A stretch of DNA of 64,000 bases from Thermoanaerobaculia bacterium. Its GTDB lineage: Bacteria; Acidobacteriota; Thermoanaerobaculia; Multivoradales; Multivoraceae. Below the pieces are notes generated by a model, which was given only the letters and a program-made list of their open reading frames with translations, did no database searches and was not told where the DNA came from. The position numbers and the translations under genes are program-made. The stretch is from positions 5,952,001-6,016,000 of the forward strand of contig OY761158.1 in NCBI GenBank assembly GCA_963664405.1, given 5' to 3'. How positions within the stretch are numbered: the first letter of the stretch is position 1; each line of letters begins with the position of its first letter. This document shows, one piece after another, positions 1 to 64,000 of this stretch.

Positions 1-1218
1 AGCGCACCCCTGGCCGATCTGATCGCCAAGTCGAAGGGCGGCGAAGAGCTCTCTCAGGCCGAAGTCGCAAGGCTCTTCACTGCGAGGGGTGACGACTTTG
101 CCGCGGTGTGCCGAGCCGCGGACGATCTGCGTCGAGAGGTCAATGGTGACACCGTCACTTACGCCGTCAATCGGAATATCAATTACACCAACGTCTGCTA
201 CTTCCGCTGCCAGTTCTGTGCTTTCTCCAAGGGCAAACTGTCGGAGAACCTGCGCGGTAAGCCCTACGACCTCGGTCTAGAGGAAGTGCAGCGCCGCGTC
301 GCCGAGTCCTGGGACCGAGGCGCCACCGAGGTGTGTATGCAGGGGGGCATCCATCCCGACTACACCGGGCAGACCTACTTGGACCTGTGCCGTGCGGTGA
401 AAGAGGCGGCACCCGAGATCCACATCCATGCCTTCTCCCCGTTGGAGGTTTGGCAGGGGGCGGCGACCCTCGGCGTTAGTCTCGAGGACTTTCTGCGTCA
501 GCTCAAGGATGCCGGCCTTGGCACGCTGCCCGGCACCGCGGCGGAGATTCTCGACGACGAGATCCGAGCGATCATCTGCCCCGACAAGATCACTGCCGAC
601 CAATGGTTGGAGGTGATGGAAACGGCTCACGGTGTCGGCTTCCGCACCACCTCGACGGTCATGTACGGTCATGTCGAAGGGCCGGTCAACCTAGCGCGGC
701 ACTTGCTACGGTTGCGCGAATTGCAGAGTCGGACGGGCGGGTTCACCGAATTCGTACCGCTGCCCTTTGTGCACATGGAGGCGCCGATCTATCTCAAGGG
801 TGGAGCTCGCATGGGGCCGACTTTTCGCGAAGCGGTGCTGATGCATGCGGTTGCCCGACTTGCCCTTCACCCGTTGTTCCACAACATTCAGGTGTCGTGG
901 GTGAAGATGGGGCCGGAGGGGGTCAAGGCGGCTCTGCACGCCGGCTGCAACGATCTCGGTGGGACGCTGATGAACGAGTCCATTACTCGCGCTGCCGGAG
1001 CCGAGTGGGGGCAGGAGATGCCTCCCGCCGAGATGGAGGCGCTCATTCGCAGCTGTGGCCGCCAGCCGCGGCAGCGGAGCACGACCTACGGCCACCCGTC
1101 CGAGGAGCGTATCGAAGCTTCGATGGCGGCAGCCCCCTTGGAAGCCATCGTCAACACACCTGCCCACCGTTACGAGCGAGAAGAGCCCGTGACACTGCTG
1201 CGCCCGGGAGTCGAATGA
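1..1218 (+). CDS. cofH: FO synthase CofH-type radical SAM domain (C-terminal half of FbiC or stand-alone CofH), 5' partial
   Basis: Frame open from base 1. Motifs NRNINYTNVCYFRCQFCAF (CxxxCxxC), EVCMQGG, LPGTAAEILDD, NIQVSWVKMG and GCNDLGGTLMNESI. Confidence 0.88.
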   Translation, partial: SAPLADLIAKSKGGEELSQAEVARLFTARGDDFAAVCRAADDLRREVNGDTVTYAVNRNINYTNVCYFRCQFCAFSKGKLSENLRGKPYDLGLEEVQRRVAESWDRGATEVCMQGGIHPDYTGQTYLDLCRAVKEAAPEIHIHAFSPLEVWQGAATLGVSLEDFLRQLKDAGLGTLPGTAAEILDDEIRAIICPDKITADQWLEVMETAHGVGFRTTSTVMYGHVEGPVNLARHLLRLRELQSRTGGFTEFVPLPFVHMEAPIYLKGGARMGPTFREAVLMHAVARLALHPLFHNIQVSWVKMGPEGVKAALHAGCNDLGGTLMNESITRAAGAEWGQEMPPAEMEALIRSCGRQPRQRSTTYGHPSEERIEASMAAAPLEAIVNTPAHRYEREEPVTLLRPGVE

Positions 1219-1949
1219 TCGATCTCTACTATTGGCCGACCCCGAACGGATGGAAGATCTCCATCGCTCTCGAGGAGATGGAGCTTCCCTACAAAGTCAT
1301 CCCGGTGAATATCGGCATCGGCGAGCAATTCACGCCCGAGTTTCTCGAGGTCAGCCCCAACAATCGGATGCCGGCGATCGTCGATCACGAGCCTCTGGGT
1401 GGTGGCGAGCCGATGGCGATCTTCGAATCCGGCGCGATTCTGCTCTATCTGGCCGAGAAGACCGGAAAGTTCATGCCACAGGAGCCGCGAGGTCGCTATG
1501 ACGTGACCCAGTGGGTGATGTGGCAGATGGCGAACCTTGGCCCGATGCTGGGGCAGCATGGCCACTTCAAGCTCTACGCTCCCGAGAAGATCCCCTACGC
1601 GATCGAGCGCTATCGCGACGAGGTGAACCGGATTTTTACGGTACTGGACGAACGGCTGGAGGGTCGCGACTACATCTGTGGTGAGTACACCATCGCCGAC
1701 ATGATCACCTGGCCGTGGACGATCACCTGGAAAGCCCAGGACATCGACCTGCCCGGGAAGTACCCGCACGTTCGCGCCTGGTACAACCGTTGTAAGGAGC
1801 GGCCCGGTCTACGTCGCGGCTACGAGGTGGGTCGTGATATCCGCACAATCTCCAAGAAGGCTCCGGACGAGAAGACTCGCGCGATTCTGTTCAGCAACAA
1901 GCGACCTCCTCGGGTCAGGGCTCAAAAAGAATCTGACGGAGCTGCTTGA
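1215..1949 (+). CDS. Glutathione S-transferase, YfcG/YghU-like
   Basis: MIDLYYWPTPNGWK, SPNNRMPAIVD and FESGAIL motifs. ATGA overlap with the cofH stop; start at 1215 rather than 603. Confidence 0.9.
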   Translation: MIDLYYWPTPNGWKISIALEEMELPYKVIPVNIGIGEQFTPEFLEVSPNNRMPAIVDHEPLGGGEPMAIFESGAILLYLAEKTGKFMPQEPRGRYDVTQWVMWQMANLGPMLGQHGHFKLYAPEKIPYAIERYRDEVNRIFTVLDERLEGRDYICGEYTIADMITWPWTITWKAQDIDLPGKYPHVRAWYNRCKERPGLRRGYEVGRDIRTISKKAPDEKTRAILFSNKRPPRVRAQKESDGAA

Positions 1950-2328
1950 GGTCGTCGCTGAGCTCGAGCTCTCCGGCCGGTACCTTGTTACCGCTGAGAA
2001 TGTAAGCGACGAGATCGGCGGTCTGCCGCCGCGAAAGTGTGCCTGGCGCCTCTTGCGGCATCTCGAGCTGGATCAGCTCGAAGAGCTCGCCTAGCGATCG
2101 CTTCGCCCACCGGCTTCGGAAGGTATGATCGGCGAGCAGGGTCGACATCTCGGGGACGAAGGCCGAAAGCTCTCCGTGGCAGGACACGCACTGCTCTTTG
2201 TAGAGCACTTCGCCGCGCGCTGCCTGCTCCGCCGTGTAGGGGCCGCCCTGGGTCGCTGGCGGTCCCTCCCCGAGGGCAGCGACTCCAACCGTCACCAGGA
2301 CCGCCGTCGCGACGGTGAGTGCTCGCAT
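1915..2328 (-). CDS. Exported monoheme c-type cytochrome
   Basis: Signal peptide, AARGEVLY..CVSCHG heme motif, distal MP. Confidence 0.85.
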   Translation of the reverse strand: MRALTVATAVLVTVGVAALGEGPPATQGGPYTAEQAARGEVLYKEQCVSCHGELSAFVPEMSTLLADHTFRSRWAKRSLGELFELIQLEMPQEAPGTLSRRQTADLVAYILSGNKVPAGELELSDDLKQLRQILFEP

Positions 2329-3354
2329 CTAACGGCCGATGATCAGCGTCGCGTTGCGCTTCGGGACTATGCCTCCGGTGTCGATCTTGGTGACCACCTT
2401 CACCGCTCCGATGTCGAGTACGGCGACGCTGCTGTCCCCGGCCAGCGAGATGTAGGCGAAGCGGCTGTCCGGCGTTATGGTGATCCAGTTGGGTGAGTCG
2501 CCGACTCTGACACCGCCCACCAGTTCGAGGTCCGGCAGCGTGTAGACATAGACGCTGCTGTTCAGACTACTGTTCGCCACGAGATGGCGGAGGTCGGGGG
2601 TGACGCCGATGCCGTGGGCGGTATTGCCGGTATGCCCGGGAGTCTGCTGATCGGCCGGCAGCTCGGGATACTCGATTCGGGTGACCTCCTTGCGGGTCTC
2701 GAAGTCGAGCACACCGAAGCCGTTGAAGCCGGAGAGTTGGGCGTAGATCCGCCGGGTGGATCCATCGGCGTTGGTGTCGAAAGCCATCGGTCGGATGCCG
2801 CGGTCCCAATACGTCGTCCACACCGGCATGTCGGTTGCGGTGTCGACGACGGTAATATTCCGTGCGCCGATCATGCCGGCGACGGCGTACTTGCCGTCGG
2901 GAGTGACATAGGTGTTGTGCACGCCACCATGCACCGAGATCGTCGCGGAGATCTCGTTCGAGCTGGTGTCGAGGACCTGGAGCGCGCCGGGGGCCTCGGC
3001 GATGGCCACATAGACCTTGCGTCCGTCTGGGGTGATGGCGATGTTATTGGGACGCCCGCTGAGGGGAACCTTGTGGATTACCGCGAGCTTCGACACGTCG
3101 ACGACATCGATGGTGTTGTCGGACTCGTTGGCTACGTAGAGTCGGCGTCCGTCGGGCGACGGTGCGGCCCCGTGCGCTCGCTCGACTCCGGGGATCTCGC
3201 CGACGACGGTGTTGGTCACCGGGTCGATGATGTGGATGTTGTCGCCCATGCTATTGGTTTGGACGATGCGGACGGTGTCCGCCGCCGCCGTTGGGAGCGG
3301 CAAGAGGAGGATCACAGCCGTCAGACTGCATGTCAGCTTTGTTCTCTTGGCCAT
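2329..3354 (-). CDS. YVTN-type beta-propeller repeat protein, secreted
   Basis: Signal peptide; repeated SPDGRRLYVAN / TPDGRKVYVA / TPDGKYAV blades. Confidence 0.85.
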   Translation of the reverse strand: MAKRTKLTCSLTAVILLLPLPTAAADTVRIVQTNSMGDNIHIIDPVTNTVVGEIPGVERAHGAAPSPDGRRLYVANESDNTIDVVDVSKLAVIHKVPLSGRPNNIAITPDGRKVYVAIAEAPGALQVLDTSSNEISATISVHGGVHNTYVTPDGKYAVAGMIGARNITVVDTATDMPVWTTYWDRGIRPMAFDTNADGSTRRIYAQLSGFNGFGVLDFETRKEVTRIEYPELPADQQTPGHTGNTAHGIGVTPDLRHLVANSSLNSSVYVYTLPDLELVGGVRVGDSPNWITITPDSRFAYISLAGDSSVAVLDIGAVKVVTKIDTGGIVPKRNATLIIGR

Positions 3355-3378
3355 CGTCAAGCTCCTATTGCGCCAGGC

Positions 3379-4410
3379 TCAGTGTGCGATCAGTGGCTCG
3401 CAACCGGTGTCGGATAGCACCTCGGTGACTTTACGGCGATCGTCGCCGCTGAGTGCTTCGTACTGTTCCCGAATCCACTGTAGGCACTTGCCCTGGTAGG
3501 GGAAAGGTTGCTGCACCCAGGGTCGGTCGTCGATGGTGGTCTCGACTTTTTCGGCACCAGAGACCAGTGCCTTGGCGTTGGCGAGCAGGAATGGGGTGTA
3601 GACGCGCCCGACCTCGGCAAATAGATCTCCCAGCCGGTCTCGCAGCGAATCGCGGTCGAGCCAGCCGTCTTCGGTGGGATCGAGGCCGCTCAGGTCGTCC
3701 GTGACGTCTACCCAGGCGAAGACCCGAGGCGCCTGCGAGAGGGCGAGCTCCATCGGGGTCGGATCGAACTTGGCGAGCTGGGTGAGCTGCGCATAGGCGG
3801 CGAAATCGGAGGCGCCGGGGCGCTGTCCCATGACAAAGGGCTGCGATTCCAAGAGCACCCGAAAGATACCCAGGTAGCGCTCGTAGCTTGCCTCGATCAC
3901 CGGGGCTGTCGTGTCGTTCGAGCCGACCACGTAGAGACGTGAGATCTGGCGATCCTGGATGCGCTTCTTCGCCAGCTGTATCTCGTCCTCGGGAGTCGAG
4001 ACGCCGCGCCATCGTGGAAGGATCTCGCCCGACTTCTCGATGTCGGGCTCGTAGTACCAGCGATAGTGAAACATCGCCTTGGTCAGCCACTCGTCGCCGT
4101 AGTCTTCGAGCAGGTAGTCGATGAAGGCGACCACCGGATCGGTGGGGAGGGCCGAGCGTCCCTCAAATGCGGCCTCGAAGCGGCGGATGAGGGGGGTCGA
4201 GTCGACCACCGCCTCGAGCGCGCCGTCGTCGTTGGGGAGGTAAAAGGTCGGTAGCAGGCGGACTTTGGGTTGAGGAAGGTCGGTCAGCGTTTCCGGCATC
4301 GACAGCAGGAAGCGGTAGGGGATCTGTCGATAGCGGAGATAGGCGAGCATCTTGCGGGTATAGGGCGAACCCGGTGCGCCGCTGAAGGTCAGGGGTGTGG
4401 GCAGTGTCAT
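3379..4410 (-). CDS. GST-like protein
   Basis: GAPGSPYTRKMLAYLRY, DSTPLI and EDYGDEW..KAMFHYRW motifs. Start placed at MTLPTP. Confidence 0.8.
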   Translation of the reverse strand: MTLPTPLTFSGAPGSPYTRKMLAYLRYRQIPYRFLLSMPETLTDLPQPKVRLLPTFYLPNDDGALEAVVDSTPLIRRFEAAFEGRSALPTDPVVAFIDYLLEDYGDEWLTKAMFHYRWYYEPDIEKSGEILPRWRGVSTPEDEIQLAKKRIQDRQISRLYVVGSNDTTAPVIEASYERYLGIFRVLLESQPFVMGQRPGASDFAAYAQLTQLAKFDPTPMELALSQAPRVFAWVDVTDDLSGLDPTEDGWLDRDSLRDRLGDLFAEVGRVYTPFLLANAKALVSGAEKVETTIDDRPWVQQPFPYQGKCLQWIREQYEALSGDDRRKVTEVLSDTGCEPLIAH

Positions 4411-4418
4411 CGCTGCCC

Positions 4419-5459
4419 CTAGAGTACGGCTTCGGCAACCACGTGCAGCGCCTCGAGCTGGCCGGTGCCCAGTAGCATCGAACCGACGTGATTCTTCTTG
4501 CCGGCCGCGATCCACGTTTGCAGGCGGTCGCGGATGCGATCGGCCGGGCCGACCAGGGCGAGGTCGTCGACCAGCTCATCGGGTACCGCCGCTGCCGCCT
4601 CGGCGCGCTCGCCGGCAAGAAAGTGGTTCTGGATCTTGACCGCCGCCTCTTCGTAGCCCAGACGCTTGGCGTAGTCATTGTAGAAATTCTTGTCGCGAGC
4701 CCCCATGCCCCCGATATAGAGGGCGAGATTGGTCTTGACCGGTAGGCGGCACTTCTCGACATCGTCGCCCATGACCACAGTCACGAAAGGAGCGATCTCG
4801 AAGTCGTCGAGACTCTTCTCTTCCTCGGCCTTGGCGAAGCCTTCGTTGAGGGGTTCTTCGAAGAGATCGAAGCGCTCAGGGTTCATCCACACCGGAAAAA
4901 CTCCCTGGGCGACCTCGGCGCTGCAGGCGATTCCTTTGGGTGAGATCGAGGCGGTGAAGATCGGGATCGAAGTGTCGGCGGCGAGTATGCTCTTGAGCGG
5001 CCTGCCCAGGCCGGTGCCGTCGTCGCCCTGATAGGGGAGCTGGTAGTGGTAGCCCTGGTGGGTGACCCGTTCTTCGCGAGCCATGATCTTGCGGATGATC
5101 GAAATGTACTCTTTAGTACGAGTCAGAGGGCGGCCGTAGGCCTGCCCGTGCCACCCTTCGACGACCTGGGGGCCGGAGGGTCCGAGGCCGAGAATGAAAC
5201 GCCCACCGGAGAGTTGGTTGAGGGTCATGGCGGTCATCGCGGTGCAGGCCGGGGTGCGAGCCTGCATCTGCATGATCGAGGTGCCGACCTTGATCTTTTT
5301 GGTACCCGCGAGCATGTAAGTTGCCGGTGTGATCGCGTCGGCGCCCCACGCTTCGGTGGTCCATAGAGAGTCGAAACCGAGCTCTTCCGCTCGTTTGATG
5401 ACATCCCACGGAAGATTGATGGTCTTCCCACGGTAGTTGACGACGATACCCAGTTTCAT
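4419..5459 (-). CDS. LLM-class, probably F420-dependent, oxidoreductase
   Basis: GFDSLWTTEAWGAD, RTPACTAMTAMTL and GLGPSGPQVVEGWHG motifs; cofH nearby. Confidence 0.88.
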   Translation of the reverse strand: MKLGIVVNYRGKTINLPWDVIKRAEELGFDSLWTTEAWGADAITPATYMLAGTKKIKVGTSIMQMQARTPACTAMTAMTLNQLSGGRFILGLGPSGPQVVEGWHGQAYGRPLTRTKEYISIIRKIMAREERVTHQGYHYQLPYQGDDGTGLGRPLKSILAADTSIPIFTASISPKGIACSAEVAQGVFPVWMNPERFDLFEEPLNEGFAKAEEEKSLDDFEIAPFVTVVMGDDVEKCRLPVKTNLALYIGGMGARDKNFYNDYAKRLGYEEAAVKIQNHFLAGERAEAAAAVPDELVDDLALVGPADRIRDRLQTWIAAGKKNHVGSMLLGTGQLEALHVVAEAVL

Positions 5460-5725
5460 GACCCATTCCTCCGAGCTGAAGTTAAAGCGGTGTCCAAGAG
5501 GTGGAGTCTATCCCTCCTTTTACCGCGAGGGCGCCTAGATATCTCCAATAGCTCACGTTCGTGACGCATGAATCAAGTTCTTCTCGAAGCGAACTCCGTG
5601 CCGGCCGTTCAGGGTGCCCCAGATCGCCGCAGCGCAGGAGCGAGGCGACGCAGCCGTACTCCGCGTACGGCGGAGGAGCCGAACGACGAGCACGCGGTGA
5701 GGTGGGGTGCCCTGGACGGCCGGCC

Positions 5726-6035
5726 CTAGGCTTCTGTCAGCTCCTCGTTGGGCTCGACCCGCAGGCCACGGCGGACGGGCCCGACGACAGCGAGCAGGCG
5801 ACAACGATCATCAACGCGGCGGCAGCGGGGAGGACGCCCGGCACTTTCCAGCCGCCCATTTCTTCGACAGGGAGATAGTGCTCCAGGAAGGTCGCCAGGT
5901 CTCTCCAGCCTCGAGGGTCGCCTCACGGAGTTGAGTAAGCCCTCCCAGCTCCACGCGAGCTCGCCGGCCGGCTTCTTCCTTTGGCATGCCCCGGCGAATC
6001 AGATCGTCTTCCGCCATTGCCAGGTGAGCTTGGGA
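5726..6035 (-). pseudogene. ADOP-type ABC permease remnant (N- and C-termini only)
   Basis: N-terminal prefix motif HLAMAEDDLIRRGMPKEEAGRRARVELGGLTQLREA lies about 100 bp from the C-terminal PGVLPAAAALMIVV / LLAVVGPVRRGLRVEPNEELTEA-stop, with frameshifts. Confidence 0.65.
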
Positions 6036-6066
6036 TGTCGAGAGGAGGGAGGGTACTCTCGCGAGC

Positions 6067-6978
6067 GTGATCGAGGCAGAGATCCATAGCCCGGACCACC
6101 CCGATAATCGGCCCTTCGTGGAATTCGCGCGCCGGGAGGCGGGAGCTGAGGTTCGGATCGACAACGTCTCGCGCGACTTCGGCCGCCCTTCGATTGTTTG
6201 GCGCCTGACCGCGCTCGATGGCTCTCGCGCGTGGCTCAAGCATCATGAAGGGCGCTATCTCTATGTCCGAGAGCTTCTCGGCCTCGAGCAATTCGTTCCG
6301 GCGCTCGGAGACCAGAGTTGGTGGTCTTCGCCTTCCCTGCTCGCAAAGAGCGATGAGATCGAAGCCATCTTGATGACGGAGGTCGAGGGCAAGCTCGTCG
6401 ATTCGACAGCGCTCTCGGCCGAAGAGCGCGCAGTGGCATTCATGTTGGCCGGCCGCTTCATCCGCAGCTTGCACGATGTCGGTCTCCCCGCCCCTGACGG
6501 GGTCGGCGTTGAGGACTATCTCCGCGAACGCTTGGACCACTATCAGGCTCAAGGCAAGGGCTTGGTTGACGAAGAAGTCTTCGAGTGGGGACGAGAGTTG
6601 ATTGAGCGGGCATGTTCTGTCACCGGCGCCAAACGGGTGCCGTGTCACATGGACTTTTCGCCGCGAAACTGGCTGCTTCAGCACAACGACGACGGCGCCC
6701 GCATAGGGATCATCGACTGGGAGAGAGCCCGCTGGGATCTTTGGCTGCAGGACGTCCAACGGATGGCCTACGACCACTGGCACCACGAGCCCCATCTCCG
6801 CGATGCCTACTTCGAGGGCTACGGTCGCGAGCCGACCGAAGGTGAGGAAGCGCAGCTCCAGGCGATCTGCCTGGTATCGGCCATCGCCAGCATTCGCTGG
6901 GCGGTCGAACACAGGGACACCCCCTTTGTGGAGCTGAGTCGCAAGCAGATCGAGAGAATCAGGAGAGCGACGACCTGA
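6067..6978 (+). CDS. Aminoglycoside phosphotransferase/choline kinase-like family protein
   Basis: CHMDFSPRNW (HxDxxxxN) and IIDWE kinase motifs. Confidence 0.8.
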   Translation: MIEAEIHSPDHPDNRPFVEFARREAGAEVRIDNVSRDFGRPSIVWRLTALDGSRAWLKHHEGRYLYVRELLGLEQFVPALGDQSWWSSPSLLAKSDEIEAILMTEVEGKLVDSTALSAEERAVAFMLAGRFIRSLHDVGLPAPDGVGVEDYLRERLDHYQAQGKGLVDEEVFEWGRELIERACSVTGAKRVPCHMDFSPRNWLLQHNDDGARIGIIDWERARWDLWLQDVQRMAYDHWHHEPHLRDAYFEGYGREPTEGEEAQLQAICLVSAIASIRWAVEHRDTPFVELSRKQIERIRRATT

Positions 6979-7178
6979 GTCGGATCGGCGCTCAGGTGCC
7001 CGAGGACGCTTGAAGAGGAGATCGTGAGCGAGCTCCGTCGGACCGCTCCCAGACGCTCCCACAAGGGGAGTAGGGGCTAGGGTTGAATTTCCTTAGATAA
7101 AAATATATATTTGAGTATACAAAATATCAATAGAGACGATTCCATCTTGGCATCGATCGAGAGAGCTAGAGTGCGGTC

Positions 7179-7586
7179 GTGAGCACGGTTGGGGTCGTGA
7201 GCATCGGGTTGGGTGCCCTTAGTATCTGGGGCCGGAGCTACTTGCTGGTGGCGCCGGAGCGGACCCTACGCTGGTTCAGAGGGGTGATCAGCTCGAACGG
7301 CCGACTGCGGGCGCTAGGCGCGGTCATGCTGATGCTCGGGGCGACGTTGATCTGGGCGGGGGCCTCGGAGGAGAGCGGGCTGGCGAGTGTTCTGTCGGTG
7401 GTGGGATGGGCCTTTGTGGTGATGTCCACCCTGGGGCTAATCCTCTTCCCAGCGGCCTACCGAGCCGTTGCCAACGCCTTCTTGCCCTCCGAGCCGAGCG
7501 GAAGCCTGACCGCGTGGCGCATCAGAGGACTGATCGGCGTGATCCTCGGCGTGCTCCTGATCTACTTCGGCGCTCTTTCGCTGTGA
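7179..7586 (+). CDS. Small multi-pass membrane protein
   Basis: 135 aa with four hydrophobic segments. Confidence 0.65.
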   Translation: MSTVGVVSIGLGALSIWGRSYLLVAPERTLRWFRGVISSNGRLRALGAVMLMLGATLIWAGASEESGLASVLSVVGWAFVVMSTLGLILFPAAYRAVANAFLPSEPSGSLTAWRIRGLIGVILGVLLIYFGALSL

Positions 7587-7647
7587 CCGCAGCGTAGCGT
7601 CGGTTTAGGGAGGGCACACGCCGGGTAAGGCCGGCGATGGTACCCTC

Positions 7648-8502
7648 GTGCGCCCAAGCACTAGGCCCGGTGAAGGAGCGAACCCCTTGAGTTACGAGCA
7701 GATCACATGTGAGTCGCGTGAGGACATCCTCCTCATCACTCTCAATCGGCCCGACAAACTGAACGCCTACACATCGCAGATGCGCCTCGAGCTGGAAGAT
7801 GCTATCGAGCGGGCGAATCAGGATCGCGAGATCGGCGCCATTGTGGTGACCGGCGCCGGTCGGGGGTTCTGTGCCGGCGCGGACATCAAGCAGAGCTTTC
7901 AGAAGCGCTTGAACGAGGCCGAAGGGGACGGGGAGGCGGCGAAAGAAGCCAGACGGCCGGGGGACTGGGTGGAGCTGTGTCGCCGGTCGAAGCCGCTGGT
8001 CGCCGCCGTCAACGGTGTTGCGGTCGGAGTAGGTCTGACCCTGATTCTCCCCTTCGACATCATCGTCGCCTCTGAGGCCGCGCGCTTCGGCATGTTCTTC
8101 GTTCGGATGGGCGTAGTGCCCGAGCTCGGCAGCTCCCACTTCGCGATCCAGAGACTGGGTTTCGCCAAAGCAAGCGAGATGTGCCTCACCGGCAGGCTGT
8201 ACGAGGCTTCGGAAATCGCCGATACAGGGCTGGTGAACTGCGTCGTGGCGCCCGACGACCTGTTGCCGCAAGCGATGGCGCTGGCGCGCGAGATCGCCGC
8301 CAATCCGCCCTCCTCTCTTCGCCTGATCAAGGAGCTCCTGAGTGTCAATGGCAGCTGTGAGGATCTGACAGCAGTGCAAGCGCGCGAGGTGGCAGCTCTC
8401 GAGAAGGCCTACGCCTCGGCCGAGCACAAGGAGGCCGTCACTGCGTTTCTAGAAAAGCGCAAGCCGGACTTCAAGAGCGCTGCTGCGCCTGCGGAGAGGT
8501 AA
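7648..8502 (+). CDS. Enoyl-CoA hydratase/isomerase family protein
   Basis: ITLNRPDKLNA, GRGFCAGADI and AAVNGVAVGVG motifs. Start may be slightly downstream. Confidence 0.9.
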   Translation: MRPSTRPGEGANPLSYEQITCESREDILLITLNRPDKLNAYTSQMRLELEDAIERANQDREIGAIVVTGAGRGFCAGADIKQSFQKRLNEAEGDGEAAKEARRPGDWVELCRRSKPLVAAVNGVAVGVGLTLILPFDIIVASEAARFGMFFVRMGVVPELGSSHFAIQRLGFAKASEMCLTGRLYEASEIADTGLVNCVVAPDDLLPQAMALAREIAANPPSSLRLIKELLSVNGSCEDLTAVQAREVAALEKAYASAEHKEAVTAFLEKRKPDFKSAAAPAER

Positions 8503-8507
8503 GGAAG

Positions 8508-9248
8508 ATGCCAGAGAAACCGATCACTGTCGTTGTCGGTGCCGGCGACTACATCGGCGCCGCCATCGCGCGTCGTTTCGCGGCAGGTGGCTATCCGGTT
8601 GTGGTAGGTCGCCGAAACGGTGACAAGTTGACGCCCTTGGCAGAGGAGATTCGAGCCGCGGGAGGGGAGTGCCATCCCTTCGCGATGGACGCGCGTAAAG
8701 AGGAGTCGGTCGCCGAGTTCTTTGCCGAGGCCGAGAAGATCGGCCCGATCGAGGTGTGTGTCTTCAATGTCGGCGGCAATGTCTACTTCCCGATACTGGA
8801 AACCACCGAGCGAGTGTTCCGCAAAGTCTGGGAGATGTGTTGTTACGCGGGATTTCTCTCCGGCAGAGAGGCGGCTCGCTACATGGTGCCGCGCGAGAGA
8901 GGCTCGATCTTCTTCACCGGCGCTACCGCAAGTATGCGAGGTGGCGCTGGCTTCGGGGCCTTCGCCGCCGGGAAGTCAGGCCTGAGAGCCTTGGCCCAGA
9001 GCATGGCCCGAGAGCTGGGGCCGAAGAACATCCATGTCGCTCATCTGGTGATCGACGCCGGCGTCGACACGGCCTTTGTGCGGGAGCGCATTCGAGGGCG
9101 TCTCGGTGATGCCGGGCTCGAGAACCTGGAGCCGGACACTCTGATGAATCCGGCGTCGATCGGTGAGGCCTACTGGGAGCTGCATCGCCAATCGCGAGAC
9201 GCCTGGACCTTCGAACAGGACCTGCGCCCTTATGGAGAGAAGTGGTGA
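8508..9248 (+). CDS. Short-chain dehydrogenase/reductase
   Basis: VVGAGDYIG Rossmann motif, FTGATAS, FAAGK, ARELGP. Confidence 0.9.
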   Translation: MPEKPITVVVGAGDYIGAAIARRFAAGGYPVVVGRRNGDKLTPLAEEIRAAGGECHPFAMDARKEESVAEFFAEAEKIGPIEVCVFNVGGNVYFPILETTERVFRKVWEMCCYAGFLSGREAARYMVPRERGSIFFTGATASMRGGAGFGAFAAGKSGLRALAQSMARELGPKNIHVAHLVIDAGVDTAFVRERIRGRLGDAGLENLEPDTLMNPASIGEAYWELHRQSRDAWTFEQDLRPYGEKW

Positions 9249-9255
9249 GTCGGCT

Positions 9256-9876
9256 ATGAGCGCGCCAAGAGTCGAGTTCTGCTTCGATTTCGGAAGTCCC
9301 AACGCCTACCTCAGCCATCTGGTGATTCCGGCGATCGAGAAGAGAACCGGTGTTCCCTTCGAATATGTTCCGGTGCTCTTGGGCGGAGTGTTCAAACTCA
9401 CCAATAATGTCTCGCCGGCGGTGTCTCTCCAGGGGATCAAGAACAAAGGCGCCTACCAGCAGCTCGAGACCGAGCGCTTTGTGGCGAAACACAAGATCAC
9501 GGACTATCGAAGGAACCCGTACTTTCCGGTCAATACGCTGCAAATCATGCGCGGCGCGATCGTGGCGCAGCTGGCCGGGTTCTTCGACAGCTACGTCGAC
9601 GCGGTATACGGGCATATGTTGTGCCAGCCGAAAAAGATGGACGATCCTGAAGTGATCGGCGAGGCGCTTCGGGAGTCGGGTCTCGACGCCGACTCGATCA
9701 TGGCCGGTATTCAGGATGCCGACGTCAAAGCGCAGTTGATCAGCAATACCGCAGACGCCGTCGAACGGGGGGTTTTTGGCTCGCCGAGCTTCTTTGTGGG
9801 CGACGAGCTCTTTTTCGGCAAGGACCGGCTACGCGACGTCGAAGAGGAGATCGAGAGCCGCAAGGAGTCGAGCTAG
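9256..9876 (+). CDS. 2-hydroxychromene-2-carboxylate isomerase / DsbA-like kappa GST
   Basis: FDFGSPNAYL and GVFGSPSFFV..ELFFGKDRL motifs. Confidence 0.88.
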   Translation: MSAPRVEFCFDFGSPNAYLSHLVIPAIEKRTGVPFEYVPVLLGGVFKLTNNVSPAVSLQGIKNKGAYQQLETERFVAKHKITDYRRNPYFPVNTLQIMRGAIVAQLAGFFDSYVDAVYGHMLCQPKKMDDPEVIGEALRESGLDADSIMAGIQDADVKAQLISNTADAVERGVFGSPSFFVGDELFFGKDRLRDVEEEIESRKESS

Positions 9877-10504
9877 GCTCCGGAAATGATGGCTATCATT
9901 TCCTGCGCCTAGATTACATGGCGCCGAGGACGGCGCATCCGGACTACGGAAATGATGGGTATCATTTCCTCCAGATGCGGAACGTGGCGCCGAGGACGGC
10001 GCATCCTACGGAAATGATGGGTATCATCTCCTCCAGATGCGGAACATGGCGCCGAGGACGGCGCATCCTACGGAAATGATGGGTATCATCTCCTCCAGAT
10101 GCGGAACATGGCGCCGAGGACGGCGCATCCTACGGAAATGATAGGTATCATTTCCTCCAGATGCGGAACATGGCGCCGAGGACGGCGCATCCTACGGAAA
10201 TGATGGGTATCATCTCCTCCAGATGCGGAACATGGCGCCGAGGACGGCGCATCCTACGGAAATGATGGGTATCATCTCCTCCAGATGCGGAACATGGCGC
10301 CGAGGACGGCGCATCCTACGGAAATGATAGGTATCATCTCCTCCAGATGCGGAACATGGCGCCGAGGACGGCGCATCCTACGGAAATGATAGGTATAATC
10401 TCCTCCAGATGCGGAACATGGCGCCGAGGACGGCGCATCCTACGGAAATGATGGGTATCATTTCCTCCAGATGCGGAACATGGCGCCGAGGACGGCGCAT
10501 CCGG
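9873..10504. repeat. REP-like array: one 40-bp palindrome unit followed by 9 tandem 62-bp copies
   Basis: Unit ctacggaaatgatgggtatcatYtcctccagatgcggaacatggcgccgaggacggcgcatc at 9944, 10006, 10068 ... 10440 (period 62). Contains hairpins GGAAATGAT-n4-ATCATTTCC and GCGCCG-agga-CGGCGC. Confidence 0.95.
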
Positions 10505-10603
10505 GAGTCTGCGGCGCAGACTCCCTAGGGTAGAAGGATTCGAGAACAGGCGGTCGCCCTCCGGCGGAGGAGCGAGAACGTCAATTGTAGAGAGGAGTCG
10601 ACC

Positions 10604-11902
10604 ATGGCGTGGGATTTCGAGACCGAGCCCGAGTTTGAAGAGAAGCTGGAGTGGATGCGCGAGTTCGTGCGCGACGAGATCATCCCGCTCGAAGAGCTCA
10701 ATGTGTCCGAAGAGCAGATGGCCGAGATCACCAAGCCGATGAAGGCAGAGGTGCGGCGCCGCAGACTGTGGGCGGCTCATCTTCCCCCGGAGCTCGGAGG
10801 CGGAGGCTTCGGCCAGGTGAAACTCGGCTTGATGCACGAGATTCTCGGCCAGACCGGTCGCGCGCCGTCGATCTTCGGCAACAACGCCCCCGACTCCGGC
10901 AACGCCGAGCTGCTCGCTCTGGGCGGGACGGCCGAACAGAAAAAGAAGTGGATGGAGCCACTGCTGGCGGGAGAAATGCGCAGCGCGTACTCGATGACCG
11001 AGCCCGACACCGCGGGCTCTGACCCCAAGCTGCTCAAGACGCGAGCTACTCGTGATGGCGACGATTGGGTGATCGAAGGGCATAAGTGGTTCACATCGAA
11101 CGGATCCAGAGCCGACTTCCTGATCACGATGGCAGTGACCGACACCGAAGTGCATCCCTACTCCGGGTCTTCGATGTTCATCGTTCCCACCGACTCCCCC
11201 GGTCTCAACATCATCCGCGACGTGCCTGTCATGTCCGAGCCCGATCACAAGACCGGCGAGCCTGGCGGCCATGCCGAGATCATCTACGACAAATGTCGTA
11301 TCCCCTTCGAGAACGTGGTCGGCGGCGAGGCGGGTATCGGCGAGGGCTTCGTTCTCGCCCAGAAGCGGCTGGGTCCGGGGCGGATCCACCATGCTATGCG
11401 CTGGCTCGGGGTATCGAAGCGAGCATTCGACATGCTCTGCGAGCGCGCAGTGTCTCGCTTTTCTCATGGTTCGTTACTCTCCGAAAAGCAGATGGTGCAG
11501 GATTGGATCGCCACCAGCCACGCGGAGATGGAGGCGGCCAGACTGCTGACCCTCCACGCGGCGTGGAGGATGGACCAGGTGGGCGCGTCGAACGCCCGCA
11601 ACGAGATTGCGATCATCAAGTTCTACGGCGCCAAGGTGCTCTACAACGTTATCGACAGAGCGATTCAGGTTCACGGTGCGCTCGGTTTCTCGACCGACAT
11701 GCCGCTGGAGCTCATGTATCGCCGGGCGCGCGCAGCTCGACTGGTCGACGGCGCCGACGAGGTTCACAAGATGACCGTCGCGCGCCGAATACTCAAGAAC
11801 TATGCCGCGGTCGAGGTGCCCTCCGAGCACCGGCCGACACGCCGGAGGATGGTCGAAGAGCGCTTCGCCGACTTCCTCGACGCGGAGGCGGTAAACAGCT
11901 AG
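10604..11902 (+). CDS. Acyl-CoA dehydrogenase family protein
   Basis: APDSGNAE, SMTEPDTAGSDP, RLGPGRIHH and AIQVHGALG motifs. Confidence 0.92.
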   Translation: MAWDFETEPEFEEKLEWMREFVRDEIIPLEELNVSEEQMAEITKPMKAEVRRRRLWAAHLPPELGGGGFGQVKLGLMHEILGQTGRAPSIFGNNAPDSGNAELLALGGTAEQKKKWMEPLLAGEMRSAYSMTEPDTAGSDPKLLKTRATRDGDDWVIEGHKWFTSNGSRADFLITMAVTDTEVHPYSGSSMFIVPTDSPGLNIIRDVPVMSEPDHKTGEPGGHAEIIYDKCRIPFENVVGGEAGIGEGFVLAQKRLGPGRIHHAMRWLGVSKRAFDMLCERAVSRFSHGSLLSEKQMVQDWIATSHAEMEAARLLTLHAAWRMDQVGASNARNEIAIIKFYGAKVLYNVIDRAIQVHGALGFSTDMPLELMYRRARAARLVDGADEVHKMTVARRILKNYAAVEVPSEHRPTRRRMVEERFADFLDAEAVNS

Positions 11903-12163
11903 CCTCCGGAGGTGATGGGTATCACCTCCTCCGGCTAGATAACATGGCGCCGAGGACGGCGCATCCGGACTCCGGAGGTGATGGGTATCACTTTCTCCGG
12001 CTAGATAACATGGCGCCGAGGACGGCGCATCCGGACTCCGGAGGTGATGGGTATCACTTTCTCCGGCTATTTAGCATGGCGCCGAGGACGGCGCATTCTA
12101 CGGAAATGATGGGTATCATTTCCTCCAGATGCGGAACATGGCGCCGAGGGCGGCGCATCCGGA
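11899..12163. repeat. REP-like cluster of 4 units between convergent genes
   Basis: Units at 11904, 11970, 12036 (period 66) and about 12098. First hairpin variant GGAGGTGAT-gggt-ATCACCTCC. Confidence 0.93.
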
Positions 12164-12190
12164 GCTCGTCAACGCAGGCTCCTCGCCGAT

Positions 12191-13228
12191 TCAGCGGAGG
12201 GCTTCGAGGTCGTGCCGGACCATCATGGCCACCAGGTCTTCGAAGCTCGTCTTCGGCTTCCACCCGAGCTCTTCGCGGGCCCGGGTCGCGTCTCCGATAA
12301 GAACGTCGACTTCTGAGGGGCGAAAGAAGGCGGGGTCGACATCGACGAGGACGCGACCGTTCTCGTCGATGCCTTTCTCGCTCAAGCCCTCTCCCTCCCA
12401 CTGCAAGGAGAGTCCGACGTGGGCGAAGGCGCGCTCGCAGAAATCGCGAACCGAATAGGACTCCCCGGTCGCGATCACGTAGTCGTCAGCCTTTTCCGCT
12501 TGCAGGATGAGCCACATAGCCTCCACATAGTCACCCGCGAATCCCCAGTCTCGACGAGCGTCGAGATTGCCGAGGTGGAGCGGAGCCTCGTGACCTCGAG
12601 CGATGCGGGCGACGGCCTTGGTGATCTTCCGAGTAACGAAATTCTCTCCTCGCCGTGGCGATTCGTGATTGAAGAGAATTCCGTTGACTGCGAATGTGCC
12701 GTAGGCCTCCCGGTAGTTGCGGGTCATGTGAAAGGCGTACGTCTTGGCGACGGCGTAGGGGCTGCGAGGATAGAAGGGAGTGGTCTCGCGTTGAGGTGTT
12801 TCGAGCACCTTGCCGTACATCTCGGAGGAGGCGGCCTGATAGAAGCGACTGTCGAGCCGGTGCTCACGAATGCCTTCGAGCAGCCGAACCACACCGAGGC
12901 CAGAGGCGTTCCCGGTCTCCTCGGGAGTGTCGAAGGAGATCTTGACGTCAGACTGAGCGGCGAGGTTGTAGATCTCGTCGGGTTCGACCTCTCCGAGAAG
13001 GCGGTGAAGAGAGGACGAGTCTCCGAGGTCACCCCATGCCAAATTGAGCCGACCCTGATTGGCTTCATCGCGGAGTAGATGATCGATTCGCGGAGTGTTA
13101 TGAATGGATGAGCGGCGGATCACTCCCCACACTCGGTAGCCTTTGGCGAGGAGGAGCTCGGCCAGGTAAGAGCCGTCTTGGCCGGTGATTCCGGTGATGA
13201 GGGCTTTGCGCTCAGATGTCTCGCTCAT
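12191..13228 (-). CDS. gmd: GDP-mannose 4,6-dehydratase
   Basis: [42 protein letters not shown] and [17 protein letters not shown] motifs. Confidence 0.96.
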
Positions 13229-13314
13229 GCTTCCCCGAGGTCTCTCCGTTTTGGCCACGCAGCCTGCGGCTCGACGCGGCAGTTTAGCCGACGGAGTGGC
13301 GTAGTGCGAGCCGC

Positions 13315-14787
13315 ATGAGTCCTCCCGACAGCGGAGCGGAGGTGACTGCGATACTCTGGCGAGCCGCTGTGAGAACACGAAAGACCAAGATCGTCGCCAC
13401 GATTGGACCGGCCTCCGACAGCGCCGAGGGGTTGGAGGCGCTGATTCGAGCCGGCATGAATGTGGCCAGGCTCAATATGTCTCACGGAAGCATCGAGGAG
13501 CATGAAGAGGTGCTGGATCGCATCCGAGAGGCTTCGAAGTCGGCCGGGGTCGAAGTCGCGGTAATGGTGGATCTTCGGGGTTTGGAGATCCGTACGGGCC
13601 GGCTGGAAGGGGCGGCAGCTGTTCTCGTTCCCGGGCAGACCTTCATTCTCACTCTCGATGGGCGGGTCGGCGACAGTCGGGGAGTGTCGATCACGCATGA
13701 TCGTCTTTCCGAGGAGATCGCTCTTGGCGACACGATCTTTCTCGATGACGGCAAGATCGAGCTCGAGGTGACGGGCGTTCGGCGCGAGGAGATCGAGTGC
13801 CGGGTGGAGTGTGGCGGCACTCTGCGCGAGAGCAAGGGAGTCAACATCCCGGGTCGGGATCTCTCTTTGAGTCAACAGGGTGTCGAAGACCGAGAAGATC
13901 TAGGCTTCGCTGCTAGCAGCAGCGCGGATTACGTGGCGGCTTCGTTTGTGAGATCGGCCGCGGACGTGGAGGAGATCCGGGCGTTCCTCGATAGCCATGG
14001 CGCCGACCCGCCGATCATCGCCAAGATCGAGACCGAGGCTGGGGTGAAGAATCTCGCTGAGATCATTGCCGCCGCCGACGGTACGATGGTCGCTCGCGGG
14101 GACCTCGGCGTCGAATTGCCGATGGCGGAAGTGCCGGTACTCCAGAAACAGATCATCCGCGCGACCGTGAGTAGTGGAAAACCGGTCATTACTGCGACTC
14201 AGATGCTCGATTCGATGGAGCGCAACCCGCGGCCGACGCGGGCCGAGGTAAGCGATGTAGCGAACGCGATTTTCGACGGTTCCTCGGCGCTGATGCTCTC
14301 CGGAGAGACCGCTGTCGGGCGCTATCCGATCGAGGCGGTGAAGACCATGGACCTTTTGGCGCGGGCAGCGGAAGAACAACTTCGCGAGTACGGCGAGTTG
14401 CAGAAGATTCTCAGCCACCCTGCCGACAAGGTCACCGAGGCGGTCGCCCAAGCGGCGATCGCGATGACCGATCATCTCAAGGCTGCCGCAGTCATTTGTC
14501 TTACCGAGAGCGGGCGCACTGCAAGGCGAATCTCGAAGTACCGGCCCGAGTGCCCGATTCTCGCCGTCGCGACCACCGAGAGCGTGGTCAGGCGGCTGGC
14601 AATGAATTGGGGCGTGGTTCCCTTCTTCTACGAAGGGAAAGCGCTGGACTCAGAGCGGTTGCGCTTCGCCATCGACCGCGCGAGATCGGAAGGATACGTC
14701 AAGGAAGGGGATGTCGTCGTTGCGACCGGGAGCGCGCAGCAAGAGGGCGCTTCCACCGACATGATCCGTGTCGTCACTGTCGGATAA
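13315..14787 (+). CDS. pyk: Pyruvate kinase
   Basis: [29 protein letters not shown] and TATQMLDSM motifs. Start could be GTG at 13369. Confidence 0.96.
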
Positions 14788-16363
14788 CACCGGGAGAACG
14801 GTCGGGGCGATAGCCACCCTGGGCGCTGCCGTCGTACTCATGGTCTCAGCCGGTCTCCTCGGCTGTTCGAAGGGGCCCCGTCCGTCGATCATCATCGTGA
14901 CGGTCGACACTCTACGCGCCGACCACCTCGGTGCCTACGGCCATGAGGCGGCTCGCACTCCGGTGATCGACGATCTTGCCCGGCGGGGTAGGGTGTTCAC
15001 GACGGCGCTGACTCCCTCTCCTCGCACGACTCCTGCGCTTGCAACGTTGCTCACCGGGTTGCGTCCGTGGACTCACGGCTCACGAGAAGTGGGCCAGAAG
15101 ATGCGAGCCGTGAGCGGCCTGGCCTCCACTTTGAAACAAGCCGGGTACGCCACCTTCGCGGTGAGTGTGAACGGCGCGGCCGGCCCTGAACAGAACCTCG
15201 ACCTCGGGTTCGATCGCTTCTTGGATCACTTGCAGGTAGAGAACCACACCGCCGCGGGTGTGACCGACGCCACCCTTGACCTTCTCGACGAAGCTGAGCC
15301 GACGGCGCCTCTCCTACTCTGGGTTCATTACATCGACCCACACTTTCCCTACGCCCCGCCGGCTTCGTGGACCGATCAGCCGGCGGCTCCCCTCTGTCGG
15401 AGTCTCTACCGGCGGATCGACGGCGACCTTCGAGAGACGGCCCTCCTTCGCGGTGATCTCGAGGGTCGCGCTAGCGCTGGTCTGGAAGAGTGCACCACGC
15501 TCTACGATGCCGAGATCGCATTCACCGACTTCCACCTCGGTCGCCTTTTCGAAGGGCTGGAGACCCGAGGGTGGCTCGCGGGCTCTTTTGTGCTCTTTAC
15601 TTCCGATCACGGTGAGAACCTCGGTGAGGATGGCCTCTTTTTCGAGCATGGCCCGAGTGTGCACGATGCCTCGTTGCGGGTTCCCCTCATCTTGGTCGGT
15701 CCGGGGGTAGAACCGGCGAGGGACCGAGGTATAGCGAGGCTGGAGGACATAACACCGACCTTGTTGGATCTAGTGGAGTTGGATCCGCCCGAGGGGGTGA
15801 GCTTCGACGGCGTGAGCCTTGTACCGCGTCTCGGCGCGGCTGGTTCGGAAGCGTCTGCGACAATCGCGATTGCCGAGGCCGGGAACGCTCTCCTGCCGGA
15901 GAGCTTCGCCTATATCTATTCAGGTCAGAATCGAAAGCTCCACTGCATCAATACCGCCTCCTACTCACTCTGCTCGGACGGCGATGGAGAGGTGAGGCTC
16001 TACGACCACGAGGTCGACCCCTATCTTCAGAGTGATCTGAGTAGCGAGCTGCCAGAAGTGGTCGAGGACCTTCTCGCAGCTCGAGATCGTTGGCCGCCGC
16101 TCAAGGTCCGAGAGCGCGCTGCGCACATCGGTAGGTACAAGCTGGTCGAGCGTCCTCGCTTCGAAGGTGGGTTCTCCGCAGCTCTTTACGACCTTTCCTC
16201 CGCGGCTGGAGAGTCTGAAGATATGAGCGCGCGTTTCCCCGAATTGGTGAAGCGTTTGCGCCGGGAGCTCTCACAGGAGCTCGATCGGACCGAGAGCTCG
16301 GAGCCGGGAGAGCTTTCCTCCCGCACGCTCGAAGCTCTGCGGGCCCTCGGCTACATGAACTAG
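14768..16363 (+). CDS. Sulfatase-like hydrolase/transferase (Thr at the nucleophile position)
   Basis: VDTLRADHLG, PRTTPALATLLTG, HYIDPHFPY and SDHGE motifs; lipoprotein-like LLGC. Confidence 0.85.
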   Translation: MSSLSDNTGRTVGAIATLGAAVVLMVSAGLLGCSKGPRPSIIIVTVDTLRADHLGAYGHEAARTPVIDDLARRGRVFTTALTPSPRTTPALATLLTGLRPWTHGSREVGQKMRAVSGLASTLKQAGYATFAVSVNGAAGPEQNLDLGFDRFLDHLQVENHTAAGVTDATLDLLDEAEPTAPLLLWVHYIDPHFPYAPPASWTDQPAAPLCRSLYRRIDGDLRETALLRGDLEGRASAGLEECTTLYDAEIAFTDFHLGRLFEGLETRGWLAGSFVLFTSDHGENLGEDGLFFEHGPSVHDASLRVPLILVGPGVEPARDRGIARLEDITPTLLDLVELDPPEGVSFDGVSLVPRLGAAGSEASATIAIAEAGNALLPESFAYIYSGQNRKLHCINTASYSLCSDGDGEVRLYDHEVDPYLQSDLSSELPEVVEDLLAARDRWPPLKVRERAAHIGRYKLVERPRFEGGFSAALYDLSSAAGESEDMSARFPELVKRLRRELSQELDRTESSEPGELSSRTLEALRALGYMN

Positions 16364-17067
16364 CCGCTCAATTTGAATCGGTAGAGCCGAGCGAGGTGTC
16401 GGAGATAGTCCCATCGCTCTCGGTACGAGAGCTTGCTTTCGCCGCGAAGGCGTTGGCCGAAGTGGATCGGTATCTCGACCACATTCCGACAACCGCATTT
16501 GACGATCAGCTCGAGCGCGATCTTGAACCCCAGTGGGTCGAGTGCGGCGGCCCGTGAGTAGGTACTTCGACGGAGGGCGAAGAAACCGGCCATGGGATCG
16601 TTGATGCGGGTCAGGGGGCGCGCCAGGAGGGTAGCCACCTTCGAATTGACCAGGCGGTCGAGCCCCCACCCGGCCTCCGTGCTCCCTCCTTCCACATAGC
16701 GGCTGCCGAGGGCGAAGTCGACACCTTCCTCGTCGAGTGCCGCCACGAGCTCACCGAGCTTCTCGGGGGGGTGAGAGAGGTCCGCGTCCATGACCGCGAG
16801 TACTTCGCCCTGAGATCTTTCCATCGCATGAACGACAGCACCGGCCAGCCCTCGCGCACCTCGTCGCACCAGCAGGCGCACCGGGAAACGAGTCGTGAGC
16901 TCGGCACAGACGCTCTCTGTGTCGTCGGGGCTGTCATCGTCGACGATAACGATCTCTCCCTCGCGAGCCGCGGATTCGAGAGCCTGCACGATACGAGGAA
17001 CTAGCACCGGGAGGTTCTCGGCCTCGAGGTAGGTGGGCACGATGACGGTGATCTCGGGTGCACTCAT
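16360..17067 (-). CDS. GT2 glycosyltransferase, polyprenol-phosphate mannose synthase-like
   Basis: VIVPTYLE, VDDDSPD, MDADLSHPPE, GSRY and DPMAGF motifs. Confidence 0.9.
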   Translation of the reverse strand: MSAPEITVIVPTYLEAENLPVLVPRIVQALESAAREGEIVIVDDDSPDDTESVCAELTTRFPVRLLVRRGARGLAGAVVHAMERSQGEVLAVMDADLSHPPEKLGELVAALDEEGVDFALGSRYVEGGSTEAGWGLDRLVNSKVATLLARPLTRINDPMAGFFALRRSTYSRAAALDPLGFKIALELIVKCGCRNVVEIPIHFGQRLRGESKLSYRERWDYLRHLARLYRFKLSG

Positions 17068-17220
17068 GGCGAGCTCAGCCTGCGATGTGACGATTCTATG
17101 GCCCTTCTTGCGATGGCGGCGAAAGAAGGCCGAGGAGCGACGAGAGAAAGCCGAGGTATAGTCGCGCCGCTCTCTGCAGATGCCTCGCCGGGCGCGGGAG
17201 CGTGCCCCTCTTTTTCGATC

Positions 17221-17834
17221 ATGAGCATGGCGGAATCCATCGATACTGGGACAGTGCTGCCGAGACGTCTGGGTAGCGTTTGCGGTAAGCGTCCAGGAGC
17301 TACGCTCGTATGCATCGGCGGCCTCCACGGCAACGAGCCGGCAGGGGTGATCGCGCTGCAGCGCTTTTTTGCTTCGGTGGAGGTGGGCAGCGAGCTCAGA
17401 GGGAGGGTGATCGGCCTGGCCGGCAATCTGCGGGCGCTGGCGGCCGGGCAGCGACGGTGGCGAAGGGTGAGCTTGTGGGCCGTTCCAAAGCGGCAGAGGT
17501 CCATGCACCCATGTCTGGGCTTCTCTTGATGCCCCTCTACCAGGCCCAGGGAGAAGAAGGCTTCTATGTCGTGACCAAGGTTTCTTCCCGCTGGTTGGCG
17601 GTCTCCGAGCTGGCTCGTCGCCTAGGTGTGGCGCGAGTGCTATGTCTCTTTTCCGGCGTCGATGCGGCTCCTGGCGAAGGCGGCCGACTGAGAGTCGATC
17701 TGCGAATTGCCAGCGCTCTGACGCTGCGGCTGTGCCATATCCTCGGTTATCGACAGCAGGGCGCGACACCTGTCGTGGTCATGACGCCGCGTGCGCCTAG
17801 ACGACCTCGGCCTCGCCACGAGCCAGAGCACTAA
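17221..17834 (+). pseudogene. Succinylglutamate desuccinylase/aspartoacylase family gene with internal deletion
   Basis: N-terminal GGLHGNEPAG..AGNLRALAAGQR switches frame near 17453 straight into the C-terminal GELV..APMSGLLLMPLYQAQGEEGFY. The DLNR motif and central part are missing. Confidence 0.7.
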
Positions 17835-17858
17835 GAGAGAACAGGGGAGAGATCTGTC

Positions 17859-18584
17859 ATGAGTAGAGAAATCGAGACCGTGGACATGCTCGAGGGCATT
17901 GCGACAGCGAGAAGTATCCGCAGGTATCACTTCGATCCGATTCCGGAGGAAGATCTCGCTCGGATCCTCTACGCGGCAACCAGAGCTCCGTCAGGCACTA
18001 ACCGGCAGCCCTTCCGTTTCGTCGTTCTGCGAGACGGCGAACAAGGGACTGCGGCGAAGGCCCTGCTCGGAGAGGCGTTCCGCCGTGGCTGGGCGAAGAA
18101 GTCCGGGAGCGAAGGATGGCGAAAACCCGGCGACGACAAGCGCAAGTCTCGCAGAGTCCGCTCTATGGAGACGATGCAGTTCTATGTCGACAATTTCGAG
18201 CGCATTCCCGTCGTCGTGCTGGCGTGTTTGTTGCGCTACCGGGCTCCCCACCATGGCGAGGGATCTTCGGTCTATCCCGCTTGCCAGAATATTCTTCTCG
18301 CTGCCAGGGCACTCGGCTACGGAGCCTCCTTTGCAGGCTGGCATCGGGGCGTCGAGAAGGAGCTGAAGAAGCTTCTCGGCATGCCGGAGGAAGCTGTCGT
18401 CTCCCTCACCATCACCATGGGGAAGCCGCGAGGAAAACACGGCCCGCTGCGGCGCTTCCCGGTCAAAGAGCTCGTCTTCGAGGAAGGCTGGGGAAACCCT
18501 GCGAGCTGGATCGACGACCCCGAGGGAGCTCGCCTCTCCCGCTCTCGGATGCAATCTGCCGATGGACCTCGCCTCCGGAAGTGA
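17859..18584 (+). CDS. Nitroreductase family protein
   Basis: ARSIRRY, RAPSGTNRQPFRF and QNILLAARALGYG motifs. Confidence 0.88.
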   Translation: MSREIETVDMLEGIATARSIRRYHFDPIPEEDLARILYAATRAPSGTNRQPFRFVVLRDGEQGTAAKALLGEAFRRGWAKKSGSEGWRKPGDDKRKSRRVRSMETMQFYVDNFERIPVVVLACLLRYRAPHHGEGSSVYPACQNILLAARALGYGASFAGWHRGVEKELKKLLGMPEEAVVSLTITMGKPRGKHGPLRRFPVKELVFEEGWGNPASWIDDPEGARLSRSRMQSADGPRLRK

Positions 18585-18689
18585 TTGCTATCACTTCCTG
18601 CGGCTCGTTGCTGTTCGGCGCCGAGGACGGCGCACTCGGGCCTTGCTTCCTATTCCCTCCGGGAAACGGCTCAGGACGAATGCTCGGAC
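18568..18689. repeat. Extended REP-like unit (about 120 bp), homologous to 32569-32689
   Basis: GGAAGTGAT-tgct-ATCACTTCC, then GGCGCCGAGGACGGCGCA, then a tail ttgcttc.tattc.ctc.gggaaacggctc.gg.cgaat.ctcgga shared with the 32.6 kb copy. Confidence 0.85.
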
Positions 18690-18726
18690 TCACTCCAAGC
18701 CGCACCAGAGGATGAGGCTCGCTGCA

Positions 18727-18897
18727 GCCTAGTGTCCCGTGCGGGAAGTTCGTTGCCATTCGAGCGCCGATGCATCCCGCTGGGCGGCGTTGCTCCTCGT
18801 CGACAGAGTCCCAGCTATGCCTGCCTCGGAGCGCCTTGCCCAGCGGGCGCCTCGACGCTCTCGGTGGTCAACGAACTTCCCACACGGGACACTAGGC
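18727..18897. mobile_element. MITE-like element with 29-bp terminal inverted repeats containing CTAG
   Basis: gcctagtgtcccgtgcgggaagttcgttg (18727-18755) matches the reverse complement of 18869-18897 with one mismatch. No ORF. Confidence 0.75.
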
Positions 18898-18934
18898 GTA
18901 AGAGCGATACCGATCGCTCAGATTACTTTATGTC

Positions 18935-19083
18935 TCCGGAGGATCCGGGTGCGCCGTCCTCGGCGCCATGTTGAGAGATTTGTAGGAAGTGATACCCATC
19001 ACTTCCGGAGGATCCGGATGCGCCGTCCTCGGCGCCATGTGATGTAGCTTCCGGAAGTGATACCCATCACTTCCGTAAGCTAC
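18935..19083. repeat. Two REP-like units in reverse orientation
   Basis: gcgccgtcctcggcgccatg twice; GGAAGTGAT-accc-ATCACTTCC twice; 40-bp palindrome at 19044-19083. Confidence 0.9.
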
Positions 19084-19961
19084 TGGAGGCTACTGTGGAC
19101 GGTCTCGATCCAGACTTCGGTGGTGATGAAGCCCGAGCCCCAGCCGTCCCACTCGTCAGAGAGACCGGCCTTCTTTATCTCGTCGAGGGACTTGCCGCTG
19201 TCGATGCCCTTCTGCACGGTTCCTACCGACTCTTTCAGCATTCGATGGGTAGTTGCGAGGGTGTCCAGGTCGGCCAGCGCGCCGTGTCCGGGGATGAGCG
19301 TGAGTCCTTTCACGTTCTTGAATTCGCGGAGAACCATTTCCACATTGCGGGTCATACCCTGGACCGTGCCACCCGATCCGAGGTCGACAAAGGGGAAACG
19401 CGAGTTGAAGAAATGGTCGCCCATGTGGAGGACCTTCGAGTCCTTGAAATAGATGATGCTGTCGCCATCGGTGTGTCCGTTGGCCACATGGGTCATCTCG
19501 ATCTCTTCACCGTTGAAGTAGATACTGAGTCCTTCATCGAAGGTGATCACAGGTAGGGCTGCCGGGGGCGCGGGCGGTGTGACCCTTCCGTTACGGTTGG
19601 TCTGCTCTTTCGACAGCCGTGCGCGAACATTGTTGTGAGCGACGATCAGGGCTTCGAGGCCGAAGACCGAGTTCCCGCCGGTGTGGTCTCCGTGGAAGTG
19701 GGTATTGAGTACGTACTCGAGCTTCCCGCGGTCGATACTCTGCAGCGCTGCCTTGATCTTGTCCGCCAAGGATGCGAACTGGTCGTCGACAATGAGAACG
19801 CCGTCCTCGCCGGCGGAAACGCCGATGTTGCCGCCCTGTCCCATCAACATGTGGACGTTGCCGGCAACATGAGTCGAGGTGATCTCGACGTCGTCGAAAT
19901 TCTGCGCCGCAAGGGGCATAGATACGGCAAGAGCAATAGCTGCGATCCGCACTGTTCGCAT
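19080..19961 (-). CDS. MBL-fold metallo-hydrolase, secreted
   Basis: NTHFHGDHTGGN, GHTDGD, HMGD and IPGHG motifs; signal peptide. Confidence 0.88.
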   Translation of the reverse strand: MRTVRIAAIALAVSMPLAAQNFDDVEITSTHVAGNVHMLMGQGGNIGVSAGEDGVLIVDDQFASLADKIKAALQSIDRGKLEYVLNTHFHGDHTGGNSVFGLEALIVAHNNVRARLSKEQTNRNGRVTPPAPPAALPVITFDEGLSIYFNGEEIEMTHVANGHTDGDSIIYFKDSKVLHMGDHFFNSRFPFVDLGSGGTVQGMTRNVEMVLREFKNVKGLTLIPGHGALADLDTLATTHRMLKESVGTVQKGIDSGKSLDEIKKAGLSDEWDGWGSGFITTEVWIETVHSSLQ

Positions 19962-20119
19962 AATCATCTCCTTTAGCGCGACCTTGAATCTCATCTGCGT
20001 CGCACCCGAGGCACTAGGTTAACCAAAAAGGGCCTTCTTGTGCAGCTGGAGAGGTCGGGCGAGTGCCGTCCTCTGCGAGTTTTTGCGTCTCCTCGGTTGA
20101 AGGGATATTCTCTGGCGCT

Positions 20120-21379
20120 ATGAAGACCGCCAACCCGCGCCCCATCGTCAGTCTCATCCGATCCCACTCAGGCTTCGCGGTAGGGGCTGTATCCCTGCTC
20201 GTCTTTCTCCTCGCCTCGGTACCGCTTCACGCCCAAGAGTCCACCCTGGCGGGCACGGTGATGAATGAGGGTGGGAAGGCTCTGAAGGAAGCCGAGATCA
20301 CTCTCGCCAATGACGAAGATTCCGCGATCGTTCTCACTACAGTCAGCGACAAGAAGGGCGCATTCAAGCTCAAGATCGCCGCTCCCGGAACCTACACGCT
20401 GACCATCGCGAGGAAGGGCTACGGCCCCTACACCACCAGCTTGGAGGTCGAGCCTTCGATGGACTACACCACCGAAGGCATCAAGCTCTACGACGAGAAG
20501 GTGTGGCAGGAGAAACGTGCGGTCGATGCCTACAACGAAGGCGTCGAGGCCCTTAGCGCGGGGGATATGGACGAGGCCGAGGAAAGATTCAAGGAAGCGT
20601 TGACGTTGAACCCCGAGCTGGTCCAGGTCCATGCTGGCCTAGCGGCGTCCTACGCCCACCAGGAGCGTTGGGAGGATGCCGCTGCTTCACTCGATATATT
20701 CCTCGCTGCTCTTCCAGACCACGCCCCGATCTATTCGTTGGCCTTTGATGCGTATCGCAAGACCGGTCAGGACGAGAAGGCCGCAGAGGTCCTCAGCAAG
20801 GTAACGGACGAGAACGAGCTCGCCCAGATGGCGGTGCCCATTTACAACGAGGCGGTGACAATGAGCAAGGCGGGTGACCCGGAGGGGGCGTTTGCCGGCT
20901 TCCAGAAGGCCTCGGAGATCGCTCCCCATCTCCCGGAGCCCTACCGCGGCATGGCCGCGATCAGGTTCAATGAGGAGAACTTCGCTGAGGCTCTGGTGCA
21001 TGCCGAAGAGTTGCTGAAGAGAGACCCCGAGTCTCTCGAGGGCCTACGCATGCAGTTCTATGCGACTCGAGCAGTGGATGGTGAAGGCTTCGCCGACGCG
21101 CTGGCCGCCTACCTGGGCGCGGCGCCGGCTGCCGAAGAAGACATCGTTCGCCAAGCCGCGGATGAGTTCGAAGCGGGGCATAGCGATATTGCCCGCAAGA
21201 CTTTTGAAGCGATCTTGGATTTCAATCCCGAGGCTGCGGAGGCGCATTTCAGGCTGGGGATGGTCCTGGCCTCGGACGGCGACAGCGCCGGGGCGAAGGC
21301 CCACTTGCAGCAGTTTCTGGACATGGCTCCAGACCACAAGGAAGCCTCGACAGCCCGCGCAATGCTCGAAGGGCTCTAG
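20120..21379 (+). CDS. TPR protein with carboxypeptidase regulatory-like N-terminal domain
   Basis: Signal peptide, GTV..EGGKAL..AEI..PGTYTLTI domain, multiple TPR-like helices. Confidence 0.8.
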   Translation: MKTANPRPIVSLIRSHSGFAVGAVSLLVFLLASVPLHAQESTLAGTVMNEGGKALKEAEITLANDEDSAIVLTTVSDKKGAFKLKIAAPGTYTLTIARKGYGPYTTSLEVEPSMDYTTEGIKLYDEKVWQEKRAVDAYNEGVEALSAGDMDEAEERFKEALTLNPELVQVHAGLAASYAHQERWEDAAASLDIFLAALPDHAPIYSLAFDAYRKTGQDEKAAEVLSKVTDENELAQMAVPIYNEAVTMSKAGDPEGAFAGFQKASEIAPHLPEPYRGMAAIRFNEENFAEALVHAEELLKRDPESLEGLRMQFYATRAVDGEGFADALAAYLGAAPAAEEDIVRQAADEFEAGHSDIARKTFEAILDFNPEAAEAHFRLGMVLASDGDSAGAKAHLQQFLDMAPDHKEASTARAMLEGL

Positions 21380-22737
21380 ATCGCGGCGACAGCCGGGGTC
21401 AGCAGAGAGTCGAGGCCGTTCAAGGTCTCGGTCACAGAAGCTCTGAGGAGCAGCTCCTCGGCGGCTTCCGAACCGATCACCGGCGTCGCGAGTGACAGGA
21501 ACTTCTGCTCCAGACGCTTGCGCTGGAGGCGAAGATCCGGCGCGGCCTCGCCGACATCGACACAGGCGGAGTACTCACTTCCGTCGAGGGTGCTGAGCAC
21601 GATCGGGGTCGCGGTAGGAGAGGTTCCGGGTTGAGGACAGACTCGAACTCGGTCGCGCATCGCAACCAGCTCGTGACTGCGCATGCGCTCGTCGGAGTAG
21701 GAAGAAAGGTCTGCCGTATCGTCGCCGAGCAGCGCCATGGCTGTGGTGGCGCGCAGAGAGAACTTTCCCTCCAAGCCGGTGTCCGGGCTCTCGATATTGC
21801 ACACATCGAGTGAGGAAGGAGGAACCTCGATCGCAACTTCAGCAATGTTCTCGGGGTGGATCTTGGCGCCGCGGCGGATCTCGCCGGCCCCCTCGATCGC
21901 CGAGTGGGTGAGGTAGCAGGCGGCGTGGTACTTGAAGAGAGTGTCGCGGATGCAGAAGCGATCGGCGAGTCCCTCGATCCTAGCCGGGCTCGGATCACCT
22001 CCGTGGCAGGTGTGAGCGAAGCCCTGGCGAGCCTCGACAATGTTGCGGTTCGCGGTGAATCCCCCGGCGGCGAGCCTCGCAGCCAGTAGGCCGTCGTGAG
22101 CGGCCTTACCGGCGTGGAAAGGCTTGGCCATAGTGCCGAATCCTGATTTGAGGCCCGCTCCCTGAGTGCCGGCAAGGCCGAGGGCGCAAAGCCAGCGCTC
22201 TTCGTCGAGACCGAGTAGGTGGGCGCCCGCGGCGGCGGCGCCGAAGGTTCCGAGAGTACCGGTGGCGTGGAAGCCTGCGAGGTAGTGGGCGGGGTTCATG
22301 ATCGCTCCCAGCCGACACTCGAGCTCGATGCCCGCAACGACCGCAGCCAGGAATGCGCGCCCAGAGGCACCGGAGGCCTCCGCCTCCGCGAGAGCCGCGG
22401 GGATCACCGGGGCCGAAGGGTGCCCGCTCATCGTGGTGTGGGTATCGTCGAAATCGAGGGCGTGAGAAGTGGCGCCGTTCACCAGCGCAGCCAGCAGGGC
22501 CGAAGTGCGGCGAGGCGCGGCGAGGAGCAGCGTCGACTCTCCGTCGACTTCTGTCTTCGGCAGGAGCTGGCGCCGCAGAATCTCGGCCAGTGGCTCGGTC
22601 GAGCCCGCCAAGGTGACGCCGAGCCAGTCGAGGAGGCAGTGCTTCGCGACTTCTACGATGTCGTCGGGAAGGTCGTCGAAGACGATCGCTCTGGCATGGC
22701 TGGCGAGGAGGCGTGTAGTCGAGACCGTTTCGTTCAT
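21376..22737 (-). CDS. MmgE/PrpD family protein
   Basis: HALDFDDTH, GHPSAPV, GFHATG and KPFHAG motifs. Confidence 0.9.
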   Translation of the reverse strand: MNETVSTTRLLASHARAIVFDDLPDDIVEVAKHCLLDWLGVTLAGSTEPLAEILRRQLLPKTEVDGESTLLLAAPRRTSALLAALVNGATSHALDFDDTHTTMSGHPSAPVIPAALAEAEASGASGRAFLAAVVAGIELECRLGAIMNPAHYLAGFHATGTLGTFGAAAAGAHLLGLDEERWLCALGLAGTQGAGLKSGFGTMAKPFHAGKAAHDGLLAARLAAGGFTANRNIVEARQGFAHTCHGGDPSPARIEGLADRFCIRDTLFKYHAACYLTHSAIEGAGEIRRGAKIHPENIAEVAIEVPPSSLDVCNIESPDTGLEGKFSLRATTAMALLGDDTADLSSYSDERMRSHELVAMRDRVRVCPQPGTSPTATPIVLSTLDGSEYSACVDVGEAAPDLRLQRKRLEQKFLSLATPVIGSEAAEELLLRASVTETLNGLDSLLTPAVAAI

Positions 22738-22861
22738 CCGACCCTCCCAGGTTGGCGCCCTCGACTCTAGCAGTTGCCCGAGACGGGTCCATGTCGAGGC
22801 GCGGTGGCCTCCACATGGCGAGATATGCTGCGCCTGCAGCGATGGTCATGAAGGAAGGCGG

Positions 22862-24010
22862 ATGAGCGAAGAACGATGGGCCACTTCGTTGGTGTGCTCG
22901 GCAACTGGCGTCGAGGAGACCCTCGATGAGCCGACCTTTCTCTCACCGGCAGGGAAGCCGTGGCTTGTTCGCTACGATCTCGATGAGGCAAAAGGTGCCT
23001 TCCTCAGAGAGCGTCTTCACGACAGGCCCTGGACCCTGTGGCGATATTCGGAATTACTGCCATTGGCGGCGCCGCAGGATCGCATCGATCTCGGAGAGGG
23101 AGGGACTCCGCTGATTCGTCTTCGCCGCACCGGGCCGGCGGGTGTGGAGACGTTGGTCAAGGAGGAAGGGGGAAACCCGAGTGGGTCTTTCAAAGATCGT
23201 GGGCTGTCGCTGGCGGTGAATCGGGCGAGAGAGCTCGGTGCCCCCGGGGTCCAGCTGCCCAGTGCCGGCAATGCCGCTCTGGCGCTCTCGACTTTCGCCG
23301 CGGCTGCGGGGTTGCCTGCGCGCGTAGCCCTGCCGGAAGATACGCCTCGCACGATCTTCGAGCGTTGCCGCCTGTTGGGCGCCGAGGTGATCTCATCGCC
23401 CGGCACGTTGGTCGAGGCAGGGGCGCTCCTGGCCGAGCGTGAAGACGGATTCTGGACCCTCTCCACTCTCAAGGAGCCCTACCGCGTCGAGGGCAAGAAG
23501 ACGATGGGGCTGGAGCTCGCCGAGCAGCTGAATTGGAAGCTCCCCGACTGGATCTTCTATCCGACCGGAGGCGGCACGGGCATCGTCGGGATGCATAAGG
23601 CCTTCGACGAGCTGGAGGAGCTGGGATTGATCTCCGGGCGACGTCCTCGCTTTGCGGTAGTTCAAATGTCGGGTTGCGCCCCCTTGGTGCGCGCCTTCGA
23701 AAACGGTGCCGAGGAAGCGGCGCCTTGGTCCGAGCCCAGAACTCGAGTGTGGGGTCTGCGAGTGCCGCAGGCAATCGGCGATTTCCTCATTCTGCGCGCA
23801 CTTCGCGAGACACGCGGGGCCGCAGTGGCGGTGGAGGAGAGCGAGATTGACGCCATGACCGCCCGCCTCGGCCGAGAAGAGGGGCTCAGAGTGGGGCCGG
23901 AGGGTGCGGCCTGTTTCCTCGCTCTCGAGCGTCTGGCGGCAGCGGGTCGCATCGAGCCCGGCCAGCGGGTCGTGGTGTTCCAGACCGGGCATCCCGACAA
24001 CTATCGATGA
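22862..24010 (+). CDS. Threonine synthase-like PLP enzyme
   Basis: LGEGGTPL, NPSGSFKDRG, SAGNA, YRVEGKKT and YPTGGGTG motifs. Confidence 0.85.
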   Translation: MSEERWATSLVCSATGVEETLDEPTFLSPAGKPWLVRYDLDEAKGAFLRERLHDRPWTLWRYSELLPLAAPQDRIDLGEGGTPLIRLRRTGPAGVETLVKEEGGNPSGSFKDRGLSLAVNRARELGAPGVQLPSAGNAALALSTFAAAAGLPARVALPEDTPRTIFERCRLLGAEVISSPGTLVEAGALLAEREDGFWTLSTLKEPYRVEGKKTMGLELAEQLNWKLPDWIFYPTGGGTGIVGMHKAFDELEELGLISGRRPRFAVVQMSGCAPLVRAFENGAEEAAPWSEPRTRVWGLRVPQAIGDFLILRALRETRGAAVAVEESEIDAMTARLGREEGLRVGPEGAACFLALERLAAAGRIEPGQRVVVFQTGHPDNYR

Positions 24011-25911
24011 GGTGGTGGAGTCTGCCGGCCCTGGCCGTTCTTCTCGGCTGCGGCCTCGGTCCCTCGCTGCCGGAGCGGCCGAGCTTCGTGGTGGTGGTCG
24101 TCGACGACCTCGGTTGGGCCGACTTGCCAAGCTACGGTCACGAGCTTCACCGCACGCCAAACATCGACAGGCTCGCGAGGGAAGGCGTCCGCTTCACCAA
24201 CGCTTACTCGGCATCCCCGGTGTGCTCGCCCACGCGTGCCAGCCTACTTACCGGGCGACATCCGGCGCGTCTCCATCTCACCCATGCACTGCCGGCCCTG
24301 GGACGACGCATTCTCGCCCGAGAGGCGGGTCCCTCGGGAGTGGTCTCTCGGCCCCTGGTCGAGCCGCGGAGCGCGAACTTCCTCGCCGCAGACGAAGTTA
24401 CGATGGCGGAGCGCCTGAGGGACGCCGGCTACCGTACGGCCTTTTTCGGCAAGTGGCATCTCGGCGCCGGTGATGCCGGGCCCCTGGCTCAGGGGTTCGA
24501 GATTGCTCTCGGCGGGGAGGAGGAGGGGGGGGCGACGAGCTACTTCGATCCCTATGGCCTCTCCCTTCTGCCGGACCGGGTGGAGGGTGAGTACCTCACC
24601 GATCGCATCACCGATGAGGCGGTTGACTTTCTCGAAGAGAAGGGGAGCGAGCCCTTCCTGCTCTACGTGTCGCACTTCGCCGTGCATAGGCCACTGCAGG
24701 CCAAGCCGGAGATGCTTCCCCAGAGCTCATCCCAGAAGGGCGGCAGACCTCCTCTCGCGACGATCTACGCCGCGATGCTGGAGAGCGTCGACGATAGTGT
24801 CGGTCGCGTCCTCTCGAAGCTCGAGGAGCTAGGAGTGCGCGAGAAGACCCTGGTGATCGTGACCTCCGACAACGGCGGGCTCACTCGTAGAGTCGACGAT
24901 GGCATGCCGGTGACAGACAACGGGGCCTTGCGCGGAGGGAAGGCAATGATCTACGAGGGCGGACTTCGGGTCCCCCTGGTCGCGGCTTGGCCCGGTGTCC
25001 TCGCGGAGGGAACCCAGATCGAGCTGCCGGTCTCGAGCGTGGATCTGTGGCCGACGTTGGCTGACGCTGCCGGGCTCGAGCTCGGTGAGGAAGAAGTCGA
25101 CGGCGTGAGTTTTCTCCCTTCTCTCCTCGGCCGCAGGGGGGCAGAAGAGCGCGACCTCTTCTTTTACTACCCCCACTACATTCCGGGCCATCGTCCCAAT
25201 CCCGCCGAGAACAGCTTCTGGAATACGCCGAGCGCGGCGATGCGGTCCGGGGATTGGAAAATGATCCGCTACTTCGGCCGACCTTCCGAGCTCTACGATC
25301 TTGCCGTGGATCCGGGCGAGAGCAGGAATCTTGCGAAGGAGGATCCCGGCCAAGTGGCTTCGATGGAGAAGCGTCTCGACCGTTGGCTCGAAGATGTCGG
25401 TGCGCATCAGCCTCGTTGGAACCACGACTATGATGCAGAGGCGTTCCAGCAAGGCCTCGAGGAGTCGACGCGACAATTGGGTGCCAGCCGAGAATGGGTG
25501 CCGAACGGGGGGTGTCTCAAGCGTGTGGAGGGAGGCTCGCTGCGCCTGTCTTGCGACACCCACCCCTTTCTCGTCGGGCCAGAGATGGTGCTCCCTGGGC
25601 CGCTTCGAGTCAGCCTTCGCCTACGTACGGTCGGCGCCAGGGGACGCGGAAACCTCTGGTTCCGGGCGGCGGGGAAGGGCCGCTTCTCGGGCCAAGGCGT
25701 TTCCCTCAAACTCGACCACGACGGAGAGTGGCATGAGCATGAGCTCGTCGTGCCTTCTACGGCAACGATCTACCAGCTGCGCCTCGACTTTGGACGGCGT
25801 AGCGGGGGCGAGGCAGAGATCGATTGGATTCGCGTCGAGCGCGAAGATAGCGATTCCTCGAGACCCGCCCTGATGTGGGCCTTTGACGACGCGCCGAGTC
25901 CCGCCGCCTGA
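24007..25911 (+). CDS. Cys-type sulfatase with C-terminal extra domain
   Basis: DDLGW, canonical CSPTRASLLTG, GKWHLG and SDNGG motifs. Confidence 0.92.
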   Translation: MRWWSLPALAVLLGCGLGPSLPERPSFVVVVVDDLGWADLPSYGHELHRTPNIDRLAREGVRFTNAYSASPVCSPTRASLLTGRHPARLHLTHALPALGRRILAREAGPSGVVSRPLVEPRSANFLAADEVTMAERLRDAGYRTAFFGKWHLGAGDAGPLAQGFEIALGGEEEGGATSYFDPYGLSLLPDRVEGEYLTDRITDEAVDFLEEKGSEPFLLYVSHFAVHRPLQAKPEMLPQSSSQKGGRPPLATIYAAMLESVDDSVGRVLSKLEELGVREKTLVIVTSDNGGLTRRVDDGMPVTDNGALRGGKAMIYEGGLRVPLVAAWPGVLAEGTQIELPVSSVDLWPTLADAAGLELGEEEVDGVSFLPSLLGRRGAEERDLFFYYPHYIPGHRPNPAENSFWNTPSAAMRSGDWKMIRYFGRPSELYDLAVDPGESRNLAKEDPGQVASMEKRLDRWLEDVGAHQPRWNHDYDAEAFQQGLEESTRQLGASREWVPNGGCLKRVEGGSLRLSCDTHPFLVGPEMVLPGPLRVSLRLRTVGARGRGNLWFRAAGKGRFSGQGVSLKLDHDGEWHEHELVVPSTATIYQLRLDFGRRSGGEAEIDWIRVEREDSDSSRPALMWAFDDAPSPAA

Positions 25912-25934
25912 CGCCAAAGTACGCGTCCCCTCGT

Positions 25935-27788
25935 CTACGCTTTCACCGTGCGCTGTTCAGCGAGATTGAAGGTCTGGTGCCAGTGCGAGTCGCCACCGTC
26001 TCCCTTACGATCGACCACGACCTCCACCAGGTAGGGCTCTCCCGCGCGAGTGGCATCGATGCCACGCCTGAGCTCTTTGCGGAGGTCGGCGCTGTGCTCG
26101 ACGCGAGATCCGTTGACACCCTGGCTCTTCGCCAACATCGGGAAGTCGATGTTCGGATTGCCGAGGTCCATGCCTGTGAAGCGGTTCTCTTCGGCCATCT
26201 TGCCCTTGTAGCGAGCGTAGGCGAGGCGCACTGTCTGGTAGTTGTGATTGTTGCAGACGACAGTGAGCACGGGGACGTGGTAGCGCGCCTGGGTCCAGAA
26301 TCCCGAGGCGCTGTACATCGTCGCGCCGTCGCCAATGCTACATACCACCTGGCGGTCCGGGGCAGCGAGCTTGGCCCCGGTGGCAGCGCCGATGCCCCAA
26401 CCGAGGCCCGCTCCAGAGGTACCGACCCATAGCTTCTCGTTGTCCCGGAAGCCGGTCGAGAGAAATTGAGACGAGCCACTGAGGTTCTCGCTTACGACGA
26501 CGGCGTTCTTGTCGAGCTCCTGCTCGAGAGCCCAGCCCAACTCGTCGGGGTGGATCGGCAACAGGCCCTTGTTCGCCGGATCGAGCTCGCGAACCCGGGC
26601 CGCCGGCGGGCGTCCGGCGGCAATCTTCGCCAGCCGATCGCGAGTTGCCATCGACTCGAGAGTGTCGACGAGGGCTCGTAGCGTCAGCTTGACGTTGGCC
26701 ACGATCGCCGCGTCGAAGGGTCGGTCATTCCCCATGGCGTCGGCGTTGAGGCCGATCCACATCACCTTGGTGCCCGCGGCATCGGCCGCCGCGGCCCTGG
26801 TTCCTCCGACGTCGGAGACGCCGACTCTGAGTACCAGGTCTTTGCCGCCGGTGGCGTAGCCGCCGGCGTAGAGAGGGTGCTGGCGAGGAAAGTTGTGGAA
26901 AGGCTTAGCAGCGTCGCCGATTGGAATATTGAGGAGCTCAGCCAGCTCCAAGAGCTCCTGCTGCCCGCCGTTCTTCGAGACTCCGTCGCCGGCGTGAATC
27001 ATCGGGTTGGAGGCGGCGAGGAGGGCCTCGGCGATTCTCTCGACGTCATGCTGGCGTGGTGGGATGAGATTGGGAATCAAGAAGGTGTTGCGGTCGTAGA
27101 CGCTGGCGGTGACGTTCTTGGTCTCCAGGGCGTGGTTGGCGAGGGCGAGGTAGACAGGGCCGCCAGGGGCGGTCGTCGACACCTTGAACGCGCGTCGGAG
27201 CATGGTCGGAATCGACTCTGCGTCTCGCGTCTCCCAAGAAATCTTGGTGAACTGGCGGTTCACGTCTTTCTGGTCGAAACCGGGGCGAGGCGCGAGCACC
27301 AGGTTGTCGTCTCCTCGCTCGTTATCGATCAGGCCGGCGGTGACGACCAGCGCAGAGCCGTCTCTACTCGAGTTGTAGAGCTGTCCCGCCGACTGCGCGG
27401 TCCCCGCGATGACGTGCACGTTGACGAAGGCGGGGTCCCCCGAAACCTTGTGGTAGCCGTCCGCCATCGAGATGACGATCCCCTCGTGCAGACCCATGAT
27501 GAGCTGCATGCCGGGTTGGTCGAGAAAAGAGTCGAAGAAGCCGACTTCGAAAGAACCGGGATTGGTGAACAGATAACGCACTCCTGCCGCCTTCATCTGC
27601 TCCACCATGAGGTCGCCGCCGGTGCCGGTCACGTCTCTCCCCGGGGTCGATCCAGAGGCGTCGGTGGCCTCCGCGGCGTGCACGACATTCTGGATTCCGG
27701 CGCTGCTGACACCGAGTGCTGCGAGAGCTTGCACGAAGCCCCGTCGAGACAGATTGTTCTCGAGAAATTGATGGACGAGGACTTTCAT
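25935..27788 (-). CDS. Thiamine diphosphate-dependent enzyme (benzoylformate decarboxylase-like) with Tat-like leader
   Basis: FTNPGSFE, LHEG..MADGY and GDGATMY..NN ThDP motif; N-terminal SRRGFV. Confidence 0.85.
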   Translation of the reverse strand: MKVLVHQFLENNLSRRGFVQALAALGVSSAGIQNVVHAAEATDASGSTPGRDVTGTGGDLMVEQMKAAGVRYLFTNPGSFEVGFFDSFLDQPGMQLIMGLHEGIVISMADGYHKVSGDPAFVNVHVIAGTAQSAGQLYNSSRDGSALVVTAGLIDNERGDDNLVLAPRPGFDQKDVNRQFTKISWETRDAESIPTMLRRAFKVSTTAPGGPVYLALANHALETKNVTASVYDRNTFLIPNLIPPRQHDVERIAEALLAASNPMIHAGDGVSKNGGQQELLELAELLNIPIGDAAKPFHNFPRQHPLYAGGYATGGKDLVLRVGVSDVGGTRAAAADAAGTKVMWIGLNADAMGNDRPFDAAIVANVKLTLRALVDTLESMATRDRLAKIAAGRPPAARVRELDPANKGLLPIHPDELGWALEQELDKNAVVVSENLSGSSQFLSTGFRDNEKLWVGTSGAGLGWGIGAATGAKLAAPDRQVVCSIGDGATMYSASGFWTQARYHVPVLTVVCNNHNYQTVRLAYARYKGKMAEENRFTGMDLGNPNIDFPMLAKSQGVNGSRVEHSADLRKELRRGIDATRAGEPYLVEVVVDRKGDGGDSHWHQTFNLAEQRTVKA

Positions 27789-27866
27789 GGCCTACCTCCG
27801 AGTTTGTGAGCTATCTGGGTATTGAGAGTGTAGCAGTCCACTCCTGAGCCCTTGGGCTGCCCTGAG

Positions 27867-28715
27867 CTACCGCGGCAGGCGTAGAGATACACCAACACCG
27901 ACGAACCAGTCGTCGGCGGCATCGGAGAGCCCGAAGCCGCCGAAGAAGTCGAGCTGCAGGTTGGGCCGGATCAACCAGGTCGTGCCTCCATCGAAGGAGT
28001 GGGCGGGCGGTCCCGATGCGCTCAGAGCGACATCGCCGAAGAGCTCGACGAAGGCTCCCCACTGCTCGGAGAGAGAGAAGCCGGCGGCGACGGTATAGAA
28101 GCCGTTCGACAGTGTGTCTGTATCGCCGCCCTCAGTGGTCGAGCTCCAGGCGGCCCCGATGTTGTAGCCCAGGCTGACGCGCTCCGACAGAGTGTGGGCG
28201 AAGGCTAGGCGGAAAGAGGGATCAAAACGGTCCGAGGTGAATTCGTCGTCACCGGAAGGGACCGTTGTTCCTACCAGGATCGCCATCTCAGGGACTCGAC
28301 CGGACTCCTCTCGTAGCTGCAGCTTGGCTCCGATGTCTGCATCGCCGACGCCGGAGGCGTTGACGCTGCTGCCCTGGAAGCTCACTTGGTGGTCGATGTA
28401 GCCGACCCAGCCGAGGCGCAGCTCGAGTCGCTCGGCGAGGCCGATGCGGACGAGAGTGCCGGGGCCCGCGAAGACCTGCGTCTCGAGGCCCTCGCTGTCT
28501 TCCTCGGCAAAGCCTACACCGGTCTCGATTTGGACCCACCCGCGCGGTACCGTGGCGGTGGACTCGGTCTGATCGGGCCGATCGGTGATGAGCTCCGGGT
28601 CCTGCGCCGCTGCCGGCGAGAGCAGAGCGAGCGTGAGGCCGATAGCGGTAGCGGTGTGCAGGCAAGCAAGATGGCCATGGCTCCTGGCATTGCGTTGACC
28701 TAGTGTTTTCGACAT
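27867..28715 (-). CDS. Outer-membrane beta-barrel protein (MetA-pathway/transporter-like)
   Basis: Signal peptide, ITDRPDQTES motif, amphipathic beta-strands. Confidence 0.7.
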   Translation of the reverse strand: MSKTLGQRNARSHGHLACLHTATAIGLTLALLSPAAAQDPELITDRPDQTESTATVPRGWVQIETGVGFAEEDSEGLETQVFAGPGTLVRIGLAERLELRLGWVGYIDHQVSFQGSSVNASGVGDADIGAKLQLREESGRVPEMAILVGTTVPSGDDEFTSDRFDPSFRLAFAHTLSERVSLGYNIGAAWSSTTEGGDTDTLSNGFYTVAAGFSLSEQWGAFVELFGDVALSASGPPAHSFDGGTTWLIRPNLQLDFFGGFGLSDAADDWFVGVGVSLRLPR

Positions 28716-28824
28716 AACGAAAAAGATATCACGACTCTACGAAATGGACGATTTGACCATGGCCGCCTCCTGCGGTGTCGATCGCCGACTCGACCCCAAC
28801 GACCACTCGCTACGCCGAAGTGAG

Positions 28825-30237
28825 TTACAAGTAGCCCGTGGCGCGAAGACGATCCTGGGCTTCGAGGCTTCGGCGCAAGCTCTCGTCGGCGTCGTCACCT
28901 TCGAGCTCTTCGGTCCAGGCTTGGAGCTCCCGGACCAGTTCGCGCTGCTGTCGATTCATCTCGCTGCTCGGGATCTCTTCCGCGGGGTCCGATTCGAGGT
29001 CGTAGACCAGGATCTCGCGGGTGTCGAGTCGGTATTGGGCCTTGTGCTGCTCCCGTACGGCGCTGCGCCAGAGGCCCTGAATGCTGAAGGCGGCTCCTCG
29101 GTGGGGTGGCCCAGGCGACAGAAGAGAGCTGAGCGCCCCGAAGAATCCCTTGTCGATGAAGGGGCGTAGGGATCGGCCCTTGAGTCCATCCGGTGGTGCG
29201 ATTCCGAGGTAGTCGAGCACAGTCGGGGCAATGTCGAGGTTCTGGACCGCCTGGGCCACTGCACCGCTCGCGTCTCCCGCTCTGATAATTAGAGGAGTGT
29301 GGACGGTCGTGTCGAAGGTGTTCTCGCAGTGTTTCATCGCTCCGTGCTCGAGGAATTCCTCGCCGTGATCGGACGCGATGATCACCAAAGTGCGGTCGAG
29401 AAGACCGCGCTCCTCGACATCGGCCAGCAGGGTGCCGAGCTCACGGTCGAGATAGGCGATCTCGTCGTCGTAGAGGTCGGAAAGGTGTCGGAGCTCGGCA
29501 CGGTCCGGGGGTGTTGCGCCATCCCGGAGCGACTTCGTCCATGCAGTAGGGTCGCCTCGTTGGACCACCTCGGGAAGCGAGGGCGCTGGGCGGGCAAAGA
29601 GACGGGGCGCGTTAGCCGGTGGCTGATAGGGGCCATGCGGATCCATGTAGTGGGCGTAGGCGAAGAAGGGCTCCTCGAGTTCACCGAGAGCGGCCAGAAG
29701 CTGCCGGTTCACACAGCTCGCATCTTGCCAGAGGCATCGCTCATTGAAGTTGTCAAAACCGCGATCGAAGCCGCCTGAGCGGTTGTAGCGGGTGGGGGTC
29801 TGGCGAACGATGGGGCTGGCAGATGCGGCAAAGGTGGTCAAGCCGTGATCTCGAAGTATCTCGGCGAGGGTTGGAAGGCGATCCGGTATGCCCAGCTCCC
29901 CGGTCTCCTGTTCGAGGAAGAGCTGCGGATAGCGGGAGGTGAAGAGCGAGTTGATCGACGGAAAGGTGCAGGAAGCCTGTGCGCGTGCGTTGGCGAAGCG
30001 GGTACCCGCCGCGGCGAAGGCGTCGAGATTCGGGGTCGTGCCGCGGCCGTAGCCATAGCTACCCAGACGATCGGCTCGTAGCGTGTCGACGACGATTAGA
30101 ATGACATTTCGCGGCCCCGCCAGCATGAGGCGGAGGGTCGAGGCCACGATCAGAGCGACCACGACCGCGGCCAGCAGAGGGCCGGCCGCCGGTAATAGCG
30201 AGCGAGAGGAGACTCGCGGTGTCTCGCGAGCTGGCAA
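28825..30237 (-). CDS. Sulfatase-like hydrolase/transferase (Thr-type), membrane anchored
   Basis: VDTLRADRLG, CTFPSINSLFTS, HYMDPHGPY and SDHGEEF motifs. Start uncertain (TTG at 30237). Confidence 0.82.
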   Translation of the reverse strand: MPARETPRVSSRSLLPAAGPLLAAVVVALIVASTLRLMLAGPRNVILIVVDTLRADRLGSYGYGRGTTPNLDAFAAAGTRFANARAQASCTFPSINSLFTSRYPQLFLEQETGELGIPDRLPTLAEILRDHGLTTFAASASPIVRQTPTRYNRSGGFDRGFDNFNERCLWQDASCVNRQLLAALGELEEPFFAYAHYMDPHGPYQPPANAPRLFARPAPSLPEVVQRGDPTAWTKSLRDGATPPDRAELRHLSDLYDDEIAYLDRELGTLLADVEERGLLDRTLVIIASDHGEEFLEHGAMKHCENTFDTTVHTPLIIRAGDASGAVAQAVQNLDIAPTVLDYLGIAPPDGLKGRSLRPFIDKGFFGALSSLLSPGPPHRGAAFSIQGLWRSAVREQHKAQYRLDTREILVYDLESDPAEEIPSSEMNRQQRELVRELQAWTEELEGDDADESLRRSLEAQDRLRATGYL

Positions 30238-30271
30238 TCGCTTTCGATCCGTAGTAAACAACTGAGGTGGA

Positions 30272-32572
30272 ATGATCGCTCCGCCGCGGTCCTTGCGGCG
30301 AAACGGTCTCGGTCGCACTGGCGTCTCAAGTATAGCCGCGGCCGATCCATATCCCTCACCTGCCTCAAACTCAGGGCTTCCCCTTACCTTGCGCCGTCCA
30401 AACCTTCTCCTTCTGCTCTTCGCCCTTTGGGTGTCAGATGTCGCCGCCTGGGGGCAGGAAGCTCCCTCTCGGCCGAGCATTCGCGCTCTGCGGATCTCGG
30501 AGCCCATCGTCCTGGATGGCGATCTGAGCGACGCTGCCTGGACAGCAGCCGAAGTCGGCGGAGACTTCGTGATGCGAGAGCCTTTCGATGGTGTCGCGGC
30601 CAGCGAGCAAACTGACTTTCGGGTGGTGTTCACGCCCTCGACGCTCTACTTCGGCGTGCAGGTCTTCGACTCGGAGCCCGACAAGATCATCGCCAAGGAG
30701 ATGGGTCGGGACAGCAGCCTTTTTCAGGACGACGGCATCGGAATCTTGATCGATACCTTCAACGACGATCGCAATGCCTACCTCTTCGAGACCAATATGA
30801 ACGGTGCCCGTAACGATGGGCTCATCACCGACGAGGGTCGTGACAACAACTTCAACTGGGACGGCGTTTGGCACGTGGCGGCGAAGCCCACCTCGACCGG
30901 ATGGATCGCGGAGATCGCGATCCCCTTCTCCACGCTTCGCTTCAACCGAAAGGTGGACACCTGGGGGCTCAACATTCGGCGCCGCGTCAAGCGTAAGGGC
31001 GAGGAGAGCTCCTGGGCACCGATCGCCAGACAGTTCTCTTTCTTCCGTGTTTCTGTGGCCGGAGACCTGGTCGGTCTCAGCGGCTTGAAGGCGCCTTCGC
31101 GGCAGCTGGACATCAAGCCCTTCGTGGTGACTTCCGCGAACGAAGACCACTCCTCGGGTACGAAGATCAATGAGGACGAAGTGGACGTGGGCCTCGATAT
31201 CAAATGGGGGGTCACCAAGGGCCTTGCTCTGGATCTGACGCTGAACACCGACTTCGCCGAGACTGAAGTCGACGACCAGCGCGTCAACCTCACGCGGTTT
31301 TCTTTGTTCTTTCCGGAGAAGCGAGAGTTCTTCCTCGAGAACGCCGGCATCTTCGAGTTCGGTCTCGTTGAGCGCGGTTTCGGAACTCCACTGATCAAGA
31401 TCTTCCACTCTCGTCGCATCGGCCTTTCGGGGGGAGAAGAGGTGCCGATCCTGGGCGGGGCTCGCCTCACCGGAAGAGTGGGCAGGTGGAACCTTGGAGT
31501 TCTCGATGTCGTCACCGACGAAGAGACCTTCGACGACGGTGATGTCGCCGCTGGCGCGAACTTCGCGGTGGTTCGCCTCAAGCGCAACGTCGGGGAGCGC
31601 TCGAGCGTCGGCTTCATCTTCACCGATCGGAACGATGAAGGCCCCCTTTTCAACCGGGTGTACGGTGTCGACGCCGACTTCAAAGTCACACAGAAGATCG
31701 AAACCAGCGCCTTTCTCGTGGCCAACGAGGACGTGGATTTCGCCGGCAGCGAGTGGGCGGGCGGCGCCGCCTTCGGCTTTCGCGGCCGCGAGCTTCGCTT
31801 CGCTCTCGATCTTCTCGAAGCCAGCGAGCTCTTCAATCCACGCATGGGGTTCTTGCGCAGAACGGATTTCCAGCAGGTGAATCCCTCGATGAAATGGCGG
31901 CCACGAATCGACAAGCACGGTATTCGGAATCTGAGAACAAGCGTGGAGATGGACTACTTCTCCCGATCCAGCGACGGTGTTATGGAGACGAGAGAGCTCC
32001 GGCTGAGCCCATTCGGCTTCGAGACCACGCGCGATAAGCGCATCGAGCTCACGACCGAGGTCAATGCCGAGCGCCTCTTCGAACCCTTCGACATTCAGGA
32101 GGGGATAGTGGTACCCCCTGGACGCTACGAATTCCATCGCTGGGAGCTCGACGGCCGCACCCGTTCGAGTGCCCCTCTCTCCGTGCGCGGGAAGGTGTCG
32201 GTGGGCGAGTTCTTCGATGGCGACAGGCTGAGCACGAGCGCCTCGCTCGACGCCCGGGTCTCACGCTTCTTCGGTGCCCGCACCAGCTTCAACTACGACG
32301 ACGTCGATCTTCCGGGAGGAGACTTCATTACTCGCCTCTTTAGCCAGCGTCTGGACTTCGCCTTCACCCCCGACCTCGTCGCCAACGCTTTCGCTCAGTT
32401 CAACGAAGCGGCAGAGCTGGTGTCGATGAATCTGCGCTTCAACTGGATCTATCGGCCCGGGGCCGACCTCTTCGTGGTCTACAACGAGAACTGGAACGCT
32501 CCGACCTTCAGCTCCCGCGACACCCTTGGGCGCACACTCACCGTCAAGTTCACGTATCTGTGGCAGAGCTAG
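30272..32572 (+). CDS. CBM9-like/DUF5916-type outer membrane protein
   Basis: LDGDLSDAAW, WIAEIAIPFSTLRF and NTDFAETEVDD..FFPEKREFFLE motifs; C-terminal barrel. Confidence 0.8.
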   Translation: MIAPPRSLRRNGLGRTGVSSIAAADPYPSPASNSGLPLTLRRPNLLLLLFALWVSDVAAWGQEAPSRPSIRALRISEPIVLDGDLSDAAWTAAEVGGDFVMREPFDGVAASEQTDFRVVFTPSTLYFGVQVFDSEPDKIIAKEMGRDSSLFQDDGIGILIDTFNDDRNAYLFETNMNGARNDGLITDEGRDNNFNWDGVWHVAAKPTSTGWIAEIAIPFSTLRFNRKVDTWGLNIRRRVKRKGEESSWAPIARQFSFFRVSVAGDLVGLSGLKAPSRQLDIKPFVVTSANEDHSSGTKINEDEVDVGLDIKWGVTKGLALDLTLNTDFAETEVDDQRVNLTRFSLFFPEKREFFLENAGIFEFGLVERGFGTPLIKIFHSRRIGLSGGEEVPILGGARLTGRVGRWNLGVLDVVTDEETFDDGDVAAGANFAVVRLKRNVGERSSVGFIFTDRNDEGPLFNRVYGVDADFKVTQKIETSAFLVANEDVDFAGSEWAGGAAFGFRGRELRFALDLLEASELFNPRMGFLRRTDFQQVNPSMKWRPRIDKHGIRNLRTSVEMDYFSRSSDGVMETRELRLSPFGFETTRDKRIELTTEVNAERLFEPFDIQEGIVVPPGRYEFHRWELDGRTRSSAPLSVRGKVSVGEFFDGDRLSTSASLDARVSRFFGARTSFNYDDVDLPGGDFITRLFSQRLDFAFTPDLVANAFAQFNEAAELVSMNLRFNWIYRPGADLFVVYNENWNAPTFSSRDTLGRTLTVKFTYLWQS

Positions 32573-32689
32573 CTTTCAGAAATGATGAATATCATTTCCG
32601 AAAGCTAGTTTCTGTTTGGCGCCGAGGACGGCGCACTTAGGCGTTGCTTCTTATTCGCTCTGGGAAACGGCTCTGGCCGAATACTCGGA
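32569..32689. repeat. Extended REP-like unit, interrupted at its 3' end by an IS1111-type end
   Basis: 40-bp palindrome at 32569-32608, second hairpin, and a tail homologous to 18568-18689. Confidence 0.85.
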
Positions 32690-32922
32690 TGATGAAATGG
32701 ACTCCCTGGCGACTTCGATCGGCATCTGTGTGCCGCGGGTCGCCCAAACCGAAACTCTAGTACTGGAAGGGAGCCCCATGAAGCATACCGTTATCGGTGT
32801 CGACCTGGCCAAGGATGTGTTCGAGATCGCCGTGTCGCATGAGCCGGGAAAGGTGGCGGACCGGCATCGAGTCCGAAGAGCTGGCTTTTTGTCTTTCTTC
32901 GCACAACGCAAGCCCACGACGA
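32690..32922 (+). mobile_element. IS110 family (IS1111 group) left end and truncated transposase
   Basis: tgatgaa-ATGGACTCCC (7 nt, then a subterminal IR-like motif); RBS; ATG at 32778 giving MKHTVIGVDLAKDVFEIAV (IS110 GxDxxK motif). Only about 48 codons remain. Confidence 0.75.
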
Positions 32923-33593
32923 TTGAGCTACCGGTGCCGTTTGGCCCCAAGGCCCGCCTAGTACAGATCCACCTCGATACCGAAGCCATACGAACCCAGT
33001 GCCCCGAAATCGAAGTTGAAGACAGCATGACAGCCTTCGCTTCAAGCATTCTGGGATACGAACCCAACGGTCGGGAGCTTCGCGCCCTGAAAACACAGCT
33101 TGGTTCCCTTTCAGCCGCCACCATTCGCATAGCCAACACCGGGGATAAGCCGTTCCAGATCCAAACACACATCGTCTCAGCTTTCGACATCTGGTTTCCG
33201 AAGGACGCGAACCAGCGTGTTCTATGGCCCTCCGTGATCAAGCTCAGCTCTGACTACTACCAAACACTGATTGACCACGCCGTACCGCTCGATCCTCGCG
33301 CCGTTGCTGCTCTTTCCCACAGCGCAATGGGTCTCAGCATCTATTCGTGGCTGGCGCAGCGCCTGTGCCGCGTCAACCACAAACGCTCCTCTTTCGTTGC
33401 ATGGGCCAACCTTTGGGAGCAGTTCGGCCCGAACTACAAGAAGATCTTTAAGTTCCGCCAGGTCTTCAACGTCGCCCTGAAACAAGTGCTCAGCCAGTAC
33501 CCGCACGCAGAAGTCACTGTCAACGCGCACCGGGGCCTCACCCTTCATCATTCGCGGCCACCGATCGAGCGCGTTGCCTTGGTCCGTCAATAA
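32923..33593 (+). pseudogene. repA: IncW/pSa-type replication initiator RepA (RepA_C family), N-terminus missing
   Basis: VPFGPKARL..TEAIRT, LWPSVIKLS, VPLD..AL..S.MGLSIYSWL and W..L..QFG..Y motifs. Fused in frame to the IS110 fragment. Confidence 0.8.
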
Positions 33594-33617
33594 GCCCTAA
33601 TGAACACAGGCTTTTTC

Positions 33618-33806
33618 CACGGGCACTTTGGTAGACCCCCTGTGGCCAAGCCTGTGAATACACGCTTTTTTCCACGGGCACTTTGGTAGATCGCGCACGG
33701 GCACTTTGGTATAAGTTCGCCCTTTGTTCACGGGCACTTTGGTAGACAAACCTTTATCTAATCCCTATAGCTCTTTCCTGTAGTAGCCTCCCCCCCCTGT
33801 GGATAA
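33618..33806. promoter_or_regulatory. Plasmid oriV: four iterons and a DnaA box
   Basis: CACGGGCACTTTGGTA at 33618, 33673, 33696 and 33729; short AT-rich stretch; TGTGGATAA (DnaA box consensus) at 33798-33806. Confidence 0.85.
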
Positions 33807-34149
33807 TTCCCACTCCAACCACCCAAACGAACCTACCCTTCCGCTCGCAAGCTCGCTGCGCCCCACACCCGAGGCGTGGCCTTTCAATGGAGGACGGCAC
33901 AGAATCCGTTGACTTTTCTTCCTGAACCTTATCGCCGCTATTCGCGACGAACGCTTCCATTGCTCGGCAGAGGGGTTGCTGAACGGCAAGATTACAGAAG
34001 AAGAAACCCGAAGCCACGTAAGGCCGGAAAGACGCAAGATCTGTGCCAAGGTCCAACCTAAACGACAATCGGAAAGATCAAACCCACGACCACCGGAGAA
34101 GTGGGGGAGCCGGAGAAGACGAGTTTCTCCTTGTTCCGGTTCCGCCACC

Positions 34150-34583
34150 GTGTCACCAATAGATCATGACCGACCAGATCACCATTACCTTCCGGTCCTT
34201 GAAGAAGCGCGAGAAGAAGGATTTTTCGATCCGTGCCGGTCCCTCCAGAAGTATCTGGACGGCCTCGACATGCTCCACGGCATCAGGGAAGCCCAGAAGA
34301 AGCGCAACCAGCAGGAGGAGCAGCCCCCGCTATGAAACTGGTCACGCTCGACAGCAGCACGCCGGATCAAAGACGTGATGCTCGCCGCCGATCTTCCACC
34401 AGGACCACACCGCACCGCCAAGGGCTTGCGGCACGGCTACGGCATTGCAGCGATCAGCAAAGGTGTACCCCTGAACAATACTGCAGGAGTGCCTTGGACA
34501 CGCCAACATAGAAACCACAGCTATCTACGCCAACACAACGGGAAAAGGAGCGATACGCGATCGTCGCCCGAATGTGGGAATGA
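34150..34583 (+). pseudogene. Plasmid-type tyrosine recombinase, disrupted
   Basis: Across frames: ITFRSLKKR, LDMLHGIREAQ, in-frame TGA in PL*NWSR, KGLRHGYG, LGHANIETTAIY, ARMWE. Confidence 0.8.
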
Positions 34584-34806
34584 TCCGGTCCTACCGTCCC
34601 AACGCTCTCTTGGCCACGGCAACCACTTCCTCACAATCGGCAGGCAGAGCAACCCGCACCCCGTAGACCTGTTTGCCGCTTGTATCCTCCAGCTCCACAA
34701 TACACAGAGCCTTCTTCGGCCCCGACACGATCAAGCATGATCCTCAGATCGGCAAACACTGCGGCGAAAGCGTCCCCTACGTCCATAGCATCCTGATCCA
34801 CCGCAC

Positions 34807-35144
34807 CTACCCCTTGTCGATCAGAAAATCTTCGCGCTTCTTACCCGCCGCCTCCTGATCCACCAGCCAGCGCGGGGATTTTCCCCGACCAGACCAGGTT
34901 TCCTCCGCATTCGCCGGGTTGCGATATTTAGCAGCCACAGTTTTACGCGAACTTGGGTGCTTCGCAGGCGAGCCAAACAGATCAGCGAGCGTATAACCAT
35001 ACTTCGCCGCTACAGTCCTAAGCTATTTTCTTCGCGTTCTTCCTGTTCTCGTTCTCTACCGCCTTCTTTTGTTTGTCGATGTCCTTTTTCAGATCATCGA
35101 GTTCGGTGTAACTCAGGGAAGAAGTAAATATCCGGCTTGGCCAT
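34807..35144 (-). pseudogene. hns: H-NS family DNA-binding protein, disrupted (absent from the ORF track)
   Basis: RBS and ATG at 35144; KYGYTLADLFG..VAAKYRNPANAEETWSGRGKSPRWL (TWxGxG signature). Frameshift and stop in the N-terminal part. Confidence 0.8.
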
Positions 35145-35743
35145 TTTCGCTACCTCCGCTCAAGTGAAACGAGAAAATCTCGCGTACCGCGCGATCCTAA
35201 CACCTTCTTTTCCCCGGATTTCAAGCCCGACACGGACGGCCTACCCGGACGCGGAAGTGCAGCCCAGCACACCGCGCGAAATCCGCGCTCACCTTGTACG
35301 CCTGAAAAACACCAATCACCACCCCCCAAGGTCCAAAAATCGCCGCGATGAAAGCCCCCCTCCAGAACTCTCCAAACGGGATCTACCGAGCCAGGAAGAC
35401 GAGTAGCGGAAGAGCTCACCTGCGCTCCCCCTTATATGCAAAGAACTGAACAACTCCCAACCGAACAACTCTCTCGGGGTCTCTTGTTCGGAAAACGCGC
35501 CGTTCAGGATGCGTCGAGAATCATCGGTCAGTGCAAGGAAAGTTGAGCGTCGCTGACCGGTCCGGGCTTGTCTCGGGTGAAGTCTCACGGTTATGGGCGC
35601 GTAGAGACGCGACACAATTATGAACATTCCGAATGCAGCGAAGACGGTGCCCGGCCCCAATCGTCTCAGCACGATTTTCGCGTTGTTCCACTCTGCTTCC
35701 ATCGTGCCTCCATCCTCGGGAAAGATCCCCCGCAATAAGAAGG

Positions 35744-37107
35744 GGATCCGTCCCGAATGCTGTGGAAATTGAGAATGGCGTAACCTCCTAGTGGTCAAAC
35801 ACATCGCCGGTTAGGGCGAACGGAGGATTACGCCATGGTGGAGAATATCAACGAGGAAGGGGAAGCTGCACGCTTCCGTCAGGACATTCGTTCGTTGTTA
35901 CGCGAGCGTGTTCGTGCGGCGATCGAGATCACACTCGAGGAAGAGCTGTCCGAGGCGCTGGGCTGCAGCGCCTACGAGCGTTCAGGCGAGCGTGCGGGCT
36001 ATCGCAACGGCAAGCAGCGTCGTCTGATCACGACGGCGTGTGGGTCGAAGGAACTGGACATTCCACGAGGACGGCTAGTCGGCGAGGATGGGGCCAGCGT
36101 AGAGTTTCGCAGTGCGATCGTGCCGCGTTACGCTCGTCGTACGCAGGAGGTCGATGACGCGATCCTGGGTGCGTATCTGGCTGGCGCTAACAGCCGCCGG
36201 ATCAAGAAGGCATTGGCTCCGCTGCTGGGTGAGGAGCACCTGTCCAAGAGCGCAGTTTCGCGTGTGGTGTCTCGGCTGAAGGAGCTTTTTGCTCGCTGGA
36301 GTGAGCGCGATCTGTCGGAGGAGTCCTACGTGCTTCTGTTTCTCGATGGCTTTCACCTGAAGGTCCGCTTGGCCCGTCGAGTGGTCTCGGTACCGGTGCT
36401 GGTGGTGCTGGGTGTGACTCCGGACGGCACCAAGGTGCTGGTGGCCTTACGTTTAGCCGCGAGCGAGGCCGCCGAGCACTGGAAGTGGCTGATCGAGGAT
36501 CTGAAGGCCCGAGGTCTTCAGGCTCCGCGCTACCTGGTCACGGATGGCCACAAAGGGCTGGCCGCGGCGCTGAAGGCTTGGCCTGAGGTCAAAGTCCAGC
36601 GCTGCGTCCAACACAAGTGGGAGAATCTGAAGAAACACTGCCCGGTGCACGCACACGACGAGCTGCGGCGTGACTGGCACTCGATCGTACGAGCCGAGGA
36701 CGCGGCACAGGCCCGCAAGGCCTACGCGGCGTTCGTCACCAAGTGGTCGCGACTAGTCCCGGCGGTGGCTCGCAGCCTTGAGGAGGCAGGGTTCCAGCTA
36801 CTGACCTTCTACGAGCTCCCCAAATCGCTGTGGAGTTCGGTGCGCACGACCAACGCTCTGGAGAACCTGAACCGCGAGTTTCGTCGCCGCACTAAAACCC
36901 AGGGCTCCTTTGCCACCGAGGCTGCCGGCGTCACGCTCCTCTGGGGGCTCGTCGCCTTCGGGCAGATACACCTGCGAAGGATTAACGGCTACCGGGCGCT
37001 TCAGCTCCTGCTCGAGGTTGAGAGGGCCGCGTAAACGGTAGGATTTAGCAAAAGACGACTCGGAGGACTACGCCTGAACCCATTTCCACAAAAAACGGGA
37101 CACATCC
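35744..37107 (+). mobile_element. IS256 family element A, intact
   Basis: IRs ggatccgtcccgaatgctgtggaaat / ggatgtgtcccgttttttgtggaaat. 8-bp TSD TAAGAAGG at 35736-35743 and 37108-37115. Confidence 0.92.
35835..37034 (+). CDS. IS256 family (Mutator-type) transposase
   Basis: YRNG, LFLDG, VTDG, QRCVQH and TTNALENLNREFRRR motifs. Confidence 0.93.
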   Translation: MVENINEEGEAARFRQDIRSLLRERVRAAIEITLEEELSEALGCSAYERSGERAGYRNGKQRRLITTACGSKELDIPRGRLVGEDGASVEFRSAIVPRYARRTQEVDDAILGAYLAGANSRRIKKALAPLLGEEHLSKSAVSRVVSRLKELFARWSERDLSEESYVLLFLDGFHLKVRLARRVVSVPVLVVLGVTPDGTKVLVALRLAASEAAEHWKWLIEDLKARGLQAPRYLVTDGHKGLAAALKAWPEVKVQRCVQHKWENLKKHCPVHAHDELRRDWHSIVRAEDAAQARKAYAAFVTKWSRLVPAVARSLEEAGFQLLTFYELPKSLWSSVRTTNALENLNREFRRRTKTQGSFATEAAGVTLLWGLVAFGQIHLRRINGYRALQLLLEVERAA

Positions 37108-37465
37108 TAAGAAGGCGGTAGCCCATGAAGCCGAAGCTCAGGCCAACGGCGAGGACAGCGAGGACAGCTACTCTTTCGAGCACGATGATGGCAAGGTCTG
37201 ACATTCCCCCTACGCTGCCGCCTTGAGCACTCGGCGCACGTACTCGAACCGCCACGGTGAGCCGTTGCGGGTGGTGAAGCCCTGCTGGTTGAGCTCGGCG
37301 GCGATGGTGCGCCGGGCGTGACCTTGGCCTCGGAGCAGAGGCGGCGGGGGATCCGCCGCCGATCCAGGCCGATCCCTTCAAAAAAAATTGGGCCTTGTTA
37401 ACAAATCCGGATAAGTATATTAGTGTGACTCGCAGGTTTTGTTAAAAGAACATTAGGAGAGCATC

Positions 37466-40450
37466 ATGCGGAAAATCGTCACCATGGGCATTGTGTTGCT
37501 ATTGAGCGTGTCGGCCAGTGTATTGGCCCAGGAAAACTCCACCTTGAGCGGGGTCGTGATCGACACCACCGGGGCCTTCATCCCCGGCGCCGAAGTCACG
37601 GCGGTCCAGGACGCCACCGGGATGGCCACAACACGGGTAACGGATGGAATCGGCAGGTACGAGTTCGCCCTGCAACCCGGGCTCTACACCCTCACAGCGG
37701 TGACGCCCGGTTTTCAAGCGGACATCCGCAACAATGTTGAATTGATGCCAGGCCAACCGGTCCAGATGAATTTCACCCTTGAGATCAGCGCGGTCGACAT
37801 GACTCTCGTCGTCGTCGGCAGCCGCGCGAAGCCGCGATCGGTCACCAAGTCGGCCGTGCCGGTCGATGTCATCCGGGCTGAGGACTTCACCCGCCAGGGC
37901 AGTACCGACCTGGCAAATCAGTTGCGGGCCGTCGTTCCCTCCTTCAGCGTGAGCATTCAGCCGATCAGCGACGCGGCGACCATCGTCCGGCCGGCGAACC
38001 TGCGCAACCTGGCGCCCGATCACACGCTGATCCTGGTCAACGGCAAGCGCCGTCACCGCGCGGCGGTCATCACTTGGCTCGGCAACGGTATCGCGGACGG
38101 CTCGCAGGGACCGGACCTCTCCGTCATTCCCTCGATTGCAATCCGGCAGGCCGAGGTGCTGCGCGACGGGGCGGCGGCGCAGTACGGCTCGGACGCCATC
38201 GCCGGCGTCATAAACTTCCAGCTCAAGGATTCCCGATCGGGCGGCAGCCTGGAGTTCCGCACGGGAGCCTACCGCAATGCGAACCCGGGCAGCCCGTCAA
38301 CGTGCGGGGCGGGCATCAGCGGTGACATCCAGCATTCCTGCAACGGGATCGGCGGACATGGGCAGGCGTTCACCTTCGCCGGGAATGTTGGGCTGCCGCT
38401 CGGCTCGGCTGGGTTCGTGAACCTCAGCATGGAGGCCGGCAGCGCCAACCCGACCAATCGCAGCATTCAGCGTGAGGATGCGCAGGCCATCATCATGGCT
38501 GGCAATACGAACCTGCGCAACCCGGCGCAGATCTGGGGAGCGCCCAAACTCGACGGCGACCTGAAGCTCTTCGGCAACTTCGGCTATCCGTTCGAGAACG
38601 GATTGCAGGTCTACGCCCACACCAACTTCGCGAAACGCACAGTAACCGGCGGCTTCTACTTCCGGAATCCGCATACCCGCGGCGGGGTCTTCCGGGGCAA
38701 CAGACTCCACCCCATCTCTCGCCTCAACGTATACGACAAAGACGGCAAGTTCACGAACTTCCCCGACCCCAAAGACCGTGACGCCATCGTATACGATGCA
38801 AACGGCCAAGTTGCACACCTCCCGGGGCAGGCCGGCATCCCGTCGCTCCTCGTGGGCGACCGGGTCTGGGCTGAGACCGACGTTCAGGAAGCTGGCGGCT
38901 GCGCCACGATTCCGGTCATCAACCACGTCCCCGATGCAGCCGCCCTGCAGCAGGTCGCGGCCGACCCGAACTGCTTCACACTCTACAGCCGGTTCCCCGG
39001 CGGTTTCACGCCGCAATTCGGCGGCGACCTCATCGATTATTCGGTGGTCAGCGGACTGCGCGGGTTCATGAGCAACGGCCTCATCTGGGACGCCAGCATC
39101 AACTTCGGCACCAGCAAGGTCGATCAGTTCATCTTCGATACGGTCAACGCGTCGGTCGGCTACGACACACCGACGTCGTTCGATCCCGGCATCTACCAGC
39201 AGGACGAACTCAACCTCAACTTCGACGTCTCCTACCAGGTCAACGATATCCTGCACGCCGCGGGGGGCACCGAGTGGCGCCAGGAAGAATTCACGATCGG
39301 CGCGGGCGGTCAACCGTCGTGGGAGATCGGGCCCTATGCCGCACAGGGCTTCAGTTCCGGTTCGAACGGCTTCAACGGCTACCGGGCCGACACGACGGCG
39401 GGCAGTTGGAGCCGCAGCAACGTTGCGGCCTACGGCGACCTCGAGTTCAGCGCCCCGGATGGCCAGTGGACGCTCGGCACGGCTCTCCGGCTCGAGAGAT
39501 TCAGTGACTTCGGCCTGACGACGAACGGCAAGGTCTCGGCGCGCGTCGAGTTGACCGACACGCTCGCGCTGCGCGGCGCAGTGAGCAGCGGGTTCCGCGC
39601 GCCGACCCCGGGACAGCAGAACGCGTTCAACGTGACGACCGCGTTCGTCGGCGGGCAGTTGGTCAACCAGGGCGTCGTCCCGTCCACATCCGCGGTGGCC
39701 GTCGCGAGAGGCGGCGAGGCGCTCCAGCCGGAAAAATCAATCAACTACAGCGGGGGAGCGGTCATCGAGCGGGGCCCGTTCACTTTCACCGTCGACTACT
39801 TCCGAATCGACATCGCCGATCGTGTCGCCCTGGCGCAGGAAATCAAACTGACGGAGCCAGAGATTCTGACGCTGCTCGCGGAAGGAATCCCCGAGGCGCG
39901 GAATTTTCCGGTGTTCCGGTTCTTCCTGAACGACTTCTCGACCACTACCCAGGGCATCGACCTGATTTCGACCCTGGTGGTCGGGCGCACAACATTCAGC
40001 GGGGTCTTCAACTACACGGACACGGCGCTCAAGAACGTCGAATCCTCCGTGATCGATGAATTCCGCATCAATACACTGGAACGGGGACTGCCGACGACCC
40101 GCTGGAACTTCACCGTCAACCATGACGCCGACCGGTGGAGCCTGATGGGCCGGGTAAACTACTACGGCTCATACTGGGACAGCGAGGATGGACGGAATGC
40201 GAAAGATGTGGGCTTCGCGACCGAGTCCTGGCTGTATCCGGCCTACGGCGGCAAGGCGCTGCTCGACGTCGAGCTCGGCATTCCATTCGGAGAGAATATC
40301 ACGCTGGCGGTCGGTGCTGAAAACCTGCTCAACACGTACCCCGACGTGAACATGTTCGGCGCCAATACGGTCGGCAATCAGTACGGCCAGTTCTCGCCGT
40401 TCGGCTTCAATGGCGCCTACTACTACACCCGTCTCGGCTATTCCTTCTGA
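37466..40450 (+). CDS. TonB-dependent receptor
   Basis: Signal peptide, carboxypeptidase regulatory-like domain, plug LVNGKRRH..EVLRDGAAAQYGSDAIAGVIN, terminal Phe. Confidence 0.93.
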   Translation: MRKIVTMGIVLLLSVSASVLAQENSTLSGVVIDTTGAFIPGAEVTAVQDATGMATTRVTDGIGRYEFALQPGLYTLTAVTPGFQADIRNNVELMPGQPVQMNFTLEISAVDMTLVVVGSRAKPRSVTKSAVPVDVIRAEDFTRQGSTDLANQLRAVVPSFSVSIQPISDAATIVRPANLRNLAPDHTLILVNGKRRHRAAVITWLGNGIADGSQGPDLSVIPSIAIRQAEVLRDGAAAQYGSDAIAGVINFQLKDSRSGGSLEFRTGAYRNANPGSPSTCGAGISGDIQHSCNGIGGHGQAFTFAGNVGLPLGSAGFVNLSMEAGSANPTNRSIQREDAQAIIMAGNTNLRNPAQIWGAPKLDGDLKLFGNFGYPFENGLQVYAHTNFAKRTVTGGFYFRNPHTRGGVFRGNRLHPISRLNVYDKDGKFTNFPDPKDRDAIVYDANGQVAHLPGQAGIPSLLVGDRVWAETDVQEAGGCATIPVINHVPDAAALQQVAADPNCFTLYSRFPGGFTPQFGGDLIDYSVVSGLRGFMSNGLIWDASINFGTSKVDQFIFDTVNASVGYDTPTSFDPGIYQQDELNLNFDVSYQVNDILHAAGGTEWRQEEFTIGAGGQPSWEIGPYAAQGFSSGSNGFNGYRADTTAGSWSRSNVAAYGDLEFSAPDGQWTLGTALRLERFSDFGLTTNGKVSARVELTDTLALRGAVSSGFRAPTPGQQNAFNVTTAFVGGQLVNQGVVPSTSAVAVARGGEALQPEKSINYSGGAVIERGPFTFTVDYFRIDIADRVALAQEIKLTEPEILTLLAEGIPEARNFPVFRFFLNDFSTTTQGIDLISTLVVGRTTFSGVFNYTDTALKNVESSVIDEFRINTLERGLPTTRWNFTVNHDADRWSLMGRVNYYGSYWDSEDGRNAKDVGFATESWLYPAYGGKALLDVELGIPFGENITLAVGAENLLNTYPDVNMFGANTVGNQYGQFSPFGFNGAYYYTRLGYSF

Positions 40451-40699
40451 GCGGAGGATTGCCTGAAGATATGTTGGGGATTATGGCATTGTCACGTTAA
40501 GGAGAAGGATCTCGCAGAGTCCCGCGAGGCAGGAGGTTCGTCGTCGCGCGGATCTACCCGAGCGGGATTCTGCTAGACCTGGCTTGAGCGGAGGCCGCCA
40601 GGCAGGCGTTCGTGTATGGGGATCTCAGCGTCGTAGGCAGGCTGTGCTGCGCGCGATGGGCCACAGTGAGGGGATGGTGCGGCGTTTTTTCGGTGCCCA

Positions 40700-41084
40700 T
40701 AGTCTACGGCCCGGCGCCAGCTTCTGGTTTCGACAGCGGCAGTCGCCGACATCAAGTTCACCCGGCTCTCTGAGAACCGCTTCATTGTCAACCATCGCAA
40801 GCAGTCAATGCTCGGCGCCGAGGCTAAGGCGATGAAGACCCTGTACAGCGAGGGTTGCATCCATCTGCATCGCTGCTGGCTACTCGCACTTCGAACTTGT
40901 GACCCAAGACGTGCAAGAGCGCAGCCATGGCGGCCTGTGGGGTGGTGGCCGCGGTGCCTCTGGCACCGTTGATGTAAAGATGCGCAACGAGGCAGGCGAG
41001 GACCACATCGAGTGTGCCCCGCTGGCCGACCCAAAGAAGGTAGGGGTGGCCAAGAAGAAGCTGGCGAACGGCGAGTTGGGGTGA
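40700..41084 (+). pseudogene. Frameshifted hypothetical protein remnant
   Basis: Protein-like text ADIKFTRLSENRF..ASICIAAGYSHFE..KKKLANGELG spans frames. Confidence 0.35.
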
Positions 41085-41425
41085 TCGCAGCCGTGACCGG
41101 AGTGGCAGGGGGCGCGCCGCGAACTGAGGATTGGGCGCCGGGATAGTGCAGTGTCGCCTTGCGTATCGCTTTGGCCGCCGCCGCCGGCACGACGATCCAA
41201 CCGCGCTTGCCGTCCCGGTCCACGGCCTCTGTGTCCAGAATCACGACGCTCGCCGCGTCCGCCGACTTGTGCCAGGCGAGGGTTAGCCTGATACCCTGGT
41301 TACGCCTCACCGGCCTGGTTACGGGTGTTGCGCCTCACCGGGGGTGGTTGCAGGTTGCCCGAGCCCCTATCTGTCCGCGCGAATCGTCGCTTTGACCGGG
41401 CAGGGGTTCCCACGGCCAGCGAGCA

Positions 41426-41446
41426 TATCTTGATTGATAATTACCT
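41426..41446. promoter_or_regulatory. lox-like half-site plus spacer at the recombinase start
   Basis: tatcttgattgata-attacc-t is identical over 21 bp to the reverse complement of the 45082-45117 site. Confidence 0.7.
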
Positions 41447-41448
41447 TT

Positions 41449-42414
41449 ATGCTTCATACAACACCGACCGAACCCGCCGCCCTCGCCCGACGCCCCGACA
41501 CGGTGGGGCCGCTGGCCGGCGCCACGCCGACCACGCGCCGGCTCGCCGACGCCTCTATCAGCCTCAACACCCGACGGGCCTACCTCGGCGCGCTGCGGCG
41601 CTTGGACGCATGGCGCGGGGCCGCCCCGGTTGACGACGCCTCGCTGGCCGTCTACCTCGGCGAGCTCTTCGAGGCGGGCCGCGCGCCCGCCACCGCCGCC
41701 CTTGCCGTCGCCGCCGTCCGGTTTCGGGCCAAGCTCGCCGGCCAGCCGGACCCCGCCGGGGAAGCGACCGCCCGCGTGTTGGGCGGCTACCGTCGCACGG
41801 CCGCCGACCGGGGCCGGGGCCAGGCCGCCCCGCTGAGCGCGGACGGGCTCGCCGCGATTCTCGCCACCGCCGAACGTCCCCGCACCGACGGCCGGGGCGT
41901 CGAATCCCACACCACGGCGCAACGCCGGGGCCGACTCGACGCCGTGATCGCCTCGCTGTTGTTCATGGGCGGGTTGCGCCGCTCAGAAGTGAGCGCGCTT
42001 GAATGGCGTGACGTGTCGGACGCCCGCGACGGCGACGGCGTGCTTATCACCGTGCGGACCTCGAAAACGAATCAAGAGGGGGACGCCGCCGACGTGCGGT
42101 ATCTCAAAAACGGCGCGGCGAAAGCGATCCGCACCCTTCGCGCCGCCGCCGCCGCCGCCGCACCCACGGATCGGGTGATCGGGTTGTCCCCGCTACAGAT
42201 TCAGAGAAGGTTCACCGCCGCCGCCCGCGCCGCCGGCATCGAGGCGCGCTTGACGGCGCACAGTGGCCGGGTCGGGCTCGCGTCCGAACTGACGGCGCGC
42301 GGCGCGTCGACAACCGAAGTCATGCTGGCCGGCAACTGGAAAACCGCCCGCATGGTCGCTCACTACTCGGCCGGCGCGACCGCCGAACGCGGGGCCGTCC
42401 GAAAGTATCTGTAG
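41449..42414 (+). CDS. Cre-like tyrosine recombinase
   Basis: NTRRAY, GLRRSE (R), SKT (K), AHSGR (HxxR), GNW (Trp as in Cre) and HY (Tyr) motifs. Confidence 0.88.
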   Translation: MLHTTPTEPAALARRPDTVGPLAGATPTTRRLADASISLNTRRAYLGALRRLDAWRGAAPVDDASLAVYLGELFEAGRAPATAALAVAAVRFRAKLAGQPDPAGEATARVLGGYRRTAADRGRGQAAPLSADGLAAILATAERPRTDGRGVESHTTAQRRGRLDAVIASLLFMGGLRRSEVSALEWRDVSDARDGDGVLITVRTSKTNQEGDAADVRYLKNGAAKAIRTLRAAAAAAAPTDRVIGLSPLQIQRRFTAAARAAGIEARLTAHSGRVGLASELTARGASTTEVMLAGNWKTARMVAHYSAGATAERGAVRKYL

Positions 42415-42427
42415 GGAGGGAGTCACG

Positions 42428-42673
42428 ATGTTCGACACGCACACCATCGCCCGCACGTTGACCGACGCGGGTATCGACCCGAAGCACGCCGACGCCATCA
42501 CCGACGCCGTGCGCCAAGCCGCCGAGCATAGCGAACACGTTACGCCAGAGCACCTTGATGCGGCCCTGGCCGCCATTGAAGCTCGCCTGACGTGGCGCTT
42601 CGCTGGCGCGATACTGGCGCAGACCATCGCCATGCTCGGTGGGATGGTCGCCATCCTGCGGTTGCTCGGCTGA
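42428..42673 (+). CDS. DUF1640-like small coiled-coil membrane-anchored protein
   Basis: MFDTHTIARTL..AG....A.AI start; C-terminal hydrophobic helix; RBS ggagg. Confidence 0.7.
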   Translation: MFDTHTIARTLTDAGIDPKHADAITDAVRQAAEHSEHVTPEHLDAALAAIEARLTWRFAGAILAQTIAMLGGMVAILRLLG

Positions 42674-42734
42674 TCCTTGCAGGTCCGGACGGTGTGGTCG
42701 AAGTCAGGTGGCCACGCTCGACTAGACTCTCGCC

Positions 42735-42941
42735 ATGAACATTTCTCAGTTGCCCAAGAATGACCGCGTGACGCTCGTCAAGAAGGACGGGCAACGGTTC
42801 GAGGATCTGTCCGCGTCAGTTCAAACCGGTCTGATATTGACGTACAACCAGGAAATCCCGATTGAGGATGGCGACCAGTTTGAGCGACAACTGCCGAGCG
42901 GGATTGTTGACGTTTACACCGTGGTGGACTCTTGCGAATGA
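42735..42941 (+). CDS. Hypothetical protein, probably truncated
   Basis: 68-aa beta-rich ORF with lower GC that ends abruptly. Confidence 0.4.
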   Translation: MNISQLPKNDRVTLVKKDGQRFEDLSASVQTGLILTYNQEIPIEDGDQFERQLPSGIVDVYTVVDSCE

Positions 42942-43049
42942 AACAGGAGAACCTCATAAAGTTTCAGGTTTCTGGACTGGCACTGGCGATGGCGATGGAG
43001 TGTGGGTGAGAATCGGGATCGATGGCAAGGTGTTGACCCTCCGGGCAGG

Positions 43050-43317
43050 CGGCACGGCTTGCCACTACTCGAGGCGATGGCGTGCGGTGTGCCGGTCATC
43101 ACGTCGAACACGTCGTCCATGCCCGAAGTGGTGGGTGGTGCCGCAATACTCGTCGATCCGCACGACGTCGATGAGATGGCTGCCGCGATCACCAGGGTGT
43201 TGTCCGACGAGGCGCTGCGCGACCGCCATGCGAGGCGAGGGCATCGCCCGCGCTGGACAGTTCTCGTGGAAAACGGCAGCGCGTCAGACGTTGAACGCGT
43301 ACGCGTCTCTCGGCTAG
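43050..43317 (+). pseudogene. GT4 glycosyltransferase C-terminal fragment
   Basis: GLPLLEAMACGVPVITSNTSSMPEVVG, then a frameshift to FSWKTAARQTL. Confidence 0.8.
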
Positions 43318-43392
43318 CGGTGATAGTTGCGTCGTATCGGGAACATCTGAATTTGTGACGGCTGGAACTCTAGGGACGGCACCGACAGCAAA

Positions 43393-43555
43393 ACCACATC
43401 AACACCACATCAACACCACATCACTCAGGAATTAACGCCACGGTCACACCACGGTCACGCCACGGTCTCAGGAGGAAGTAACAGCGGCGGTCGGACGCGA
43501 CGAACAGGGCACGCAAAAGGACATTCAAAACCACATCACTCAGGAATTAACGCCA
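43393..43555. repeat. Phased 11-bp repeats and a 26-bp direct repeat
   Basis: ccacatca at 43394, 43405, 43416; ccacggtc at 43438, 43449, 43460; accacatcactcaggaattaacgcca at 43415 and 43530. Confidence 0.8.
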
Positions 43556-43659
43556 GCAACGTCTCAAGCGGGCTGATCACGGTCATGTCACGCGCCGATT
43601 TTCCTGTTGGTGAACGCTACCCGGCGGGTTCAGTTGGGCAGTTGAAGAGCTGCCAGTTC

Positions 43660-44832
43660 TCAGGGAACGGGCGACGGCTTCTCGACGTATCTCATCTCGG
43701 GATAGTCGTAGTCAGCCGGCAAGGTGAGCCCTTGCTCGGGCATCACGCTCAAGAAGTTGTCGTGTGCGACCTTGATCGCGGTCTCCGGTTGGAGCCTCTC
43801 GAACAGCTCTTCGAATCTTCGGATCTCCTGCTTGTATCCTCCGAACCTACCGACGACGTCGGAGCCGACCATAAAATTGCCCGGGTACTTCTCGATTAGA
43901 GAGGCCCAGCCCTCCAGGTCGCTCAAGACATAGTCGGAGAACACGACCCAAGACAAGTCGATGTAAACGTGGTCCGCGTGCGCTTCCAGAATTGCGGCGA
44001 GAAGATCGGTAAGACCTTCGACCACGATACGCCTGCTGATACCACCATGGCAGAGGATGAATCTGGTATCTGCGAAAACGTTGAAGGTGTTGAGCAACTC
44101 CGGTAGATAGACGGGCTGCTTCGGTTCTCCATTCGGAGAGATCGCGGCAATGTTGTGATGGATGCTCACCGGAATGTCGAACTGCCCCGCAAAATCGAAG
44201 ATCCGGAACAAGGCTGGATGGTTGGCTCTTGGTCTGGTTCCGATGGTGAGGTTCGTGAGGTCATCGTGCCGAGACATGAGCTCTCCGATACCCTGAAATA
44301 GGCCGGGGAACTCCTTCATCCGTTTGACAATCATGTCGACGGCGCCAAGATCCGTAGTATCCACACCGGCAACGAAAGGATGCAGCCGCTCGAGTTGTGC
44401 TCCGGCTTCCCCACCGTGCGACAGCCTGTAGTCCTCAATCGCAAGGGCGACCGTGTAGTCCGTATCGCGCGCGGGGACCACTCTCGAACTGCTGTCGAGA
44501 TAGTAGGCGGGCCGAATCGGGTCGTTTTCCGACCACTTCTTCAGAAATGCCAATCCGCTGACCATGGCGTGCTGGACCCCAGCCCTGTCCATCGCCCAAA
44601 GCAGGGCTTCGATCCGCTTGCCGCGCTGGCCAACAGTAAGCGTGGCCTGCGGAGAGCTTGCCACCAACTCGCCGTTCTCCAGGAAGTCACCGTTCTGCAG
44701 GAAGTCGACCAGATGAACATGGGCGTCGTTGATAGGCAGCTCACGAGCCTCCTGGGGGGCGACGGGACTCCCTGGCACTAGTGCGGCGGCCAAAGCCGCA
44801 ACAGCTACTTCCACCCTTCCTAGTCTTCGCAT
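43660..44832 (-). CDS. Amidohydrolase family protein, secreted
   Basis: DAHVH, GIGE, SIHH, CHGG and GSD metal-binding motifs; signal peptide. Confidence 0.82.
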   Translation of the reverse strand: MRRLGRVEVAVAALAAALVPGSPVAPQEARELPINDAHVHLVDFLQNGDFLENGELVASSPQATLTVGQRGKRIEALLWAMDRAGVQHAMVSGLAFLKKWSENDPIRPAYYLDSSSRVVPARDTDYTVALAIEDYRLSHGGEAGAQLERLHPFVAGVDTTDLGAVDMIVKRMKEFPGLFQGIGELMSRHDDLTNLTIGTRPRANHPALFRIFDFAGQFDIPVSIHHNIAAISPNGEPKQPVYLPELLNTFNVFADTRFILCHGGISRRIVVEGLTDLLAAILEAHADHVYIDLSWVVFSDYVLSDLEGWASLIEKYPGNFMVGSDVVGRFGGYKQEIRRFEELFERLQPETAIKVAHDNFLSVMPEQGLTLPADYDYPEMRYVEKPSPVP

Positions 44833-45081
44833 AGCTTCTTCCGTCCGGGGTTGGTGGGATTCTACCGGGAGAACCGCTCGGGTACGCTAGAATCAATTAG
44901 ACCCTTTCCCAACAGGCAGGTGACCTATGAGGTTCCCGCACCGGGCGCAGGCTTTCCTGCGCTCTGGGCGGGCGGGAAAGATGGAGATCTATCTCGGAAA
45001 CCTACGCGCAGTCGATGACACCTCCGTGCCTCTCGAAGGGGAGATCTAACGCAAGGGCCGGACACGCTACGGAGCGACGAG

Positions 45082-45117
45082 CTATCTTGATTGATAGGTA
45101 ATTATCAATCAAGATAG
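45082..45117. promoter_or_regulatory. Perfect lox-like palindrome
   Basis: CTATCTTGATTGATA-ggtaat-TATCAATCAAGATAG: perfect 15-bp inverted arms around an asymmetric spacer; AT-rich. Confidence 0.8.
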
Positions 45118-45179
45118 GCGGACGTGTCAAGCGGTGATTTTGACTTTTAATAGGCTGGGCTGTCTTATAGGGTATTGCT

Positions 45180-45413
45180 ATGTCTACACCTACAGAACGG
45201 CGATACCGACGTGAGGCGCGCTACTCGAAACAACTGCGCGTGACAGTGGAACCGGCGACGGCGGCGGCACTGGAAGCGGAAGCGGACGCGGCGGGCGTGT
45301 CCGTCTCGGCGGTGATTCGTGACGCGGTTGCGCGCGGGTTGCCGCTGGTAAAAGACGCCCGGCGGAAACAGCGGCAACGCGACCGGCACGCGGCCGGCGC
45401 GGGTGAGGCGTGA
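45180..45413 (+). CDS. CopG/ribbon-helix-helix-like regulator
   Basis: QLRVTV strand followed by AALEAEA..GVSVSAVIRDAV helices. Confidence 0.7.
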   Translation: MSTPTERRYRREARYSKQLRVTVEPATAAALEAEADAAGVSVSAVIRDAVARGLPLVKDARRKQRQRDRHAAGAGEA

Positions 45414-45830
45414 TCGCCTGGACCGACGTGGAAGCGGCGTTACAGGGGCGGCCGGGCTGGCGGCGCGTCGGGCGCGAATATCACGGGCCGTGTCCGGTGT
45501 CCGGCGCGGGCCGTGATTGTTGCTTCGCGTCGGAAGGGCGAGCGGGGGACGTGGCACTCGGGTGCCGGAAGTGCGGCGGGAACGGCGGGAAACTCGATAG
45601 CGAGTCGTTCCTGGCACACCTGGCCGCGCTGGTAGGCGAGACGGCGCGCCACGTGGCCGCACACGCGACGAACGACCGCGCGGCCATAGCAAAAAACCGT
45701 CCGCGCTGCCGGGGCGCGCCTGGCGGGCGTCTGAGCCCGTTGACGGCACACCCGGCGCGCGCTATGTGACGCGGCGCGGCGCGTGGCCGGCCGGTGAACG
45801 GTTCCCCGCGTCGGTGCGCTGGCTGCTTGC
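45410..45830 (+). pseudogene. Primase-type Zn-binding N-terminal fragment
   Basis: GTGA overlap; REYHGPCP..D..GCRKC motif; frame then breaks down. Confidence 0.55.
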
Positions 45831-46130
45831 CTACATCGATCCGGGCCACGCGACGGATACCGAACTCTACTCGTGGGGAGCCGCGCATGGGCCGCTTTGG
45901 GATGCGCTCCGCAAGAAGGGGCAATTGCGGTTGAAAATGCCACCCTGGACCGGACGGCGCGGGTGCTTGAAGCATGGGCGGCGGCGGACCCAGGGACAAG
46001 CGATGAAGGGCTTGACGCCGAGGCAGTAAATCAACGCCATCCGAGCCGCGATGACTCAAAAAGACCGGGAGTTTCTAGCTCGCTACGGTGGCTGGTTTGC
46101 GGATCGAGATGAGGTCGGATGAGAGAGGGT

Positions 46131-46379
46131 CTAAATCCGTGGGTTTTCATGTAACAGGGGACCGCTGTTGGTGCGAGGCAGGCTGCACAGCGCCATCGTT
46201 CGCGCCATAAAGCCTAGATCGGCGTCCGCTTCGCTGGCCGAAACAAGCTGGTTCACCTGGTCGAAGCGGGTGAAGTGGTGTAGCGCCTGGGGCGAGGCAT
46301 CGCGGATCGCCTTCACCGGCCCGTTCAAACCAGATACGACTTCCGCAACGGGAACCAAGCTGCCGCGTTGACGCTGCAT
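46131..46379 (-). pseudogene. Second RepA-family initiator, N-terminal fragment
   Basis: HHFTRFDQVNQLVSASEADADLGFMARTMALCSLPRTN resembles the G[FY]MAR region of IncW-type RepA; truncated. Confidence 0.6.
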
Positions 46380-46452
46380 GCCTTTATTCTCCCATGTTCC
46401 ACTGCTATGTTCGCCGGTTGATCCCGTCTTCGTCACGGCTTCGGAACTCACG

Positions 46453-46719
46453 TCAAGCCGCGTCCTCCCGCTTCCGCGCCAGCGCCAGTTCGTAGGCCGC
46501 CTGAACGCGCATCCAGTGATCCGCATCTCCCCAACCAATGCGCTCCATCGCCAGCGCCAGCCGGGGAGAGATTCCGATATGGCCATTGAGCAGCCGTGAA
46601 AGCGTGTTCCTCGCCATGCCGAGACGCTGGGCGCACTCGGTCACGGTCCAGCCCACATCTTCATCCTCCAGGATGTCTCGGATCATTTCGCCGGGGTGCG
46701 GCGGTGCGTACATAGGCAT
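46453..46719 (-). CDS. higA: HigA-family antitoxin (XRE HTH)
   Basis: PPHPGE, A..LG..R.TLSRLLNG..GISP.LA and W..VQ..Y.L motifs. Confidence 0.9.
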   Translation of the reverse strand: MPMYAPPHPGEMIRDILEDEDVGWTVTECAQRLGMARNTLSRLLNGHIGISPRLALAMERIGWGDADHWMRVQAAYELALARKREDAA

Positions 46720-46730
46720 GGGCTCCCTCC

Positions 46731-47003
46731 TCAGTGGTAGTCGATCAAATCCACGTCCACCGCCTCGCCATCGGCAAAGCGAAAGACGATTCTCCAGTTC
46801 CCCGAGACGCGCACGCTCCAATCGCCGCGCCTGTCTCCCTGCAACCGATGCAGGCGATAGCCGGGCCGGTCCATCTCTGTCGGTGAAAACGCCACGTCCA
46901 AGTCAATCAGGATGCGTCGGATGCGCCGCACATGGGCCGGGTTCAGCCGCCGGGCATTGTCTTGCTCATACAAGCGCTTCAATCCCGCGTGCTTAATCCT
47001 CAT
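46731..47003 (-). CDS. higB: HigB-family RelE-type toxin
   Basis: IKHAGLKRL and PGYRLHRLQGD..WSVRVSGNWRIVFRF..DYH motifs; toxin-first gene order. Confidence 0.9.
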   Translation of the reverse strand: MRIKHAGLKRLYEQDNARRLNPAHVRRIRRILIDLDVAFSPTEMDRPGYRLHRLQGDRRGDWSVRVSGNWRIVFRFADGEAVDVDLIDYH

Positions 47004-47376
47004 TCATAGGCCCGATTGCTCCATGATACATTACAGGGTTCACCTCGGTTACGGTCCATTCCTCCGCGTCATCGCGTCCCGGAGGCTTTCGCCTCCACCG
47101 CGCATCGGTAACGCTTGACGACCCCGACCCTGCGGCTCAGAGGCAATCGGCCCATGCTCCCACGTCCCCCAGACAAGAACCACAAGAGAACCCGCCAACC
47201 CTTCAAGGCTCAGACCAACTTGCCCGCTTCCGATCTGGTCCTTAGCGGGCGCTGGCCGATCTGACGCCCTATGATCGAGGGAGACGTCGCCACCCTGCGA
47301 ACCACCAAGGACCTCTTCCAGATGGAGCTCCACGCCTACACCATCACCCAGTTATTGAAGCGGAATCGTGCGGGGT

Positions 47377-47621
47377 ATGGCCAGAGAAGTGCTGTGGCGA
47401 CAGTTGTTTTGCCGAGGTTGCGGGGTGATGTTTTACATCTGCCGTTCCTGTTATCGGGGGGCAGGTCTACTGCGGGGATGAGTGCCGCCGCCGGATGCGG
47501 CGCAAACAGAGGCGGCGGGCCAACCGCCGCTACCAGCAGGACCCGGAGATTCGGGCCGATCATTGCCAACGCCAGCGGGAATACCGGGAACGGTGCCACT
47601 GGCGACGCTGGGATCTTTGCC
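47377..47621 (+). pseudogene. Third homolog of the IS21-associated Cys-rich ORF, frameshifted and cut by IS256 B
   Basis: MAREVLWRQLFCRGCGVMFYICRSCYRG [extra G in G6 run] QVYCGDEC..ANRRYQQ..H..RQREYRER. Confidence 0.75.
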
Positions 47622-48295
47622 GGCGATGTCCTACTGACTGTTGAAAAGTGACGGTGATCCGTCCCCGATGAGAGATCATCGGGGTGTCATCCAAAACACA
47701 AGGAGGATCACCGTCATGAGTAAGAGTGCCAGAAGGTCGACGAAGAAGAAAGCCGAAGACGAATCCAGCGAAGTTCGGTCTCGAGGTGGGCTGATGGAAG
47801 TCCTGCGAGACTCCCGACTCGCCCTGCGAGAGCTGGTATTGGAAGCGGGCCTTGGAGTGTTCCAGGAGCTGCTTGAGGAGGACCGGGAGCGGCTGTGTGG
47901 CCGTCGCCATGAGCGCTTTGCCGATCGTGAGGCCTACCGTCACGGGCACGACGCAGGGCGGCTGGTGATGGGCGGTCGCCAGGTGCGGATCCGCCGTCCT
48001 CGGGTGCGGAGCAAAGACGGGGTGGAGCTGCGCTTGCCCACGTGGGAGGTGTCAACGGCGCTTAAGAAGCGCGCGATCCCGGCTTTCTGACCGCGTTTCC
48101 TGCTGAGAGTCTCTTCAGCATCATCGTCGCGCGCGAGCGCGCGAGCAGCGTGGCAGGTGGGAGTATGGGGAGACCGGCGGGGGCGACTCCAAGCAAGGTG
48201 ACCGCCCACCGCCGGAAGGCCTGGGGTATGACGCCCCAGAAGAGGGAGTATTCCGCCTGCGGGTGGCGAAGTCCAGGCCGAAGGAGGCCTGGGCC

Positions 48296-48787
48296 GTGCG
48301 CCGCCGTCCCGATTGTCGCCGTTTCGTTTGCGATCGTTGCCGGCAAGCTGTCTACATTTGCTCTTGGTGCGATCGCGGCCATCGTTATTGCACGCCGGAG
48401 TGCCGGGATGAGGCTCGGCGCCACAGCCTTCGCGGGGCCGGGCGTCGCTATCAGCAGACGCCGCGAGGGCGCCGCTTGCATGCTCGTCGTCAGCAGGCCT
48501 ATCGAGATCGCAAGCAGCAAGGCTCAAAGAAAGTGACGCATCACAGTTGCCGCACCGGGGGCTGCCCTGCGACGGTGGCGTCATGGCCCACCGCGCCGCT
48601 TCCGTTGTTTTTGCAAGGCTTGTCCGTTGGAGGTCGGAACGAGGAGCTTCTCTGCAGGCTGTGCCGCCATCCTTGCGAGCCGATTGTCCGCCACGACTTC
48701 TTGCGATCGCGCCGAGTACGCCCGGTGCGCAGGCGGGCGCGGGATGATCTCTCCCGAGCTCGCCGCCGAGATCCGCCGTCTCTATGA
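48296..48787 (+). CDS. Cys/Arg-rich putative Zn-finger protein (IS21 accessory ORF1)
   Basis: CDRC-x6-CSWCDRGHRYC..EC, RYQ..H.RRQ..YR, KVTH, C-terminal CRLC; RBS aaggagg before GTG. Confidence 0.75.
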   Translation: MRRRPDCRRFVCDRCRQAVYICSWCDRGHRYCTPECRDEARRHSLRGAGRRYQQTPRGRRLHARRQQAYRDRKQQGSKKVTHHSCRTGGCPATVASWPTAPLPLFLQGLSVGGRNEELLCRLCRHPCEPIVRHDFLRSRRVRPVRRRARDDLSRARRRDPPSL

Positions 48788-50243
48788 GTCGGAGGGCTGG
48801 CGGCGCAACACGATCGCCCGCCATCTGGGAATCCATCACTCGACGGTCACTCGAGTCCTTCGACGCGAAGGGCTGAGCCGGCCTCGATCGCCGCGACGAG
48901 CGTCCATGGTCGATCGCTTCGTCCCCTTCATCCAGGAAGTCTTTGAGCGCTACCCGGAGCTGCCGGCGAGCGTGCTCTACGAGATGGTCAAGAAGCGTGA
49001 CTATCCCGGTGGGGAGGATCACTTCCGCCACTGCATTGCCGAGCTCGGCCTGCGCCCCCGCAAGGCGCCTGAGGCTTTCTTTGTGCTCCGTACGCTTGCC
49101 GGCGAACAGGCCCAGGTGGACTGGGCTCACTTCGGCACCCGAAAGGTCGATGGCGGAGAGCGCCGTCTCTACGCCTTCGTCATGGTGCTGAGCTACTCGC
49201 GAGCTCTCTTTCTGCACTTCTTCTACGACGCTCGTCTGCCGAGCTTCCTGACCGGGCATGTCCTCGCCTTCTCCTTCTTTGAGGGTCTGGCCAAGATCCA
49301 CCTCTACGACAATCTGCGCAGCGCTGTGCTCGAGCGGCGCCGCAGCGCCATTCGCTTTCATCCACGGCTTCTCGAGCTCGCCGACTTCTACGGCTTTGAT
49401 CCAAGGCCCGTTGCTCCCAGACGAGGAAATGAAAAAGGTCGCGTCGAACGAGCCATTCGTTTTGTCAGAACTTCCTTCTTTCCGCTGCGTCGCACCTGGG
49501 ACAGAGAAGCGCTGAACCGGGACGCTCTGGAGTGGTGTCGCGACCGAGCGATGAAGCGCCCGTGGCCCCAGGACCGGCGTCGCACCGTCGAGCAGGCCTA
49601 TCTCGAGGAGCGCTCTCATCTCGTGAGCCTTCCGGCGCAGCCTTTCCCCTGCCACGAATGGGTCGAGCGGATCACGCGGCGCACTCCTTACCTGAGCTTC
49701 GATGCGAATCGCTACTCGATCCCGCATGATCGCATCGCCCGCTCGCTACAGATCGCCGCAGACCCGGAGCGTGTGCGCATCTTCGATCGCGAGCAGCTCA
49801 TCGCCGAGCACACAAGGTCCTGGGACAAGGGCCAGATCATCGAAGACCCCCGTCACCTAGAAGAGCTGGAACGACAGAAACGCGAGGCACGTACACAGCG
49901 CGGCCAGGACTACCTGCTGCGTACGGTGCCCCAGGCCGAAGAGCTCCTGCGGGAGCTGGCCCGACGGCAGAGACGACTCTCGAGTGCCGTCGCCAGACTC
50001 CTCGAGCTCCTTGCCGAGAGTGGACCCAGGGAGCTTGCAGTGGCGATCGACGAGGCCCTCGAAAAAGGATCCCCGCATCCCGAAGCGGTGCGACTCATCC
50101 TCGATCGTCGGCGCCACGAGCGGGGACTCCTACCCGCGCTGCCTGTCCAGCTCCCCGACGATCCCAGGATCCGGGAGCTCACGGTCACTCCCCATGCACT
50201 GGCCGACTACGACAACCCCAACGACGAGGAGGACGACGAATGA
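48744..50243 (+). CDS. istA: IS21 transposase IstA
   Basis: N-terminal HTH; DDE motifs QAQVDW, YDN and KGRVER. Confidence 0.93.
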   Translation: MISPELAAEIRRLYESEGWRRNTIARHLGIHHSTVTRVLRREGLSRPRSPRRASMVDRFVPFIQEVFERYPELPASVLYEMVKKRDYPGGEDHFRHCIAELGLRPRKAPEAFFVLRTLAGEQAQVDWAHFGTRKVDGGERRLYAFVMVLSYSRALFLHFFYDARLPSFLTGHVLAFSFFEGLAKIHLYDNLRSAVLERRRSAIRFHPRLLELADFYGFDPRPVAPRRGNEKGRVERAIRFVRTSFFPLRRTWDREALNRDALEWCRDRAMKRPWPQDRRRTVEQAYLEERSHLVSLPAQPFPCHEWVERITRRTPYLSFDANRYSIPHDRIARSLQIAADPERVRIFDREQLIAEHTRSWDKGQIIEDPRHLEELERQKREARTQRGQDYLLRTVPQAEELLRELARRQRRLSSAVARLLELLAESGPRELAVAIDEALEKGSPHPEAVRLILDRRRHERGLLPALPVQLPDDPRIRELTVTPHALADYDNPNDEEDDE

Positions 50244-51013
50244 ACAACACCGACCAAGAGCGTGCCACAGCCCTGAAACTCCATGGCCTCCTAGCCCACT
50301 GGGATGAGGTCGCCAACCAACCCTGGCTCCCCGACCTGCTCGACTGGGAAGAGCAGGAGCGAGCCCGTCGCGGACTGGAGCGACGCCTGGGTCGGGCCCG
50401 GCTCGGCACCTTCAAGCCGCTGGCCGACTTCGACTGGAATTGGCCCAAGAAGATCGACCGCGAGCAGATCGAAGATCTCTTTCGGCTCGAGTGGCTCGCC
50501 CGAGGGCACAACGCTGTCTTGATAGGGCCAAACGGCATCGGCAAGACGCTCATTGCCAAGAATCTCGCCCATCAAGCCGTACTACGTGGAGCCACCGCCC
50601 GATTCCTCACCGCCTCGGAGCTGCTCAACACCCTCGCCGAACAAGACTCCTCGACCAGCCTTCAGCGCAAGCTCGCGCTCTTTGCGCGCCCATCCCTGCT
50701 CTGCATTGACGAGCTCGGATATCTGTCCTACGACACGCGCCACGCCGATCTACTTTTCGAGGTCGTTTCCCGCAGGTACGAAAATAAGTCCCTTCTCATC
50801 ACCACAAACAAGTCCTTTGGAGAATGGGGAGAGGTCTTCCCCAACGCTACTACCGTCGTCACCATCGTCGATCGCCTCGTCCATCGCTGCGAGCTCGTCA
50901 ACATCGAGGGCGATTCCTATCGGCTCAAGGAGTCCAAGGAGCACGCCAAGAAGCGCGCTTCGGCCCGCCGAAGCGGCACTCGCCCTCGACGGCGCAGTGC
51001 GAAGACCTCGTGA
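50240..51013 (+). CDS. istB: IS21 helper ATPase IstB
   Basis: Walker A GPNGIGKT, Walker B IDELG, TTNK, DRLVH, SYRL. Confidence 0.95.
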   Translation: MNNTDQERATALKLHGLLAHWDEVANQPWLPDLLDWEEQERARRGLERRLGRARLGTFKPLADFDWNWPKKIDREQIEDLFRLEWLARGHNAVLIGPNGIGKTLIAKNLAHQAVLRGATARFLTASELLNTLAEQDSSTSLQRKLALFARPSLLCIDELGYLSYDTRHADLLFEVVSRRYENKSLLITTNKSFGEWGEVFPNATTVVTIVDRLVHRCELVNIEGDSYRLKESKEHAKKRASARRSGTRPRRRSAKTS

Positions 51014-51363
51014 TCCGACAGGAGTATCGCGCCGAGCTCATCCGCCTCTACCTCGACGCTCCTAAAACCCCGCCTAGACCTCGGCGCCGAGACTGGGCCA
51101 TCGCCGACAAGCTCTATCAAGCCAACGTCCCCCTCGAAGAGCTTGCCCATGCCATTCGACTCGCCACCTTGCGACGGCGCCTCAGCACCGATCCGCTGCC
51201 GCAGATTCACTCACTTGCCTACTACCGCTCCGTACATCGAGCCCTGACCAACGACGAGCTCGACCCTCAATACGTCCGCTACATCCTCCTTCGGCACCGG
51301 TCCCTTCTCGAGGAGGATGAAACCAAAAGCGCCACTACACAGCCGGAATCCCGCACTTTATGA
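51010..51363 (+). CDS. Small helical protein (IS21 accessory ORF4)
   Basis: GTGA overlap with istB; Y....LRLY..P.TP.R...D..I.D.L and I.SLAY motifs shared with 62469-62825. Confidence 0.75.
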   Translation: MIRQEYRAELIRLYLDAPKTPPRPRRRDWAIADKLYQANVPLEELAHAIRLATLRRRLSTDPLPQIHSLAYYRSVHRALTNDELDPQYVRYILLRHRSLLEEDETKSATTQPESRTL

Positions 51364-52538
51364 CCGCCGATAACAGGAGGAGATGCGGGATGAGGATCCC
51401 CTGGAGGAGCGAGCGCTCGAGCAGATGCTTTGCGGGGTAAGCACTCGCAAGTTCGAGCGAAGCCTGGAGCCCCTGCCGGAGTCGGTCGAGTCGGTCGGTA
51501 CGAGCAAGTCGAGCGTGTCTCGTCGCTTCGTGGCCCGCACGCGCCGCCAAGTGGAATCGTTCCTCTCTCGCCCGCTTGGGGATCTGGACCTGCCGGTGCT
51601 GATGTTCGACGGAGTGCATATGGGCAAGCAGCTGTTGATCGTGGGGCTGGGAATCGCCAGCGATGGGACGAAACACGTGCTGGGTGTCGTGCAGGGCGCC
51701 ACGGAGAGCCACCGAGTGTGCCAGGGCCTGCTCAGGCAGCTGATCGAGCGAGGTCTTGTCGTCGAGCGTCGTCGCCTGGTGGTGATCGACGGCAGCAAGG
51801 GCCTGAGCAAGGCGATCTCGAAGACCTTCGGAGCCTGGAGCGTCATCCAGCGTTGTCGAGTCCACAAGATGAGGAACATCATGGACCACCTTCCGAAGCA
51901 CCTGCGTCCGTGGTTCCAGACCAAGATCCGCAGGGCCTGGGAGGCCGACTCACCGAAGAAGGCGGAGGCTCAGCTCCTCGCTCTCGCCCCGCGAGCTCGA
52001 GGAGCAGCACCCGGGCGCAGCCGGCTCTCTGCGCGAGGGCCTCAAGGAGACACTGACCGTGAACCGACTCGGTCTCTCGGGTGCTTTGCTTAAGACTCTG
52101 CGTTCCACCAACCCGATCGAGAACCTGAACGGCTCCCTCCAGCGTGTTGCCAAGAACGTGAAGCGCTGGCGCGGAGGCTCGATGGCATTACGATGGGCCG
52201 TCACGGCTCTCATCGAGGCCGAGCCTCGCTTTCGACGTATTCGCGGCTACCGGGATCTCCACACTCTCGAGCGGGGTCTCTCGGCTCTCATCCAACCGGA
52301 GGTGGACAAGATCGCTGTCAGTGCCTGAGAATCAAACCTGGGTCCCGTCGCTTTTCAACGACGCCTGGGACAACGCCTCTTTGCCAGCCTACCTTTTCAC
52401 CCCATGTTTTCGGGGGTCCCCAATGTGGACTATGTTCTCTCCGGCGCTAACACTTGCAGGTCGATTTGCCCCAGATCGGTGGCGAGGCAGGTACCATTGG
52501 TGGGTTCGTAGGACCCACCCCAAAGGAGGCCAATACCA

Positions 52539-52733
52539 GTGGAAAACGTTAAATTCGAAGTGGTGGATGATAACCGTTTGGTGATTCATGTTGACCTGAA
52601 CCACCGCGGCGACATCAGCGCCTCTGGAAAAACCAGAAGGGTGGCGTCGACTCAGGGTAATATCGGCGTTAAAGATGCGAATGGCGTGGAGGTCAAAATA
52701 GGGCTCAACGTTTACGTCAAACCTAACGTTTGA
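52539..52733 (+). CDS. Small hypothetical protein
   Basis: RBS aaggagg; beta-rich with SASGKT..VAST.GN..IGLNVY. Confidence 0.65.
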   Translation: MENVKFEVVDDNRLVIHVDLNHRGDISASGKTRRVASTQGNIGVKDANGVEVKIGLNVYVKPNV

Positions 52734-52743
52734 CAGCGTTCAA

Positions 52744-52965
52744 CTAACCCCTGCAAGACTCCTGACCTCCCCTGGGTGATGACCGGGTAAGGTTCCGGCC
52801 ATCACCAGGAGCGAGGTCGGGCCGGCCGTCCGAAGTGCGCGGTGGAGCTGACCGGTCCATCTCGGCGGCGGGGCTCGGTATCGCGACGAGGAGGAAGGCC
52901 AGACCCACCATCAGGACGGCGAATCCCGTCGCGGCTCTGATCCCTTTCTGCCAATGCATCAACAA
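52744..52965 (-). pseudogene. N-terminal fragment of a secreted protein
   Basis: Signal peptide plus PRTSDGRPDL, then the sequence breaks off. Confidence 0.45.
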
Positions 52966-52982
52966 CCCCCTTGCCGTTGGGC

Positions 52983-54636
52983 CTACTGCCCGTCAACCGA
53001 GAACGCAAGCAGCACGTTGCCCGTCATGTAGCTGCTGTAGCCCGAGTGCACGTAGAGCATGCCGTCGACGACGGTCGCGCCGGGGCCATTGAGCGAACCG
53101 CCCCGCGCCTTCACCCCGTTCACCGTCTCGTAGTCGCCCACGGTGTCGACATCCCAGATGATCTTGCCCGTGTCGGCGGCATAGGCCCGCAAGTGGCCGT
53201 CGAGGCTGCCCGAGAAGACGACGCCGGGAATGAGGGCCACGGCCGCCGGCTGCGCGCTGTGACATCGCTTCCGCCCGCTGCAGATCCCCTGGACCGGAGG
53301 TGCGTGCCAGACCACCTCGCCGTCGTCGACGCGCAGCGCGACAAGACCGCCCGCCGCGCCGGGCTCCTTCTCCGTGGCGTCGGAGACGGCTACGTAGACG
53401 AGCTCGCCGTCGGTGGCGAAGCCCCACTCGATGCCGCCCAAGGTGCCGCCGGCGGCGACGCGGGTCTGCCAGCGGATCTCGCCGGTGCGCGGATCGAGCC
53501 CGTGCATGAGGCCCGACTTCTGGCCGGCGATGAGGATCGGCTCTCCGCCGGAGGTCGTGGTGAGGACCGGCGAGCTGCCGAAGTCGAAGTCGGGCCCGAC
53601 GTCGGCGGGGCAGTTGGCGCGTACCGCCTCACCGGCGAGACCGCAGGCCTTGTTCCATGCGTCTCCGGCAGTCCTCTGGGTGACCCAGCGCACCGCGCCG
53701 GTGCCCATCTCGAGCGCGATCAACGCGTCGCTCTCTGGAGCCGGCGGATTGGAATAGGAGTTCCCGGTGCCGACGAAGAGGGTGTTGTTTTCGGGGTCGA
53801 GCGTCGGCGCCGACCACACCGCGGCGCGGGCCCCAGCTCCTGGTGCCGACGCGGTTGCGACCGGTAGGCTTCGGCTCTTCGGCGAAGGTGTAGGTCTTCC
53901 AGATCCGCTCGCCCGTCGCCGCGTCGAGGGCGACGACGCTGCCGCGAAAGGTGCAGCACTCGTAGCTCGGGTCGGCCGCCGTTCCCGACTCGATCGAAGA
54001 GACGCCGACGTAGAGGCGCCCGCCGAAAACAGCGGGCGCACCGGTGATCTTGGCGTCGGGATGTTTCTCGATCACCGTTCTCCAGCGCCGCTCGCCGCTG
54101 GCGAAGTCGACGGCGTAGATCGAGGCGGTATCGTCACCGAAGTAGGCGTGGAAGGCGCCTTCGGGTCCGGACGCCACCGAGATCGCCGTGCGCACGCCGC
54201 CCTCCGCCTGGTGGATCCAGTGGATGCACCCGCTCTCGGCGTCGAGCGCGGTAACGAGGCCAGTGCGGCTGCCGACCAGGATGCGGCCCCCGACCACCGT
54301 TGGCTGCGATCCCGCGCGTCCGACGCCAGGGAACCCGAACGCCCACTTCAACCTGAGCTTCGGAACGTCGTCCGCTGCGAGCCCGGCCGCTGCGGCGGGC
54401 TGGAAGCGGGTGTTCTCTAGATCGACACCCCAGCCGTTCCAGCCCGGCCCGCCAAGTGGGTCGCGGGGTATTGCCTCCGCGGCGCAGGTAGCATTCTCGG
54501 GCAGGGGCTCGAGCGACAGCTCGCTCGCGCTCCCCTCCCCATAGAGGCGCTCGCCATCGAGCACGGCCTCTTGCGCAGGGGCCACGGCCGCCAACGCCGG
54601 GACGAAGATGGCCGCGATGGGAATGCGGAGCTTCAT
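52983..54636 (-). pseudogene. PQQ-dependent dehydrogenase, polyvinyl-alcohol dehydrogenase-like, frameshifted near 53830
   Basis: WNGWG..NTRFQ, LKWAFGFPG, YECCTFRGSVVALD, AVWSAPT, GPDFDFGS, GGIEWG and GNVLLAF motifs. Confidence 0.85.
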
Positions 54637-54669
54637 TCGGCATCTCCCCTCTGAGTCATCGGCCTCTTC

Positions 54670-55410
54670 AACTTTATGAGGGCCACCTTTCTCATGGAGC
54701 ACGAACCACGCGCGGTGTCCCTGGGTGTAGTAGTCCTTGACGCGCATTGCCACCACGGCGCCGACACGAGCAAACGAGTAAAAATCATCACGCCGATCAT
54801 TGCGCGATCGCGTAAACCGACAACATGCGACGTGTCGATCGCTTCGAAGAGTTTCCGTGCATCGTCCTCAAACAGGACGGGGGTCTTGCCGACCTTGACG
54901 ACGTGCTTTGGCCCACGCACCGCGGCGGCCGGATTGAAGGGGAGCACCTGGCCCACCACGAGGTAGTCCATGAGCATCCGAATGGCGGCGAGGTTTTGTT
55001 TCACCGTCGTCGGCGATCGCCGTTGACCGAGCTCCTCGATGTAGGCGGCGATGATGATGGGCTCGAGCGTGTGGAGCTCGAGTTTCCGACTCTCACACCA
55101 CTCGAGGAATTGCGAGATCGCGCGCGCGTATGCGCGCCGCGTGTTCGGGTTGCGGATGTTGGCGGTGAAGAATTCCAGAAAGCGTCTCCACGGTCGTAGT
55201 TGCGATTCTGGACGGGATTGAAGGGGAGCACCTGACCCACCACGAGGTAGTCCATGAGCATCCGAATGGCGGCGAGATTCTGCTTCACCGTTGTCGGCGA
55301 TCGCTTGCCACCGAGCTCTTCGATGTAGGCGGCGATGATGATGGGCTCGAGCGTGTGGAGCTCGAGCTTCCGGCTCTCACACCACTCGAGGAACTGCGAG
55401 ATCGCGCTGG
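54670..55410 (-). pseudogene. XerC/D-like integrase fragments with internal duplication
   Basis: EFFTANIRNPNTRRAY, TVKQNLAAIRML, GKTPVL, LRDRA and LHEKGG motifs. 54931-55123 is repeated at 55215-55407; C-terminus absent. Confidence 0.8.
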
Positions 55411-55676
55411 CGATATAGAGACTGATAACGACGAGCACTAGGTGTCCTTCGCATGGCCGCCTTGGCCTTCGGCCTGTCCGCGCACTCGCGGTACCCAAAA
55501 AGGCGAGCGAGCAGGGTAGGGAAAGAAGCGGCCCGTCCTCGGCCTTTCTTATGACCGGCGTCAATAGACGAGACGGGATTCTCTGATAGGCTATCCTGCG
55601 TCGTAAAGTGACCACTCGAGGAGGGGTCGAATGTCAGTCTGGTTGCCTTCGAGTGGTCCAACCCAGGAGAAGGTTA

Positions 55677-58367
55677 ATGCACAGATTGATGTTAGCTCTC
55701 GGAATCTCGATTCTTCTTGCTCCTCCGCTCTTAGCCGACGGCACCCTGACCGGGACCATCCAGGGAACGATCACCAGCTCGGACGGGGAGGCGCTCCCCG
55801 GCACCAGCGTGACGCTCGGGAGCGAGCAAGGCTCCCACGACACCAGGACCGATGCCCAGGGGCAGTACCGCTTCGGTCTTCTCGCACCCGGGCCGTACAC
55901 CGTGACGGCGGAGCTCGAGGGCCTGGGGATGGCCGAGGCCGAGCTGCGGGTCGGGACTGGCCAGCGCCGCACCGTCGACCTCACGCTGCGACTCGCCACC
56001 GCCGGCGAGACCATTCAGGTCGTCTCCGAGGTGCCGCTGGTCAACAAGTACGACGTCTCGACGACGACATCGATGGCGGCCGAGGTCACCGAAACCCTCG
56101 CCTTCGCTTCGCGCAGCTGGCAGTCGGTGCTGACCTCCATGCCGGGGGTGTATCAAAACGCCCGATCCCAGTACTGGTACGACCACCGCGCGGGGGTGAA
56201 CGGCCAATCCTGGCAGGATCTTGGCGGCTTCATCGACGGCGTCGACACTTCGTTCTCCCGCCTCGGCGGCAGCTCCCAGCTGTTTTTGCCCTCCACCGTC
56301 ATATCCGAGGTGCGGATCGAGGGCTCGGGGTATACCGCAGAGTACGGCAGGGTCACCGGAGGGATCGCCAACGCGATGGTGAAGTCGGGCACCAACCGCT
56401 TCCACGGCGACTTCCGCTACATCCCCCAGAGCCAGAAGTGGCGCGCCGAGTACGACGCGGTGCCGCTCCCCCGGAACGACGAGATCCAGAACAGCTACGA
56501 GACCGCCCTCGGGGGACCGATGGCGCGGGACAAGGCGTGGTTCTTCGTCTCCTACTCCGAGGACACGGAAAACGTACTCGCCGCCACGGGTGACCAAACC
56601 CCCGTGGACAGTAGCAACCAGGGCGAAGTGGCCTTGGCGAAGCTGAACTTCCAGCCCGGCTCGAGTCACAGCTTCTACGTCATGGGAATCAACGCTCCCC
56701 ACACCTTTCGCAGCCTTTCCAACCCAAACCGCTTCGATGTCTTCTCGGTTCCGCACCAGGAGGTCGACCAGGAGCTCGCGATGGCGAACTGGAACTGGAC
56801 CGTGAGCTCCAACATGTTCCTCGAGACCCGCGCCGCCGCACACAGGGCCGTCTTCGACCGCAGCCAGCTCGTGACCAGGACCGCCGACCCGAATGCCAGC
56901 CCCGATGATACGGCGGGGAACGTCGGCGCCTACTGGGACCTGAACTCCGGCTTTCGGCGCCTGGCCATCGCCAGTCCGCTCGGCACCGGTCAGCGCTATT
57001 ATCCTCGTAATCAGGCGAACTCGGCCTTCAGCCTGTTCGCCGGCGTGCACGAGCTCAAGTTCGGAGCCGACTGGCAGGTGGTGAACTGGGAGACGCTCAA
57101 CAACGTGCCCGACCGCTACCAGGGCAGGAACTTCGACGCCAACGCACCTGGGGGGTTCGAGGTCCCCGTGCGGAAGCGGGTGTACCTGCCGTCCGCGGGG
57201 CTCATCGAGACCGAGTCAACCGCCATCGCCCTCTTCGTCCAGGACCGTCTCTCCTGGGGCGATCACTGGTCGATGACGGTGGGTCTGCGGGTGGAGGACC
57301 AGGAGCAGAAGAATGACATCGGGGACGTCGCGGCCTCCTCGACCGACCTCGCCCCCCGGCTGGCGGCGGTCTACGACGCCAGCGGCAACGGACGGCTCCT
57401 CTTCAAAGGGACGGTGGGCCGCTACTACCATCACATCGCGCAGGAGGTCGTGAACGACGAGTTCACACGAAAGCCCAACGGCGTCAACGCCTACAACGAG
57501 TTCGGGTGGAACTCTGCGACCGGGCTGTACGACATATTCCGGCGCACGCAGATACCGGCGCTCGATACCCTGATCACCGACATCAATCCCTACTACAAGG
57601 ACGAGGTCACCCTGGGCGTAGAGTGGCAGTTCTCTGACCTGTGGGCGTTCAAGGCCCGGGGCATCTTCTGGGACCATGACGACCTGATGTGGCCGAACGA
57701 CCAATTCGCCCCGGACGGCAGCGTCTTCCGGCTGGTCGCCAACTACCCGGAGGGCCAGCGCGAGTACCAGGGGCTGCAGCTCGAGCTCAACCGGAGCTTT
57801 CGCAACAACTGGGTGGTCCGGTCGAACTACACCCTGGGCCGTTCCGAAGGCAACCTGTGCTGCCGCAACGACGACGACAACCCCTTCCTCGAGGGCAAAA
57901 CGGTCGTCGATCCGGTGAGCGGCATCCCGCTGACCGCGATCAACTACTTTGGCCGCACCGGCGACGACCGCGAGCACGTGCTGAACCTCTCCGCCAGCCG
58001 CACCTTCCAGCTCGGCAACCATTCGCTGAACCTCGGCGGTTTCTTCTGGTTTCGCAGCGGCGAGTGGTGGGGTAGGACGGAGAGCACGACACTTCGCCAT
58101 CCTTCCGGGAGCAGCATCCGCTCCACCACCCGTCCCGAGCCCCGCGACGCCAACCAGATGCCCGACCTCATGTCCCTCAACATGACGCTGGGGTGGCACT
58201 TCCCCCTCGGCAGCGTGCTCGAAGGATCGCTACGGGTCGAGGCCGCGAACCTCACCAACGAGCAGGAGTCGATCAGGATCAGCACCTCCAGCGGGCGAAT
58301 AACCCCAGTTCCGACGAGCTACCAGGTGACGAGGGAGTACCGCTTCGTGGCCGGGATCCGGTTCTAG
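55677..58367 (+). CDS. TonB-dependent receptor, Oar-like
   Basis: Signal peptide, carboxypeptidase regulatory-like domain, AEYGRVTGG..KSGTNRFHG, terminal GIRF. Confidence 0.9.
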   Translation: MHRLMLALGISILLAPPLLADGTLTGTIQGTITSSDGEALPGTSVTLGSEQGSHDTRTDAQGQYRFGLLAPGPYTVTAELEGLGMAEAELRVGTGQRRTVDLTLRLATAGETIQVVSEVPLVNKYDVSTTTSMAAEVTETLAFASRSWQSVLTSMPGVYQNARSQYWYDHRAGVNGQSWQDLGGFIDGVDTSFSRLGGSSQLFLPSTVISEVRIEGSGYTAEYGRVTGGIANAMVKSGTNRFHGDFRYIPQSQKWRAEYDAVPLPRNDEIQNSYETALGGPMARDKAWFFVSYSEDTENVLAATGDQTPVDSSNQGEVALAKLNFQPGSSHSFYVMGINAPHTFRSLSNPNRFDVFSVPHQEVDQELAMANWNWTVSSNMFLETRAAAHRAVFDRSQLVTRTADPNASPDDTAGNVGAYWDLNSGFRRLAIASPLGTGQRYYPRNQANSAFSLFAGVHELKFGADWQVVNWETLNNVPDRYQGRNFDANAPGGFEVPVRKRVYLPSAGLIETESTAIALFVQDRLSWGDHWSMTVGLRVEDQEQKNDIGDVAASSTDLAPRLAAVYDASGNGRLLFKGTVGRYYHHIAQEVVNDEFTRKPNGVNAYNEFGWNSATGLYDIFRRTQIPALDTLITDINPYYKDEVTLGVEWQFSDLWAFKARGIFWDHDDLMWPNDQFAPDGSVFRLVANYPEGQREYQGLQLELNRSFRNNWVVRSNYTLGRSEGNLCCRNDDDNPFLEGKTVVDPVSGIPLTAINYFGRTGDDREHVLNLSASRTFQLGNHSLNLGGFFWFRSGEWWGRTESTTLRHPSGSSIRSTTRPEPRDANQMPDLMSLNMTLGWHFPLGSVLEGSLRVEAANLTNEQESIRISTSSGRITPVPTSYQVTREYRFVAGIRF

Positions 58368-59803
58368 GTCTTAGAGGAGCCAGCCGCCAGTCTCGAAAGG
58401 AGGACGAGAAGCTCGGGGTCTCCGAACGACTAGCGCGACCCGAGTGCGAGCGCTTCTCGCCGGTCTCGCAATCGACCGCCACCAGGCTCTCCGCAAAGAG
58501 GTTGTCGCCGAGGAGTTATTGTCAAATGTTGGGTACGGGGGCATCAGGCGGCGATGGTTGATGGATGTTCTCCGTCGACGAACTGGACTCCCCCGACAAC
58601 TTCAGCGAGATGGTGGAACCCTCTGAGTCGTCGCCATCGTTTCTCGGCACTCTGAGTGAGCTTGAAGACCATGGTGAGCATGGTCTCTCGCGACAGACAT
58701 CCCCTGGTCTTGGCAGTGCGAAGACGGACGGTGGCGAACGTCGATTCGATGGGATTGGTCGTTCGGAGATGAGGCCACTGCTGGCTGGGAAAGTCGTAGA
58801 AGGCGAGGAGCTCGTCCCGGTCTTTAGTCAGGCACTCGGCGGCTCGCGGGTACTTCGCTTCGTAGGTCTCTACGAAGGCATCGAACGCCTCATAGGCTTT
58901 CGCCCTCGTCTCCGCCTGCCAGATCTCGTGCAAGGCCTTCTTCGCCTTGGGCTGCGTCGACTTCGGCAGGGAGTTCAGGACATTCCCGGTCTTGTGCATC
59001 CAGCAACGCTGGGTGCGGGTGTCGCCGAATACCTTCGTGATCGCCTTCCAGAAGCCCAGGGCACCATCCGCGACCGCCAACTTGGGCGAGACGGCTACGC
59101 CGCGGTGCTTGAGATCCATCAAGATCTCCCGCCAAGACTGCTCGCTCTCGCGATAGCCCTCCTGAACCGCCAAGAGTCGCTTCTTGCCCGTTTCGTCAGC
59201 GCCGATCAGCACCAGGAGGCATAGCCGGGCGTCGTCGAAGCGGACGTTGCAGTAGATCCCGTCGGCCCACAGGTAGACAATCTGCTGGCGACCCAGGTCG
59301 CGCTTGGACCAGCTCTCGAATTCCTGGAGCCAGTCCTTCTTCAGCCGGCTGATCGTGGAGGCCGACAGACCCTTCGCGTTGGGCCCAAGCAGAGCGCTGA
59401 GTGCCTCACCGAAGTCGCCCGTCGAGATGCCGCGCAAGTACAGCTGTTGATGGCTGCGAGAAAGCGCATCCCGTTGGCTGCGAGCGCAGTTTCCGGGATG
59501 GAGTGAGCTGAGGGCTTCGCGACCGCGGGAAAGCTAGGCCTTCTTCAGGAAGGGCGGCATCATCCCGCCGGAACGGCGGTCCGGGTGCGTGGTCCCGGCG
59601 GCGTGTTTGCGGTCGGAAGAGATGCGTGAGTCGGTGTAGGGCTTTGCAGTGCGGGCTCTGCTCTGATAGAGCAGGCCGACCAGAGACGGCGAGAGCCCGG
59701 GAAAGCGAAGTAGAAAACGCCCCGGGCTCTGCCCCAAACCGCAGCATTAGCTGCGCTTGCAGTATGGCAGAGAGTCGGGGTCGTCGTCGAATGGGAGGCG
59801 ACG

Positions 59804-60199
59804 ATGCGACCGGACTACCGACTCTTCGACTGTGCTCGATGCCGTCGGCGTATCTCGCTGTGCTCGCACTGTGACCGTGGCCAGCGTTACTGCCGGGCTT
59901 GTGCTCTGGTGGCTCGTCGGGAATCGACTCGGGCGGCCGGCCATCGGTACCAGCGAAGCCTCCGAGGTCGGCATTGTCATGCCGCCCGTCAGGCCCGCTA
60001 CCGTCGGCGCCAGCGCGAGCGGGCAGAGAAAGTGACGCATCAGGGTACCCCAGGCGGTACTTCGGGGAGGACACTGTGTCGGATCGAGACTCCGAGGCGC
60101 GAAGTGCGCTACGACCCGAGGAATCCGCGATGCATGCAGTGTGGAGAGGCCTGCCGAGAGTTTGTGCGAACGAGCTTTCGTCGTTGCCGACGGAGATAG
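59804..60199 (+). CDS. Cys/Arg-rich putative Zn-finger protein (IS21 accessory ORF1)
   Basis: CARC-x6-CSHCDRGQRYC..C, RYQ..H..RQ..YR, KVTH, C-terminal CMQC; RBS ggagg. Confidence 0.78.
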   Translation: MRPDYRLFDCARCRRRISLCSHCDRGQRYCRACALVARRESTRAAGHRYQRSLRGRHCHAARQARYRRRQRERAEKVTHQGTPGGTSGRTLCRIETPRREVRYDPRNPRCMQCGEACREFVRTSFRRCRRR

Positions 60200-60203
60200 G
60201 GGC

Positions 60204-61712
60204 GTGATCGACGCACAGCTGCGCGGGGAGATCCGTCGTCTGTTCCTGGTCGAGAAGTGGAAAGTCGGCACGATCGCTCGACAGCTACAGCTGCACCCCT
60301 CAACCGTGCGCCGGGCGCTGGAGAAGTCCGGCGTGCTACCCCAGCAGCGACGAGGGAGGATGATCGATCCTTACCTGCCGTTCATCGAGCAGGTGCTCGG
60401 GACCTACCCACGACTGCCGGCGAGCCGTCTCTACACCATGGTGGTGGAGCGCGGCTATCCAGGAGGCCCGGATCAGTTTCGCCACCTGGTGGCCTCGATG
60501 CGACCGAAGCCCCAGCGCGAGGCGTTTCTCTCGCTGCGCATGCTGCCAGGAGAGCAGGCGCAGGTCGACTGGGGCCACTTCGGTCGGCTCCGCGTCGGCC
60601 GGGCACATCGTCGGCTCTATGCCTTCGTCTTCGTGCTGTCGTTCTCGCGCACGGTCTTCGTGCACTTCACCCTCGACACTCGTCTCGAAACCTTCTTGCA
60701 CGCTCACCAGCTGGCCTTCCACTACGTCGACGGCGTCGTCAGGACCGTTCTGTACGACAACCTGCGAACCGCGGTGATCGAGCGGCAGGGAACCGCGGTG
60801 CGCTTCCATCCCGTGCTGCTCGATTTCGCCAGCCACTACGGCTTCCTTCCCACCGTCGCCGCGGTGGCTCGGGGAAATGAGAAAGGCCGCGTCGAGCGCG
60901 CAATCCGCTTCCTGCGAAGCTCGTTCTTCGGCGCCCGAACGGTGAGCGATTTGGATCGTCTGAATCGGCAGGTCCTGGAATGGTGCCAGAGGTCGCAGCG
61001 CAGACCCTGGCCGCAGGACCGACAGCGAACCGTGAAAAGCGCCCTGGCCCAGGAACGACCTCGACTGCTTGAGCTTCCCGGAGACGACTTCGAAACCGAC
61101 CTGCGACTGGAGATCAAGGTCAGAAAGACGCCGATCGTGCGCTTCGACCTCAACGACTACTCGGTGCCGCACAGTCATGTGCAGAGGACCGTCACGCTCC
61201 TCGCCAGCGAGCATCGGGTGCGGATCCTCGATGGCCAGGAGCTCCTCGCCGAGCACCCTCGCTCGTACTCCCGGGGCGAGCAGATCCTCGATCCTCAACA
61301 CCTCGAGGAGCTCCTCGCTCACAAACGCAGGGCCCGACGACACCGGGGCTTCCATCGGCTGTTTTCCGCTGTGCCTCGATGCGAAGAGCTGATGCAGCAG
61401 CTCGCCGAGCGAGGCGAGAACCTCGGAACGCAGACCGCCGGCCTGCTCCGACTCCTGCGCCAGTACGGCCCCCAGCGACTCGACAAAGCCGTGCGCGAAG
61501 CGCTCCTGAACCACGCACCGCGATTCCAGTCCGTCCGGCTCCTACTCGAACGGCACCAGCGCGGCCTCGGTCAGCCCCCGGCTTTACCGGTGCCGCTCAG
61601 CCAGGAGCTCCAACAGCGAGATCTCTCCGTGAGACCGCACAACCTCGAGGACTACGACCAACTTGGAGGCAACGACGATGGCCCGACCCAGGAAGAGTCC
61701 AACGATCCCTGA
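60204..61712 (+). CDS. istA: IS21 transposase IstA
   Basis: HTH; QAQVDW, YDN and KGRVER motifs. Confidence 0.93.
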   Translation: MIDAQLRGEIRRLFLVEKWKVGTIARQLQLHPSTVRRALEKSGVLPQQRRGRMIDPYLPFIEQVLGTYPRLPASRLYTMVVERGYPGGPDQFRHLVASMRPKPQREAFLSLRMLPGEQAQVDWGHFGRLRVGRAHRRLYAFVFVLSFSRTVFVHFTLDTRLETFLHAHQLAFHYVDGVVRTVLYDNLRTAVIERQGTAVRFHPVLLDFASHYGFLPTVAAVARGNEKGRVERAIRFLRSSFFGARTVSDLDRLNRQVLEWCQRSQRRPWPQDRQRTVKSALAQERPRLLELPGDDFETDLRLEIKVRKTPIVRFDLNDYSVPHSHVQRTVTLLASEHRVRILDGQELLAEHPRSYSRGEQILDPQHLEELLAHKRRARRHRGFHRLFSAVPRCEELMQQLAERGENLGTQTAGLLRLLRQYGPQRLDKAVREALLNHAPRFQSVRLLLERHQRGLGQPPALPVPLSQELQQRDLSVRPHNLEDYDQLGGNDDGPTQEESNDP

Positions 61713-62472
61713 CGAACCACTACGAGAGCTCGCCCGATCCCTCGGCTTCTACGCCCTCGTCGACGACTGGGGCACCTACCGAGAACAGCCCTGGCTCGAA
61801 CAGCTGCTGCGCAAAGAAGAGGCCGAGCGCAAACGGCGCAGCCTCGAACGGCGCATCCGCACCAGCCGCGTCGGGCTCTTCAAGAGCATCGCCGACTTCG
61901 ACTTCTCCTGGCCCCAGCGCATCGACCGCGAGCAGATCCAGGATCTGCTCACCCTCCAATTCCTCGACGACATCACCAACGTCATCCTCCTCGGACCCAA
62001 CGGTGTCGGCAAGACCATGATTGCCAAGAACCTCCTCTACCAGGCGCTGCAACGAGGGGCCACCGCCAGCTTCGTCACCGCCTCCGACATGCTCAACGAT
62101 CTCGCCGTCCAGGAAACCCCCTCGGCGCTCCAGAGAAGGCTCTCCAAATACACCCGACCCTCGCTTTTGGCAATCGATGAGCTCGGCTATCTCTCCTACG
62201 ACCACCGCCACGCGGATCTCCTCTTCGAGGTCGTCTCCAGGAGATACGGCAACAAGCCCATTCTTCTCACCACCAACAAGCCCTTCGCCGAATGGGCCGA
62301 GGTCTTTCCCAACGCCTCCTGCGTCGTCACTCTCGTCGATCGACTCACCCACCACGCCGAGATCGTCAAGATCGAGGCTAACTCCTATCGCCGCAAGGAG
62401 GCCAAGGAGGCTGCTGAAAAAAAGGCCAAGGACCGCGCCAAAAGGCGGAGCGCAGCACGACGACGCTCATGA
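61678..62472 (+). CDS. istB: IS21 helper ATPase IstB
   Basis: GPNGVGKT, IDELG, TTNK and DRLTH motifs. Confidence 0.95.
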   Translation: MARPRKSPTIPDEPLRELARSLGFYALVDDWGTYREQPWLEQLLRKEEAERKRRSLERRIRTSRVGLFKSIADFDFSWPQRIDREQIQDLLTLQFLDDITNVILLGPNGVGKTMIAKNLLYQALQRGATASFVTASDMLNDLAVQETPSALQRRLSKYTRPSLLAIDELGYLSYDHRHADLLFEVVSRRYGNKPILLTTNKPFAEWAEVFPNASCVVTLVDRLTHHAEIVKIEANSYRRKEAKEAAEKKAKDRAKRRSAARRRS

Positions 62473-62825
62473 CCCGAAGCCACTATCGGCGCCAGCTCCT
62501 CCGCCTCTATCGACTCCTTCCCGACACCCCGCACCGCTTCCACCACGGCGACCGCGTCATCGTCGACCAGCTCTTCGACCAAGACCTGCCTCTCACCGTC
62601 CTCCAGGCCGCCCTCCTCCTCGGCTCCGCCCGACGCGCATGCCGAGATCCGCGCCTACCAAAGCTCCAGCCCATCCGATCCCTCGCCTACTTTCTCCCCA
62701 TCCTCCGAGAACTCCCCACGACGCCACCCCCCGAGGGGTACCTCGACTATCTGCGCCACACCCTGAGTCACGCCTCGCGGGGACAAAAAACCGACTCGCA
62801 GCCAACTAAGTGCGCTTTCTCGTAG
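62469..62825 (+). CDS. Small helical protein (IS21 accessory ORF4)
   Basis: ATGA overlap with istB; homologous to 51010-51363 (IRSLAYF, YLDYL). Confidence 0.78.
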   Translation: MTRSHYRRQLLRLYRLLPDTPHRFHHGDRVIVDQLFDQDLPLTVLQAALLLGSARRACRDPRLPKLQPIRSLAYFLPILRELPTTPPPEGYLDYLRHTLSHASRGQKTDSQPTKCAFS

Positions 62826-64000
62826 CCGGTAACAACAGCAGCGGAAGCAGCTCCTCGATGCTCTTGGACTTGCGAAGGTAGCGCGGCACCAGTTTCGACT
62901 CGAAGCGGATCGGCTCCTCTGTCTCACCCCGGTCCCGCACTCGCGGGACTCGCACCGGGACGTCGCCGATTCCAGTCTGAATCGACCGCTCCGGCAGATG
63001 CCCGTTGCGCACCAGCCTCTGTCTACCGGCTGAGTCGCGCTCCTCTGCGTAGTGCTCGAGCAGCTCGCCCACTTCCGCCTCGACCGCCACCCGGAGCAGC
63101 TCCTGGGCTCCTTGTCGCAGCACCTCGGTCAAGGCGTCATCCACACTCGCTGTACCTGGCTCTCTGAAGCGCTCTGCGTTACCCTGAACCACGGCGTATC
63201 CTCCTTCTCCGGAAGGTCCCAAGGTCGTTGAACAACCTCAGGATACGCCGCCTTCAAACCTCCTCATACACAACTTTCGACCATAGCTCGTCGCCGAGTC
63301 GGTGGCCGCCGTAAAGGTCGTTGGTCGGTGTGCTGATCGGCAGATAGGCGAGGCCGAGCTCTTCGTCGACAGCGATCATCGACCACACACATTGGTATTA
63401 CCCGTGTACTTCCAGGACTCGTTCTCCCAGGTCTCGCTGCCCTCCTCTCCCTGCTGCGGATGGTGTGAAAGACCCACGCCAGGGCGCCGCTCTCGGCATC
63501 GTAGGCACGCACGAAGCTCGGCGGCCCCCCCTGGTGGGTGACGCCATCGGAAACGATCGAGCCCACGATCACCGTGTCGCGGCAGATCGCCGCCGGCGAG
63601 CTGTGCGTCGTTCGGGACTCGAGGATCTTGCGGCCCAGGTCTTTGGTCATCTCCACCGCGCCGTGCTTGCCGAAAGTGGGGTCGGGCCTGCCGGTCATGG
63701 TGTCGAGAGAGAGCAGGCGACGGTCATGTGTGGCCATCATCACGCGTTGTTTTGTGCCCCTGTGCCAAACCGCCACGCCGCGATGCTGAAAGCCCTCATT
63801 CGCTGGCCGCCCCGCCTCCCAGCTCTGCGGGTCGTAGCTCCACAGCGGCTTGCCCGAGGTGGCGTCGATCGCCGCCACCTGACCGAGGGGCGTGCTCACG
63901 TACATGCGCCCGTCGATCACCACGGGAACCGCCTTGAACTTGAAGGACCCCAGGCGTATCGCTTCCGGCAGGTTCGGAATCTGGCCGTCGACCGACTCCC

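Follow-up and report, generated by a model that had tools for sequence, protein, structure and literature searches.

The window, by which we mean the whole stretch of 64,000 nucleotides that was analysed, carries an intact gene for a Cre-type tyrosine recombinase of 321 aa (Pfam PF00589; 41449..42414, + strand). Two small co-directional ORFs follow (42428..42941, +), one of 81 aa, weakly CCDC90-like, and one of 68 aa belonging to no family; the same pair is found without a recombinase at genome positions 1,285,347-1,285,849. Next come the remnant of a group-1 glycosyltransferase, a C-terminal fragment covering only profile positions 106-169 of 172 (43002..43358, +), and iteron-like short repeats (43388..43555, +) made of units of ACCACATCA and of CCACGGTCAC, together with a 31-nt repeat found at 43410 and 43525. 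An amidohydrolase of 390 aa is encoded on the opposite strand (43660..44832, -), and beyond a perfect palindrome lies the gene for a ribbon-helix-helix (RHH) protein of 77 aa (Pfam RHH_1; 45180..45413, +). The window also holds RepA_C, a RepA fragment and HigBA, with ParA just past its edge. None of seven proteins was named by NCBIfam above cut-off.

Other genomes and metagenome contigs likewise carry the iteron-like motif after the recombinase gene, with joints in the contigs running from 42412 to 43373 or 43526. A minimal mobile cassette, made of site and gene, was envisaged because homology to genome G002 ends at the stop codon. It was rejected, since no arm follows the gene and two downstream contexts recur.

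All six catalytic residues R-K-H-R-W-Y are present and align to the corresponding Cre motifs, in agreement with the initial reading of the sequence alone (hereafter the sequence-only reading), which had listed R-K-HxxR-W-Y in an intact recombinase. In a 28-sequence alignment, H271, R274, W297 and Y306 were invariant, and R177 and K206 nearly so. Pairwise alignment with Cre gave 23% identity over residues 37-321. When the AF2 model (pLDDT 88.1, pTM 0.79) was compared with known structures by Foldseek, all listed rows, ranks 1 to 28, were Cre or Tre chains (TM 0.68-0.75, ∼320 columns), and XerA, IntI and lambda Int scored below them; the fold is the two-domain one of Cre, lacking an arm-binding domain. 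We conclude from residues, pairwise alignment and fold that the recombinase is a Cre-type enzyme.

The perfect palindrome, called S2 below, occupies 45082..45117 (no strand assigned). Direct reading of the window confirmed the perfect arms and asymmetric core that had been described: the left arm (45082-45096) is CTATCTTGATTGATA, the 6-nt centre (45097-45102) is GGTAAT, and the right arm (45103-45117), TATCAATCAAGATAG, is complementary to the left one at 15/15 positions. S2 is separated from the end of the recombinase gene by 2.7 kb. The inverted repetition of arm and core before the recombinase ATG was real as well, and longer than had been stated: 41423..41446 (+) pairs with 45096-45119 in a 24-nt inverted repeat, complementary at 23 of 24 positions (96%), which comprises two flank bases, the strong left arm TATCTTGATTGATA (41426-41439), ATTACC and a T. 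When up to 3 mismatches were allowed, the window contained 5 matches to the 14-nt arm, against 0.95 expected, and 0/100 shuffles reached 5. Exact copies were three, two in S2 and one before the recombinase gene, and these same three were the only copies with at most 1 mismatch in the whole genome of 6,780,313 bases (reversed pattern as a control, 0 matches).

The recombinase promoter (45101..45130, - strand) consists of TTGACA (45130-45125) and GATAAT (45106-45101), 18 nt apart. With 11 of 12 consensus matches, it is the sole sigma-70-like site in 41300-45300. It overlaps the right arm of S2 and reads to the left, away from the RHH gene and toward the amidohydrolase, now the first gene downstream of it. 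The same -35/arm/-10 unit precedes the recombinase gene in G002, on plasmid contig C11 and on C10. Two -35 boxes form a separate 5-bp inverted repeat at 45126-45146.

The inverted copy near the recombinase gene is part of a lox-like site, S1 (41426..41461, +), in which the strong left arm is followed by an 8-bp spacer, ATTACCTT (41440-41447), and a weak right arm, TATGCTTCATACAA (41448-41461), matching the left one at just 7 of 14 positions (shuffled-arm p 0.11). The start codon of the recombinase, ATG at 41449, lies inside this weak arm. A -10-like GATAAT (41436-41441) stands 7 nt ahead of it, for which no matching -35 was found upstream. No Shine-Dalgarno sequence precedes the ATG, and the start is probably leaderless.

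The 90%-identical genes on C11 and C10 of G002 were preceded by the same unit of arm, spacer and ATG, and altered versions of arm and spacer stood ahead of the gene in G001b (89% identity) and G403 (69%). In G264, whose recombinase is a 44%-identical relative, a repeat at the fixed position reached a dyad symmetry of 12/14 (p 0.0001, all such p values being derived from shuffled arms). A free-standing site at 26.2 kb of G002 C11 reached 11/14 (p 0.0003), followed by G403 (9/14, p 0.007), S1 of G002 (9/14, p 0.009) and G001b (8/14, p 0.02). For G403 and G003, whose arms are altered, no second matching site was detected, only the gene-proximal copy or copies. When 14-N(6-8)-14 repeats were sought near the start at 23 loci, most of the 43-46% relatives were at chance level (8-10/14). 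For that reason we do not extend the promoter-embedded site to the whole family.

In the lox-like site described here the arm terminates in GATA beside the spacer, which starts with ATTAC. S1 of G002 agrees with native SloxP on NC_008573 at 16/21 positions of arm and spacer (our own count), and the 8-bp spacer of the 26.2-kb site is identical to that of SloxP. A GATA-type arm end beside the spacer has been reported for active Cre-type sites (PMC10250229). Arm and ATTAC spacer thus form a lox-like element, which accompanies the recombinase in genomes other than this one. Among viral contigs, the 20-nt pattern of arm plus spacer had one match, judged to be due to chance, as it fell within coding sequence of a phage contig that was AT-rich and devoid of recombinase.

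In the regular site of the family the strong left arm fills the gap that separates the -35 of the recombinase promoter from its -10, and the right arm of S2 is this promoter-proximal arm. The spacer is 8 bp long in the sites of most relatives, against 6 bp in S2; that of G001b is also 6 bp. A second perfect palindrome was found in none of the five genomes searched for the arm (G001, G002, G003, G004, G000), where the only other full site was the imperfect one of G002 C11 (11/14). By sequence comparison, S2 is therefore an atypical site, the odd one out in the family, and the supposed half-site, which the sequence-only reading had tentatively explained as an att scar or an operator, is the regular site, with a weak second arm lying within the first codons. 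The identification of the palindrome as the cognate site consequently survives for arm and spacer, which accompany the recombinase elsewhere and resemble SloxP, but is not supported in its original form for the palindrome itself. A palindrome search around a recombinase can thus pick the wrong partner, the conserved site here being the asymmetric one. As for the origin of S2, a hairpin, snap-back or antiparallel exchange was rejected by reasoning, because the flanks past the 15-nt arms are not mutual inverted copies.

Comparison with G002 C11 revealed how the two ends of the segment are related. By blastn, C11 18478-18783 aligns to window 45409-45097, and C11 18764-19755 to window 41426-42414, the two alignments overlapping in arm and spacer. 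On C11 the RHH gene, whose product is 93% identical over 56 aa to the RHH protein of the window, and the recombinase gene are divergent neighbours around the site. Window and plasmid contig are exactly one inversion apart, the crossover lying within the 24-nt inverted repeat, and inverting 41447-45095 would recreate the plasmid layout. Among gene copies at least 82% identical and with an intact 5′ end, 2 of 7 kept the -35; in the others, homology ends at varied points within or at the edge of arm and spacer. This clustering of breakpoints, like the one-inversion relationship, is an indirect sign that the enzyme may recombine two copies of its site unaided by accessory proteins.

Our preferred interpretation, to which we give a probability of about 0.6, is that of a Cre-type plasmid recombinase with a lox-like target in its own promoter and start, for which an exchange between S1 and S2 flipped a 3.65-kb segment. 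The recombinase would be part of the backbone of RepA/ParA plasmids that are very abundant in sponge-symbiont communities, with remnants in chromosomes. Its predicted target is made of 14-nt arms around a spacer that starts with ATTAC and measures 8 bp in most relatives. The left arm occupies the interval from the -35 to the -10, the spacer separates the -10 from the ATG, and the right arm covers the start codon and about 4 further codons. Binding to this site, and the positions of cleavage in it, are likewise predicted; by sitting on its own site the recombinase would occupy the promoter and probably repress itself. Its likely role is the resolution of plasmid multimers and cointegrates, with one site per replicon. 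G002 C11, with two RepA_C genes and ParA, does show the site beside the gene on a plasmid replicon, and G003 and G403 each have the gene-proximal copy or copies only; the free-standing second site of G002 C11 is an exception to one site per replicon.

A crossover located between promoter and gene means that any exchange with another site would place other DNA under the promoter. On the chromosome studied here, S1 would have exchanged with the inverted S2, which would leave the 3.65-kb segment in the reverse of its plasmid orientation. The recombinase would then keep a -10 only, while promoter and RHH gene would flank the amidohydrolase side. We infer that the recombinase itself made the inversion. 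Several observations speak against this interpretation: the low dyad symmetry of S1 (7/14), the unequal spacers of S1 and S2, the divergent layout at just one other locus, the missing second site in G003 and G403, and the single orientation among the contig joints listed.

A different explanation is that the arms are RHH operators or oriT-type repeats, controlling two divergent promoters or nicking, that the recombinase acts elsewhere, and that some unrelated rearrangement produced the inverted 24-nt copy. Short repeats are the typical targets of RHH proteins, and the palindrome, which overlaps a promoter, ends 62 nt short of the RHH start. The protein also weakly resembles NikA (E 3.4e-4) and TraJ (E 1.8e-4), both of them binders of oriT repeats, and on G002 C11 its gene and the recombinase gene are divergent neighbours. 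The NikA and TraJ scores are however far under the curated cut-offs, and Pfam scans of neighbouring ORFs detected no relaxase family. A palindrome tracking with the RHH gene had been named by the sequence-only reading as an argument against its own proposal. The RHH gene does adjoin in G002 C11, the one other locus with this layout, but arm and spacer precede the recombinase without it in G002 C10 and G001b, and we did not find the repeat travelling with an RHH gene and a relaxase. G264 has its 12/14 repeat at the same place, while tblastn with the window RHH protein gave no relative there and none of its listed ORFs, judged from the ORF list, stood out as RHH. In addition, the site resembles SloxP, a recombinase target, and the inverted repeat of -35 boxes could serve the RHH protein instead. 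We thus regard operators or oriT repeats as an unlikely explanation.

The sequence-only reading had also suggested that inverted cores would allow the 3.7-kb segment to flip. In its full form, this would be a working reversible switch for phase variation, in which flipping of the 3.65-kb segment lets a promoter outside it drive the recombinase operon in one orientation and the amidohydrolase in the other. The two sites are indeed inverted and share the arm and the first seven bases of the spacer exactly, the recombinase is intact, and the promoter, just outside the segment, reads into whichever end faces it. In its present orientation, however, the recombinase has no -35, so that the switch looks locked, and no related locus examined has such a flanked segment. 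The palindrome spacer is also 2 bp shorter than that of S1, and Cre-type enzymes are not expected to recombine sites with unequal spacers. The proposed search for inverted junctions was carried out on assembled Logan contigs, which drop minor forms: among the joints listed for four sponge runs, none showed the opposite orientation at 41446/45096. One X12 contig joins 44965 to 45082. A single inversion of 3.65 kb fits the layout, and we consider a working switch improbable. Switches of the FimB/FimE-fimS type are likewise built from a tyrosine recombinase and a pair of inverted sites, with a promoter that acts on different targets in the two orientations, but here the promoter lies outside the 3.65-kb segment, the segment carries the recombinase, and only one orientation was observed.

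That the 24-nt repeats are the termini of a 3.7-kb transposon, with the recombinase as transposase, would account for 23/24 inverted repeats flanking a segment that contains the gene, but is very unlikely: no direct target duplication is seen outside them (CCAGCGA left, GGACGTG right), plasmid homology begins at the left end but passes the right one into promoter and RHH gene, no further copy of the unit was seen in this genome, and the summed depth of the interior in sponge runs is ∼200-fold lower than that of the recombinase gene, meaning that the unit does not travel whole.

The proposed S1 by S2 exchange lends itself to a speculative extension, which we hold to be improbable: the very abundant plasmids of sponge symbionts, which cross phyla, might use the Cre-type enzyme as a self-limiting device for gene capture and expression, with integron-like logic and lox-type chemistry. 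As the crossover would fall between a strong promoter and a leaderless gene, every exchange would silence the recombinase and let the promoter drive the DNA of the partner site. The amidohydrolase facing the promoter would then be one such capture.

The system is a new example of a familiar, Cre/lox-like kind. With Cre/loxP of P1 it shares the fold (TM 0.75), the R-K-H-R-W-Y set over a near full-length alignment, a plasmid replicon, a single, simple inverted-repeat site near the gene and, probably, the role of keeping the replicon monomeric. Apart from the 23% identity of the proteins, it differs in the placement of the site. In P1 the lox centre is ∼435 bp before cre, with three separate promoters annotated between them, whereas in our case the site extends over the -10, its spacer fills the interval from there to the ATG, and its second arm belongs to the coding sequence. 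Arm sequences differ from lox as well, and only the right arm of G264 is lox-repeat-like (9/13, our own count).

SCre of Shewanella sp. ANA-3 plasmid 1 recombines SloxP (Suzuki and Nakayama 2011, PMC3082901), a plasmid-borne 13-8-13 site whose inner arm (GATA/TATC) and spacer match the family described here. The SCre protein is however only 25% identical to ours over 208 aa, the centre of the window palindrome is 6 bp, and SloxP lies ∼4.2 kb from the Cre-like gene taken as SCre (31.5% identical to Cre), compared to a site at the start codon here. With identities to Cre and SCre of only 23-25%, the likeness of the sites could be partly convergent.

A site directly upstream of the gene, with promoters inside it and expression modulated by recombinase binding, is described for the tyrosine recombinase TnpI and its irs in Tn4430 and Tn5401 (PMC7157771). 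The recombinase locus is nevertheless not a resolution module of this type: no Tn3-type transposase appeared in Pfam scans of neighbouring ORFs, no accessory direct repeats of the arm accompany the core, and the protein is Cre-like by fold. Jelicic et al. 2023 predicted and tested Cre-type pairs, with about 500 pairs in their supplement, from palindromes at most 1 kb from a Cre-like gene with 13-15-nt arms and an 8-bp spacer (PMC10250229). Their pairs share the GATA-type motif adjoining the spacer, but by the criteria quoted their pipeline would miss S1 (8 bp, 7/14) and reject the palindrome (2.7 kb away, 6-bp spacer). The sites of G264 (12/14) and G002 C11 at 26.2 kb (11/14) both have 8-bp spacers.

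As a candidate Cre-type enzyme with a predicted site unlike loxP, the pair could add an orthogonal recombinase for genome engineering, and its natural 6-bp and 8-bp spacer variants provide a ready-made test of spacer-length tolerance. A literature search found nothing relevant on these sponge plasmids or this enzyme. Among PLSDB plasmids, with 30 records at E 1e-5 and 185 at E 0.1, no relative exceeded 40% identity, and JGI metagenome contigs contained no close copy, only 2 distant relatives (46% and 29% identity). A ∼90%-identical gene is present in metagenome-assembled genomes labelled Terriglobia and Bryobacterales, relatives in databases exceed 1,900, and in four sponge runs the summed contig depth of the recombinase was ∼100 to several thousand times that of neighbouring chromosomal DNA. 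These three observations suggest that the gene marks a widely moving plasmid backbone, mobile among sponge symbionts and rearranging at its site.

Judged by its sequence and predicted fold, the recombinase encoded at 41449-42414 (+) is a Cre-type enzyme. The 321-residue product carries a Phage_integrase domain, and its relatives of solved structure, searched by sequence, were 17 Cre/Tre sequences only (E about 3e-4), the alignment with P1 Cre covering residues 37-321 at 23% identity. The catalytic set R-K-HxxR-W-Y proposed by the sequence-only reading was recovered: H271, R274, W297 and Y306 are invariant in 28 relatives (38-97% identity), and R177 and K206 nearly so. An AlphaFold2 model was built from the alignment of these 28 relatives (pLDDT 88.1, pTM 0.79). 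Among its structure matches listed, ranks 1-28 were all Cre or Tre chains (TM 0.68-0.75), XerA, integron integrase and lambda integrase ranking lower. No NCBIfam model names the recombinase.

The perfect palindrome earlier described at 45082-45117 is indeed present as CTATCTTGATTGATA-GGTAAT-TATCAATCAAGATAG, both on direct reading and in a repeat search, with arms complementary at 15 of 15 positions. The arm copy reported before the recombinase gene is likewise there, and inverted, but it extends further than had been noted: the repeat search gave a 24-nt inverted repeat between 41423-41446 and 45096-45119, with one mismatch, made of two flanking bases, the arm, ATTACC and one T, upstream of the ATG at 41449. 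The arm is an uncommon word. Five matches with at most 3 mismatches were found in the window, against 0.95 expected, a number reached in 0 of 100 shuffles; with at most one mismatch, only three copies exist in the whole 6.78-Mb genome, all of them those just described. Searches of related genomes for the arm turned up no second perfect palindrome. Two genomes, G403 and G003, have altered arms of their own, and no second copy of these arms was found in either.

In contigs C11 and C10 of another genome, G002, the upstream region of a 90%-identical gene reads TTGACA, 18 nt, GATAAT, 7 nt, ATG. The arm TATCATGATTGATA occupies the spacer between the -35 and -10 boxes and enters the -10, ATTACCAT lies between the -10 and the ATG and, in a 14-8-14 reading of the site, TATG and the following ten coding bases make up the second arm. 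Dyad symmetry was scored at this fixed geometry, with p values from shuffled arms. It reached 12/14 in G264 (44% identity, spacer ATTACACT, p 0.0001), 11/14 in a free-standing site at 26.2 kb of G002 C11 (spacer ATTACAGT, p 0.0003), 9/14 in G403 (69% identity, p 0.007), 9/14 in the G002 site before the gene (p 0.009), 8/14 before G001b, one of two gene copies in G001 (p 0.02), and 7/14 in the corresponding site of the window, S1, at 41426-41461 (p 0.11). The protein N-termini vary among these relatives, so the symmetry is not accounted for by coding constraint. In most relatives at 43-46% identity, dyad symmetry at the start was no better than chance.

The site resembles SloxP, which according to an excerpt of PMC3082901 has a 13-8-13 format, its inner arms being GATA / TATC and its spacer ACTGTAAT, and is recombined by SCre in cells. 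The native SloxP was found on the Shewanella plasmid NC_008573; taken in the other orientation, its arm and spacer agree with the G002 site before the gene at 16 of 21 positions, and its spacer is identical to that of the 26.2-kb site of C11. Despite this likeness, SCre and the window recombinase share only 25% protein identity. The arm of the window's family ends in GATA, which compares with the G(T)-A-T(G)-A motif adjoining the spacer in active Cre-type sites, according to an excerpt of Jelicic et al. (PMC10250229). Besides SCre, NC_008573 encodes two more tyrosine recombinases (255,706-256,788 and 203,946-204,968, 75% mutual identity), one of them separated from SloxP by 3.5 kb and lying on the opposite flank to SCre.

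Comparison of the window with G002 C11 by blastn gave two pieces in opposite orientation. C11 18478-18783, containing the ribbon-helix-helix (RHH) gene, the intergenic promoters, the arm and the spacer, matched 45409-45097, while 18764-19755, containing the arm, the spacer and the recombinase, matched 41426-42414; the overlap is the arm plus spacer. Inverting 41447-45095 would give back the plasmid layout on the right, with the palindrome remaining on the left. As it stands, the recombinase promoter, on the right arm of the palindrome, is the sole sigma-70-like promoter in 41300-45300 (11/12), and it points left, to the amidohydrolase gene (43660-44832, -), the recombinase itself being left with a -10 only. 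The palindrome arms are 2 bp nearer each other than in 8-bp sites, a difference that MAFFT aligns as a 2-nt gap, in G001b too; the enzyme may accept spacers of 6-8 bp, or the palindrome may have been shortened by 2 bp, with the flipped state now locked. The inverted junctions that the sequence-only reading had proposed to look for, and with them the opposite orientation, did not appear among the joints listed for the Logan contigs of four sponge sequencing runs, which as assembled contigs drop minor forms.

Breakpoints were compared in the seven gene copies with at least 82% identity and an intact 5′ end (window, G002 C11 and C10, G001a, G001b, G438 and G416). The -35 is kept in 2 of the 7. 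Four outer arm bases are changed in G001b, where the spacer is 6 bp, the arm is degenerate in G438, and homology begins mid-spacer in G416 and at the final spacer base in G001a. Junctions consisting of the arm and part of the spacer, without the gene, were found in G002 C8 and G416, and G174 compared with G264 gave the same breakpoint pattern in a distant branch. The breaks fall within ~22 bp directly before the start codon, where a break takes away all expression signals, and we infer that such clustering is more readily explained by site-specific exchange than by random rearrangement. The two copies of G001 C4 (449,658-450,620 and 468,367-469,329, 89-90%) have the same orientation on a 2.2-Mb contig, at a spacing of 18.7 kb, and their junctions before the ATG differ.

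Of 8,000 candidates scored in a word-indexed search, 1,908 were recombinase relatives; the top 120 of these were 87-97% identical and all from ENA assemblies, two being also in NCBI. An exhaustive search gave 5,744 clusters at E 1e-3, a number that fell to 429 at 1e-30, with many fragments among them. Among species-representative genomes, ~90% identical copies occurred in MAGs labelled Terriglobia and Bryobacterales, and more distant ones in other sponge-associated lineages. The recombinase was matched in 6 of 401 genomes at E 1e-40 in a class-level sample and, within the window's own phylum, in 11 of 401 at E 1e-30, its own genome included. PLSDB yielded no relative above ~40% identity. Searches of the literature found no paper on the recombinase or on the sponge plasmids that carry it, the supplementary list of PMC10250229 lying outside the comparison. 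What makes the recombinase notable is a site built into promoter and start codon, an apparent natural inversion and abundance across sponge symbionts.

G002 C11, a 52-kb Bryobacterales contig with two RepA_C genes, ParA, transposases and defence genes, looks like a plasmid. The window holds a RepA_C gene (32616-33593), a truncated RepA remnant recognised by its DNA similarity to the RepA_C regions of G002 (46131-46586), a HigB/HigA-type toxin-antitoxin pair (46453-47003), two IS21 copies (48627-51013 and 60141-62472) and at least one IS256-type element; just past its end come a ParA gene and, next to it, a 24-residue fragment from the tail of the recombinase. This chromosomal locus is a decayed plasmid: RepA_C, the RepA remnant, HigBA, the IS21 copies and the nearby ParA are what is left of at least one integrated plasmid.

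In P1, Cre/lox keeps the replicon monomeric by multimer resolution. By analogy, the presence of a single site on each replicon, next to a Cre-type gene of RepA/ParA plasmids, points to multimer or cointegrate resolution as the job of the recombinase. Having the promoter within the site would imply self-repression, which is documented for TnpI/irs and Tn3 res, Tn3 site I being both promoter and crossover point (excerpt of PMC7157771). The RHH protein (45180-45413) may regulate the divergent promoters, whose -35 boxes form an inverted pair, GTCAA-11 nt-TTGAC (45126-45146), conserved in G002 C11 and a candidate operator of this protein. The divergent RHH layout was found at just one other locus.

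Logan contigs of the four sponge runs were mapped on 40800-45800, giving summed depths that pool organisms and do not measure copy number: 960-495,000 over the recombinase gene (41468-42469), 0-130 over 42470-44974 (except small-ORF bins in one run and iteron bins), 214-64,000 over the RHH side and 0-20 over 40800-40966. Such unequal depths show that the gene is not carried together with its neighbours as a single unit. Iteron-like short repeats at 43388-43470 and 43525-43555 are a possible plasmid origin or partition site; G416, G001 and metagenome contigs also have the motif CACTCAGGAATTAACGCC and its neighbours 3′ of the recombinase gene.

At a second locus of the same genome (C1:1,284,745-1,285,849), counterparts of window stretches 40721-41188 and 42429-42931 (97-98% identical) are directly joined, 42 different bases replacing 41189-42428, that is 237 bp upstream, the site and the entire recombinase gene. 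The fragment adjoining ParA (C1:6,021,179-6,021,250, ~5 kb past the window end) holds the last 24 codons, 92% identical, followed by the same downstream sequence as usual in other genomes. Another fragment, a 75-residue piece 68% identical (C1:2,631,225-2,631,443), lies inside a longer open frame. Finally, a ~170-bp stretch at 40495-40666 recurs at 85-93% identity in at least 6 other places of the genome, as a dispersed repeat.

What the first reader, a model, noticed from the sequence alone, without database searches (positions are those of the whole stretch)
48050..62834. Two divergent IS21 elements share a four-gene architecture: Zn-finger ORF, istA, istB, helical ORF
Seen: elements 48050-51375 and 59445-62834 are each bounded by their own IRs and 5-bp TSDs and have clearly diverged in sequence. 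Both carry the same two extra genes inside the ends. ORF1 is CxxC-x6-CxxC-DRG-x2-YC-x2/3-C, an Arg-rich RYQ..H..RQ..YR helix, KVTH and a C-terminal CxxC. ORF4 is about 118 aa, overlaps the istB stop by 4 nt and stops inside the right IR. Known: canonical IS21 elements encode only IstA and IstB, and IstB is related to the TnsC/MuB ATPases that pair with targeting proteins in other transposons. Inference: conserved position and coupling suggest working parts of the transposon (target selection or regulation) rather than chance cargo. I do not know of a characterised function for either ORF.
Basis: partly seen in the sequence, partly recalled or inferred. Interest (0 to 1): 0.82.

Follow-up and report, generated by a model that had tools for sequence, protein, structure and literature searches.

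The report
Four-gene IS21 transposons with partners
Two active jumping genes of the IS21 kind each carry two extra conserved small genes that look like working partners of the transposition machinery, which this well-studied family was not known to have.

Summary
Elements 48050-51375 and 59445-62834 are real IS21-family elements with their own inverted repeats and 5-bp duplications. The host genome has 7 and 21 full copies.

Both carry ORF1-istA-istB-ORF4. ORF1 (Cys-rich, basic) and ORF4 (helical) match no Pfam or NCBIfam model.

The layout is general:
- istA follows ORF1 in 71 of 72 assessable genome loci and 63 of 74 metagenome loci.
- A fourth gene follows istB in 53 of 54 and 62 of 63 loci, mostly overlapping its stop by 4 nt.
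- That fourth gene comes in two unrelated forms.
- ORF1-linked IstAs form one clade (SH-aLRT 98).
- Both extra genes are under purifying selection (median dN/dS 0.26 and 0.18).

A controlled complex prediction supports ORF1 binding the IstA catalytic core (0.67 against a best control of 0.00), on a surface conserved only in this clade. Natural ORF1-IstA and ORF1-ORF4 fusions exist.

The ORF4 family also follows the ATPase of a non-IS21 DDE transposon. An ORF1-like gene plus ORF4 also precede tyrosine-recombinase pairs.

The biochemical function is inferred, not demonstrated.

The parts
48045..48049 (.). Left copy of the E1 target-site duplication (GGAGG). The right copy is at 51376-51380.
48050..48089 (+). 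E1 left terminal inverted repeat
   Evidence: 28 of 40 positions match the right end
48263..48787 (+). E1 ORF1: Cys-rich basic protein. Likely start is GTG 48296. It overlaps the istA start by 44 nt.
48744..50243 (+). E1 istA (DDE transposase)
   Evidence: rve, Mu-transpos_C_2 and NF033546; start read
50240..51013 (+). E1 istB (AAA+ helper ATPase)
   Evidence: IstB_IS21 3.6e-60; NF038214
51010..51363 (+). E1 ORF4 (type A helical protein). GTGA overlap with the istB stop; its own stop lies inside the right repeat.
51336..51375 (-). E1 right terminal inverted repeat
59440..59444 (.). Left copy of the E2 target-site duplication (ACAGC). The right copy is at 62835-62839.
59445..59484 (+). E2 left terminal inverted repeat, with two copies of GGCTGCGAG
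59485..59803 (+). E2 non-coding leader between the left repeat and ORF1
   Evidence: No Rfam match, fold z -1.88, no similarity in other loci
59804..60199 (+). E2 ORF1 (131 aa). Predicted two beta hairpins, a basic helical hairpin (31-75) and a C-terminal Cys knuckle.
60204..61712 (+). E2 istA. GTG start 4 nt after the ORF1 stop; GGAG at 60192-60195.
61663..62472 (+). E2 istB (start TTG 61663 or ATG 61678)
   Evidence: IstB_IS21 1.8e-62
62469..62825 (+). E2 ORF4 (118 aa, five predicted helices). ATGA overlap with the istB stop; its own stop lies inside the right repeat.
62795..62834 (-). E2 right terminal inverted repeat
   Evidence: 32 of 40 positions match
51381..52093 (+). Downstream part of the Mutator-family transposase gene split by E1. 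The upstream part is 47641-48049.
   Evidence: Transposase_mut 2.2e-30
58544..59444 (-). Downstream part of a second Mutator-family transposase gene split by E2. The upstream part is 62835-63222.
   Evidence: Transposase_mut 9.7e-50 and 1.3e-07

Best explanation
Both elements belong to a distinct, widespread and currently active clade of IS21-family insertion sequences. In this clade the mobile unit has four co-oriented, tightly coupled genes.

ORF1 is a zinc-ribbon-like protein with a basic helical hairpin. I infer that its Cys module and C-terminal strand dock on a clade-specific surface of the IstA catalytic core. That leaves the basic hairpin free to hold DNA.

ORF4 is a small helical protein made in step with the IstB ATPase. 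I infer that it works together with ORF1.

Together they would be accessory subunits that control assembly, activity or target capture of the IstA-IstB machine, rather than cargo.

Shown: the architecture, recent transposition, linkage, one IstA clade, purifying selection, and the existence of natural fusions. Inferred: zinc binding, DNA binding, physical contacts, and the effect on transposition.
For: Unit of transposition.
- 28 full copies end exactly at the stated boundaries, and 25 of the 28 have perfect 5-bp duplications.

Linkage.
- istA follows ORF1 in 71 of 72 assessable genome loci and 63 of 74 metagenome loci.
- A fourth gene follows istB in 53 of 54 and 62 of 63 loci.
- The 4-nt overlap with the istB stop is present in 51 of 53 and 53 of 62.

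Clade.
- 57 ORF1-linked IstAs sit on one side of a branch from 10 ORF1-less ones (SH-aLRT 98, one change).
- Among 29 IstA-seeded loci from the phylum, ORF1 lay upstream in only 4, and those 4 have the IstAs closest to the window's.

Selection.
- Median dN/dS over 22 independent locus pairs: ORF1 0.26, ORF4 0.18, IstA 0.11, IstB 0.07.
- E1 against its 94.9% copy: 0.37, 0.36, 0.11, 0.15.

Contact between ORF1 and IstA.
- The complex prediction scored 0.67 against a best control of 0.00. That mark was reached by 58 of 80 solved complexes and 2 of 110 mismatched pairs. Runs agree in at least 92% of contacts, and partner pLDDT is at least 71.
- The interface is IstA 180-217 and 289, with ORF1 3-16, 103-106 and 119-124.
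- IstA 193-203 and 215-218 are near-invariant in the 57 clade members and variable in the 10 others.
- The FVR strand of ORF1 that sits in the interface is missing from ORF1-like domains not linked to istA.

Fusions.
- ORF1-IstA: P0157 and P0155.
- ORF1-like domain fused to ORF4: P0173, P0183, P0192, P0218.
- Winged-helix domain fused to ORF4, after istB of an ORF1-less IS21.

Other context.
- An ORF4 homologue also overlaps the stop of an AAA_22 ATPase in a different DDE transposon.
Against: - No experiment supports the model. The contact is a model score obtained with my own alignments.
- ORF1-IstA fusions are rare: 6 longer hits against 232 free-standing homologues. Some may be sequencing errors.
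- The ORF1-less comparison group is small (10 rows), from one phylum, and on long branches. Lower conservation there is partly expected.
- 53 of the 57 clade rows were found through ORF1 itself.
- ORF1-like plus ORF4 genes also sit before tyrosine recombinases, which have neither IstA nor an ATPase. The pair therefore cannot act only through IstA or IstB.
- Most proteobacterial members carry an unrelated fourth gene, so type A ORF4 is not required by ORF1.
- Insertion sites show no consensus.
- Fold searches gave only weak matches.
Confidence: 0.55

Rival explanations
1. ORF1, with or without ORF4, is mainly a gene regulator. It would be a small DNA-binding repressor that sits on the element's ends or promoter and keeps transposase expression low. 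From recall, IS1 InsA does this. On this view it is not a subunit of the transposition complex.
For: - ORF1 is small, very basic and Cys-rich, and is the first gene of the operon.
- The E1 leader is far better conserved (2 changes in 213 nt) than ORF1 (59 in 483) between two copies.
- The same module in front of unrelated recombinases fits a generic regulator.
Against: - The predicted docking site is on the IstA catalytic core, with a clade-specific surface.
- In-frame ORF1-IstA fusions exist.
- ORF4's tight coupling to two kinds of ATPase gene is not explained.
- No promoter-like site was found in E2. This is weak evidence, because the scan covers sigma-70 consensus sites only.
Confidence: 0.2
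2. ORF1 and ORF4 form a self-contained portable module whose job is independent of the transposition chemistry. Examples would be engaging a host factor such as the replication machinery, or protecting or maintaining the element. Different mobile elements would have picked it up for that benefit.
For: - ORF1-like plus ORF4 genes, adjacent or fused, occur without istAB in 11 of 74 assessable metagenome loci (a twelfth, L197, lay too near its contig end to assess). A tyrosine-recombinase homologue was detected just downstream in seven loci, L144, L145, L148, L149, L150, L157 and L158; L148 and L149 are one region at 98%.
- ORF4 occurs in an rve plus AAA_22 element.
- A lone ORF1-like gene exists in the own genome.
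- Weak fold likeness of ORF4 to DnaD-domain proteins: 2i5u Z 5.6, rmsd 2.5, 66 aligned; 2zc2 Z 5.4, rmsd 3.0, 71 aligned.
Against: - The fixed split placement around istAB with translational coupling.
- The ORF1-IstA prediction and fusions.
- No match to defence or phage family libraries.
Confidence: 0.15
3. The extra ORFs are chance open frames of a G+C-rich sequence, or decaying cargo.
For: Many long spurious frames overlap this region on both strands.
Against: - Hundreds of homologues with invariant Cys, Arg and Tyr columns.
- dN/dS well below 1 in 22 of 22 pairs for both genes.
- Confident folds: pLDDT 82 and 88.
Confidence: 0.02

Closest known systems
Canonical IS21 family elements (IS21, IS5376), encoding IstA and IstB
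   Same: - IstA has HTH, DDE core and beta-barrel domains.
- IstB is an AAA+ helper.
- istA and istB overlap.
- Ends read TGT...ACA, with repeated motifs in the ends.
- Short target duplications.
   Different: - Two additional conserved genes lie inside the ends.
- The element is about 3.3-3.4 kb.
- The IstAs form their own clade.
[quoted passage not shown]
TniQ/TnsD target selectors of Tn7-like and Tn5053-like transposons
   Same: ORF4 sits directly after the AAA+ ATPase gene, as I recall tniQ does after tniB/tnsC. The ORF4 domain is found joined to different DNA-binding-type domains: an ORF1-like Cys module or a winged helix. This parallels the modular selectors described in PMC10293859, for which I saw the abstract and one passage.
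   Different: - No sequence match to any Pfam family, TniQ included.
- ORF4 is only about 118 aa.
- No site preference was seen in 28 insertions.
- Binding to the ATPase was not tested.
IS1 InsA (recalled): a zinc-finger protein encoded upstream of, and fusible to, the transposase
   Same: A small Cys-rich basic protein is encoded just upstream of and overlapping the transposase gene, and rare in-frame fusions to the transposase exist.
   Different: - No sequence relation was found.
- istA lies in the +1 frame relative to ORF1 in both elements (coordinates).
- No frameshift signal was looked for.
AAA+ lid subdomains and DnaD-domain proteins (fold likeness only)
   Same: Most of the listed structural neighbours of the ORF4 model are C-terminal helical subdomains of AAA+ ATPases. 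The best is 3thg_A (Z 7.1, rmsd 3.2, 80 aligned); TnsC 7mbw_A gives Z 5.3, rmsd 4.9, 108 aligned. Two DnaD-domain proteins also appear at Z 5.4-5.6.
   Different: These Z values are inside the range the tool reports as common for unrelated helical bundles. There was no Foldseek hit and no sequence hit.

Membership tests
IS21 family insertion sequence | IstA transposase with an N-terminal HTH, a DDE (rve) core and a C-terminal beta-barrel | tested here: met
   rve, Mu-transpos_C_2 (1.5e-23) and HTH models. NF033546 at 233 bits, above its cut-off of 160.
IS21 family insertion sequence | IstB AAA+ helper ATPase encoded directly downstream of istA | tested here: met
   IstB_IS21 at 3.6e-60 and 1.8e-62. 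NF038214 at 218 bits, above its cut-off of 200.
IS21 family insertion sequence | Terminal inverted repeats and short target-site duplications, with evidence of movement | tested here: met
   Repeats match at 28 of 40 and 32 of 40 positions. 25 of 28 full copies have perfect 5-bp duplications. Empty-site copies exist for 11 of 28.
IS21 family insertion sequence | Only two genes, istA and istB (the canonical description, recalled) | tested here: not met
   Four conserved genes. I therefore file the elements as a variant subgroup of the family.
TniQ/TnsD target selector | TniQ domain detectable by sequence | tested here: not met
   No Pfam family at E up to 1 for ORF1 or ORF4. None of the 23 ORF4 relatives matched it at E up to 10.
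TniQ/TnsD target selector | Binds the transposon ATPase and directs insertion to defined sites | not testable with these tools
   Binding of ORF4 to IstB was not folded because the single complex job went to ORF1 with IstA. The 28 insertion sites show no consensus.
DnaD-domain proteins | DnaD-like domain recognisable by sequence or fold | tested here: inconclusive
   No Pfam hit. Fold matches: 2i5u Z 5.6, rmsd 2.5, 66 aligned; 2zc2 Z 5.4, rmsd 3.0, 71 aligned.
IS1 InsA-like zinc-finger regulators | Sequence match to the IS1 zinc-finger/HTH protein family | tested here: not met
   No Pfam or NCBIfam family matched ORF1 at E up to 1, apart from a sub-threshold SAP hit at 0.049 on the E1 copy.

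The most novel reading that the evidence does not exclude
ORF1 and ORF4 are the two halves of a portable adaptor. One half is a Cys-rich DNA-holding module that docks on the recombinase. The other is a helical module that works with the transposition ATPase. Mechanistically different mobile elements have recruited this adaptor, whole, split or fused: IstA-IstB elements, an rve plus AAA_22 element, and tyrosine-recombinase pairs. In IS21 it would be the first dedicated assembly or target-capture factor, playing the part that TniQ plays for Tn7-like elements.
Probability: 0.3. Interest if true: 0.85.

Novelty: new variant of a known kind. Interest (0 to 1): 0.7.

Why it matters
IS21 is the structural model for transposases that depend on an AAA+ helper, and it is described as a two-protein system. 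Here a large natural clade spans Acidobacteriota, Pseudomonadota, Planctomycetota, Myxococcota and Verrucomicrobiota by record titles. It always carries two more proteins under selection.

One of them is predicted to sit on the catalytic core. That gives a directly testable question: what do extra subunits add to the IstA-IstB machine?

The ORF4 family has 1635 representative clusters. The ORF1 family has at least 232 protein clusters, 399 confirmed genome stretches and 490 confirmed metagenome stretches, the last seeded with the ORF1-ORF4 fusion alignment. Both are unnamed.

Annotation misses them. In 13 of 18 plasmid records the ORF1 match lay under no annotated feature (the PLSDB gene table is incomplete).

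Their presence in several kinds of transposon suggests an unrecognised common accessory function in bacterial mobile DNA.

Tried and rejected
Fold and sequence libraries.
- Foldseek against PDB gave no match for ORF1 and nothing below E 1.5 for ORF4.
- VIA wide search: best Z for ORF1 was 4.3 (2oee_B, rmsd 2.4, 43 aligned), so no lead. ORF4 neighbours were Z 7.1 or lower, which is within noise.
- PDB sequence profiles gave only chance rows.
- PHROGs gave only one sub-threshold row, phrog_26310 (unknown function, E 0.055) on E1 ORF1, and PADLOC gave nothing.
- The protein atlas returned only unnamed clusters.

Type A and type B fourth genes as distant relatives: rejected (hhalign probability 0.2%).

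First gene of the rve plus AAA_22 element as an ORF1 relative: rejected.

A structured RNA in the long leader: dropped.
- No Rfam match.
- Fold z-score -1.88, with 4 of 100 shuffles folding as well.
- No nucleotide similarity of either leader to any other locus.

Promoter scan of E2: 0 sigma-70-like sites.

Target consensus: none visible in 28 flank pairs. About half of the insertions lie in or beside other repeats, which could be tolerance rather than choice.

Expression.
- Contigs of RNA runs X20-X22 touched only short pieces of istA and istB. One exact 247-nt contig covers 62084-62330.
- They touched no part of ORF1 or ORF4.
- Contigs cannot show absence, so nothing is concluded.

ORF1-IstA programmed frameshift: not examined beyond noting the +1 frame relation.

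Literature.
- Five searches found no description of these genes.
- I read passages only, through the find mode, of PMC10293859, PMC11208146, PMC7371123 and PMC3281130.
- All other papers were seen as search listings only.
- Supplements were not consulted and may hold element catalogues that bear on novelty. ISfinder could not be queried.


Full report
WHAT IS THERE

E1 (48050-51375, 3326 bp) has ends that agree at 28 of 40 positions and is flanked by GGAGG on both sides. E2 (59445-62834, 3390 bp) has ends that agree at 32 of 40 positions and is flanked by ACAGC.

Each sits inside a Mutator-family transposase gene (Transposase_mut).

Each has four co-oriented genes.
- E1: ORF1 48263-48787, with a likely start at GTG 48296 behind GAAGGAGG (read); istA 48744-50243; istB 50240-51013; ORF4 51010-51363.
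- E2: ORF1 59804-60199; istA 60204-61712; istB 61663-62472; ORF4 62469-62825.

IstA and IstB pass the curated NCBIfam cut-offs for IS21 transposase and helper ATPase. ORF1 and ORF4 match no Pfam or NCBIfam model.

The gene junctions are tight.
- The E2 ORF1 stop lies 4 nt before the istA start.
- The E1 ORF1 overlaps istA by 44 nt.
- Both ORF4 starts overlap the istB stop by 4 nt.
- Both ORF4 stops lie inside the right repeat.

THE ELEMENTS MOVE AS WHOLE UNITS

The window lies in a 6.78-Mb single-contig genome. BLAST of each element against it gives these copies.
- E2: 21 full-length copies at 99.94% identity or more, plus broken copies. 18 of the 21 have a perfect 5-bp duplication.
- E1: 6 copies at 99.97% or more plus one at 94.9%. 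7 of 7 have the duplication.

One E2 copy is nested in an E1 copy.

For 11 of the 28 insertions an uninterrupted copy of the target sequence exists elsewhere in the genome. This independently fixes the boundaries.

The 28 flank pairs show no shared motif.

THE TWO ELEMENTS ARE OLD RELATIVES

- DNA similarity is confined to istA and istB patches at 66-71%.
- ORF1 proteins are 40% identical (E 1e-16).
- ORF4 proteins are 35% identical (E 2e-8).
- IstA is about 50% identical and IstB about 60%.

THE ARCHITECTURE IS GENERAL

ORF1 has 232 homologous protein clusters, none named beyond 'hypothetical protein'. A scan of one genome per species found 399 confirmed stretches. By record titles the 80 loci kept come from Acidobacteriota, Beta-, Gamma- and Alphaproteobacteria, Planctomycetota, Myxococcota and Verrucomicrobiota.

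Among those 80 loci:
- 72 could be assessed, and istA follows ORF1 in 71. The exception, L073, has an IS110-type transposase right after ORF1, in a stretch crowded with other transposase genes.
- 54 could be assessed for a fourth gene, and 53 have one.
- In 51 of those 53 its start overlaps the istB stop by 4 nt.

These loci are not independent lineages, and several are copies of one element.

The fourth gene comes in two forms.
- Type A (113-118 aa, as in the window) occurs in 11 loci.
- Type B occurs in 42, mostly proteobacterial, loci. It is 63-82 aa and has a conserved helix and a C-terminal Pro-Phe.
- A profile comparison finds no relation between the two (probability 0.2%).

In RefSeq-annotated plasmids of Methylotuvimicrobium, Burkholderia thailandensis and Aromatoleum, the type B gene is annotated as hypothetical. 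ORF1 is unannotated or only partly called.

A metagenome scan, seeded with ORF1-ORF4 fusion proteins, gave 80 more loci.
- 74 were assessable, and 63 have istA after ORF1.
- 62 of those 63 have type A ORF4 after istB.

ONE CLADE

I took 29 IS21 transposase loci found by the NCBIfam model in a 151-genome sample of the window's phylum. One further locus, from an unpublished genome, was left out. ORF1 lies upstream in 4 of the 29, and those 4 have the IstAs closest to the window's.

A maximum-likelihood tree of 67 distinct IstAs puts all 57 ORF1-linked rows on one side of a branch with SH-aLRT 98. The 10 ORF1-less rows are on the other side.

Caveats:
- It was a quick search.
- 53 of the 57 rows were ascertained through ORF1.
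- 19 ORF1-less loci were dropped before the tree because less than 380 residues aligned to the query.
- Several outgroup branches are long.

Type A elements branch at the base. Apart from L032, whose fourth gene runs off its contig, the rows of the nested 48-row group that could be assessed carry type B (weak support, SH-aLRT 85).

In the same 151-genome sample the IS21 transposase was found in 40 genomes, the ORF4 family in 12 and the ORF1 family in 10. These tallies include the own genome and one unpublished genome, G049.

SELECTION

E1 and its 94.9% copy give dN/dS of 0.37 (ORF1), 0.11 (IstA), 0.15 (IstB) and 0.36 (ORF4).

Across 22 non-overlapping pairs of four-gene metagenome loci the medians are 0.26, 0.11, 0.07 and 0.18. 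Every pair is below 0.5 for both extra genes.

The alignments show invariant Cys, Arg, Tyr and His columns in ORF1, and invariant Asp, Arg, Ser and Tyr columns in ORF4. These are real genes that evolve faster than the enzymes.

WHAT THE PROTEINS LOOK LIKE

ORF1 folds with mean pLDDT 82 into two beta hairpins that carry the first Cys pairs, a long basic helical hairpin (31-75) and a C-terminal Cys knuckle with a short strand. ORF4 folds with pLDDT 88 into five helices.

Neither has a convincing structural relative.
- Foldseek found nothing.
- The wide aligner gave ORF1 at best Z 4.3.
- For ORF4 most neighbours are AAA+ C-terminal helical subdomains, led by 3thg_A (Z 7.1, rmsd 3.2, 80 aligned).
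- Further ORF4 neighbours are two DnaD-domain proteins (Z 5.4-5.6) and TnsC (Z 5.3, rmsd 4.9, 108 aligned).
- By the tool's own notes all of these lie inside the range seen for unrelated helical bundles.

I treat this as a lead only.

WHO THEY WORK WITH

Three lines link ORF1 to IstA.

First, rare natural fusions. P0157 (658 aa, 6 member sequences, with rve and Mu-transpos_C_2 domains) and P0155 read from a complete ORF1 straight into IstA.

Second, a controlled complex prediction with my alignments scored 0.67 in the median of three runs, against 0.00 for the best of three controls.
- That mark was reached by 58 of 80 solved complexes and 2 of 110 mismatched pairs.
- The runs agree in at least 92% of contacts, and the partner's pLDDT is at least 71.
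- The model supports binding. It does not show it.
- The interface joins ORF1 residues 3-16, 103-106 and 119-124 to IstA 180-217 and 289. That IstA stretch lies between the invariant Asp185 and Glu231 of the IstA alignment. I take these, from recall of the DDE motif, to be its second Asp and its Glu.
- The basic hairpin is left free.

Third, the IstA segment in that interface (193-203 and 215-218) is nearly invariant in the 57 clade members. It is variable in the 10 ORF1-less IstAs, while flanking residues such as Asp185, Asn186 and Val191 are conserved in both groups. The outgroup is small and divergent, so this is supportive rather than decisive.

In addition, the ORF1 strand with the FVR motif that sits in the interface is present in istA-linked ORF1s. 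It is missing from ORF1-like domains that are not next to istA.

ORF4 IS LINKED TO ORF1 AND TO ATPASES

A full profile search found 1635 representative clusters of the ORF4 family (893 at E 1e-10 or better), mostly 100-170 aa.

Four longer members (246-283 aa, 47-54% identical to each other) carry an ORF1-like Cys domain fused in front of the ORF4 domain.

In an ORF1-less IS21 of another genome, the gene after istB encodes a winged-helix domain (HTH_24, 9.4e-5) fused to an ORF4 domain. A further distant IS21 has a free ORF4 after istB.

The own genome also has a third repeated element (5 copies, about 3.56 kb) with four genes:
- a Cys-rich HTH protein;
- an rve transposase;
- an AAA_22 ATPase;
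- an ORF4 homologue that overlaps the ATPase stop.

So the ORF4 domain follows two different transposition ATPases. It is repeatedly paired, in one chain or in one operon, with a small DNA-binding-type domain.

A COMPLICATION

In 12 metagenome loci an ORF1-like gene is followed directly by ORF4, or fused to it, with no istAB between them. Eleven of them are among the 74 assessable loci.
- In six of these loci (L144, L145, L148, L149, L150, L157), and in L158, a homologue of a tyrosine-recombinase gene was detected within about 20-60 bp after the pair. L148 and L149 are the same region in two samples at 98% identity.
- Both recombinase genes could be seen in L144, L148 and L149 (Phage_integrase 7e-27 and 1.1e-23 for L148).
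- L209 and L211, which are 98.8% identical, have larger proteins after the pair. The first of these matches Phage_integrase.
- In L146 and L147 the neighbour is an IS110-type transposase.
- L158 and L180 keep an istB fragment between ORF1 and ORF4, which hints at descent from a four-gene IS21 by deletion.

Whatever the pair does, it cannot depend on IstA or an ATPase in every setting.

MOST LIKELY MECHANISM

I commit to the following, with about even odds for the specifics. ORF1 is an accessory subunit that anchors on the IstA catalytic core through its Cys module and offers a basic helical hairpin to DNA. ORF4 is a small adaptor produced with the ATPase and works with ORF1. Together they tune assembly, activity or target capture.

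That both are functional, selected parts of the element rather than cargo I hold at about 0.85.

Regulation of expression is the main rival. A chemistry-independent role is the second.

COMPARISON WITH WHAT IS KNOWN

The elements meet the defining features of IS21 except the two-gene content.

[quoted passage not shown] The 2024 structural paper on IstA-IstB describes only the two proteins in the passages I read (PMC11208146).

Five full-text searches found no account of these genes. ISfinder and paper supplements could not be consulted.

I rate this a new variant of a known kind. It carries two unnamed protein families whose reach beyond IS21 is the most interesting part.

Noticed in passing
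Own genome C1:537658-541220 (L224:259-3821); four further copies: A third repeated element of about 3.56 kb. It encodes a Cys-rich HTH_23 protein, an rve transposase, an AAA_22 ATPase and an ORF4-family protein that overlaps the ATPase stop. It is not an IS21.
   Followed up: partly
L148:231-3336; also L144, L145, L149, L150, L157, L158: An ORF1-like gene and an ORF4 gene, adjacent or fused, lie directly in front of tyrosine-recombinase genes. Two tandem recombinase genes are seen in L148, L149 and L144. There is no istAB.
   Followed up: partly
L128:1096-1800 and L121: In an ORF1-less IS21, the gene after istB encodes a winged-helix domain fused to an ORF4 domain.
   Followed up: partly
window 47459-47596 (+): An ORF1-like remnant (HMM E 1e-6) that lacks the first Cys pairs. 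It lies just upstream of the Mutator-family transposase gene that E1 splits. The region is single-copy in the genome.
   Followed up: partly
Own genome C1:1147878-1148264 (L225:1367-1819): A lone ORF1-like gene (150 aa) with no transposase beside it. It lies next to a gene that looks like a Ser/Thr kinase by eye. The fused gene of L146 also lies beside a kinase-like gene.
   Followed up: no
L022:7678-7896 and 19 further loci (alignment A3): Type B fourth-gene proteins (63-82 aa) share a conserved helix and a C-terminal Pro-Phe that is nearly invariant in the 20 aligned (present in 18). This looks like a short docking motif.
   Followed up: no
L073:5487-6677 (-); L146:2485-3741 (+): An IS110-family transposase gene lies right beside ORF1 (L073) and beside the fused ORF1-ORF4 gene (L146; the arrangement is conserved at 75% with L147).
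   Followed up: no
window 54931-55128 and 55215-55412: A 198-nt direct repeat at 92% identity, 284 nt apart. It lies in a stretch with two similar minus-strand frames (54633-55004 and 55001-55615). No Pfam match for the first frame.
   Followed up: no
window 52983-54756 (-): Two overlapping frames (52983-54041 and 53629-54756) lie on the minus strand. The first matches PQQ and beta-propeller models; the second was not searched. Together they may be one dehydrogenase-like gene broken by a frameshift.
   Followed up: no
Own genome, e.g. beside C1:1930195 and C1:449310; C1:1144000-1144826: The genome is very rich in repeats. One sequence next to two E2 copies has about 95 near-identical copies, and an 826-bp repeat has about 30 (27 listed).
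   Followed up: no
Own genome C1:2646767-2650158: One E2 copy is inserted inside an E1 copy, with a perfect duplication CCAGG.
   Followed up: yes
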